Shown in pieces: positions 1 through 57,629 of a stretch of DNA of 57,629 nt. Source of the stretch: Girardia tigrina. Its lineage: Eukaryota. Under the pieces are notes generated by a model. It had not been told where the DNA came from and ran no database searches. It was given only the letters and a program-made list of their open reading frames with translations. The position numbers were made by a program, and so were the translations under genes. Location of the stretch: the NCBI GenBank assembly GCA_001938485.1, contig MQRK01250234.1, positions 74,680 to 132,308 on the forward strand. The letters are read 5' to 3'. The stretch's first letter is position 1; each line of letters begins with the position of its first letter.

Positions 1-25
1 AGTGTACTTGCGTAGTGTAATTTGT

Positions 26-66
26 GACCTGATGATGGGAATTTTATTATCCCGAAACGCGTCGTC
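26..66 (+). ncRNA. Minimal type-I hammerhead ribozyme (PLE-type)
   Basis: GAC-CTGATGA-T-GGGA(attttatta)TCCC-GAA-ACGCGT-C-GTC. Core CUGANGA...GAAA intact, stem I GAC/GTC, stem II GGGA/TCCC, palindromic stem III ACGCGT, GUC cleavage triplet (cut after 63). Confidence 0.88.
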
Positions 67-78
67 TTGTTTTTATCC

Positions 79-82
<4 letters not shown>

Positions 83-119
<37 letters not shown>
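83..119. repeat. (TA)n microsatellite; similar tracts at about 4050-4101, 4328-4342, 7063-7201, 14266-14417, 14824-14842, 26906-26921, 27236-27268, 53655-53789
   Basis: Directly visible dinucleotide repeats. Confidence 0.97.
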
Positions 120-123
<4 letters not shown>

Positions 124-281
124 CATTAATTTCACAAAGTGAAAAATGACGAAACATCTTTTAAATAACCATTGATTATTTCCCAATTCATTACCTTTTT
201 TGTTCTTATCATGAGGTGGATTATTTATTGACAGAACAGATTTAAAAAATTACTAAAATAAAACCAAAAAAGAGTCTATAT

Positions 282-3104
282 CAGGTGTGGGCAACTACGG
301 CCTTTAAGGCCACTTGCGGCTTTAAAAATAAATGCGGCCTTCATGACAAGCTGAAATATCTGAAGCTCTAACGAAATATTTTGCGGCCTTGAAAAAACTA
401 TTGCGACCTTCATGACAAAAGGAAAAGTCGGCCAATTTTGCGGTCTTCAAGACAAATTGAAGAGTTTAGACTGTACAGACAATCACACTGTTCCCTCTCA
501 ACCACAAACATGTACTCCTAGATGAAACATATACAAGTAAAGCTGCAGCAACAGGTAAGTGAGTAAGTAGGTGAGAAAGAGGAAAAGAGATTCAGTAATA
601 AAACAATACCACATTAAATTATTACCCTGGTCAAAAGTCAACTTTTCAACCCATGAGTGAAATGAAAAATGCCAGATTAAAAATAAACTCTTTTTTAATA
701 AAATCATAATTAAATTATAATTAAATAAGAAAGAAAATAAAAGTAATAAAAGATAATTAAATGTGTAATTAATTTATTCCAATAAAAATGTTGACAAGCT
801 ATCAAATTTACAGATACTTTATCCATTTGTTTGAAGAAATATTTATATTGATTGTTATATGCCTAGATACTAAATAAATAACTTAAAAGATAAGGAAGCA
901 ATAAATCAATTAAATAAATATTAATTTGATATTTGTAATTTTAATAAAGAATATTTAATTAAATTTTGAAGTATTTTTATTAAAATTAAAGAATTTATTT
1001 TTAATCTGTTATTTTTCATTTCACATGTGTGAAAATAGACTTCCCCTGGCTGTAACGCTTGACTCATTCTCGTTTTATCACTTTTGTTCATCACCCACGA
1101 AGCATTATCACAACAAATGGCTAATGTTGCAGCAGCCAGCCACCAAAAAGTCCAGGAAGATAGAATCTGAAAACCAACTGTTCAATCCAGACTGGGTGGT
1201 GGATTTATATATGATAAAGAGTGGCAACTCAATGATCTGTCTAAGATACAAGCAACAAAAAACAACTTTGAAGCACTCAAATGACAAGCAACATTATGAC
1301 TGTTGTAAGTCGCATGCGAAATACATGGCCTTTCAGGGTGAGGCAAGAAAGCAAGCATACGACACAATGAATTCCAATCACATGAATGAATAAACAATGT
1401 TCTCTAAGTTCAAGTCAATGTTCTCATAGTCCCGAAGTGGAGGTAACATTCAGAGTTGCCTTTCTGCTAGATGCTGCAGGGAAACCATATGCTGATGCCG
1501 AGCTATTCAAATCATGTTTGCTGGAAGTTGTACAATGTCTGCAGCCATCACACCTTAAAGAATACAAAGACTGGGTGGTCAAAATACAAAAACTCTCTCT
1601 CGAAGAACGGTTTTGAGGCGACAGGAACAGTTGGCTGCCAACGTCTTGCAACAACTGAATGAAATTTGTAAGTAACTTGATGTCTTATTCTCTGTGGCAT
1701 TAGATGAATCGTGTGATGCCACTGATACGACACAGTTACTGATCTTCATTCGCACTTCAACATCATCTTTTGACATCCATGAAGAACTCCTATCTCTTGC
1801 TAGTTCACATTCTACAACACGTGCAGCTGACATCCTTGCAGCGTTCAACAATGTATGTGTCGAAAAAGGAATCGACATAAGCAAACTTTTTGGCATGTGA
1901 TTAGTCGGTGCACCTGCAATGGTATGCAGAACAGGCGGCTTTGTGAAACTTCTCAAAAATCAAATTCGTACGAAATTCCCTGATTCTCGCAGTCTGGCTG
2001 CCTTCTTTTCACTTCACTGCATCATTCATCAACAAGCACTGTGTGCCAAGTCGGTTACACTGGGTAACACCATGGAAGAGACCATTGCCCTTACTAATTT
2101 CATACGTGCTCGTACCCGTAACCATCGTCAGTTCAGAGAACTTCTTCATGATGATGAATCAACTGAAAATGAAGACATTTTGTACCACACAAATGTTCGT
2201 CGGCTATCTACAGGAAGAGTCGTAAAAGGAATCTTTGAGTTGCAAGACCAAATCAAAGAATTTTACACCTCAAAAAGTGTGGAATGTAAACTATCACTTT
2301 CTAATGATATCACTTTATGTTTGAAGCTTGCATTCCTTGGAGATAATTTTGAACACTTGAATGGTCTCAACATACAGTTTCAAAAATCAAACTATATGTG
2401 ACCTGTGGCCTTATATCAAAGTGTTCATGCGAAAATTGAAGCTGTTTAACAGCAAGTTTGAGAGAAAGTTATTGATTACTGTTGACCACTTTCCCCTTCT
2501 ACATGAATTGATTACCAGACATCCTAATGCAGAAATTAAATGTGATATGTTCACTTTACTAATTGCTGAGTTTGACACACGATTCTAAGACTTCCGATGA
2601 CAAGAGGATAAGTTGTGCTTGGTATATGAGCCTCATTTACTCGAACCTGAGACTGTGGCGGAATTATATCAATTGGAGATTTTGGAGCTCAGTGAGGATG
2701 CCGTCTTTCGTCATATTTAAATGCAGCATACTGTGGATTTGGTTGGAAGAGTTCTGTTCAATATCCCAATCACATATATATGTGAAAGTGCTTTTTGCAC
2801 ATGAAATACTTTAAGTGTAAGCATCGTACAGTGTTGACTGACGCTCATTTACAAGATCAATTACGTTTGAAAACAACTAATTTTGAGCCGCCTTTTACTT
2901 GTCTAGCACAAATATGAAAAACAGATTAACACATTTTCTTGCTTTGTCTCTGTGTATTATTGTTTTATCAGTATTATACAATAGCTGTATATATGTACAA
3001 TTTGATGAATTTATACAAGAATATTGGTGAAATCAAAATGCAGCCTTCGATGTTACTAATAAGTGTCATGCGGCCTTCGGCTGTAAAAAGGTTGCCCACA
3101 CCTG
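282..3104 (+). mobile_element. Full-length hAT DNA transposon (Charlie/SPIN/Buster-like), decayed
   Basis: Perfect 14-bp TIRs CAGGTGTGGGCAAC (282-295) and GTTGCCCACACCTG (3091-3104). 8-bp TSD GTCTATAT (274-281) vs GTCTAAAT (3105-3112), 7/8 match and close to the NTCTAGAN target of Charlie-type hATs. Subterminal TGCGGCCTT repeats. Confidence 0.95.
1124..2935 (+). pseudogene. hAT transposase pseudogene (GTF2IRD2/SPIN-like), with frameshifts and stops
   Basis: Fragments in the expected order: KKSRKIESENQLFNPDW; ALDESCDATDTTQLLIFIR (first catalytic D); LHCIIHQQALCAK (CxxH); ILYHTNVRRLSTG; LAFLGD..HLNGLNIQFQ; C-terminal KHRTVLTDAHLQDQLRLKTT. Confidence 0.9.
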
Positions 3105-4050
3105 GTCTAAATAATATAAGTATTGTTATTGTTACTAAGATCCCACTAATAAAATCCTAAACAAAATATAACTTTATTAGTTGAGACAAGCCTAAACTTT
3201 TTGATTTAGAAAAAGTGATTCTCTTGGCTTTTTAAAAACTTAAATTTGAGAATAAGAAAAAATAAACATATATTTTTACATATACTAATACATATACCAA
3301 ATATTTAATAATATGTATAAATATATAAATTTTAGTATAAATATAAAATTTGAAGAAAGATTTACAATTTACGTAATATATACCTTGCAGAAGAATTGAA
3401 AAATAATATAAGAAACTTTCTCCACACCCATAACATCAAATCATTACTTTCAAACAGTTATTTGTATTTGAATAAAATAAAATATTTAATATATTTATGT
3501 ATTTATTTGAATATTTTTCGAAAACATGTAAAACTTATACAGTCTCTGTTGCTGTCAATTTTTGTAAATCAGTTAAAAAACATTTTTAAATTAAAGATTT
3601 ATATTTCTTTTTCAGTTCTATTTCTAGTTTTTTTAAAATTTTTCTTCATGTTTTGTTTTAAAAACTATTTCTAATTTTTTATAATTTATAATCACTGAAT
3701 AAATTATTAAAATAAATAAATTTACTTTATAAATACTTCAAAAATACTTTATTGAAAAAACTTTGTTGCAATAGTAATTTAATAATTTACTTTAATAATA
3801 ATTTTAAGTAATAATTAATAAAAATACGTAAAAATGTGTAAATATTTTTGGAAAATAAATTCAAATATTTTCGTCAGCCGAATTTATTTTTATGAAAAAT
3901 TAATTAATTTCGTCTTTTCCAATTTAGATGTTTAATAAAAGTTTGATTAAGGCAAAGTTCTAAACCATATAATGTAATAATAGCAAAAAAAATAATGTAA
4001 TAGTAGCAAAAGAAAATAGTAATGACATAATATTATTTTTTTGAACATAT

Positions 4051-4107
<57 letters not shown>

Positions 4108-4380
4108 TTGTGATTAAAGAATTTCTGTAGTGATTATAAACAAATGTGTTTGATGAAGATTTGTTTATTTAAAATTATTAAAAAAATTAAAACATTAAAT
4201 TTAGATTTGATTCAGTCTATTCCTTTTTATGTTAATATTTTTTAGTTATTTTAATAGTAAAAAAGTTACAATTGTACTTAGAAATTCAAAAAGGCAGCCT
4301 TGGCAGACTCCATTTTTTAAAATAATCTATATATATATATATCGAAAAAATAATTTGATTAAAACTTTTTTTATATAATT

Positions 4381-4422
4381 ATTGGACATGTTTCGATGTT
4401 TGCATACATCATCATCAGTAAT
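4381..4422 (-). ncRNA. Minimal hammerhead ribozyme (PLE-type)
   Basis: Minus strand ATTA-CTGATGA-T-GATGT(atgcaa)ACATC-GAA-ACATGT-C-CAAT. Core intact, 5-bp stem II, palindromic stem III, GUC triplet. One mismatch in the stem I pair next to the core. Confidence 0.8.
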
Positions 4423-4499
4423 TTTTGGATGTTTAGTATATGAATATTGAATTAAGTATTAATTAAGTAATAACATTATGGTAACATTAGCAAATTATG

Positions 4500-4755
4500 T
4501 ACAGATGCACGAGTTAAAAAACAATTAAAAGAAGAAAATACTGAAAAATACAAACAAATCATTAAAATTCCATATACTGAAGGATTTAGAGCTTTTAAGA
4601 AGAGTATTTGTAGAACAATAAGTAGTGCTAAAGTAGTCTCTGTCACATTCAAAGTTCAAAGTTTCTTCTCAAACAAATCGAAAACAGTTTGTGATTTGCA
4701 AGATAATCTGGTATATAAATTTAATTGTCACGGGTGTCAAAACTCGTACATTGAA
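4500..4755 (+). mobile_element. Penelope-like element fragment (RT-EN linker and first half of GIY-YIG)
   Basis: IKIPYTEGF...KVQSFFSNKSKTVCDLQDNLVYKFNCHGCQNSYI; homologous to the PLE copies at 22.2 and 38.9 kb. Confidence 0.8.
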
Positions 4756-4759
4756 AGGA

Positions 4760-4907
4760 TACTGGACGACTGGCAATTTTGTTTCAGACTAAACAGAAGC
4801 ACAGCACACGCGATTGGTATCTTACGAAAAATACAAGAAGAGGCCAGATACCGGAACATAAACGTATTTGCTATTTTTATCGACCTTGAAAAGGCATTTT
4901 ATGACGT
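4760..4907 (+). mobile_element. Non-LTR (LINE, RTE-like) reverse transcriptase fragment
   Basis: QFCFRLNRSTAHAI...FAIFIDLEKAFYDV matches the LINE RT QxGFRxxRST...FIDLxKAFDxV region. Confidence 0.8.
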
Positions 4908-4949
4908 TAAATATGGATACAGAAGAAGATTTGTTGGAAACACTGTTTA

Positions 4950-5200
4950 TTAGTTTAGATGTTATCTTTATATCTAGATATTTAGCAATATTGGACTGAG
5001 ATGTACGGATCATAGATAGAACCGGTTGCATTAGAACTCCATCTTTATTTACTTTAGGAAGACCATATAATTTTGCTTGTTGATAAGCAGACACATTAAG
5101 TAAGTCAAAAACATCTTTCGTTATATGTACATCATTTAAAAGGTTTTCTAACAACGATAACAAGTATTCTTCATCTTTCATTGGGTGCAATTTTCCATTT
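4950..5200 (-). mobile_element. Penelope-like element RT N-terminal fragment
   Basis: QAKLYGLPKVNKDGVLMQPVLSMIRTSQSNIAKYLD matches the PLE motif LYGLPKxHKxxxPxRPIxS. Confidence 0.8.
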
Positions 5201-7088
5201 TGTCTAAATTTCTTAATTTTATGGAATTGTGGGCAAATGAAAACATTATTCATTTTATTATTCATTTTACCGAAGCCCTTCATGTATACATTTGTTTGAC
5301 TTTATCATTGAAGATAATTCTTTTTCTGTTTAACTATTTCTTTAGGTCTGGAAATAGAAATTAGTGATAGAGAGCGAAATCCTGAGAATACGGTGACGAA
5401 AGCAATTCATAGCACAATTGATGAAATTAGAACATTTCATAAGGAAATTAATTAAAAACATCTCAAAATTAATCCTTTTCTAAAGTATTGGATTTCTTTA
5501 TCAAGGCAAATCTTTTGAAATCGAGGACTCTTTTACTTGACTTAATAATTTGGCAACTATGAAGGTCAAATAATTTTTGTTTCTTTCAAAAATACATTGT
5601 AAAAATATTAATGTTTGCTCCTTTTAAAGTCAAAGCTCAATTAAACCTAAATTAGTATTTCGTAGTCGACTAATTTATGTTGTCGGATGTCACATTTTAG
5701 ACATTAATTAAAATATAATTTTTAGGTTTTATATAAATAACAAACTCATTGCAATAGTTACTAATTACTTGTCTAAGCAATATTAATCTATAAATAATAT
5801 TTATAATATTTATTTTCCTTGACGCCGAGTAAAGGAAATTATTTTTTATCTTTGTTTTTTTTATTTTTTATGTCTGTTTGATGTTAGATTACCGTAATAT
5901 TATTTTGTCTTTGATTACTTACAATGTATTATTAATTTCATTTCTTACATTTTTATAAGAATAATTATATATTTGTCCTATTCAAAGAGCTCATAGTAAT
6001 TTTCTATAATTAATATTAATAATTTATATAACAAATAATAAATTTTAAATATTTTAAATACAACTATTAAGAAATTATTCTTGTTTGTTTAATAAAACGT
6101 AACGGATATATTAAAAAGAAAAGTATTCCAAAATATCCATAAACAATTATAAGTTTTGAAAAATTCAATAATAATATTATATTATTTTTCTATTCTCTTC
6201 TTCCATAAAAATGCATAAATTGGCTGAATATAAACGAAATTTGAATAATAAAGAAATTGGTTCTACTGAAGTTGAAAATTAGATTTTCTTTTCTATATTT
6301 TTTTATTTTTCGCAAATAAAATTGTATTCATATTTTTATTTTAATTTTAATAGATGAAAACTTGTTTGTTTATTATTTTAGTATTTTTTATACGGTAAAA
6401 AAGAAATATGATAATTAATTTTAAAAAAATAATATTTTTCATGATTTTTTTTACACTTTATCAATGCAAAAAATAGTAAAAAAATCAAAAGGTTATAAAA
6501 TATGTTTTAAATATAAATAAAAAGAAAATTTTTTAAAATAAAAAAAGATAAAATCATTAAATTATTGAAAAATATAATACATGACAAATTAGAAAACAAT
6601 GAAAAGTTTTAAATTTGAGAGTTTCAATTCAAGAGGAAATTTCAGATGTACCTTTCGTGGTTTAATAAAGTGCACATATACATCCAAAGCATGCAGAACA
6701 ATGAAAGTCAAAAAGGTCTCAGAGATCGATCAATATGAATGCATATCGAACATATTGGGGGATGCTATGCATTCTTAAGTTTGGATGGACCATATAAAAA
6801 GCCTAGAGGATAAATATTATTGTAGAAGAAAGGAAGCAAATCGTCTTCTAAGCTACTCATAGAGTAGCAATTTTATCTCATAAACTATTTAAATCTGTCC
6901 CTAAATTTTTTTGAACTTCAGACTTCTGAACCTAGGTGTTTCAGAAAGTTTATACTGACTTGTGTGACTGCTTCAAAAGAATGTGACTTTTTAGATGCAT
7001 GATATCTAATAAATATTTCTATGTAATATGGTATGTTTTACCTGGAAATTTTTATTTCCCCTGTATATATATATATATATATATATAT

Positions 7089-7138
7089 NNNNNNNNNNNN
7101 NNNNNNNNNNNNNNNNNNNNNNNNNNNNNNNNNNNNNN
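7089..7138. other. Assembly gap (50 N); others at 14304-14353, 23476-23674, 47036-47085, 53683-53771
   Basis: N runs. The three 50-N gaps have the same sequence on both sides, which indicates unmerged contig overlaps. Confidence 0.97.
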
Positions 7139-7157
7139 CTGGAAATTTTTATTTCCC

Positions 7158-7205
<48 letters not shown>

Positions 7206-10200
7206 TAAAACTTTTTAAAAACTATGAATATCATAACATAATTGATATTTTAAAATTATATAAGCCATTATAAATTTACAATATTAAAATATTGTTTTTT
7301 TTAAATATTTTGATTCGTCTTACAAATTTTTAATGAATTTCCTTTGATTAATCATTTCTATCCAGAATGAGCAAAATCTTTTGAGTAAAAATCTTCAAAA
7401 CATTTAATAAAAAGTAATTTTGTAATCATCAAAACTAATAAATTTAATATAAACTTGTTAATTTACTATTTTCGATAATCATATTTTCAAAAATGTATTT
7501 ATTAATATTCAGAAATATATGCTCACAAAATAAATATATTTTTTTTAATTTCAAATAAATTTAGGAAAAACAATTTGATGCTTCTGTAAAAATAAATATT
7601 GTATATTTCATTTAAATAAAATCAAATTATATTATTTATATTTCAAAGTACTTTTATATTATAACGATAATATTATGTTATTTTTTTAATTATTTAAATA
7701 TTTTTGATATATTTTATACTTATTAAATTAGTAATTTAATAAATTCAATATAAAAATTGATTTTTAAGTAATAATTTTCTATTTTCTAATTTTTTTGGTT
7801 TTAGTCTAATAATTTTTATTTGCAAATATATGTTCATTTATTTAGGTTTAATTTTTTATAAAATCTTTTTTTAAAATAAGGATAAAATAATTAAAAATTG
7901 TCTTTTATCAAGCATTGAATGATAAAAAAAATCTAAATAAAGTTTTATTCGAATAAAAATAGTCATAAAATATTCTACTTCGATGCTCATGTTTACTATT
8001 TGCTTCTGTTCAGATAAGATAGAGAAATTAAAACAAAATCTTTTTTTCTTAATGAATTACCCATAATTTTCTAAATGCATTCAACAGTAAAAATAAAGTA
8101 AAGCTCAACAGATTCTGTTATGTCTCTTTATAAACAGGTTTATTTCTTTTCATTTACCTTTATTACTTAAGTTATAGTTTACCAAAATAAATATCAAAAA
8201 TACTCAATAAATTTAATATTTTATTATATAAATAAAATAATTTATTATTTTTTACATCAGAAGTTTTTAGAACACTATAATCATTTCACTATTATATTGG
8301 TATCATAAGTAGAATGATGTTTTGTACACTCAAATTTCCTGATGCATTAAATAATAAAATAGTTTTTATTTATATATTAATAAAGTCAGTAGTAGTTTAT
8401 TGTAGAAAAACTATTAAATGTTAACCAAAAATAGAAAGAAAACTTTAAAAAAACAAATATAAGTATAATTTGTCTATCTCTATAATATAAGGTATTTATT
8501 TTTCAGGAAATTGTTTAAAAATAAAAGATATAATGAGAGAAGCATTAAAGATAAAGATTCATGGCTTTAGATATCACATAACGACGGATAATTAACAAAT
8601 TATGCGATAAAAAATTTTTGTGACATTCAAAGTGAAAAAGATAAACTTAATTACCATGGACTGTATCGAAATTCCAACATATAGGAGACAAATCGTCATC
8701 ATGAAACATGAATTTTGGAGCATTCACAATTGAGTGTATCGAGTAAGATTCTTGACCACAAGTTACTTTGCAAGAATGAAATTTCACCCACTTTAAAATT
8801 TGATTTTTCTAATTTCTAATAAAACGTTTTTAGTATGTTTTAATATATACCTATAATAAGGTAGGTCACAACAGTGTATATTATTCGTTGTTATCTTAAA
8901 GGATCACCAATAATACACACTATTTAACATATATAAATATATAGATAAGATACCTACGTTTTATAAAAAGAACGTTCTTCATCAATGAAAAAGGTTTTTT
9001 CTCGAAATATTCAACACAGAATTAATTTTTTGATTGATGTAAAAAAACGAGTTTTTCTTTGATAGTCTGTAATCGTGCATAGATTGCTTGTTATTTGTAT
9101 AACGCGTCACAACAATTATCATTATAATTATCTTTTAAGGAATGAGTAGTAGAAATTTTTTGATGAAACGAAACAGAGTTTAAATAAGAAGATTTAAGAT
9201 CTTTAATTTATGTCAACGATTTAGCATCTGTGCGATCATCGAATCTTTCAACCAATCTTGTATAAAGATTGATCACTGGTTGTCTTCTAATAACCACTTT
9301 ACGATACATCTGAAGATTTGAATGCAACTGATTGTGAATCCGTATCAATTCGATTGCAAATCGTCTGTTAAAGTTGATTAATTTTAAAAAATTGATTATG
9401 AATCAAATGAATATAAAAATTGTTACTTTTATGTCGTTGCAGATGTCATTGGTTTGGTGATTGTTATCATCAGAGCTCTAATTTTAATGTATGCTCGAAA
9501 AGACTACAAATGTATAGTATGGACTAATCCCTGAATGAGGCAAAAAAGCTCTTGAGGATTATTATTCCAGACAAACCATCCGGCAAAATAAGTATCAATC
9601 AATTATTAACTGATTGATGGTTATATATATATATATATATATCTAATGATGAAAACTATTTTTAAAAGGCGCGTGTTAATATTAATGTATTGAATCAGTA
9701 TGTCATGATATCATTACGGTCTATGGGGCGATATTTACATTGAGAAGCATTAAACACAAAAAAAATCCAAAACAAAAGTCAGGCTTTCATTTACATTTTC
9801 TATAAAACTTTTACAGATTATGATTTTTGCAATCAGTAACATTTTGTAACAAACTTGTAACATTTCAAAACTTGTATTTTAAAGTTTTTTTTATACTTAT
9901 AATAGATGTACTATCACACTTCTTTAATATGTTTTGGTTTTAAAAAACCAAAAATAATAAAAGTACTTGTATAAAAATTAAAATCTTTTTGTCGGTGGAG
10001 ATTTTATTGATCTAGAATTCAAGGAGATTTTCATTCAACGAAATAAAATGAATTAAATGTACAGAAGAAAGGAATAATACAAAAAGGAAAATAAAATGTT
10101 CTACAAAATATAACTGTTTGTAAATTGCGGAATTTCTTATTTTCAGTAAACAAAAACTATTTTTCCTAAAATTTATAAAAAAACTTTCTCAAACAGAAAT

Positions 10201-11201
10201 GAAAAATAATATGGGTTTTTAATAAAAAAAATTTACCAATAGAAAAAAAACACGAAAATACTTTAATTATTTTTAAAATACAGAAATATACGATTTTTAT
10301 CTCAAGAAAATTTTATATCAGTTAATTAGTTTTAATGAAAACTGACTAAAATTTTAATTCAAACAAGAAATTGATTTTAACATTAAAATATTTTTATAAA
10401 ATCAAATATTTTATTAATATTAAAATGTGTTAAGAAAAAAATAATTATAATTATAATAATGATTTTTTTAATTTAATTGTAGTTTATATATTTCCTTTTA
10501 TAAGTTAGATATATTTTATTTTATTATTTTCTTTTATTATCAAAGATATTTAATATATTATTTCACTTTTGTTTCACTTATTTAATAAATATTTCACGGA
10601 CTCTCGGTTATCTCTTTTATCATTAAATCCTAATATTCATTGCTAAAAGCTGATTTTGTTTCAATTTTAGATGACATTCTCATTTGGTTGGGATTTCTTG
10701 ACTTTCTTTTTATTAATTATTTGACGGATAATTTATGGAAATTTCGGTCTATTTCAGCTTTGTCATAAAAGATAAATATTCAAATACAGACTTTTTCCAT
10801 ATTTGTTTTAATTTAAAAAGGAAATAATCCACAAATATTTATATTTTTGTTTGATATGATTAGTACAAAATACTCGATTTTCTAGTACAAAAAAAACAAA
10901 TAAAAAATCAAATTATACTTATAATATAATATTTAAAATAAAAAATTATCGATAAAATCAAAAATATTATTTTTTACATTTAATTTTTATAATAAAATAT
11001 TATATTTAGATAAAAGCAAAAGTTTTAATTATTTTGTTCATAAAATAAATTATTAATTATTGTCGAATATGTGCAAAATTTGATATGGTTTATATTATAT
11101 AATACTTTTATGATTGCGTACTGAAATGTGATACTATTTAGTGATGTCTGTCTGTTTGTGTGAGGGATGTTTTATTTTTTATATGTGGAATATGTATATT
11201 T

Positions 11202-11318
11202 ACTTCTGACACCAAATGTTAAATGTGACTTTTCAGGTATATAATAACTTATGGTGTGAAAACTCACTTTTAATATAGTATTAAAATTTAAAATCATACA
11301 ATAAACTTGTATTTAACA
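11202..11318 (-). mobile_element. Short (102-bp) LTR with adjacent primer-binding site
   Basis: 11217-11318 is bounded by TGTTAAAT...ATTTAACA (TG..CA, 8-bp inverted ends). On the minus strand it is followed by TT + TGGTGTCAGAAGT (11202-11214), complementary to a tRNA-Leu 3' end including CCA. Confidence 0.7.
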
Positions 11319-11325
11319 TAACAAG

Positions 11326-11440
11326 TGTGAGGGATAATTTGGAATGTTGTAAGTTTGTTGTTTGTATGCTGTTTAGATTTGTGACTCTCCTACTCAGATG
11401 GGATTGATATGTTATTTGATTAATTATTTGAATGTAATGA
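11326..11440 (-). repeat. Dispersed repeat ending ...CCTCACA (putative LTR terminus); close copy at 25061-25172, related ends at 32675, 34345 and 41195
   Basis: 11328-11440 aligns by eye with 25061-25172. Three plus-strand segments end in AAAATATTCCTCACA, two of them preceded by TCTGGGTGG. Confidence 0.6.
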
Positions 11441-13095
11441 AAACTCTTTCATCATGTTCATCAACTGATCATCGACCTTACCTCCGTATAGGTCCGTTAT
11501 CATTTTCAATCTGTCTTCATTGGATGGGCTATCTCTTATCATAAATACATCACTATTTTGTATTGATTTCTTAATCAGCTTTATCCCAAAATTATCCAAA
11601 AAGTTCACTCCTGCTATCATTTCTGGGTTCATTCCCTTGACAACAAAGACTTTAATATTTTTTGGTTGTCTTAAATTTTAATCTTCAAGAGTACTGTTCC
11701 ATAATTTATTAATTCCGAAGCATTTGCGCATGCTAAACGTCTTCGCTATTCTATAATCCTAATATTTGGTATGTTTTTAATTAAACTTGCTTCAATCACA
11801 TTTACTCTAGCACCGGTGTCTAAAAGACAGTGTACTTCTCTATCTTTAATGTAAAAGTCTATACTTGGTCTACCATCCAGTTTGTCATATTTAATGTTAA
11901 GCTTTGTTTTTTTTAAATTTCTTCATTCTTCGTTTTGTTTCTTTTTTCTTCCATTTTACTACTAAAACAGTTTCCTTCACATTCTTCTTTCCAACAATCT
12001 AATTTACAAACTTCCAAGGGGTTATTTCCAGTCATACAATTACATATACAATCACACACTCATTCACATACACAATCACACACACCATCATACTTATTTT
12101 TATCATTTAGTGAAGCACATTGATCACCTCTCCTTGTGATCATGCCTCCTCGTTTCCCTGTTCCTTTTCATACATTAGTCTCATCTGGGAAGACCCTTTC
12201 AGTTAACTTTCTTTGATTTGATCTAGTCTTGTCGTATTCGCTGTCGTCATTCATCAATTTCCGAAACTGGGTATTGACGATTTTGGGGTCTATTATGGTA
12301 TCCTGCATTATTTTTTTTCTTCCAATCGCTGTTTCTACTGTACTGTTCTCTTTTCTTAAATCTATTCTTGTTGAGATAACATTGAGTTCTATAATGGTCA
12401 TTTCTGTTGCAGTTAGTACACTTCACATTTGGGCAATCTCTTCTTATGTGGTCTTCTTCTTGACATGCATAACATTTTACAGTTCTTTAATAATTGTTTT
12501 TCGGTTTAAATCAATTATTTCCATGGTTCCTATTGTTGTGTTCGTAATGTCTATGTGGGGTTCTTTCGTTGTGTACAGAATTGCGTCTAGTTACAGTGTT
12601 CCAATTATCTTGTTTATTTACCGTCGTATATGCTGCCACTGTTTCCTCACTTTCCATTTTACGTAGTTCGTACATATTAGTAACTACACTTTATATATCT
12701 TTGGTTTCATTTGTTCCTCTCAGTTTTAATTCTTTTTTGATTTCATAACTGTCAACCATATTTAAACAGGCAAGGTTGAGTAGTTCTTTTTTAGACAATT
12801 TTTCTTTTGTTAGTATTTTCACAAGTTGCTCTGCTTTTTTGTATGTTTCTTTTTGGTTGGATGATCCCCACCGTAAGTTTATCAACTCCTTTATTGTATC
12901 CAGAATTTTTTTCTTTTATTTTTTTCTTTATTTTTCCACCGATGTCTTAATTTCTTTCCATATATTATTTCTGCTGGTGTGATACCTGTCGTGGCTTGAA
13001 TGGTACTATTCATCATAAATTCTATTTCTGATAATACTTCCGTCCAATCTCTATGTAGTCCATCCTTTATTCTGATATTAAGAGCATCTAATCTC
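11441..13095 (-). mobile_element. Ty3/Gypsy remnant: integrase tail, gag with two CCHC knuckles, Cys-rich spacer, aspartic protease
   Basis: DWTEVLSEIEFMMNSTIQATTGITPAEIIYG (IN, about 12955-13090); CYACQEEDHIRRDC and CTNCNRNDHYRTQC (12379-12474); DGRPSIDFYIKDREVHCLLDTGARVNVI (PR, about 11790-11880). Confidence 0.88.
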
Positions 13096-14359
13096 TAATG
13101 CATCTTTGATTTTATTATCTGAAGAAATATTCCATTGGCGAGATTTAGTGCAAAAGTTAAGAGGATTGTCTATTCATTGGTTTAGAAGGTTAATGATAAG
13201 ATTTAATTTGAACTGAAATGATTGTTTCGATTACTTTAAGGATATCTTTTGAAAACTGACATAAATGGAAAGAGTTATAAATCTTATTATTTATTTATTT
13301 TTATTCATATTCCGTAGAAAATTGATTCTTTAAATTTCTCTAATTAAAATAATATTAATATTACAATTTTAAAATATAATAATACTAAAATTTTATTATA
13401 CAATACCTAAATTAATAATGTTATGATTAATAAAGAAATGATAAATAAATAACAAATATACTGTAATAAATATGCAAATATTATAATATAATAATAACAC
13501 ATAACAAAAGAATAAATAATGTTTTTTTTAATTTTAAAATAAAAATGAATATATTGGTTGATAGATCGATTATTACAATACTTATAATCTATTTTTAAAT
13601 AAATAATAATTGATAAAATCAAAAAATAAAATTTTAAATAATTGATTTTTTATATTAAAATATTATATTAAGATAAAAACAGAAGTTCTTTCTTTTATTT
13701 ATTTTACAAAACAAATTAATAAAAATTTTACAAAAAAATTCAAATTTAAAGAATATTCAAAACTTAAAAATTACATTTGAAAAGAAAAAGCTTTTATTCT
13801 TTCTTTATTTTAATAAATTGTTTTAATGAGCTCAAAATATAAATCTTTAATATAATTAAAAAAAGAAAAGTGAAATGAAAATGATAAAATACAAAATCGT
13901 AAATTTTTCTTTGTTCTTTCAAAACGTTTATTTTTCAACATAAAAAAATTGAAATTTTGAAATAAAATTTTACTTTGATTTTATAGAGAATTTCTTATTT
14001 TCTCGTAATTAAATGAAACAAAATTTTATCTTTTATATAATTTTCCAAAAGCATTTTGAATTTATTTCACTAATCAAGATTTTTTTCTGAAAAATATTTT
14101 TTTGAAGAACAATAAATATCAATTACGAATGGTTTTAATTTTCATCATATTTTTTGAAATAATTTAATTATAAAATGGTCAAATATAAATTATGAGCACT
14201 TTAATAAATTTTTCCCTAATCAAATATATTTTTTCTCAATGTGTTCAAAAATGGTATTTCAGTTTATATATATATATATGCATATAATATATATATATAT
14301 ATANNNNNNNNNNNNNNNNNNNNNNNNNNNNNNNNNNNNNNNNNNNNNNNNNNATATGC

Positions 14360-14415
<56 letters not shown>

Positions 14416-14417
14416 TA

Positions 14418-14823
14418 CAGTCAGGTGCAAAATTTTGTGAACTCTTGTTGTTAAATTGTTTTTTGCACCCAACTGCAATTATATTGACAAAAACACACCA
14501 AAATATTTTTTTACAATAGTCTGGTGACACATTTTGAGTCCAAACAGTTTCCACTGCTTTGATCATGTCCTGCAGGGAATTTGGGTGCATGAGAGCAACC
14601 TGTTTCTTCACCTGAGTCCAGGCATTCTCAATCGGATTGAGATCCCGTGCGTTTCCTGGCCAAGGACCAAGAATTTGGAAGCATGACTGCGTTAACCACT
14701 CTTGAACAGCGTCGACATTGTGGCAAGGTGCTCCATCATGCTGAAAGAAGGTCGTTCTGTGTAGCTCCAGCAGTATAAAAAGCAGTATAGAAACAAGCGT
14801 TCACAAACTTTTCCACCTGACTG
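14418..14823 (-). mobile_element. Internally deleted Tc1-family transposon (D35E spacing, Traveler-like), 406 bp
   Basis: 25-bp TIRs CAGTCAGGTG(C/G)AAAA(T/G)TTTGTGAAC (23/25), TA flanks within (TA)n. Retains FQHDGAPCH...LGPWPGNARDLNPIENAW with 35 residues between D and E. Confidence 0.9.
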
Positions 14824-14883
14824 TATATATATATATATATATTTGAAAAATAATTTTTTAAAGCTTATTCTAAGAAATCGATT

Positions 14884-15110
14884 ATTATATATATTTTGGA
14901 AATTCTTTTTCTATCATCGGCAATTACATTTGTAAGTTATAATATTACGTTTTTGTAAAGTTAGTTTAAAAGGCATCATTTATTTATTTATTTATCTTAA
15001 TATAAGATTTTATACGAAAATATTGGCAAAATGTTTTAAAAATTTCAATTAAAGATTTTTACATTTGAAACAGTTTTACTTGGAATATTTGAATGTTCAT
15101 TGATGATTTG
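14884..15110 (-). mobile_element. Decayed PLE 3' end with degenerate hammerhead (14884-14924)
   Basis: ATTG-CCGATGA-T-AGAAA(aagaa)TTTCC-AAA-ATATAT-A-TAAT keeps the layout but has core mutations. Upstream KSSMNIQ...VKIFN resembles the GIY-YIG C-terminus. Confidence 0.5.
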
Positions 15111-15149
15111 TAGTGTTTTTTAATTAATGATTCTCAAATGCCGCTCATA

Positions 15150-15640
15150 ATGTGAATCGAAACCATTCTGTAAAACAGAAAACTTATTCTTTGAATCAGA
15201 AGAGATTTTATTTTTACATTGTATCCAAGATGAGGAATCTTTGCGATTGACTTTATTGCAAATTCTCACTAAAACGGTTTTTGAAAAGATAATTTGTCTC
15301 TTCAATTTACTAGTTGTTACACCCGTGACAATGACATTTATAAACCAATTTACGAAAGGAGTCAACACATAAAGAAATGGATATTGCACCCTTCCGCACC
15401 CTTATTTTTTATAACCACGAAACCCATCCATTTGTTTTTTGACAACGCCAAACGCAGTCATAAACACATTCAAAATCCTCAATCCTTATTCGAATATCAA
15501 CAAATTTATCGAGATAATCGTTCCAGAATAGACGAAGAATCTCTTATTATAACGAATATATTTTCTTACAAATCTCCATCTGATTATACTATTAACGAGT
15601 GATATATTAATCGACTTTGGGACAAAATATTTTATTTTCC
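15150..15640 (+). mobile_element. Possible highly decayed BEL/Pao integrase remnant
   Basis: YTRDND and IKKWILHPSAPLF resemble IYSDNG and IxWxFxPPxAPxF; a later RLWDK is in the expected order. Confidence 0.3.
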
Positions 15641-17779
15641 TATCCTCCTTTTTTTCGTTTGTAGTTAAATTAATATAATCTTTGTTAACAATTATTTGAT
15701 TATTTTTATTTATTGTTAAGAGTAGTTTTACTACATACCTTTATTTGTTAGTAAAATTAATTTGATAATTTTCATTCAAAATGTACAAATTAAAGCCGTT
15801 TATAATCCTAAAATCTTTAACGTTTTAAGCTTTAAGATTTTTGAAGATTTCTAATTTTTTTAAACTAGTAAAAATTTTAAGGAAAGCTTAGGATTTCATT
15901 AAAATAAAATGAAGCAGTCTTACCACAAGTTATTAATAAACATTTTTGAGATAAATAAGTGATTGTAATATTTTTCAATTATTTAATTAATATTAATAAA
16001 TTATAAATTTTTACAAAAAAGCAATGTACATGAATGTCAAAATTAAAATTAATAACACCGACAACAATGACTGTAGATCCAAAAAAATAAATGTTCGTCT
16101 TTGTTTAGTCTTTTGTAATGTTAATAATTTAATATGCCCCTGTTGATCTTGATTGAATATGGTTCTTAATTTGACTGACAGTAAATAGGTACAGGCCACT
16201 GTTGATTAATTTGATTCGAGTAATAATCCTGCAACCGATTTCTATCGTTCTTAATGGTAGTATTTAATTCAAATTTTTATATTGATTTTTTTATCGATCT
16301 CGTTCTTTTAATATTGCCCTTGACAATCATATATTGATTTTTGTTTTTTTATATATTGCTAACATATATAATATAACATTTATATAATGCCTGACAAAAA
16401 AACTGAATAAAATAAATAATACACACAAAAATAAAAGTAAATAAATAAATAAAGATAATTTACAACATAAGAGACACCGAATACAAAAAATAATAACACA
16501 CGCCCAAAAAAACATTCAAAAGCAAATATATGAAATAAGTAGGGCACTACTAAGTAAAATTTATTTATTAAATTTATTTAACTATGATACTTATTCCACT
16601 CAATCTTACAACGATCAAAGGTTTGTTCCAATAATAAGTATAATAACACGGTCAAAAAATCAATAATTTAAACATTGGTAGCATGAGTCGCCGAAGAGTT
16701 AAGAGAGGTTTTCGACAACTTTTAATTAATTAATTAATTAATTTAATTTCAGTAATGGAAGATACACTTAAGAAAGGTGGTGTCGTAAAGTTATAAATCA
16801 AGTCATAGTACCTGAACAATAATAATTATTTTATCTTTTAAATGACTAACATTTTACACAAAAAATAATCCTTCATAAAATGGCTGTTAAAATAATTAAA
16901 ATAAATTTCAATTAATTAAAAACTAAAAAAATCATCATCAGGAAATTAGGACAAACTCAATTTTTATTAAATTATAAAAATTATTTTACTAAAATAAATA
17001 ATTTTCTTTCAATTGAGACAAAAGCAATAAATATTTAATTGAATTTTAAATGTATTTTTTTTTGTTTCAGTTTCTTTGAATTAAGATAAAATAATTAATA
17101 TTAATTCATTAAAATTCAATATTTTAATAGAATCAAATAATGAAATATACAATTTTATATATTTTATGAAACATTTTAGTAAAGCTTTTTATATTTTGGA
17201 AACAAATAGAATATTCAAAACAGAAAACAGAACATTTTTTCGTAAAATTATGTTCTAATTATTGCCTGAGTTAATTATCTTTTTTGAATATTTAATCGTT
17301 TTGAAACAGGTGAAGCACTTATCAAAATTGTTATGTCTCTCCGGCAAATTCACATTTTTGTCAACAAAAAAATATTTTCAAACATATCTTTATATATAAA
17401 TTTGAAAAAAAATTAAAGTAAGAACAATTATAATATGTAATTATACAAATAAAAAATATATAAGTTCGATTAACAATAAAATAATAAAAAATGAAATTAG
17501 AGCTCAAATTTTAATTTATTTCAGATAAATTGAATATTGACTGTAAAACAATCATGAAATTGAAAATTAAAAATGATAAAAAACTATCATTATCATACAT
17601 CGAAAATATCAGCTATCATTTAACACAAGTGGTTTTCAATCAGTGTTCCCCCAGTACACTCCAGGGGTTCCTCAATTTCTAAATTTTAAAATTAGAAGAG
17701 CGAACAAATAAACATGTTAAATTCTATTTAGAAAATTTATTTTATTATTATTATTTGTGGTTTAAATATAATAATAAGC

Positions 17780-18110
17780 CTGCGCCGACTGGAATGGATA
17801 ACTGAGAATTACAAACTGCATTACCAGCATTTGAGTACAGGGTAGTGAGCCATAGACTCTGTATCGGGTAGAAAGCATTAATAAACAATACAGAGCCTAT
17901 TGACTTTTTCGTATGGCTTTAGATGCAAGAATAAGGGCTTTCAGTGCACAGGGCACGTTTCGATTTCACAGTCACGACGCCCAATTTGTGCGTTTCCGTC
18001 AGGATTGCTACATTTACATTCAGCTTTTCTAGAGCCATAGTAACACTCAAGACTTTCTGATCGTCGAACCTTCGAACATTCCATGTACCGACCTACTTCG
18101 AACCAAACAG
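17780..18110 (-). mobile_element. LINE apurinic endonuclease N-terminal fragment
   Basis: VGTWNVRRFDDQKVLSVTMALEKLNVNVAILTETH matches the APE motifs GTWNVR and LxET. Confidence 0.7.
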
Positions 18111-19687
18111 TGAATTCAAACTAGTAGGACATCAGTATTACTGAAGCTAGTTAATTAGATCTAAGGATCTTATCAACTCCATTACGCAATCTCGTGAAAT
18201 ATTATGACAGAGAAATAAATAAAACTATATAACGATAACTATATTAAATTCAATCTGTAAACAGAAAGAATGGAAGAGAAAAAGTTATTTCTATCACACA
18301 AAAAAAGACAGTCGTATAGGAAAAAATCAAACATCACAGAACTGATCACCAAAAATGTGAATTACTTTTAAGACTGATCTTGGCCAGAGACACCTTGGTT
18401 GATACGAGAGATTCACGGAAAAAAGACTAGAGTAACGTCGATTCTCGCTCTCTCTGGTTTTCGAATGGTGACACTGGGTAAAGGAAATCGGATTGATGTT
18501 TTTTTTTCTATTTTTGAGTTTGCAACAGCTCGCTCGATCGTATATTACGATCGACTTGGTAATATTGGCAGGATACATTTTCCCGTTCTACGACACAAAT
18601 TGTTTCCGTGGCGTTAGGGATCAGTAGAATTAATCAATTTACTGATAAGCAGGTATCACGGATGGTTAGTTTTGCTTGACAATTGTCCAAATAGCAAATA
18701 TTACTTGAATTAATATTTTTATTTCGAATTAATATTTCTGATCGTTTAATCGATCAGTTTTTTAATTTTAAATTTAAATTCTAATATTGCTACTGACAAT
18801 ATTAAAATTTAATTACTATTGTCATAATAAAATCATAATAAAACATTGACCACAATAAAAACTGATAAAAATAAATACAAAAAATATAAATACAGAACCA
18901 ACATACAAAAAAAACTCATACGGAGTAAAATAAAATAAAAAAACAATAATTGCAGGCAAAAAAAATAAATTTATTGTTACAGACAAAAAATGAAAAATTA
19001 TATACGCACACACTCAACACCCAGACGGAATGGTGCGCTGTCAAAAACCAAAGTCCGCCACAATCAGTACGTTCCCACTTAGCCTGAGATCCTATTATTT
19101 AGTGAGAGATCCAAACATATTAAAATATGCAGCTACCGTAATTGATTTTTGTCTTTATTTCTGAAAAATGTTCGAAGATCATTTCATATAGGCAATAATG
19201 CCACAAAATAATGTCCTGATAAAAGGTCTATTTTGTCTTTCTTGATCATTCAGAAATTTAAACATTCAGACTGTGTTTTCAAAAAGTATTCATTTATTAC
19301 ACGAGAATTACTGGCCCCCTTAATAAGAGTCTGGGCCCCCCCCACAAAATATATCATGGCACGAGGCTGTTAATATATTAATATTTCAAATATATAATGA
19401 TGAAAATTATTCGTAATTAATGATTCTGTGAACTTGAAGGTCGTTTTTCGAGACTTTTATATTGAATCAATAGTTTTAAAAATAGTACTTTTAATTGAAT
19501 AATTATATTTAAAATTGTGCAGAGTCTTTTTTTAACTCTGATATATTTTTTCTTTCCTAAAATGAAGAAAATATTCATGAAAGGTGGTTGATAGAAAATA
19601 GTTTACAAAATAGAAAGTAGAATAGAAAAAAATAGAAAAAAGAATACAAAATAATTAATCGATTTTTAATTTTACACCTAATTGACA

Positions 19688-19980
19688 AAAATTCTGTGTA
19701 ATCGATTTAAAAATTACTGGGAGAGAGTAACGTGTGAGGCCTTATTAATAAGATCCATGGATCCAAAAATTAATATCCAAGCTTCACACTCAACTTCTCT
19801 GTTAAACATTTTCAAATAGAGCCTTTATTACATGATTGATTGCATAATCACCTTTCTCGTATATCAGCTGCAAAAAGCAGTGTTAATTTAGTCTGAAGAT
19901 GGCGGGTAATCCGCCGAAATTAATTACGAAAATAAATTGTGAAAAATGGAAAAAAAAGAAAAAGAAATTGACAAATAGTT
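19688..19980 (+). mobile_element. PLE 3' end (GIY-YIG C-terminus and 3' UTR)
   Basis: KILCNRFKNYWERVTCEALLIRSMDPKINIQASHSTSLLNIFK* (19688-19819), homologous to RVSCEALLIRSRCPKINVQS at 22.3 kb; hammerhead 68 nt downstream. Confidence 0.85.
19887..19931 (+). ncRNA. Minimal hammerhead ribozyme (PLE-type)
   Basis: TTTAGT-CTGAAGA-T-GGCGG(gtaat)CCGCC-GAA-ATTAAT-T-ACGAAA. Core intact, 5-bp GC stem II, palindromic stem III ATTAAT. Confidence 0.82.
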
Positions 19981-22239
19981 TAATATATGTAGTGATTGTA
20001 AAAATTATAAATAACTAAACGTAATTAATCTTTTTTTTAGTTAATGATAGCAGCTGAAACTAATAATCATAATAATAGTACACATAAGAGTCCCTCGAAA
20101 CTGTACATATCTAAAATTGAAATATTTCAGCAGCGAGACATTGAATGTTTCGTTACAGTGAAGAGCATTACATTCTACATCAATTAGAGAAGTTTTTCTC
20201 AATTTATAAATGATAATTTTAAGTTAACAATATAAATATGTGCCATTGAACTATTAAAAATTTTAATATTTTTATGTATTTTCATTTACCTTCTTCGAAG
20301 ATCATTTCTCATGACATTCTCGCATACGCTTGTAATCCTCTTGAGGGTCATTGGCCCAGGTTAAGAACCATTGGATTAGAATACAATTAGTTAGAAAGCA
20401 ATAGTAACAAAATTAAAACTTTAATCAAGTTAAAAAGATAATAGAAGACTTATCATATACAAACTATATTATTCTTCATTATTTAGAAACTATTCAGGTC
20501 TTTAAACGAACTATATTGTGTTGATAAAACAATATTTCTGAAAATTTAATTCGAAATTATTTAAGGTGTAAGTAAAATATGATTAAAAATTATTATTCCT
20601 ATTAAAATTAAAACTATTGAAGAAATAATTTTTCCTTAGTTATGGCTACTGAAACAAGTTTATATTTTGTGGAATTAAACGACTCACACAACGAGAGTTG
20701 AATATAAATGTTCTAAACCTCGATATAGCCCAACTGTGACTCCTTGAGTAGAGGTTGGGACAATTTTGAAAAAAATACTTTTAATTTAACTTGAAGTCCT
20801 ATAAAATAATAAATTGTAAAACATGTGTTTTTCTAATCTAAAAGGATTAGTCTTACGTGATTTAAAATTATTCATATTCTTTTTCTACGCTATTAATATG
20901 ATTTTTTCTGTCAATAATCCTTGTTAAAATACTTTATTATACATGCAATATTTTATTAAGTTTATTTATTATTTATTTTATGACATTTATTTATTTTAAT
21001 ATTTGTTTTAACATTTATTAGTAGATATAGATTATTTAAATTGTTATTAATGTTACTATAATTTGTATTATTTTGTATCGATTGATATTAGTTTTTAAAC
21101 CTTTTAATTGTTGAAAAATATTTTTTTTATTCTAATGGTAGAATATTATTTATCATAAATATTCAATTATTTATATATTTGATATTTTGAGTTATAATTT
21201 TATATCAGTTCTTCAATGTACGCCATAAAATATTTATTTACATGGTTTCGATTTATACCATATATTAGTAACTTGACCCCTGACCTTTACGCAAAAGACC
21301 TTTACAAAAAAACCTTTACATCAAACCACAGATCAATCTGTTTTAACTATTATTAAAGGTTTGTCTAAATAAAAAAGTAATAAATATATTGAATATATAA
21401 TATATTTTTGTCTTTCAATCTTCTCATTACATAAATATTTACCTGGTTTTACGACACATTTAATTCTGCGACATTTATGAACAGTCACTTTATCCCAAAA
21501 ACACTTAATCGCAGAACATAGAATTCGGCGACACTTATTCCTAAAAACATAAAAAGCAAGTAATAAATGTTGTAAAGCAATTGATAAACGAGTGTGATTT
21601 GGAGAAAGGACAATACATTTACCAAACTTAAATATGTTACTATTGCTCCAGCGGTCCCTTAAAGATTAACACATTTTTTTCAAAATTACATCGGTATTTT
21701 ACTTTGTACTTATTTACTTTTCGTATGTTTTATATTTAAAATGAAAAATATCAACCTTTTGTATTGACAAGATTTTCAAACATTAAATTATTTTCATTCC
21801 AATTTCTAATTATTTAGGAGTTATGTTGAATAAAATAATATTCTGTGAAAAGAATATATGAAAAATTCCATCAGAAATTTGTAGCTTTCCCGCTGGTTTC
21901 CACTGAAATAATAATAAACGTCTGTGTTATTGATTATTAAAAATAATTAATATGAAAATATTAAGTTATAATCACACAAATAAAAATGTATTTGATTAAT
22001 ATAATGATTATCTCTTTACATAAATGATATAATTTTCTTTTGAAAACATTGTAAAATACATTTACTTCTTTCACCGAACAAATGGAACTGAAACTTTACT
22101 AATTTTGTGAAGCTAGTTTACCAATAAGTTTAGATAGGTCAGCTATTCAATAATTGTGACTTCAACTTTAAAAATGCAATTTTTCTTATAAGCGCCGCTT
22201 AGTTGTAAAGTAATTTTTAAAGGCTTTTGAAAAACCAAA

Positions 22240-23000
22240 TAGCTCAAATTTCAATAAGCTGGTTGACATAACCGATTGAACATTGATTTTAGGGCAACGT
22301 GACCTAATTAGCAATGCTTCACACGACACTCTCCCAAAAACTATCAAAATGCGTACACAGAATTCTAAAATTTTTAATATTAAAATGTTTTCTCTCTTTT
22401 CGACCATGTTCTTGAATTCGTTTACAGAGATGACGGGCAGTCTCTCCAATGTATGTGGCATCGCACCAATTACATTTATATTCATAAACAATATCAGAAC
22501 AAAGTGTTAAAGGTGTAATAGATTAATTACTGAACATATTTTGAATTTTATGAGACCGTGATATAATTTTTAAATTTAATTTATTGTTAGTTGATTTTAA
22601 CAATGCATTTTTAAAGTTTTTAAATCCTTCAGAATAAGGTACAATTAAACAATATTTAGGCATATTATTAATATCTAATGATCCTTCGATTTCTTTCTTA
22701 GATCCATCAGGAGAAGCTAAACTCTCATTTTTCGAAATATCTTTCAAAAGTATTTTACCTACTGTTTCCTTTATTAATTTTTCCAGAAAAGATTTAGAAT
22801 AAGCATTCTGATTTAACAAAGAACTTAAATTATTAACACTTTTTACAGATTTAACAAAAGAGAAAGACAACAACCAGGAGCGATAAATGAAGCCTTTTAA
22901 CATGTTTCTTTTATACTTCGGTTCACAAAAACTGTCCGGTAAAGTATATAATCCTGTATCAGTTCGCATCCTATAAATTGCAGTTACGAGGCTTGAATCT
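22240..23000 (-). mobile_element. PLE fragment (RT thumb, linker, partly deleted GIY-YIG)
   Basis: YRMRTDTGLYTLPDSFCEPKYKRNMLKGFIYRSW...LIVPYSEGF...RVSCEALLIRSRCPKINVQ; highly similar at DNA level to 38909-39472. Confidence 0.88.
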
Positions 23001-23889
23001 GATAGGAAATTTGAAATTATAGAAAATCTCTACTTTAATATTTGTCCCTTTCAACAATTTTTTCTTAATGACTTTATAGAGGTTTTTATTTTTATTATGA
23101 ATCTAAGATTAAACTCGTGACTTTCTTCTATTTTATGTTTTATATATAACCCTTTCAAACCAAAACACTAGTATATTACTTGTATTTTTAGTATGGAATT
23201 TCACTGAATTATCCTATCCTACTGGCACAAAATGTTTGATTAACATTACCGATAGTGTATATTTAAAATCTATGAGGGCTCAGGAAATCAAGTTTGTGAG
23301 AAGTGGTTGCAACGTCTATATCAGAATTCATTTTTTTAAACACCAAAATTTATTTATATAACAATTCACATTTCTAAAACAAATTTTCTTGTTAATTTAA
23401 TTTAATTATCTCGACCCAAATTAATCCATTAAATTCTTTTCGATTTAATTTTTAAAATCCTGAAAATTTATTTCANNNNNNNNNNNNNNNNNNNNNNNNN
23501 NNNNNNNNNNNNNNNNNNNNNNNNNNNNNNNNNNNNNNNNNNNNNNNNNNNNNNNNNNNNNNNNNNNNNNNNNNNNNNNNNNNNNNNNNNNNNNNNNNNN
23601 NNNNNNNNNNNNNNNNNNNNNNNNNNNNNNNNNNNNNNNNNNNNNNNNNNNNNNNNNNNNNNNNNNNNNNNNNNATCATTTTTAATTTTAAAATATTGAA
23701 TAAGCATATTAACATAAAAATATTTTACCCTTTAAATTAAAAAAAAATAATAAACTATTCAGGCGAGATAAAAATTTAAATTAACCCCTCATAAAGTTTT
23801 TTTCAAAGACTACATTTTTGTTCCAAATAAAGATTTCTAGTCTCAAGTTAATTTTACTATATATTTTATATAAAAAACTCTATATCTTT

Positions 23890-24060
23890 TAATGGATGCC
23901 TTGGGACAGAAAAACATTGTATCTTCTAGATGAGTACAAGAATTCAAAACAAAAGTTTGCAGAATCGATACAAACAAGAAATGACATATACTTGCTATAA
24001 ACTTTCGTGGGAAACATTTTAATGAAGTTATGGAACATGGAAAACTATCAATGCTCTCGG
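23890..24060 (+). mobile_element. Possible BEL/Pao pol remnant
   Basis: MPWDRKTLYLLDEYKNSKQKFAES and KHFNEVMEHG resemble LPWKxxxxxLxxNYxxAxxR and YxxxFxExxxxG. Confidence 0.35.
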
Positions 24061-26009
24061 ATATATTGAATTCTTAGATAACATGATGTAAATTCAGAAT
24101 GCCGATGTTTATCAAAACCTTGTTCTTTATAATATTGAGCCTTTAGTATTTTTTTATCAATTTTTGTATCAAAGAAATGTCAAATTTTCGTACAAAGTAA
24201 AGCTTAACATCATCCCATTTCCAGTAAGACATAAAAACCACCAAGTATATTTTAAATTAAAATTCTTTTGTAGCTTCGTTTGTGAGTAAGCCTTTTACTT
24301 ATTTCATAATTATATTTTATTAAAAGTAAAAAAATATATTCGTAAATCAATTACAAAACAAGTGGATATAAAATTGTCAAATAAAAATTTTCAATCAACA
24401 TAAAATTAAATGACAATTTGAACATATTATTTTATTAAATGGGAAATTTTTCCAACATTTTTATTGATTATTTAAAGACATTTTGTCTGCAATTTCATTT
24501 ATAAAATTTCTCATCATTGATTTTTTTAAATAGATAAAACAAATTATTTTTTTAATTAATTTAAAAATTGTTTTAATTTTCAGACAGTCTCTTGATTTGC
24601 GAATGTGCTTGTAAAATTTAAAATCTATCTTTATTAATTATTAAATTAATTTGATAAATAATTTGTACTCGAATGATTGATTAAATTTAATTTTTTTCAA
24701 AATCGTTTCTTTTTTTCCTTGGTTAAAGGAAATATGTTTTAGTTTTTTAAAATTTTTTCGTTATTTATTTATTTTTATTTTTTAAGATTGAACATAACTT
24801 TGACATTAAATAGAATAATTAACACAATATTTAGAAAATAGAATTAAAATGATAGAAAAATTGATTTTAATTTATTCAATTAAATATTTTTTTAATTTTT
24901 ATTAAATATATATTTAAATAAATACAACACTCAAGTGTTTCGAAAATATACTAATACTGTATTATACAGTAGTCCCAAAAGCTTTTGCGATCTTTAGTAA
25001 AATAGAAATATGGTACAAGGACTATTGAATGGAACTTAGCATTGACGTTGGTCATATGGTTGAGGGAAAATTCTGAATGTTGTAAGTTTGTTGATTGTAT
25101 GCTGTTTTCGTTGGTGACTCTCTTACTCAAATGGGATTGATATGTTATTGATTGATTATTTAAATATAATGAGATTAATGTTTAAATACTAATTAATTAA
25201 AAGTTTTCTAATTAAAAATTTTAATAATATTTTAGAAAACGATTTAACTTATTGAATTTAATATAATAAAAAATTAATTTTTATTTTAAAATTTACTTAT
25301 TGCATTTTTGTACCATTGAATTTCGGTAAATTAAAAGTTAATATTAATAGAAACTCATTCATTAATTAAAAGTTTGAAAAAAGATACAAAAACATATTGA
25401 TCAAGAACGATACTTCCCGCAGAAGGGCCAACTGTAAATGATTTTGTAAGAGTTGTAAATAAATGTGTTCACGCAAATTGTAATGTTGATAATTATATGA
25501 AAATGCAAAGGAGTCGATAGAAGATTTGAAAAATAAATTAGACAAGAATTGGTATAATAGATGTTAGTTTTTAATAAGAATTGCACAATAACTTCGATTC
25601 CCAAAAATATATTTACTAATTAAAACAAATACATAAAAAATGCGAGAATTAATGATGAAATAATTGAAACCACATTTAAATAATTTTATATAAATTAATA
25701 TTTATTTGAATGATTATAATTTTGAATAATAATTTAATAATACTAATATTCTTCCTAACAATAGAAATTATGCAAATAAGTTAATTAAAGATACTCTTGA
25801 TTCTATTTATCTAAAATCACAAAGTCAAACTAATAACTCTAAGAATAATATACAAAAAATAATGACAATTTAGTAAATATTATCTTAAAAATACTATTTT
25901 ATGAGGGAGGAAATAATTTCAAAAAATCATAAATAAAATGTTTTTAGGAAATTTTAAATTGAGAGTAATCCTTACCACTAATAAAGTATTCACTTTCTTT
26001 TCAAATAAA

Positions 26010-26520
26010 TCTAAAACTCCTTTAAGTGTGCAAGCAAACCTAGTGTGAAGCCTTGCACATTGAAGAGCAGAAATCCCTGAGTGCAAGGCCAGAATGGACG
26101 TGCATCCACGTGGTATCCCTGGGAAACTAGAGTTCTCTTCTCTAGGTTAAGGTGTCCTAAGTTGAGCCATTTGCTGTTTGAAAGGTCGACAGCCTATTTA
26201 TCGATATTGGACTAGCAAACAAATATTTTGAAGGCCCAGCTTCAAAACCTGAGTATCAGGCTATATGGAGTAGTGACCCAGCAGTCGCGTGGTCGATTGC
26301 ATCGCAATGATCCAAGATTTTTAATCTTGGTGAGGGGTGTTGTGAAGCCGGTTCGCCGGTGGAGCTTAGGAATGTCAATCCTCGCATAGGTGGAGTGCCT
26401 TTTGAACCCATAAGCACCTCAGACCTCCTAAAAAGCCTCAGGCTTAATATCATTATAGGATGAGAGGATCACATTGGAGATACCAGCCGTCATCACCGAA
26501 CTAGAATCGCTGAAGAAACT
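26010..26520. other. GC-rich, hairpin-dense island; candidate structured RNA or retroelement UTR
   Basis: About half GC within very AT-rich flanks, with at least eight short perfect stems (see findings). No convincing ORF. Confidence 0.5.
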
Positions 26521-26921
26521 CAATCGAGTAAAAACATCTCCATTCTTAATCATAAATTAAATTGCAAAGATCGAAAAAATGTCGAATATAATAAATGATT
26601 TTAATTTTTGTGTAAAACTTTTGATAATTTTGATGTGAGAATAATTACGGAAGCATTTTAAATTATGTCTAAATGTTCAAAGTGATTTAACTAATCTTAC
26701 TAAAGTATTTTATGTTTTTTCCTTTTTTTGTAATTTTAATAATTTGAAATAATAAAAAAGCCTGAATATTTATTGATGTTGCAAAATAATCTATTGTTAT
26801 ATAGAGGATACTTATTTTCAATTTTCAATTAGTCAACTGACCATTCCAAAACTGGAAAAAATGTTTTGAAAAATAAATATTTAGGTAAATGTTGTTGTTA
26901 TGTGTTATATATATATATATA

Positions 26922-27230
26922 ACATTTAGATTTAATGACAATTTATTTATAAAGAAAATAAAGAAAAAACGCCATTTTAAAAGTTTTTTTATTTTGAAAA
27001 ACAAGTTTCGCCATTACGGCATCATCAGTTTGGAAGGACATTTCCATTTCCATTTGTATGGTACATTGACTATTACGCAATCAGTCTTTTTTTAATTAAT
27101 CTTAAAAGATTTTAATATGATTGGATAATGCACTCTGAACATTTAAGCATGGTTTTAAATGCTTTATAAACTCATATAACTCACATTTTAAAGACCCGCG
27201 TTAACCATTTTTTCATTCTTTTTATTAACT
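26922..27230 (-). mobile_element. PLE 3' end between two (TA)n tracts
   Basis: LKCELYEFIKHLKPCLNVQSALSNHIKIF* (about 27103-27195) is a GIY-YIG C-terminus, followed by a hammerhead and tail. Confidence 0.7.
26997..27031 (-). ncRNA. Minimal hammerhead ribozyme (PLE-type), weak stems
   Basis: AAA-CTGATGA-T-GCCG(taa)TGGC-GAA-ACTTGT-T-TTT. Core intact; stem III is one change from palindromic ACATGT. Confidence 0.7.
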
Positions 27231-27231
27231 T

Positions 27232-27271
<40 letters not shown>

Positions 27272-27289
27272 TTAATAAGAAATTTAAAA

Positions 27290-27905
27290 AATAATGGCAA
27301 ATTTTTATTAAAATCAAGGACGCCATCAACAACCTTTATAGGTTTGTTATTTAGGTGTTGGTCTCTATTATCAACATATGAACTAATAGAATTATTGTAG
27401 AAAAATGGATATTCGAAATCTTTTTTAGAGAAACTAACTGATGTGACCATAGATAAATTAATGAATAAAGAACATGAGGGTAAAGACGAATTAAAACCCG
27501 ATAAATTATCTAATGAAAATTCTTATATTGGATATACGCTAATCGTTGCTTATTCAGAAAGTTACAAAAATTTCAATCGACTTTTTTAAAATCAATTGAT
27601 AGTACAAATTTTAATTTAAAAATCATTTCTAAATCTTACAAAATTCAAAGTATGTTCAAAAATAAATCTCGTACTCCTTTGAGTTTATTTTCCAATCTGG
27701 TTTATGAATTTTTGAGTAATGGATACAACGCTACATATATTGGAGAGACTTCTCGTCATCTCTGTAAACGGATTCAGGAACACGGATGATTTGGTAATGA
27801 GAGTAATATTGCTGGACATATGAAGGGTTGTAAATCGGAGATGAAAACAACTAATTATAAAATATTGTACAGTAATTTTAAAAATTATTGGGAAAGAGTT
27901 ACTCG
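27290..27905 (+). mobile_element. PLE fragment (RT thumb to GIY-YIG), decayed
   Basis: FIGLLFRCWSIINI, KNGYSKSFLEKL, KIQSMFKNKSRTPLSLFSNLVYEF...NATYIGETSRHLCKRIQEH, KNYWERVT. Confidence 0.85.
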
Positions 27906-28519
27906 ATGAACATAAATGATTATGTAAAAGGTTGATCGAAAAAGACTTTTTAAGATCCAAGAATTAGAAAAAAACGGAAAATTCAGAGTTCCCGAACATT
28001 ATTAATTGCAAGATATCTATTTATAAATTATAAGTAGTTTATATTAATTTTATTGTGTTTTTTAAATTAAAATTTTTCAAATCTTAAATTTTTAAAATTT
28101 TCAAAACTTTGTTGGCAAAGTAGACTTCTGTCTGCGAAAAGAATGTATATAAAAATTAAATTTTTTGATTCAATTTAACTTAACCAATTTAATTCAATTT
28201 AACTGGTTTGGTTTTGAACGCAATATATGTTTGTTTATTCTTTGGATGTCTAGTTTTCGTCAAAAGCGTATTTTTCTTTATTTTCCATTCCACCATTTTG
28301 ATGTTTTGAATTATTAATATCAATATACATCAATCAATGAAGTTCTCAATTACAACCATCTTTTTCACAAAAACTCTGTTTAAGATCATTTTTAGATATT
28401 TTCTTTTCTCAAACAGTGAAAGCATAATATTTTTTTCTACAGTGATTCTCTCTTTTTGCTCATATTAAAAATAGTTTGAATCTTTCTACTGAGTGATGTT
28501 GTTTGAATAGAAAAAAATT

Positions 28520-28870
28520 ATTTTTAAGGGCTATTTTTGAAATCTTTGATTTTCAGATAAATTGAATCAGATAGAAAAAGATATTTGTGTTTATTTCCCA
28601 CTTCAGAAAGTATATAAGTTGATTTAAAGGTCTTTATAGTTTTAGATTCGCTGTCCATAGCTATCAAGAATTTTATGTCAAGACTGCAAATTCCAGAAAT
28701 CATGATTTCTAACATTGGAACAAGTGTGGGGGGATACACCAAAAGTACTGAAGAAGTTGTTGTCCATACGTATTCCCTGATCAAGAAATGTCCTTGGCAG
28801 CTTCGGTAACTTTTTAACCTCGATAAAAAGTAAAGAAGAGCAGGTGTTGAAAATGTTGATTTTATCCTCC
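28520..28870 (+). mobile_element. BEL/Pao integrase core remnant
   Basis: KRYLCLFPTSESI*VDLKV...AIKNFMSRLQIPEIMISNIGTSVGG resembles KRYxCLFTCxxxRAVHLE...AxxRFxARRGxPxxIxSDNGTNFVG. Confidence 0.55.
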
Positions 28871-30439
28871 TGGGTATTCAATTTCTAAGCCTATAGACAT
28901 ATAAGTCACCAGAATTTTAACTCTATGTGATGACGAATAACATCACCACAGTTTCTATTACCTATCTGTTTCAATTTTTGAATAATTTTTCCAACATAAT
29001 TTTAACGGAATTTTATTTTCGTCCAAACGAACAATGCCCTAATGGACAAAACTCAATCAACGATTCTTAATTATCGAAGCATCAACATTTATTCGGAATT
29101 TTTAGTGAACAACAAATAACTAAATTAAAACTATTTCAAACTTTGTTATTCGACCTTATTACTAACGAAGATTCTAATCTTATCGTGTAATTGCATTACT
29201 TAACCTTTTTTCTACTCAACTCTGTGGATTATGAGGTGCCTTTTTTGACGTCTTGCTTTTACCTTTCTGTTTATTAATACATTATTTTGTTAAAGAACTT
29301 TTCAATTAATTTTTTGTATTTGCATTTTTTTGAGTTGATTAATTAATTTACACTAATTAATTTAATTATTGTTTTGTTCACTTAAAAAAGAAACGATTTA
29401 TCGAACAAGAATACTATTAACAACAAATGTAATATGGGCATAGCACAGAGCCACATCTAAGACTCTGTTATCACCGGTCAGCCTCTAGGGTAACTTTAGA
29501 CTGCACCAAACAATAACAAATAAATTTCTTTAAAATATAATAATAAGTTCAAATTTTATTCAGTCCTAAAAATTAAAAAAAATATAATTTTTAGTTTAAT
29601 AAAAAATAAAGTGTTCTACAAATATATTGTTAAAACATCGTTTATAATCAATTAAAATATAATGAATACTTTACGATAAAATATAATTCAAATTTCAATT
29701 AATGATGCTATTTAATAATTTAAACAGGAAATATTTATTAATTACTTTACGCTTAATATAAATGATCATTTAAATCGATCAGGATGTTTTCCATTAATTT
29801 TTGAAATAATTACATAGGAAAAGTAATTTTATGAGAATTTCAATTATTTTTCATTTATTGAAAACATCAAAGTTAAATATAACATTTTTGAATTAATCAA
29901 AAAATATAAATCCTAAAAAATAATAAAATTATTTTTTTGAAAATGTCAATTAAACAAATTTATATTGTCTGTTTTATTATGTCTAATAAATTTACTTTTC
30001 TAAAAAATACTTATTAAAATAAATTAAAGAAATATAAACAAATAAATTTCAATGACCAAGAAAGGAAATTTAATTATTTTTTTTGATAATATTTATTTAA
30101 TTTAACATGGATTTTGAAAATGTGTCTACAACAATTTATTTTAATATTTTTTGACTAATTTTTTTAATTATTCAAAAGTTATAATTAAATTTTTTATCTG
30201 TTTTTACTTATGTTTTCAGTTTTTCTAAAGATATTTTTAATTTTTAATATTTATAGAAAACCGTAAAGACAGTTTGGGTAATTTAGAAGTTGAATGTTTC
30301 CTAACAACATCGTTAATATAAAAAATTAATGAGAAATATTATAAATAGAATATAAAATCCTTTTTATTTTGCTAATCTATTGTTCTTAATGACAACATTT
30401 AGACATAGAAAATTTTGTTCCATAAATGGTACAATTATT

Positions 30440-30521
30440 GCATATTATTATTAATATAATTATTATTAAAATTATTATTATCATTATTATTACTGTTATT
30501 ATTAACATTATTATTATTATT
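30440..30521. repeat. Imperfect (ATT)n microsatellite
   Basis: Directly visible; explains the poly-Ile ORFs at 30386-30614. Confidence 0.9.
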
Positions 30522-30837
30522 TGTTTCGCAGACTGTGTATTTCTTAAATCGGAAAAAGAAAATATCTTTTCCCAACCGTTTACCGAAATGCCTGTGGTCA
30601 TCATTGTCAAATAGAATTATTTAGTTTTCAGACAACTCAACACTGTCAATTTTGAGAACATTTTTCTCGTCGATTTTTTTAATTCATTTTTATGTATTTT
30701 AGCGATTTTATCGACAGTTTTGTTTTTTTATCTAATGGACACCATATCTAAGAACGACATTGAAGACGAAGGAAAATAATTTTCGATGGGTATGGAAGAC
30801 TTTCATAAGTGTTGATGAACTCAAGTTCTTCAATGTA

Positions 30838-31629
30838 TTGGGTTGGCCAAAAAGTCATTGCGTTTTTTACTAAAATATTTATTATCAAAAAATGACATGG
30901 ATCCACAAATATTTTTACACGATATACTGACCATTATTTTCAATCACTTTCTTCCACCTTTCCAGTAGCTTCATTATTCCTGATTCATAAAAACCTTGGC
31001 CTTTGTCAGCAAAAAAAATCGATTTGATGTCATCATCACTGGTGAATGTTTTTTTCTGTTTAAAAAATTCTGCAGTGATCTAAATAAGTGAAAATCCGAT
31101 GAGGCCAAGTCTGGAGAATGCGGTGGGTGCGGCAAAACCTCCCAACCCAGTGATAAGAGTTTCTGGCGAGTGGTCAAACTTGTATGCGGTCTTGCGTTAT
31201 CATGCTGAATTACAACTCATTTTCGATTTGCAAATTCAGGACGTTCCTGTTGAATTGAATGAGCCAATTTCTCCAGCTGACCATACTTACTCATATCTGT
31301 CCGAATTGATGGTTTCATTCCTCGGAAGGAGTTCAAAAAACACTTGAAAAAAAATCCTTTAAATTTACGGTTTAACCTTAAAAATTCCGGTTTTTCCTTT
31401 GCGAAAATAATGAAACAAAACATGATGAATATGCTCATTTTGATTTTCCATTTCGAATTGACGGTAAAGTAATAAATTAAAACAAAATCAATTAATATTT
31501 TGTATAAACAGTCTGAAAATTAAGGTTTCAGAATATTTAATTGAATTTAAATTTTATCACATCGTTTTATATTTTCAAGCTTTTTATTAGGACGTACTCA
31601 AAAACGCAATGACTTTTTGGCCATTTCAA
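30838..31629 (-). mobile_element. Internally deleted mariner (mellifera-like), 792 bp
   Basis: 30-bp TIRs (27/30) with core TGGCCAAAAAGTCATTGCGTTTTT and TA TSD. N-terminus MENQNEHIHHVLFHYFRKGK; C-terminus LGWEVLPHPPHSPDLASSDFHLFRSLQNFL. Confidence 0.92.
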
Positions 31630-34390
31630 TAGAATACGTTCATGTCATTTTAATCATTTAAAATTTTTTTTGTTGATTTTTCGAACTAATAAACTAAATA
31701 ACCCTGACAAAATGAATTTAAATCATCATCAACATCGTATTGCAGATCGAGTGTATTTGTTTCATTCGTGTCATCATTACTTAAAATTTGTGAAACATTT
31801 TTTTGATTTTAAGAGACAAAAAATTTAGATTTAAATTTTTCTGAGTTGTTTCATCAAAATTCATTTTTTAATTTTATAGAAAATTTATTTAAATTATTCA
31901 AATGACGCATGAAAACTCCTTGATTTTACTTTTAATTTTCAAAAACATGACAAAATTTTTATCAATTAAGATAAAACAAAACACACACGCCTGCATATAC
32001 AAACAACAACTTACACACACTCACCAATCATAATTATTCATTTCACACTCACAAAAACACACTTAACCCCTAAGTACCAGATTTTTTTTCTTAAAATTTG
32101 GCATAAAATTTATATATTATGATGAATTATTCATTAATCAATATCTCCTTATCTAATTTTCAGAGTTGAAAGATAACACCTGAGGCAATAGGGTGACGTG
32201 CTTACTAGTAGATAATAACTAAACTTCCTGTAAACTCATATTTTCATTTATGTAATAAAAATAAATTTCTTATAGAAAAAAATTATTGCGCACGCGATGT
32301 TAAAATTTCAGATAAAAAATATTCCTGAATTTTGAGTAAAAAAAAGAGTAAATGAAAATTAATAAAATTGCAATTCGAACAAGGACAATTGAAAATATGT
32401 TTTACCAAATTAAACAATACACAAATAAATTTTTTAAATCTAACTGTAGACATTTTCATTCAATCGAAATAAAACGTTTTTTTCTTTATAATTCTCGTTG
32501 ATAATGACGATTTGATTGTCGTTAAATTCGTCAAATTCGTAACATTATGATCGATGTACGTACGTATTTGGTCAACGACCAGAACTTTCCTAAATGTGAT
32601 ACGTGATGGCAAGATGGCGGCGATTTGAATACTCATTGAAACACAAAACATCAAACATTCAAAATATTCCTCACAATGTATTTAATTTATTTATTTAATT
32701 AAAGTAAAATACAAATAATTATAAAATTAAATATTAAATTTTATATTCCCAGAAAATTAAAACTTACTTTATTACTTTTCAGAAACCGTTTTATTGACTC
32801 TGAATTAAATTTTAGTAAACATACCGTAAAATTTATTTTATTTTTACATTAAATTGGGAAAATTTTATTTTAACATATCTTTAACTCTACTTTACGAAAT
32901 GTAATTATTTAATTGTTAATTTTATCAGATTTTAAATGCAAACATTTTATGAACTCACCAAAGCTCCTAACAGATGGTATACTATACTATAATATTGTAA
33001 AATTACATTTACATATCTTAATAATCATTTTTTTGAAAAGAAAAATTATTCTTTTGATATGATATTAAATATAAGTTGTAATATCATATTCTATTCTTTT
33101 TTTGCCTTACTTTCTTTTTATTCTGTTTTTTATTGATAATCTTTTCAATTTTCTATAAACATTTTTTTATCAAGTGATTTTATTTTGAGTACTTTATAAT
33201 TAATTTATTAAATTTCTAATAGAGTTTATGTTATCTCATCTTTATAAACTAAACAAATCTTTAATTAAAATTTATTTTATACTAATTTAATATTTAAAAT
33301 AAAAAAACTGAATTTGTTTTACAAAATAAAATGTATTTGTTAAATACAAAAATAATTGAAAGTAATTAATTTTAATATTTAAATTATTAAACAATAATAT
33401 TTATATTTTCCTGTATGGATAAAAAAAATTCATTGAGTTTTATTTTGTTTATTTTTGTATAAAAATGATTTTTTTTATTATTTTATGGATAAAAAGTATT
33501 TTCGTTCGTGTTTGAAAAATAATTTTTATCTCATTTTTTATTTAATTAACGTTAAAAAACATAAACTGCCTAATCATATCATTGGCAGATAATCTGATAA
33601 AATAACAATAATTAAATTTTTTCCTTAATGTCGGTGGTCTCTTTTATTCTTACAAAGAAGCTGCATCTTTCCGAATAAAGTGTCTTACAACTTGTTGCAT
33701 CCTCTCTGACGTCTTAAATCAGTCTCATAATGGTTTTGTCGGAAAATGATATTTTCATTATTTTCTTAAAATTTTGATTTTCTTTTTCAAAAATAGATTT
33801 TTTTGACAGACGAATATAATTAAATCACAAAAATTTTAGTTTTCTTTCGAAAATAACATTTTTTTCGTTTTTTAAAAATTTAAAAATAGCTATATACTAC
33901 ACAAATTCTTATGTATTCCGACACTTAAAATAATTCATATTAAAAATTTTAAATTATAAATAATATGTACTTATTTGTATTATAGATGAATTAATTTGAT
34001 ATTTTACGATAATCTAAATACAATTCTAAAATAATTTTAAGAAATCAAATAAAAAAGTTAACTAATAAAACTTTCATTCACATTTAAAAATTTGTTTTCA
34101 AATTCAAAAGAAAAATATTAAATATTTATTTTTACTTATTTATTTTAAATTTTAATATTTTAAAGGTTTTTCAATATTTTATGGTGTACTTTACAATGCT
34201 AATTATACTCAAATGACTATTCGTCGTCACATCCAAAATATTAATTTTTCATCTGGGTGGAAGAAACACATTTCCAAACACTAAACTCAACATATAAAAT
34301 TCAACATACCTATTTCAATATATTAAATTTAAAATATTCCTCACAGGTGAAATATAGAAGTTTTAAAAATTATATTTAATAAAGGTAATA

Positions 34391-35641
34391 TTAGGTTGGT
34401 CGAAAAATAATGGCGGTTTTGGGACACAAACTTCAAAGACGTGCAAATTCACAGAAACAAAAGTTTATTAATCAAAGTATGAACCGTTGGCATCAATACA
34501 TTTTTGCCAACGAGAAATAAGTTGTTTTATTCCATCAGCATAAAATGCATCGGTTCTCGAAGCGACGAATTCTTGGAAGGCATTTTGAGCATCATTTTGG
34601 TTTTTGAAATTTTTTTCACGTAAGAACTTGTACAAATGCCTAAAAAAGTAGAAATCCGTTGGCGATAGGTCTGTTGAATATGGTGGATGAAGCAGAGTTT
34701 CATAGCCCAACTCATTAAGCTTTTGAAGAGTCACTTTTGAAATATGAGGTCTAGCGTTATCATGAAGAAGGATGGGACTTTTAGATTGACCAATTCCGGA
34801 CAAAGGGTTTTCAATGTCTTATGCATTTCATCAATTTCATGACAGTACATCTCCGCTGTGATTGTTTCACTTGGATTCAAGAAACTATAGTGGATGATTC
34901 CAGTATCATACCACCAAACTGTCACCATAACCTTACGGGGTGTTACTTTCGGTTTCGGAAAGTGTTTCGGTACTTCATCTTTGTCCAACCACTGTGCAGA
35001 TCGACGTCGGTTATCATACAGGATCAATTTCTCATCACAGGTAACAATACGATCAAGAAATGGATCGTTCTTATTGCGAAGATGATTGGCAGAACAAATT
35101 TCATAGCGTCGGTTCTTTTGATTTTCATTCAAATCATGTTGAACCCATTTATCAAGTTTCTTGATTTTTCCAAGTTGTTTTAAATGATCCAGGACTGTTG
35201 AATGACTAATGTCCAACCAATCTGAAAGTTTTCTGATTGTTGTACGGGGATCTGTTTTCACCATTGTCCTCAAATTGTCGTTGTTAACAGCAACTGGACG
35301 ACCACGACCTTCTTCATCTTCAAGGTTCTCATCTCCATCAGAAAATTTTGTTCCCTTGCCAAGCGCTTTATTGATATTGCGAGCCGTTTCTGATGCTTTA
35401 CAACCCAGTTTAAATTCTTACAAGAAAATTGCTCGAATTTTAATTTTTTCCATTATTAATTTAGCACTGTAAATATTCTAAAAAATAACAGCAATATGTT
35501 AATAATGGCTATATGAATATACAGCTAGGCATAAGATTTCAAATAATATCTAACACTAATACATTTAAACTTATATACATATCAAAGTAAATAAACAAAG
35601 TATAAAGCTCAAAAACCGCCATTATTTTTCGACCAACCTAA
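34391..35641 (-). mobile_element. Near-full-length mariner (cecropia subfamily, Hsmar1/Dtmar1-like), copy A
   Basis: Perfect 30-bp TIRs TTAGGTTGGTCGAAAAATAATGGCGGTTTT; TA TSD at 34389-34390 and 35642-35643. Confidence 0.96.
34468..35453 (-). pseudogene. Mariner DD34D transposase pseudogene, copy A
   Basis: MEKIKIRAIF..., WVQHDL, IVTCDEK, LLHDNARPH, HPPYSTDLSPTDFYFF. Stop near the start, about 30-bp deletion near 35349 relative to copy B, and a frameshift near 34785. Confidence 0.93.
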
Positions 35642-36599
35642 TATTTAAAAAAATATAAATTCAATAGATAAAAAATATTTAAAAGAGATAGTAATAAGAA
35701 AACTTAAGTAAAAAAAAGTTCCAAATCTCAGTGAAATAAATAGAAAAATTTATTAAAATTATATTAAAAGTAAAAAAATAATGATTTACATTAAACTACA
35801 ATAAATCTTTTAATTATTGATTATTTAACAAATGTATTTTTTTAATTTTAATAATAAAATGTAAACAAAAATTGCCGATCGTTTATTATTCTTATGAAGA
35901 CGAAGAAACAAAAACAAAGAAAAATATTTTGTTCCTTTTTTCATCAATTTTTGTTCGAATTTTCGCACTATTTCTTTTAGTTTTATCATTAGATTTAGTA
36001 ATTTACTTAATGTCGAATTACATTTTACGATGTTGTTTCTTAACGTTTACCGTCATTCGCTATCCTTAAGTTTCTTTTTCCTAGGCAAAGGTAGTTTGAT
36101 GTAGAAACTGAATATTACTGATGGTTAATCAGTTTACGTCTCAATCAGTTTTGATGTAATTAAACCAAGAGCGCGTCTGAAAATCACTTTGATAATCCGC
36201 TGATAAAAATATTAATAATTGATTTTTATTTTAAAATAAATCATTTATTTTTTATTAGATATGTTAAATTTTCTATATAAAAAAATAAAAAAAAATATTA
36301 TTTACGTATTTTTTATTTATTTTATTTATATTCTTGAATCAGTAAATGTATACATAATAAATGAGTTCATTTGGTAATTAATTTTGAAACAATATTTCCG
36401 AATATTATAAAAAATAATTATTATACTGACAAGGAAAATTGAACAAGTGTACAAATGTGTACAATAATAGAGTAGATAATGTTATTTATACTTAATAAAC
36501 ATTCTCTGTCATAACTAAAAAGAAGAAACGTAAAAATACTAAATTTTTATAAACTTTGAAGGTTTTTAATTTTAGCAACAAGATTTACAACCAAAGGTA

Positions 36600-37060
36600 C
36601 AAAGATTATCAAAACTTGTTTTCAACAAATCATTGCTACAATAACAAGTTATTCCTTCTAAAATAGATTTAAAATAACTTTTGTAGGTTGACTTTAAATA
36701 ACAATCTGCAAAATTTAGTTTAAATTTAAACGTTTGGAGAATTACAACATTCCACGATCAAATATTTACATTGTATTTTCTAACTCAGTGAAAATGGAAA
36801 AGATGGCCTTAAGTCAAGGTTTTGCAAGTATTTGCATTGTAAATGCACCAGAAGAATAACTAATTCTCATTGACTCTTGGAATCCTTAAAAAAACTGATA
36901 TGTATAATTATGTTATGTCTGATAGCAAGCACATCGAAATAATGCGGATACCACTTCCAACCATTAGATTTTATCAAAATATATTTTAGTACTTAAGTAT
37001 TTATAAGACATTCAGGATTTCAGGTTGAAATTCTACTCGATTATAAAGGATTCATTTTTA
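36600..37060 (+). mobile_element. Possible pogo-like (DDE_1) transposase remnant
   Basis: LILIDSWN, later TTxxQPLD-like and SxSxKM-like pieces across frameshifts. Confidence 0.35.
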
Positions 37061-38727
37061 TTAAGAAAATGTAATAACATATTTATGTATTAAATCTTTG
37101 AATCTATATAACTTTCTTCCTTTTTGATTGCGACATCTAATTTTTTGTAGGTATATGTACATATAACTTTATTTATTTTATCAAACTACAAGTTTTCAAC
37201 GAAATAGATCAGTGACACTTTTTCAACCTTCCTTGTTGTTAATATTGAGCCAGAAAGAATGTTTGAGTATTTTTGTCTGTCTGAATTATAATTCTTAGTG
37301 AGATGGTGGATATGATATATATATATATATATAGACGAGTTCAAAAATCTTCTATATTTTTCCAAATTGACCAATAACTGGAAAAATCCATGAAAAATCT
37401 TTATTTCGTAATTTGAAATTTCTTAAGTTTTCTATAGCAATTAATCAATTTATCTATATTAATATTTATATGACATTAAATCTCAAATTATTATTTATTT
37501 ATAATTATATTATTATTATAGTATGACATTACAACTACATTTAGAACATTGATCTGTTTTCCGACATTTCTATTAATATTAGAAGTTGAATCCTCATCCA
37601 GATAATCAATAACAAACTCTTGTAGAAGATGTATTGTGGAAGATTGGATCTTTTTTGTAATTATTTGAATAAATTTGTCATTTAAATATTTTTAATATAT
37701 TTAAAAGGACTTTCAATAATCGAAATTAAAATGAATATTTATTGTTTTCAAAATTATTAGTACAATTTCGTTTATGTAAAATTAAAAATTAAATTAATCA
37801 AATAATTTAAAATTTTATAACGATAATAAATTAATAATAAATCTAAATTTAAATTAAACGAATTTTAGATAATAAGAATTAAGAAACACAATCTCAAACA
37901 AAAACATCACATTCAAGCACAAAACACCAAGCATTCCTCATTCCTTGTAATTCTTCTTTATCTTCCTATTTAAAAGACTGTAATAAAAGTGTACAAAAAG
38001 AAAACTGAAAAATAACTTAATGTTCTTATCGTACAAAGATAGCATAAGCTAAGTTTTTCATTTTAATTCATAGGTTTTCAGTGAAATGATTCTAAAATGA
38101 AATACCGAATTTTGTATTAAACTATTTGGTAAATATACCAAACCAACTAGAGAATTATTTTACCTACCATACTTGAAGGAATTAAAAAATGTATCTACAA
38201 ACAAATAACATTAATACAACGATAATGATAGTTACATTAAAAAAGAAACTTTTTATCTCGAGATTCTTCTTTAATTTAATGGGTAGGACAAATCTAAAAC
38301 ACAAACTCAAGTAAACAGTAGTGATAGGTTTCTGAAGTTTGCAAACCCAATAACACCAGCCGTACTTATGTAAAGAAATACTCATTAAACAAACATACTT
38401 GAGTAATTGTGTATCGTTTGTGATTTTCTAACTGTATTTTTTCTAAATAAACAAATTAGTGTACCACTAACTTTAGTTTACTAAAGTGAGCATTCTTATC
38501 TTTAATTTAATGTAAAATATAATAAGTTTTAATAATTATGAAAGCCTCATGTTAAGGCAATTTAAGTAAAAATTTTCTGGACTAGAATCTTTAAATTTAT
38601 GGAAGGTCTTTTTTGCAGCATATTCAGAATCATCAATTTCGACAACTGAGTTCATTGAAAGATTTTTTTTTAAAAAAGATATAAATTAGTCATCTTCAAG
38701 CAATAATAATAAATAATATCACATTTT

Positions 38728-39530
38728 GATAAAACGAAGTCCGGATGAAAATCTTCTTTTAATAACCAAAGTCATCCATTTAAAAATATATTTTAAGACA
38801 ATATATTTCGACGGTTCTACCGTCATCTTCAGGTCACTAATTAATAATCAATTCACCTGTATATAAGTACAAAAATGATGATTATGTAATCGATTACATG
38901 AAATCATGCTAATCAAAAATTCTCAATAAGCTGGTTGAGACTGCCGATTGAACATTGATTTTAGGGCAACGTGACCTAATAAACAATGCTTCACACGACA
39001 CTCTCCCAATAACTGTCAAAATGCTTACACATAATTTTGAAATTATCAAAATTAACATCACATTTACATTTTTCCTATGTTCTGCAATATTACTCTTACT
39101 CTCTTTTCGGTCATGTTCTTGAATTCGTTTACAGATATGACGGGCAGTCTCTCCAATGTATGTTGCATCGCATCCATTACATTTATATTCATAAACAATA
39201 TCAGAACAAAGTGTTAAAGGTGTAATAGATTTATTACTGAACATATTTTGAATTTTATGAGATCGTGATATAATTTTTAAATTTAATTCATTGTTAGTTG
39301 CTTTTAACAATGCATTTTTAAAGTTTATAAATCCTTCAGAATAAGGTTCAATTAAACAATATTTAGGCATATTATTCATATCTAATGATCCTTCGATTTC
39401 TTTCTTAGATCCATCAGGAGAAGTCAAACTCTGATTTTTCGAAAAATCTTTCAAAAGTATTTTATCTACTGTTAGATCCGTCTAAATATTTTGTCTTAAA
39501 ATATATTTTTAAATGGATGACTTTGGTTAT
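38728..39530 (-). mobile_element. 5'-truncated PLE insertion with inverted terminal segment and 14-bp TSD
   Basis: TSD TAATATCACATTTT (38714-38727 and 39531-39544). ORF remnant 38909-39454 with IVYEYKCNGCDATYIGETARHICKRIQEH. About 59-bp inverted repeat 38761-38819 vs 39473-39531 (3 mismatches). Confidence 0.92.
38797..38835 (-). ncRNA. Minimal hammerhead ribozyme in the PLE 3' end
   Basis: GAC-CTGAAGA-T-GACGGT(aga)ACCGTC-GAA-ATATAT-T-GTC. Core intact, 6-bp stem II, palindromic stem III; 73 nt downstream of the GIY-YIG stop, same sense. Confidence 0.87.
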
Positions 39531-39563
39531 TAATATCACATTTTCTTCTTTTTTTAAATATAT

Positions 39564-40861
39564 GAAGAACATTTAGACAAGTCACGTTTGAACTTTTATT
39601 ACAATCACATTTAGAGGGATTATGACTCTCAGAAAGTCTTTCATCGTTTGTCATCATTCTAATTGGTTTTATTATTTTTCTTTTTAATCATGATTATTCG
39701 AACAATTTTTCTAAGTCATGCAGTTTTTATTTTTGAATCGTTCTCCTATTCAACTTGATGATATGCACTCCCCAAGTCGATCGTGCTGAAGTACTTCGCT
39801 CCATTTAATATATTCAGCATTTCTTCTACATTTGGCATTGGAAATGCTGGTCTGATTGTGACTTTATTTAATTGTCGAAAATCAACACATATTCGGATAA
39901 CCTGTTTGTCTTTTTTCCATACGCATACTAGCGGGAAATTCCCCGGGAACTGCATTTTTCAATAATATCATTTTCCTCGTAATTTTTGATAATATCATCT
40001 AGTCTTTCCTCAAAGTGTTTTGGCTGTCGGTACGGTTTTACCAGTATTGGTTCTCCTTGCGTTTCAATTTTATGCTTAGTTAGTGTGGTCTTCCCTATAT
40101 CCCATTTTTCCGCCATAAATATCGTTTCATATTCTATTAATAATTTTATTAATGGTTCATCTATCTTATCTGCGTATATTTCCATCATTCTTTTTAGTCT
40201 GTCTCCGTTAGTTAAAGTATCGCCTATTACCAGTACTCCTTCGTTGTATCTGTTTCTTTCTTTAGTTTTATGCTGAATTTATTTAGGAAATCTATTCCTG
40301 CAATCATTTCGGGTTCCAAGTCTTTAACCACAAAAAAAATCCACTGTTTTCTGTATTCTTTCAATCTTAATCTTTAGTTGTACTATTCCGCAATTTACTA
40401 GTTCCGAGTCGTTAGCACAGTGTATACGTCTTTTTGTTTCCTTTATTTTGACATCCTTCATATTTTTGAGTAAGTCTACTTTAATTACATTGACTTGTGC
40501 TCCCGTATCCAATAGACATCGTAATTTTTTATTCTTTATTTGAAATTCTATACTAGATTTCCCTTTCAGTTCTTCGTATTCTATTTTAAATTTTGATATT
40601 TTCATTATATCTGTGCTTTGTTTTTATCTTTTCCTGCGATCAAACTGTCACATTTATCATTGTGTATTTCGTTTTCACTATCTAATAATTTCTCTTGATA
40701 ATTGGTGTAAGAAGAACATTTAGACAAGTCGCGTTTGAACTTTTATTACAATCACATTTAGAGTCATTATGACTCTCAGAAGATCTTTCATCGTTTGTCA
40801 TCATTCTAATTGGTTTTCTTATTTTTCTTTTTAATCATGATTATTCGAACAATTTTTCTAA
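39564..40861 (-). mobile_element. Ty3/Gypsy gag-end, protease and RT-start fragment bounded by a 151-bp direct repeat
   Basis: LRCLLDTGAQVNVI (PR); DIGKTTLTKHKIETQGEPILVKPYRQP; IRICVDFRQLNKVT...YFSTIDLGSAYHQVE (RT). Direct repeats 39564-39714 and 40711-40861 with 6 differences. Confidence 0.9.
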
Positions 40862-43800
40862 ATTATTTTTTAAAATATTTAGCCTCTAAAAATATTAATT
40901 AAAAGAATAATAGTTTTTACCATTTTTCAATAAATCTTAAAATGATAAAAATATCCTCAAATTATTAAAAATGCATTTAATTTAAATTTTACTAAAAATT
41001 ATTAAACTTAATTTTAATTGTGTTCGAATAGTCAATCACTTAGAATAGTCAATTAAGTCAATCACTTTTAATTTAAATAAAAAAATACCAATTTCCGTCT
41101 GGGTGGGAGAATCACCATTCTAAATTCAACATACTCAAATCAACATACATAATCACTACATTTACACATTCAAACAATTTAAAATATTCCTCACAAAATA
41201 CTTTCACGAATGTTCAGAAATTCAATATTCATACTCATTTATTTATCTTAATAACTAATTCATCAAATAAATACAATAAAAATAGTTTAATTATTAAACA
41301 AAATCGTTGGTTGAGGATTTTAACTTATTGAAATTCCTTCATCTGAAAATGCTTGACATAATCATCCTCAAAGATGCATGGAAAAATTAAATATTTTATT
41401 CTATTTATATTGGCATATTACAATGAAAAGTCATCCATGAAATTATTCTTTCTACTAATCTCAAAATATATTTTATTTATATTTTTAAAACGTATTTGCA
41501 AAGAAATGCAAATATTTGATTTAATGTAAATCTACGTAATTTGTTTTAATATCAAAGATTTTTTTTCGATATAAATATAAAATATAAACGCTTTTTAATG
41601 GATATATAAATAAAGTCATTTTTCTTGATTTACGCGTTTTTATATCATATTATAAAATTATATTATATAAAGATAATATTCATTTGATTTTTAATAATGA
41701 TAAATATTGAACATAAATTAAAAACTTAAATTTTATATAAAAATATTTAAATCAGGCTCATTTTCATAAAATATTGTTGTAAAAAACCTTTAAAATCATA
41801 TTAGTCTTTAAAAAACTACGTTTTACGACTTCATAGAAGTTGTGAAGAATTTTTTTGATTTTTTTTAATCTTTGTTGTTTTTGTTTTAGGATTATGTTTC
41901 TACTACCAAGATGGAATATTGATATTTTGAATGTTTTGAACAGTCGGATTATTTAATATATATAAAAATGTAAATAACAACTTTAAAATTAAATTAATAT
42001 ATCATAAATAATATTTTTAAAATACATATTTATTTTTTAAATAATTTAAATTATTTTTTAATTATAAATTTTAAATTATTTTATAATAGAATTGTAAATT
42101 AAATTGTAATTTAACTTTTTTTGAATAATAAGAAGTTTGAAAATAGAATTAAAAATTTATCAATCCAGAACGATGATTAGCTACAAAAGTTTAGCGGAGC
42201 ATTGTCCTAGTGGCGATTCAAGTTGTGATATCAATAAATGTATAAAAATTCCAATTAATGTTCTTAATATAGTCAATATCGATAAAGTAGGGATAGCCGA
42301 AGGCGATCAAAAATATGTGGCATTATTAGTTATAATGTAAAAATAATTTAGGGTGAAAACTTAATTTGTACAGATAGATAGCATTGTTTATAAAATCGAC
42401 AGTCAAGGAAAGATTTTGCGTCTAATGGAATCAGATTGACTTAAAGTTTTTATTAACATCAATTTTATATTTTAAAGGTCATCAAAACATGAAGAATAAA
42501 ATAAAAAAGGTTGTGAACCACTGATTACAAATTTTATAATAATGTATTATATTATATTCAATATTAGTCAATTTTGTTTTAGTATACTTAAGTCTATAAA
42601 AACTTTGATATTTTAAGCCTTTTGTAAAATTATAAGAGAAAGAGTGTCGCATATTGATATTACATGAGATTTACAGATTCAGCAATACTCATAGTTTTAC
42701 ACAATTGGCAAAATATAAAAAAAATAACGAAAGTAAATTTGACAATTTTTGTCCTCTAAAAAACATGTCAAGAGAGATGAATATCTATTTCCAGACAAAT
42801 TTATACTACTTTTTTAACCAATATACTGAAACTATATGAAAAACAGGTCAAATATATACATGCATAACTACTTAAAAAATTTTCAAAAGCAATTTAAAAT
42901 TTAAAACATTTTAGCTACAAATTAAAATAAAACTGAAAATATTGCTTTGTAGGGATCAATCTTTCGGTCATAAAAAATATTTTTCTATAAAAAGATGCAA
43001 AATTTCAAAATATCTTTTAAAGTATAAATTTTATCAATAACCTAAAATATTATTATTTTCCAATAATCAGAAAAGCTTTGAAGTTGATATTTATATTCTT
43101 TAGAAAGAGTTTATTTAATTTTATTAAATATCAACAAATTTTATATTGAAATTCTTGCCCTATTGATTAAACTTTTGAGGAGATTTTAAAATATTGTTTT
43201 AATTTTTTTTTCTTTTTTTCTAAATTAATGTTTCAATTTGAGTATTAAAATATGAATATGAAATATTTTAACAGATGATTTATTAAACTTAGTGTGACCA
43301 TCAAAAATGTCTGGATTATCAGTTATATACAAACTGTTACAGACAGACAGACAAACGAACTTTACTGCATCATGCAGTAAAAATATAATATTATGCTTTA
43401 TTTTATTTTTATTTTATTCATAACACATTTAGTACATTATTAATATTCTAAATTTTGTTTCACTTTCAAAATATGAGTGTAAAATATAATTTGTTTTCAA
43501 AACTTATTTCATTATAATAATTATTCATTTTTGAAAATAAATTATTTATTATTGACCAAACTAAATTATCCACATTAACTTAAACAGATAATTATCCAAA
43601 AGTCAATTTTCAAATGACAATTTGAACTGACAATATTTATTTCAATATTGCGAATAAAATATTTTGAATTTTTAATCATTTATTTCTTTTGTAAAATATA
43701 TTCAAATAAAACCATACGAGAAAAATATACGTCAAATAATTTCTTTAAAAATATTTATTATATTAATTATTATAATTTTAGTATTATATATTTATCAAAA

Positions 43801-44339
43801 ATATTTACATGGTACATATTTTTTTATTAAATTGCTTTTATAATTTATTTCATAATTAAGTCATTTTATTTTATTTTTTTATTGTTCTTTATTGTTTAAA
43901 CAAATAAAGCACATGTTGATTTTCAGTTAAATGTCATTCAAAGATCTTTTCAAAACAAAATTTCGAACATAATAACGATATTCAATGAATAAAAGGTCTT
44001 TTTTTTCAAAATAATTAATTGAGTATAAAAAAACGTTATATATTTTAATTTTAAAAATTATAAAAGTTAATTATTTTCAAAAAATATAAATTCAATGACT
44101 TAAATTTTATAATTATGATCTTCTAAAATGATAAATAAATGATTATTTTATTAGTAGTATTTAGCTAAATTGAATTTTAGATAATAATATAATTTTTATT
44201 GATATTTTATAACTCAGAAAATTTGTATCACAAAACCTTTTAATGTACAAAATTTAGCGGTATCAAATTATATATAAATTAAGTTATTAAAATGACATAT
44301 TTATTTATGACACTTTACTTAATTTTAAAACAGTCTTTC

Positions 44340-45270
44340 CGTAAACAGTAAAATTCGTTATTCGATTCGGCAAAATCAGTCATATGAGTCTTCAACTCCT
44401 TAAGCTTGACAAAATCTTAAGTTTTACTTTGAGACTCCATGTTCCAAAAATTATTTTGGACAAGCAAATTCAAATCTAATGAATATGGGATTTGAGGTAC
44501 TATATTCTCAACAAAATCTTGGAGCAGCTGTTGTATGGGGTCGAGCGTTATCATGCTTCCAAAATACATGTTTACTAGGAACTCGCTAAATACGTAGTTT
44601 TTCAAAAAATAATTAAAGTATCGAATATATTTGTCAACATTCATCGCCCTTAATCTTTCAGTTTTTTGATCTAATAATCTGTAATAAAATTCACATCTAA
44701 AATAATCAGAAATTTCCGGTTTCCATCATCATAAACCGAATTCCATTTACGAACTGCGTTCTGTGTTCAAAATAACTTTAGATATATCCAATTCTCACAG
44801 TAAACTTACAATCTCTCCTTTAACTCTCTTTTCTCCAAAATTTGTTGCCAGCGCCGACAAATTTCAAAATTATTTATTCTATGTTCTTCTGACAGCTGAT
44901 TAAGAATCCATTTTGAAATAACGTTTATCAAGCATAATTCTTCGGCGAGAAATCTTTAAACAAAAAAATTTAGGTAATACAGTAATATATTTATTTCTCT
45001 ACAAGATACGCACCTATTTTAATTTACCAATTTGCTCATTCACGCAATTCTTTCACCAGCTTTTGAATTTCACTACTCCCTAAAACTTTTGAACTCCTTT
45101 GACTGTTTATGTACTCTTCGTAAACTACTACTTTTACCATACTCATCAGTTTTTAATAAATCATACATCATATTTAAGAGTTTAGACTCAAAATTTTAAC
45201 GATAAATTTCACCTGATCAACACTCCTTACCCTTGCGTAATAAGAATTCACTACAGAATTCAAAAAATAT
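44340..45270 (-). mobile_element. BEL/Pao integrase remnant, highly decayed
   Basis: In the expected order: NRCVSCR (zinc finger), KFVGAGNK (TNFVGA), PSKHVF, LLVQNNFWNM (QxFWxRW). Confidence 0.45.
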
Positions 45271-45859
45271 TCACTCTAAAAACTAAATTTAAATTTAAAA
45301 ACTTATAATAAATTATTCAAATATTCAAATATTTATGCAGCATTGATTAATTGTATTATTTAGAGACCCTATGCACAATTCAGTTATTAATGAAAAAAAA
45401 AACTAATATACGATACAAAATATATATAATTATATTAAATTTCATTAATGTTTTAGTTAGTGTCTTAGTTTTATTATTTTTTCGTAAAGAAAATACAGCC
45501 AAAATCAATCATATTTATTTAATTATTATTTAATATATAAAAAACATTGGATTAGTTGAAATGATATTTAGAAAAAAATATTAATATGAAATTTAATGAG
45601 GAAAATCCGCGATGGGAACTAATGGAAAAAAGTGTACTTTTCTTTAAATAAATTTATTTTGCTGCAAATTAGGGAATGATTTTATCAGTTAATTGAAAAC
45701 AGATATTTCTCTTGAATAAAGTTGTCAATCTGCAAATAATTATTCTTTCAACATTATATCAGATGTGCTTTAGAAAAATGTTTTTATTTCTATTAAGAAA
45801 AAAAAATTCTCAGACACATTTCTCAAGTGATTGTTTAATTTTCTTTTCTTAATTTTCAG

Positions 45860-45962
45860 CCAACCGTCAGTCATGCGAACACTGCGAACGATATTGACGT
45901 ATGTAGCGCTGATTCTGGTCAAGGAGCAAGTGTTGAAGATGTTGCGGGAAATTATTTCAAAG
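45860..45962 (+). CDS. Probable internal host exon (103 nt); protocadherin-like cytoplasmic motif
   Basis: Acceptor TTTTCTTTTCTTAATTTTCAG, donor AAG/GTAAGT, raised GC, open frame PTVSHANTANDIDVCSADSGQGASVEDVAGNYFK. SADSGQGAS resembles the DSGxGxS motif of protocadherin tails. The product is inferred from one motif. Confidence 0.62.
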
Positions 45963-46246
45963 GTAAGTTTTAGTAAATGCTTTCAAAGAAACAATTGGAG
46001 TCTGTCTGCACTGTTAAAAATGTTTTATTACTTCATAGAAATATTTCAAAAATGACGATAAATGATAAGTAATTTAAAGATTTTGTGCTCACTTTTTGAT
46101 ATTTACTCGGAAAGGATAATGAAATATGAAGGGATCAAATCTTTTGAACCTAAAATCAATGTGCAAATACCATCTCCTTCAACTTTTTTGAAAGTATTTT
46201 CATAATTTGTAAATAACATAATCATAACATAAACATTGATTTGATA

Positions 46247-47593
46247 TTAAGTTGGTCGAAAAATAATGGCGGTTTTGGGACACATACTTCAAAGACATGC
46301 AAATTCACAGAAACAAAAGTTTATTAATCAAAGTATGAACCGTTAGCATCAATACATTTTTGCCAACGAGAAACAAGTTGTTTTATTACATCAGCATAAA
46401 ATGCATCTGTTCTCGAAGCGACCAATTCTTGGAAGGCATTTTGAGCATCATTTTAGTTTTTGAAATTTTTTTTCACGTAGGAAGTTGTACAAATGCCTGA
46501 AAAAGTAAAAATCCGTTGGCGAGAGGTCTGGTGAATATGGTGGATGAAGCAGGGTTTCATAGCCCAACTCATTAAGCTTTTGAAGAGTCACTTTTGAAAT
46601 ATGAGGTCTAGCGTTATCATGAAGAAGGATAGGACCTTTTCGATTGACCAATCCCGGACAAAGGGTTTTCAATTTCTTATGCATTTCATCAATTTCATGA
46701 CAGTACCTCTCCGCTGTGATTGCTTCACCTGGATTTAAGAAACTATAGTGGATGATTCCAGTATCACACCACCAAACTGTCACCATAACCTTACGGGGTG
46801 TTACTTTCGGTTTCGGAAAGTGTTTCGGTACTTCATCTTTGTCCAACCACTGTGCAGATCGACGTCGGTTATCATACAGGATCAATTTCTCATCACAGGT
46901 AACAATACGATCAAGGAATTGATCGTTTTATTGCGAAGATGATTGGCAGAACAAATTTCATAGCGTCGGTTCTTTTGATTTTCATTCAAATCATGTGGAA
47001 CCCATTTATCAAGTTTCTTGATTTTTCCAAGTTGTNNNNNNNNNNNNNNNNNNNNNNNNNNNNNNNNNNNNNNNNNNNNNNNNNNTTTCCAAGTTGTTTT
47101 AAATGATCCAGGACTGTTGAATTACTAATGCCCAACCCATCTGCAAGTTCTCTGATTGTTGTACGGGGATCTGTTTCCACCATTGTCCTCAAATTGTCGT
47201 TGTTAACAGCAACTGGACGACGACGACCTTCTTCATCTTCAAGGTTTTCATCTCCATCAGAAAATTTTCGGAACCATCGTTGCACTGTGCGCTCAGAAGC
47301 TGTTCCCTTACCAAACGCTTTATTGATATTGCGAGCCGTTTCTGTTGTTTTACGACCCAGTTTAAATTCGTACAAGAAAATTGCTCGAATTTTAATGTTT
47401 TCTATTATTAATTTAACACCGTAAATATTCTAAAAAATAACAGCAATATGTTAATAATGGCTATAGGAATATACAGCTAGGTATAAGATTTCAAATAATA
47501 TCTAAGACTAATGCATTTAAACTTATATACATATCAAAGTAGATAAACAAAGTATAAAGCTCAAAAACCGCCATTATTTTTCGACCAAACTAA
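46247..47593 (-). mobile_element. Near-full-length mariner (cecropia subfamily), copy B, with transposase pseudogene at about 46323-47405
   Basis: Same TIRs as copy A (one change at each end) and TA TSD. YEFKLGRKTTETARNINKAFGKGTASERTVQRWFRKF, LLHDNARPH, HPPYSPDLSPTDFYFF. ATG changed to ATA, two frameshifts; interrupted by the 50-N gap 47036-47085. Confidence 0.95.
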
Positions 47594-47620
47594 TATATAA
47601 ATGTGATCATCATTGTAAGT

Positions 47621-47660
47621 TTAGTCTGATGATGGCGGTTAATCAGACAAAATCAATTAC
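47621..47660 (+). ncRNA. Degenerate hammerhead, relative of the 19887 copy
   Basis: TTAGTCTGATGATGGCGGTTAATCAGACAAAATCAATTAC vs TTAGTCTGAAGATGGCGGGTAATCCGCCGAAATTAATTAC; stem II and GAAA are broken. Confidence 0.55.
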
Positions 47661-48099
47661 ATTACATTATGACGAACGTTTTATTAGTTTTTTTTTAATT
47701 CAACGTTACTTATTGTAATTATAATCTCCTTTTATAACTCCGAAAATGCAGTTATTAGGTTCGTGATCAATAAGGGAATTCACAACACTAAAATTTATTA
47801 TTTATAACAATTAACTATTTTTAAACAAATTTCTGAAGAACGATGTTTTCTTATTTTACGCAAACCAGTTATAAATAAAAATACTAAATATAAATATCAA
47901 TATAAATTTTTATTTCAAAACTTCATGTTTATAGTTTACAATTAGTTTTATTACTTGTCACACTTTGTTAAATTTTATTTCATTTTAGTCTTTCATTTTC
48001 AATTTACAGGGTTATGAATTAATATATTTAAAGTTATTCAGTAATATATTTATTACAATATATAAAAAAATAAGAATATTCAAGTTTAACAAAATGAAA

Positions 48100-48545
48100 T
48101 CATGTCTTGTAAGTGCCACTTGAATAAATCTTCTAATATTTCTGTACCAACATCTAAAATACATTTTTGATTCTCCAAAATTTCAATAATTTCTTCTTTA
48201 AGTTACTTTGACTTTTTAAACTACTATTCAAAGCCAGCTCACCCACAAGTTCTTTTTTGTTATAAATATTGTCTCTAGGAAAAAGCTGAGACAGTTTGTT
48301 TTTAATTTCTGAACGCGGGGAGATTTTTCTTCCTTTTTTGAACTTTAAATTTCCTCCTTGTTAATATTATTGCTAATTTTTTATTATATTATATGCAGTT
48401 TGTTGGGGAATGTCACAATCTTCTGCTATTTCTTTTCAAATAATTTTTTTCTTAACATTCTCTTATTCTTTGAAAAAAATATTTGGTCATTGTTTGTCTC
48501 TTTTTTTCGGTTTTTCACTTGATCTCCTTCATAGATCGCCATATT
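48100..48545 (-). mobile_element. Possible Tc1/IS630-like transposase N-terminal (HTH) remnant
   Basis: KEIAEDCDIPQQTAYNIIKKL is HTH-like; the rest is broken by stops. Confidence 0.35.
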
Positions 48546-49609
48546 CATAATAGTTAATCATTATTAGGAAATTTAAATTTTTATTCACAATGTTTTTAAA
48601 TTTAGATTTTCAAACATATTAATCATAAATATATAAATGAATAATTTTAATTTAATAATTTAATAATTTTTTAGTATTATAATTTTATATTAATGCATAA
48701 TTTACTTTAAATGTTACTCATAATTAAAAATTAAATTTCACATATTTTATATGTTTCTTAACCCCAATCCTAATTTTAAATATTAAAGTGCAATATATGA
48801 AATTGTTCCTCCCTCAAAAAATATTAAGGAATTACAATTTTATATCTTTCCAAACAGATTTGAATATAATATACATCAACTGTTATTAGTTTGATTCCAT
48901 ACTTCTAAATGTAAAAGAGATTCCTTTCTTGATATTATAAATTTCTAGTTTGAGATGGCATTTATATTTTATTAAATTTTCTATTTCGTTTTTAAAATTT
49001 ATTGTGGAATTTATGATGATTTTGATATTTTAAATTCTCCCAAAAGAATAATTTCATTATTATCATTTTGGGTTATCATTTTGAAAATTATGTCAATTAT
49101 ATTTTTATTAAAAAAACAAGAAGAGACATGTGAACTGTCACTTGAAAAATGTGCGGTTCTTAAATAATGGAAAAAAGATTTTGATTTCTGCCTCGATAAC
49201 GGTTATACGAAAGATGTTTTCTTCAATTAAAAACTTTTCATATTTACTCAACTCTTTTTTAGAAATTTTTTATCTAATTTTAACTATAATTAGTAAATAA
49301 ATAATTTTTTTTCAATTATTTTCTTTCAAGCATTAAAACATTACATAGTTTTTTAAAATTGCTTTTAAAATCATAAATCATCTGTATCTTATGTTTTTTT
49401 GTAATTTTCGTTAACATTTAACCAGTATGAATGTCCGCCGTCTTTTTATTTATCAAATGATAAAAATGACATCACGATACTACGAGAACTTTAATTTAAC
49501 TCATTATTTTTGTTGAAGACATGTATTGCAAACTACGATTTAATTACAATTGAAATCTATAAGGTTAGAATGAAGGTTTGTCAGTAAATTAACATTGTAT
49601 GAAGTGCAA

Positions 49610-50400
49610 AATTTTACAATAACAATTGGTCATCTTGATTAATGTAATAGACATTACTTTAGACTGTCCTTCTCCGAGACTGCAACAAGAAAATTCAGCG
49701 GCGGTGAATCATAAACTTTTGAAGGGCCTGTACCATGTGTTCATCTTTAATGAAGTGATGTCCGCGAAGGAAATGTTACGGTAACAGGATAATATAATAA
49801 TTGGATAGAAAAAGGTCTAAGCTATAAGGGTGGAGCTTAGGAACATCTCAATTCTTCATGTTTCTGGTGCGTTCGGCATGAAAAATGAGGTTTGGCATGT
49901 ACTTGAAAAAAAGTACTTTGGAAAAAAACGCAAGCCGTGTTGATACCACCATCACGCAAAGTTGTCTGAACAAAGTCTAACTGAATTAAGTAAACTTCAG
50001 AGATGATCATTTAATCGTGGGGAAGGAGTTTCCAGTAAATGTATTCAGATGCGATTCCCCAAACGCTCAATATTAACGTTTTTTAATACGGATCACTTTG
50101 TGGCGTACGTTTCCTAAGTTGACTTGGACTTAGCCATTGGGTTTTAGTATTTCTGGTTATTGTAGATAATCCGCTTATAAGGCAAAAACAGTCGTTATTT
50201 TGTATATTTTTTAAAGTTCTTTCAGTTTGTGAAACGTTTGAGTTTGGCCACCGTTTTTTTTATTTTTTACATTTTCTGAAGATTCCAAATAATTGCTGAA
50301 TAGAAAGTATAGAGTTCAACGGCCAGTTTGCACTTTGCTAAAGTTGGATTCACTTCAATGAAGTGGCATAGCACTAATTTATTAAAGGTTGTTGGCAATT
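49610..50400 (-). mobile_element. Old mariner transposase remnant
   Basis: QWLSPSQ...KTLILSVWGIASEYIYWKLLPHD and LHPYSLDLFLSNYY...HFLRGHHF. Confidence 0.7.
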
Positions 50401-50949
50401 AACTAAATATACTACAACTTTATTTCTATTAAATCTTTTCTATTCAATAAAATTATTGATTTTAATAAAATACACATTAATAATTTTGAATTTTATCTAA
50501 AGAAATAATTTTTTAAATAATTATAATTTTATTCAATTTGAATTACAGGATACTCTAATTTCACACATTCAGGATCTAAAAATGATAAGAATGGTATGTT
50601 AAATTATAATATAAAAAATTTTTCTTTATTGAAAATTAAGTATTGCTGCAAATGCTCTTTTTATTATAAAGCACAGAATTTCTATTATTCATTTAATCGT
50701 TATTCTACTTTTTCTAAATAAAAAAATATACTTTAATGTAATTAATAATATCACCTCAGAGATATTTTTCTCTCTTATTTCAACTTCTGACAATTTACCA
50801 CTCTTTAAAATAATGCAATAATCATCTGTCTCATTTTCAATATTTTCATCATTATTATCCTCAAAATCCTCATTCATTTAATCTTCGATAAATAGATAAT
50901 CTTCAAAAGATATTTAATTAATAATGTCAAGTTTCGTATTTAAATTATT

Positions 50950-51400
50950 AAAAAAATCATTTTCTTCATCATTTCTTGAAATAACTGTCATTTCAGATTT
51001 TGATATCAATTTTGTATGACTTCAACAATTTTTAATAACCTCTCACGAAACATAAGCATCCAACACATTTCAAAAATATTCTATTAAATGCAGTTTTACT
51101 TGGGATTCAGGATTATTTGCTAAATAACCCTTTTTTATTATTTTTTTATATCTTCTTTTAATTGATAAAATAATTCCTGTCTCTAGGGGTTGCATTTTAG
51201 ATGTCGTATGTGATGACATGAATAATAATTCAAATTTGGTTAGGTTTAAGCCTGTTGTACTGTGACATGATGCATTGTCTAATATCAATAGTTTTTTTGG
51301 TAATTTGGAGGTTTTATTAAATCAGAAACTCATTTCTTTATACAAATCTGAAAAATGAGAGCGTTCATCCATACTTTTCATTAAAAAATAATTAATAACT
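50950..51400 (-). mobile_element. pogo/Tigger (DDE_1) transposase remnant
   Basis: LILDNASCH...LLFMSSHTTSKMQPLETGIILSIKRRYKK matches LLxDNAxxH...FLPPNTTSxxQPLDxGII. Confidence 0.75.
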
Positions 51401-53532
51401 AAATTATGAAGGTTACTGATCTAAAAGCAATGTTACTTTTCATTTTTTAGAATTATAGTGCGTTTAAATTTATTAGTTTTAAATGCACTCGAAATTGTAA
51501 AAATGCAGATCGTCCAAAAATGTCACCAATAATTATTTGCCAAAAATAAGCTCAAAATGGAATCTGATAAAATTTGCAAAAACTAAAAAATTGATTCAAT
51601 TATCTAAAATCATTTAACAAAATTTGTTCGAACTTTCACAAGTAAAACGAAAACAGAGATAAAAAAATGAAATCGAATCAAATCGATTTTATTTTTCTCT
51701 CGGCCAATCAAATTTGGCTATTTTGTTTTCTTTCACCACACACCACCCGATGAGAGAAATAACCCACACAACGGTGGTAGCCAATGATAGATAATAATTA
51801 ATGACTTTATGAGTCATTTAAATCAAAACTGAATGAAGTTCAATTTTCAAATGTAAATTTATTAATTTTTTATTTTTTAATTTAATTTTAATCTAATATT
51901 AATCATTTATTTATTTAAATTTATCGATTTAAATATACAAAAGGGAAGCGACCAGGAGATAAATGATTTCAGAAATTTTTAAAGGATTTTGAATTCGAAC
52001 GTTTCGAGACAATAGATATAAAGATCAATTGAGATAAATAGTAATAATAACTATTAAATCCTGAACATATTTATAGGTTAATTTAATCTATCTTTGATAC
52101 ATAATCAAAATTTCACTCACAATGATTAAAATCACAAAATCCTCAAACTTAACAGTCAGTACATAACACCCAAATAAATTATCAGAATATTATGTATTAA
52201 TGTGATGCTAGTGACCTAAGTGATTGAAGTAAGCCATCGATAATTGACTTTGGGTATGATTTAGAATAGATTTATGCTAGACAATAATTATACTTAGTAA
52301 ACATACTAGTAAATATTTAGCGGGAAGTCATTCAGTTAGTGTTGAAATAGAAAAATGAAACGTTGTAAAGCTTAACTGTCTGAGTAACATATAAGTCTCC
52401 TCCAAAATATGACCATTTGTTAATATATCCAATGACTTTATAAAATATTTAAAGAAACGGGCAATTGGCGCCAATAACATAGTCCACATTTTCAGGATGT
52501 AATTACTAAAAAAATAATAAAAATTACAATATTGATTTGTTAATGACAAAATTCCAGAAATTATATACAAATTCAAAATCATTAGGCAATTAACTATCAT
52601 ACTCTCTTTGAACTATTCTTGACCTGCAATATTAACAAAAGCAATACTAAAACCTGGTCTATAACAATTTATTTTCTCATAATGTAACTCGTTGCTGAAT
52701 ACAATATATAAAAAACAACCCAAGCAAATATATGCATCTGTAACCATCCTTAGTTTTAAAACGTTTGTGGAAGTTCTCTATAAGAACAACTACACATCTT
52801 CCACTGAGGCGTGAAATAATTTATTATTATTTATTAAGTAATTTTAATTTTAATTAGTCTGCAATCATTTTACAGTGCCATTAAAAATTCTGCCTAAAAT
52901 TAGTAGAGATACCTTTACTTATAATTTCAATGGGATAAATAGTTGAAAATTAATCTGTCCATAAATGATCTGTAGGGTTGCTTAAGGATAAAGTATACGG
53001 ATTAATTTGACAATGAAAATATTCGAAGGTTGTGACTGTAACTCCGATAATAATATGTCCGTTACAAAGGTGAAGATTATAAAAATCAATATTTAATATA
53101 TTTTATCTAAAATTATTATTATATTATCTAAATTCTTTAAGCTAAAAACATTATAAAATAAAGATATTTATGTACCAATAAATAATTTATATTTTTTTCA
53201 TCAAGAGGAAATCATTGAATACAAATAAATATAATTATTTAACCGATTGTACAAAAAATTAGATAAAGCCATTGACTATTTTTTATTTCATTTTAAGTTA
53301 AGCTTTTATTTAATTTTATTTTCATTATAAAAATATTATTTTAAACTTAACAATTATTCTTTTTGATTTATAACTAAATAAATTTATAATTATATAACTC
53401 TATAACTATGTATAACTTTAACTATATAAAGGTAGAGAGAAGTCTTTGCAAAGTGGCAATTCATCCATTAAAGGATTTTTTATTTTCCGATAACCTAGAC
53501 TGCTGTAAAGGTTTTATATATATTTTTCTAAT

Positions 53533-53650
53533 ATAACATATGAAAATTCATTTTACACCACGAAAAATAGTTTCCAGCCGTTGTCTTGTTGTGAAATATC
53601 GCTGAAATAATTACCGACCCCTTATAAAGATTGGACATGATAGCAGCCAT

Positions 53651-53682
<32 letters not shown>

Positions 53683-54770
53683 NNNNNNNNNNNNNNNNNN
53701 NNNNNNNNNNNNNNNNNNNNNNNNNNNNNNNNNNNNNNNNNNNNNNNNNNNNNNNNNNNNNNNNNNNNNNNATATATATATATATATATTTGAACATATT
53801 CAATTGAGTAGGAATAGTTTTTCTTTTCTCGATCAATTTAAAAAATTCAAAAATAGAGATTAAGTAAACTACGGAAGTGAATTTACAATCTTCCAGAAAA
53901 ATTTTGACACACATCATTAAAAGATAATTTCAAAAATGAAGAGTGCATTAAAAACACCTTGATCGAAGTTTCGAATCCCACGAATTTTATAACAGAGGCC
54001 TTAAGATGTTACCTGAAGGTTGGGCACGAGTAGTCGAAAACAACGGCGACTATATTGTTGATTAAATTGTTTTCTTTGTTTAAATAAATTTGTTTCAAAT
54101 ATAATTTTTAAAACGACATTAATTATTACTTGACATAATATTATTAAATCATTTTTCACGTAGCTATCATATAAAACATATTATTTTGGGAATCATATGA
54201 AGGTTGATCTAAGTCAAACGACTATGGAAAAGTGACATATTCTTAATGGAAACATGGAATGAATGCACCTGCCATTTTTGAATATCTATGGGCTCTGCCC
54301 TGCTACTGTACCAGCGAGAAACTGCCAACGAATAATTGCCAAATTCATTTTTGGTAATTTTGTCGTTGATGAGGAAGAGGAAAGTGATATGACATTGTTT
54401 TAAGATGATGAAGAAGATAGAATCAAATAATTTCTACATACGAAAAATATACTACGTAATATTGCAGAAGAGATGTTGTCTCAGACAAAAGTATTTCTAC
54501 ATTTGTACAAAACTGGAAAGCAGTATTTTTTGTGCAATAAAAATAAAGTCAACGTGGAAAGAATATATCACGAATTAAAAGTGATACACTGAAACAACTT
54601 TTTTCCAAACTCATAACGGCTGATGTGAAGAGGTTATTTTGAAACAATGAAAATGGCTGCTATCATGTCCAATCTTTATAAGGGGCCGGTAATTATTTCA
54701 GCGATATTTCACAACAAGACAACGGCTGGAAACTATTTTTCGTGGTGTAAAATGAATTTTCATATGTTAT
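53533..54770. repeat. 124-bp inverted repeat pair (53533-53656 and 54647-54770)
   Basis: Reverse-complement identical except one position; the left arm abuts (TA)n and the N gap 53683-53771. Confidence 0.9.
53900..54138 (+). mobile_element. Mariner 3' end remnant
   Basis: EFYNRGLKMLPEGWARVVENNGDYIVD* followed by a TIR-like AAAACGACATTAATTATTACTTGACATAA and TA. Confidence 0.7.
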
Positions 54771-54879
54771 TTACTTCCTCAAGAAAAAGAAATGAAAACA
54801 GAAAGTTTGAATGAAAACTTAGTTTGCAAAAACTAGTACATGCAATTCAGAAAAAAGTGCTTGTGCTGTAGAAAAGTTT

Positions 54880-55100
54880 TTACCATAACATGTTTCACTT
54901 AAAATAAGCTTCTTAAAATCGGTTTTAGGGTGAAAATGCATCCATCATACTACTAAGATCTTGTCTCTTCTGACAAACATCTGTTTTTTTCTATGAAATC
55001 TCACTTTTTTGGAAATAGATCACTCCCTGAAAAGATTTGGAAAAAGAGTTCACTTTAAAACTTACATAACTTTCGGAAAACGAAATAAAAACTTACAGTA
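54880..55100 (+). mobile_element. Mariner transposase remnant
   Basis: LLKIGFRVKMHPSYY*DLVSSDKHLFFSMK matches HPPYSPDLAPSDYHLF. Confidence 0.55.
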
Positions 55101-55149
55101 GTAAAAAAAACAAAAGTGCGTGGACCTTAAAGATTTTTATTTATATAGT

Positions 55150-55740
55150 CTATTGTCTAAAATTAATAATAATGTAAACAAAGGCCATTTTTTATTAATA
55201 AATTTATTTCCAAAACAAACGCTTTTCACAATTACGACATCTTCAGTGCAATGAAATAAAGTGATTAATTAATTTTTATATAATTGAAAAACAATTATAT
55301 CATAGATCTTAAAAATATGCTTAAAAATGATTTTAATGATATTTAAAATTTTTTATTGCTATTTGAAAAAAACATTAATATTATTAGAGAAATTACGTTA
55401 CACGCATAAGCATGTTTTATGATGTTTTATTAATCATGCTTTGACAATAATCCTTTCATAATTTAAAATAACTTTAAAATCTTTATTAAGATCATTAATA
55501 TTACCTTTGCATTGTTAATATGGCTCAATATTGAACTTTTCTACTCGATTGAATATGTTCAGCAATTCTAGTGCGGAGATGACGACTTGTCTCTCCAATG
55601 TACAAGGCTTCGCACCAGTGACATTTGAGTTAATATACAATGGAGTTTTTGATTTATTGGAAAAATTCTTTCCAGCATTTATTGGTAACAAAGATTACTC
55701 TCAATTTAAAGCCAACACGGGTTTCATGTTCTAAAAATCT
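55150..55740 (-). mobile_element. PLE 3' fragment with degenerate hammerhead (55215-55249)
   Basis: NFSNKSKTPLY...CEALYIGETSRHLRTRIAEHI. Downstream GCA-CTGAAGA-T-GTCGTAATTGT-GAAAAGCGTT-TGT, with stems II and III damaged. Confidence 0.72.
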
Positions 55741-57629
55741 TTTGAACTCTTGCTCTATCTGAGTACGGTTATTTAAGATTAATAGTCAAAGTTATATTTG
55801 ATATATTACTGTATCTTTCTGAGAATACACTTATGGGTTATCCAGAAAACATAGGGGACAAGGAACTAAGCTTTCTTGCAAATAAACGCTCAGGTCGTTT
55901 AAATATATATAAATATATACACAGTTATAAATCATTGTATTCTAATTGTATAAGTCATTTTTAGTAAAAAGTTAGATTTTCAAAATTTACATGTAGTTTA
56001 GTAAAAAGCTTTTTTCACAAAATCATAATTATAAAATAGTCAACAGTATTGTAAACATTTTTATTCTCAAATTTGATACATTGATTGGAAGCAAAAATCT
56101 AAACACAATTTACCGCCCATGGACGTATTCCTAGAAAAAATACGGTATTTGATTTTAAGTAAATTGATTCAACAGTATAGTTTTTATTATTTTATACAAA
56201 TAATTTTTATTAAATCCATTTTTTGAAAGTATATTATGAAGTTCCTAAACTTTATTATAAATCGATTCAAAAGTTGATCTTAAACCCCAGACTCGGTGTA
56301 CCAAACTTTTAATCATGTTCCTATTGTATTTAGGGTTAGAAAAACTGTTGAGGCAACTGTAAAAATCTGCATGAGTTGGTTTTCAATAAATTTGAGTTTG
56401 ATATTTATTTTTAATTCTATCTATTAATACGTCTGAAAACGAAAGTTTATTAGTATTTTCCATTTCAAAGTACATTAAATATTATAAACATTCTCTTCAT
56501 CTTTATATGTAACAAAGCGTTATCTACATATCTCGTGTAAAATAAAGGTAAGTCACTATTAAAATTATTGAACTAAATATGCAAAATTATTGATAGTTCT
56601 AAATTATGCAAAAGGATAAAGCTCATCAAAGGTGCTCAAGGTGAACCCATAGCGATACCATCAGTTTGCATAAATCATTACTCATGAAAAATATATTGCC
56701 TTCATAAAATGTTATATTTCAAAATTGCGTTTCTTTATTCATGTTTAATTTTTAGTTCGAATTATTTTCAAAAACTCATTATTTAATTTCTGTGTTTTTC
56801 TAAATTCAACCACAGTTTTTTTTTCATATGTAATATAACAATAATTTTACTATTGCAATAGAAAACTAAAATTATATACTTAAATAAATTTATTTTATTG
56901 TTATGTAAACTTTTGTCAAAAAAAAACTGCATAAATTTGATGGTTTTCAATTAAAGTTATTTCAATTAAATTTGAGAAAAAGTTTTAAATTCTTAAAAAA
57001 GAATTAAAGAAGAAAATTATAATTTATTAATCAAGCGACAAAAAACAATTTAAAATAATCACTTCTGTAATTATTAAACACCTCCTAAAGAGGTTCAGGT
57101 TTTAAAAATCAGTGTTTAAAGATTTTTATAATTTTACAAAAAAACCTTGTTCAATTCTATTTTGCGTGTCTCTAAAATTCAGAGGCTTTGATGATCAAAT
57201 TCTTTCCGCGGGAGTAAATATTACATCTTTTAAAAACTAAGATAATTTATGAACTTCTTTCGTCGTTTCCTATAAACTTAATTCGTCAAAATTAGGATAA
57301 ATATTTAGTTATTGTAAAGGTTTATTAACAACATCACAATTTGAATGCAAACATTTATTTACAACACAAACAGATTCTTCACAACAATTTTCAGTGGTCA
57401 TCCTTCTTTGATTAATATAGTTTTTGATTAGCTATTTAAATATGAAAAAATTAATGAATGGGGAAATATTAATATTACATTTTAATTTCTCATAATTTTT
57501 ATTGGATAAAAGTCATTACATAATTTTTTAAATAAACATTAATTTTAAAATATTAAATTTTAATAAGTTAAAATCATTTACTGAAAATATTATTAAAATT
57601 CATAATTATCAAACTTTAATTAATTAGTA

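What the first reader, a model, noticed from the sequence alone, without database searches (positions are those of the whole stretch)
26..55249. Eight minimal hammerhead ribozyme motifs, most at Penelope-like element 3' ends, with covarying stems and palindromic stem III
Seen: motifs at 26-66(+), 4381-4422(-), 14884-14924(-, decayed), 19887-19931(+), 26997-27031(-), 38797-38835(-), 47621-47660(+, decayed) and 55215-55249(-, decayed). The intact ones share CTGA(T/A)GA-T-stem II-GAA-hexamer-H-stem I. Stem II differs but stays paired (GGGA/TCCC, GATGT/ACATC, GGCGG/CCGCC, GCC/GGC, GACGGT/ACCGTC). The hexamer differs but stays palindromic (ACGCGT, ACATGT, ATTAAT, ATATAT; ACTTGT is one change away). 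Five lie just downstream of a GIY-YIG C-terminus in the same sense. Established: PLE pseudo-LTRs carry minimal type-I hammerheads thought to cleave as dimers through palindromic stem III. Inference: several PLE subfamilies each have their own palindrome, which could restrict dimerisation to the same subfamily. The class is known; these families and that specificity idea may not be.
Basis: partly seen in the sequence, partly recalled or inferred. Interest (0 to 1): 0.72.

Follow-up and report, generated by a model that had tools for sequence, protein, structure and literature searches.

The report
Penelope retrotransposon hammerhead ribozyme remnants
The eight motifs are real but mostly broken copies of the small, predicted self-cutting RNA already known from the ends of Penelope-type jumping genes, and the proposed family-specific pairing code does not hold because different families share the same palindrome; the one extra is that one motif belongs to an abundant 652-base unit with no match to Penelope enzymes that is predicted to fold into a strongly base-paired RNA.

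Summary
All eight motifs are present and far above chance; the genome holds at least 33,088 (control 17). Seven are pseudo-LTR remnants of Penelope/Poseidon-type retrotransposons: five lie just after a GIY-YIG end in the same sense, a sixth is split from it by a mariner, one is an inverted pLTR. Only three match their family intact. Palindromic stem III is confirmed, but five palindromes serve 13 or more families, and 10 of 66 family pairs share one. Stem I, which is also swapped in a double hammerhead, separates most pairs; nothing points to selection for discrimination. The ORF start codon lies inside the ribozyme, 5' of the cut, so the palindrome also codes. The two identical hammerheads of one tandem transcript likely pair with each other. 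This class is in print (Cervera 2014; Arkhipova 2013; Frangieh 2024), and this scan reached similar verdicts on other windows. Extra: motif 26-66 belongs to a 652-nt non-autonomous, retrozyme-like unit (roughly 2,500 copies) predicted to fold into two homologous rods (z -8.4), with an unexplained 273-codon wrap-around frame that shows no detectable selection. Cleavage is untested.

The parts
26..66 (+). Intact minimal hammerhead (ACGCGT; predicted cut after 63) on a solo 3' stub of the 652-nt non-autonomous unit; about 20 nt of tail, then (TA)n. An assembly gap lies just upstream of the window.
4381..4422 (-). Hammerhead of family C1 (ACATGT; predicted cut after 4385). Core intact, core-proximal stem I pair lost. 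Part of an inverted pLTR, 4338-4453.
4486..4908 (+). Endonuclease-region fragment, 92% identical to P0010 (the protein linked to family C1), head-to-head with the 4381 pLTR
14884..14924 (-). Dead hammerhead (U4, G10.1 and G12 changed; ACATGT decayed to ATATAT) in pLTR remnant 14846-14940
15048..15348 (-). GIY-YIG C-terminal fragment upstream of the 14884 motif, same sense
19688..19816 (+). Last 43 codons of a GIY-YIG endonuclease (98% identical to P0002)
19887..19931 (+). Intact hammerhead of family A4 (ATTAAT; predicted cut after 19925). The AUG at 19899-19901 (A9-U9.1-G10.1) is the ORF start of this family.
26470..26710 (+). GIY-YIG C-terminal fragment
26837..26865 (+).
26997..27031 (-). Hammerhead of family B3 with mutated palindrome (ACATGT to ACTTGT) and altered stem I, in pLTR remnant 26952-27081
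27105..27167 (-). Last 20 codons of the endonuclease upstream of the 26997 motif
38728..39530 (-). 5'-truncated A1 element: inverted half-pLTR (39470-39534), endonuclease 38912-39481, pLTR and tail, flanked by a 14-bp target-site duplication (38714-38727 and 39531-39544)
38797..38835 (-). Intact hammerhead of family A1 (ATATAT; predicted cut after 38800, nine codons after the in-core AUG)
46065..46202 (+). GIY-YIG C-terminus belonging to the 47621 motif
46244..47596 (-). Mariner transposon inserted in the TATA-like box of that pLTR, separating the endonuclease end from the hammerhead
47621..47660 (+). Dead hammerhead (G12 changed, stem II and palindrome broken), A5-like
55215..55249 (-). Decayed hammerhead of family B1 (ACGCGT to AAGCGT, stem II broken) in pLTR remnant 55168-55304
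55368..56734 (-). Broken RT/endonuclease pieces (55368-55810, 56147-56728) upstream of the 55215 motif, with a possible inverted half-pLTR at 56689-56734(+)

Best explanation
Seven of the eight motifs are pseudo-LTR remnants of Penelope/Poseidon-type retrotransposons and the eighth ends a 652-nt non-autonomous unit; each is a minimal type-I hammerhead that likely cuts only when the two identical copies on one tandem transcript pair through the palindrome and swapped stems I. Shown: complete elements carry the same hammerhead at both ends (2,764 nt apart in L371); the ORF start codon lies inside the motif, 5' of the cut; a TATA-like box lies 33-40 nt upstream and AATAAA/AATATA just downstream. 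Inferred: the RNA starts at stem I and ends shortly after the second hammerhead, and double cleavage would remove the cap with the AUG and the poly(A) end, leaving a unit-length, untranslatable RNA that could circularise. A palindrome is needed because both partners have the same sequence. It changes by compensatory drift, also limited by the codons it encodes, and does not mark subfamily identity. The solo, truncated window copies have no partner and are most likely inert.
For: Enrichment. Of loci picked on the endonuclease alone, 17 of 23 have a strict motif within 450 nt in sense, 21 of 23 with one mismatch, and 2 of 23 in antisense. About 30,158 of 33,917 counted motifs carry one of five palindromes. 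All 13 family majorities are palindromic. RT with DKG and YxDD plus a C-terminal GIY-YIG with CCHH and no linker zinc finger. pLTR-ORF-pLTR element L371. In-core AUG joined in frame to the ORF N-terminus in A1, A2, A4 and A7 copies. 12 of 13 majorities are open from an in-core ATG through 60 nt past the cut, with a null of 0.09-0.24 each. TATA-like box in 11 of 12 families. The same anatomy is in print.
Against: No cleavage, RNA end or circle was observed; the runs laid were contigs only. Published min-HHR dimers cleave poorly. The PAc hammerhead cleaved only with the element's protein, was not needed for insertion in vitro, and no RNA-seq ends were found at its cut site. Proximal stem I is only 2-5 bp, and unconstrained two-strand folding gave the double-hammerhead fold clearly for only 1 of 12 families, B1. 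Genomic copies run about 50-130 nt past the cut, so the cut does not set the 3' end of insertions. For B and C families the link from in-core ATG to the RT frame is inferred from open tails, not seen in a full element.
Confidence: 0.7

Rival explanations
1. Family-specific code: the palindromes were selected to differ so that hammerheads dimerise in trans only with their own subfamily.
For: Mixed hexamers pair worse than matching ones (for example ACATGT -4.6 against -0.8 to +2.6 kcal/mol). With stem I included, 62 of 66 pairs lack a complete hammerhead on either side.
Against: Ten of 66 pairs share the palindrome; a uniform draw from 5 or 8 palindromes would give 13 or 8 (my arithmetic). Sharing follows descent: all clade A families are ATATAT or ATTAAT. 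A4 x A5 is as compatible as either homodimer. Further families add no new palindrome. AU hexamers are too weak to drive trans pairing (-0.8 and -0.2 kcal/mol).
Confidence: 0.1
2. The motif is a protein-assisted ribozyme or RNP switch: the PLE protein chaperones folding, and cleavage shuts off translation by removing the AUG rather than making the transposition template.
For: PAc cleaves only with its protein, and uncleaved RNA is the dominant template (PMC11167929 passages). The AUG is 5' of the cut in every family examined. Tails extend past the cut.
Against: It does not by itself explain the strict palindrome conservation through at least four double substitutions. It is compatible with the dimer model as an added layer.
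Confidence: 0.15
3. The motif is no longer catalytic and persists as start-codon context, promoter-proximal or protein-binding sequence.
For: Overlap with the ORF start and an Inr-like site; weak stems.
Against: The catalytic core and the stem II, stem I and palindrome covariation persist across families that use three different start positions and two reading frames through the core.
Confidence: 0.05

Closest known systems
Minimal hammerheads (min-HHR) of metazoan PLE pseudo-LTRs (Cervera and De la Pena 2014, PMC4209133; main text parts 1-3 of 4, supplement file 2 part 1 and passages)
   Same: Type-I core, extra nucleotide between 9 and 10.1, G10.1-C11.1, short stem I, palindromic 15.2-16.2 and loop 3, many covarying families per genome, mostly solo truncated copies. 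The supplement lists a PLE-linked Schmidtea motif with CUGAAGAU and UAUA.
   Different: Copy number here (at least 33,088) exceeds the min-HHR counts given there (about 2,000 plus 1,300; 4,000; 9,000). Family B1 has G10.1-U11.1. These particular families were not found in the papers I could read.
PAc (Poseidon, Anolis carolinensis) hammerhead (Frangieh et al. 2024, PMC11167929; passages)
   Same: [quoted passage not shown]
   Different: Here the start lies in loop II in B1-B3 and in the palindrome in C1, behind short out-of-frame AUGs. No activity was measured here.
EN+ Penelope elements of Adineta vaga (Arkhipova et al. 2013, PMC3846280; passages) and the Penelope/Poseidon clade (Craig et al. 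2021, PMC8557442; passages)
   Same: pLTR with TATA box, Inr and the first codons of the ORF; inverted truncated pLTR; optional tail; target-site duplication; C-terminal GIY-YIG with CCHH and no CX2-5CxxC linker.
   Different: Clade placement here rests on motifs, not on a tree with named reference elements.
Animal non-LTR retrozymes (Cervera and De la Pena 2020, PMC7229834, passages; Li et al. 2026, bioRxiv 10.64898/2026.07.22.740005, parts 1-3 of 5), for the 652-nt unit
   Same: Non-autonomous hammerhead-to-hammerhead unit within the reported 51-972 bp range; partial tandems; PLE-type ends; strongly folded RNA predicted.
   Different: It has a minimal dimer-type hammerhead without evident loop-loop contacts. 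Copies are dispersed stubs with inverted pLTRs at (TA)n rather than long arrays. It has two homologous rod arms and a long open frame starting in the core. No autonomous partner was identified and no circular RNA is shown.

Membership tests
PLE minimal type-I hammerhead | Core CUGANGA...GAAA...UH | tested here: met
   Intact in 6 of 8 window motifs (not 14884, not 47621); 33,088 genome hits against 17
PLE minimal type-I hammerhead | Extra nucleotide between 9 and 10.1; G10.1-C11.1 | tested here: met
   U9.1 in all 12 family majorities; G-C in 11 and G-U in B1
PLE minimal type-I hammerhead | Tiny palindromic helix III | tested here: met
   13 of 13 family majorities; about 89% of counted genome motifs
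PLE minimal type-I hammerhead | Located in the pLTRs at both ends of a PLE ORF | tested here: met
   L371; 17 of 23 endonuclease-selected loci. Not met for the 26-66 family, which has no recognisable RT or EN
PLE minimal type-I hammerhead | Self-cleavage as a dimer | not testable with these tools
   Needs transcription assays; the runs laid were contigs
Penelope/Poseidon PLE | Single ORF with RT (DKG, YxDD) and C-terminal GIY-YIG | tested here: met
   L065 532-aa frame: RVT_1 E=6.9e-14, GIY-YIG E=3e-4, below its cut-off; DKG in P0005 and L371
Penelope/Poseidon PLE | CCHH in the endonuclease, no CX2-5CxxC linker | tested here: met
   Read by eye from translations against the definition in PMC8557442
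Penelope/Poseidon PLE | RT phylogeny within the clade | not tested
   No named reference elements were on hand; the tree has unnamed homologues only
Penelope/Poseidon PLE | Partial tandem or inverted pLTR, tail, target-site duplication | tested here: met
   38728-39530 with a 14-bp duplication; L360, L371, L373
Animal non-LTR retrozyme (652-nt unit) | Non-autonomous unit with a type-I hammerhead in consecutive repeats | tested here: met
   Hammerhead-to-hammerhead spacing 647-651 nt in L244, L253, L274; no match to 120 PLE proteins within the unit or to Pfam
Animal non-LTR retrozyme (652-nt unit) | Canonical hammerhead with loop-loop contacts, in tandem arrays | tested here: not met
   Minimal motif; only stubs, partial tandems and inverted forms among the copies examined
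Animal non-LTR retrozyme (652-nt unit) | Accumulates as circular RNA | not testable with these tools
   Contigs of runs guessed to be RNA cover the unit but cannot show circles
Rfam hammerhead families | Match to a curated model | tested here: not met
   No hammerhead hit at E<=10; motifs this small lack helix III and the loop contacts

The most novel reading that the evidence does not exclude
The family of motif 26-66 is a viroid-like, protein-coding retrozyme. Its 652-nt RNA is released from tandems by a dimer hammerhead, circularises, folds into two homologous rods, and is translated from a frame that runs through the ribozyme and is longer than the circle (273 stop-free codons), while borrowing Penelope enzymes to reinsert at (TA)n.
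Probability: 0.1. Interest if true: 0.75.

Novelty: new member of a known kind. Interest (0 to 1): 0.3.

Why it matters
The core finding adds families, not a concept. Two things have some value. First, one genome holds 13 or more co-existing families with a known mix of shared and unshared stems I and III (A4 x A5 predicted compatible, A1 x the 652-nt unit predicted not). That is a ready panel for asking whether these ribozymes pair in cis or in trans, and whether cleavage serves translation control or template processing; what PLE hammerheads are for is still open. Second, the 652-nt unit is a candidate structured, non-autonomous PLE passenger with a minimal hammerhead. If it accumulates as a circle or is translated, it would link PLE pLTRs, retrozymes and viroid-like coding circles.

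Tried and rejected
Rfam: no hammerhead match.

Subfamily-specific palindrome: rejected as stated. Purine-first palindromes: only 829 ARNNNT hits, and most of the first 100 listed look like point mutants of pyrimidine-first families. The forced-dimer energies are not comparable when no stem I forms, so only pair counts were used.

The 652-nt unit as a decayed GIY-YIG: a by-eye resemblance to a recalled motif is not significant against an HMM of 106 homologous endonuclease ends or against 30 genomic GIY-YIG loci. As the 3' end of a LINE: rejected for the copies seen, because the unit starts with its own tail; the one pair of copies sharing 1.6 kb upstream sits in DDE-transposase-like sequence. 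Selection on its ORF: none detected (singleton synonymous share 64 of 316 against 0.204 expected; shared variants 7 of 19; older copies); power is low. ORF homologues: only P0121 (90%) among 20 candidates and among 1.84 billion representatives, plus a repeat artefact, P0122. The protein atlas gave no answer.

RNA: contigs of four runs cover the A1 element; three of four cover the 652-nt unit throughout. They cannot show ends, strand or level, and RNA status is a guess for all but X5. A pile-up of 5' truncations just before the hammerhead was not seen: 16 of 244 copies end within 20 nt. No autonomous partner of the 652-nt unit was found.

Lunse et al. 2017 (PLE hammerheads cleaving as dimers) is not held. 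I know it only through a review passage, and it may already treat mixed dimers. Searches found no paper on palindrome-based family specificity. Supplement file 1 of PMC4209133 and the bioRxiv supplements were not seen and could bear on family novelty.


Full report
Observation. The window is 25% G+C and littered with mariner, Tc1, Ty3/gypsy-like and PLE fragments. A strict descriptor recovers three, against a mean of 0.006 in 500 local dinucleotide shuffles; Rfam has no matching model. In the window's genome (G000, 1.43 Gb) the pattern CTGAWGATS-N8-20-SGAAAYNNRTH matches 33,088 times against 17 for the reversed control. This is a lower bound, because family B1 ends stem II in T and is mostly excluded. 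Earlier scan notes call the genome a probable flatworm; I did not test that.

Palindromes. A15.1 and U16.1 are fixed by the core, so only the inner four bases are informative. Counts are ACATGT 10,179, ATATAT 10,900, ATTAAT 5,618 and ACKMGT 3,461 (99 of the first 100 listed are ACGCGT or ACTAGT, my count), against 829 for a purine at 15.2. So about 30,158 of 33,917 counted motifs (89%) carry one of five palindromes; the AYNNYT class was not counted. All 13 family majorities built from fetched loci are palindromic (276 of 319 assigned copies; the sample is biased by my hexamer-specific searches, and 73 of 392 motifs were left unassigned). At least four double substitutions separate the five palindromes, with no fixed non-palindromic family.

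Context in the window. Five motifs follow a GIY-YIG C-terminus in sense. The 47621 motif is a sixth once a mariner in its TATA-like box is set aside. The 4381 motif is an inverted pLTR facing an endonuclease piece of its own family. The 38797 motif lies in a textbook truncated insertion with an inverted half-pLTR and a 14-bp target duplication. A ninth decayed motif and two half-motifs were missed. Only 26-66, 19887 and 38797 match their family fully. Independent test: of 28 loci picked by the Pfam GIY-YIG model and examined (2 duplicates of a host-like gene left out), 23 had at least 300 nt downstream. Of these, 17 had a strict motif in sense, 21 with one mismatch allowed, and 2 in antisense; most of these loci are one family, B1.

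The elements. [quoted passage not shown] (passages). L371 is a complete but broken pLTR-ORF-pLTR with hammerheads 2,764 nt apart, identical in stems I and III. An endonuclease tree of 15 family-linked pieces and 21 homologues gives three groups: A (100/99; ATATAT in three lineages, ATTAAT in three), B (93/94; ACTAGT, ACATGT twice, ACGCGT) and C (100/99; ACATGT); two rows are short and several branches are long.

Start codon. Copies share mostly 50-130 nt beyond the cut, and that tail is the start of the ORF. In 12 of 13 family majorities a frame is open from an ATG inside the core through 60 nt past the cut (null 0.09-0.24 each, families not independent); the thirteenth, A4, is open for about 260 codons in L371. 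The link to the ORF N-terminus is seen directly in A1 (5 of 6 hammerhead-bearing 5' ends in frame among 30 loci, only 1 of them without a stop; L360 open) and in A2, A4 and A7 copies. The start is A9-U9.1-G10.1 in clade A, B4 and the 652-nt unit, loop II in B1-B3, and inside ACATGT in C1. The palindrome is therefore also coding, and a cut would remove the AUG. A TATA-like box lies 33-40 nt upstream of C3 in 11 of 12 families, an Inr-like motif 5-9 nt upstream in 8 of 12, and AATAAA or AATATA within 13 nt after the cut in 10 of 13; no null was run for these AT-rich motifs. TATA, Inr and first codons in the pLTR are described for Adineta (passages), and an AUG at stem II for PAc (passages).

Specificity. 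In a double hammerhead (established model; Cervera 2014) stem III forms between the two hexamers, and by its geometry each stem I joins the 5' strand of one copy to the 3' strand of the other. Among 12 families, 10 of 66 pairs share the hexamer. Four of those (A1xA2, A1xA3, A4xA5, B3xB4) also keep at least 2 bp of stem I on one side, and A4xA5 equals the homodimers. Families are thus mostly incompatible, but sharing is no rarer than a random draw and follows descent, as drift would give. AU hexamers are too weak (-0.8 and -0.2 kcal/mol) to drive trans pairing, so pairing in cis between the two ends of one transcript is the likelier route. Against the model: unconstrained two-strand folding clearly gave the double hammerhead for only one family, published dimers cleave poorly, and PAc needed its protein and did not need cleavage for insertion in vitro.

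The 26-66 family. None of 98 copies has an endonuclease upstream. The unit is 652 nt by majority, is seen as partial tandems and inverted forms, and makes up 73 of the first 100 ACKMGT hits, roughly 2,500 copies by extrapolation from short contigs. Its tails end 10-29 nt (33 of 85) or 40-49 nt (35 of 85) past the cut, and 49 of 85 abut (TA)n; two end positions recall the PLE tail. One genomic copy folds at z -6.1. The circular majority folds at z -8.4 on the sense strand (46 G-U pairs, no A-C among five 1x1 mismatches) against -3.2 antisense; PLE controls give +0.7, -0.6 and -4.0. Two rod arms are homologous (score 67 against a maximum of 56 in 300 shuffles). Common transitions keep pairing more often than rare ones (23 of 26 against 101 of 166, p=0.007; arms only 14 of 16 against 74 of 114, p=0.09). 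The structure was predicted from the same copies, and A-to-I editing could give the same asymmetry. Read as a circle or tandem, one frame is stop-free for 273 codons (shuffles: mean 76-83, maximum 220 in 2 x 1,500), entering the hammerhead in frame and continuing as a 175-codon ORF. No selection, domain or distant homologue was found. It works like an animal retrozyme (51-972 bp, PLE-derived) but fails the canonical-hammerhead and array criteria.

Verdict. The motifs are real, of a known kind, and mostly dead in this window. The palindrome code is not supported as stated. The anatomy of the autonomous families is in print, and earlier scan notes on this genome reached the same view. The 652-nt unit, for which the scan holds no look-alike, is the part worth a bench look. 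Interest 0.3.

Noticed in passing
L253:1394-2040; L244; L237:784-1302; window 26-66: 652-nt non-autonomous hammerhead unit with two homologous rod-like arms (z -8.4) and a 273-codon wrap-around open frame of unknown meaning; partner element not found.
   Followed up: partly
pLTR majorities: A TT(A/G)C(A/G)TAA-like motif recurs about 50-55 nt upstream of the hammerhead in most A and B families; it resembles a C/EBP or PAR bZIP site (recalled, not tested).
   Followed up: no
families B1-B3 and C1: A9-U-G10.1 opens a short out-of-frame uORF (2-14 codons) ahead of the likely start in loop II or in the palindrome.
   Followed up: no
L253:1434, 1591, 1664, 1708: A>G differences seen in run X1 but hardly in X6 or X7; lineage differences or RNA editing of the structured unit.
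   Followed up: no
window 34387-35645 and 46244-47596: Two mariner copies about 96% identical with terminal inverted repeats; the second sits in a PLE TATA-like box.
   Followed up: partly
window 22249-23002(-) and 27296-27903(+): PLE endonuclease ends with no recognisable hammerhead downstream.
   Followed up: partly
window 39561-40861: Broken Ty3/gypsy-like fragment with an aspartyl protease match (40324-40623) between 154-bp direct repeats.
   Followed up: no
window 959-2401 and 14264-14800: Decayed DNA-transposon pieces: a zinc-finger/hAT-like fragment (by eye, weak Pfam match) and a Tc1 DDE_3 fragment.
   Followed up: no
L117; L025/L026; L349, L373: Head-to-head palindromic pLTR stubs, and internally deleted PLEs with two hammerheads 842-1,039 nt apart.
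   Followed up: no
L371 3' region: A 200-nt stretch near the end of the A4 element folds better than shuffles (z -3.8); it may reflect an assembly duplication next to the N gaps.
   Followed up: partly
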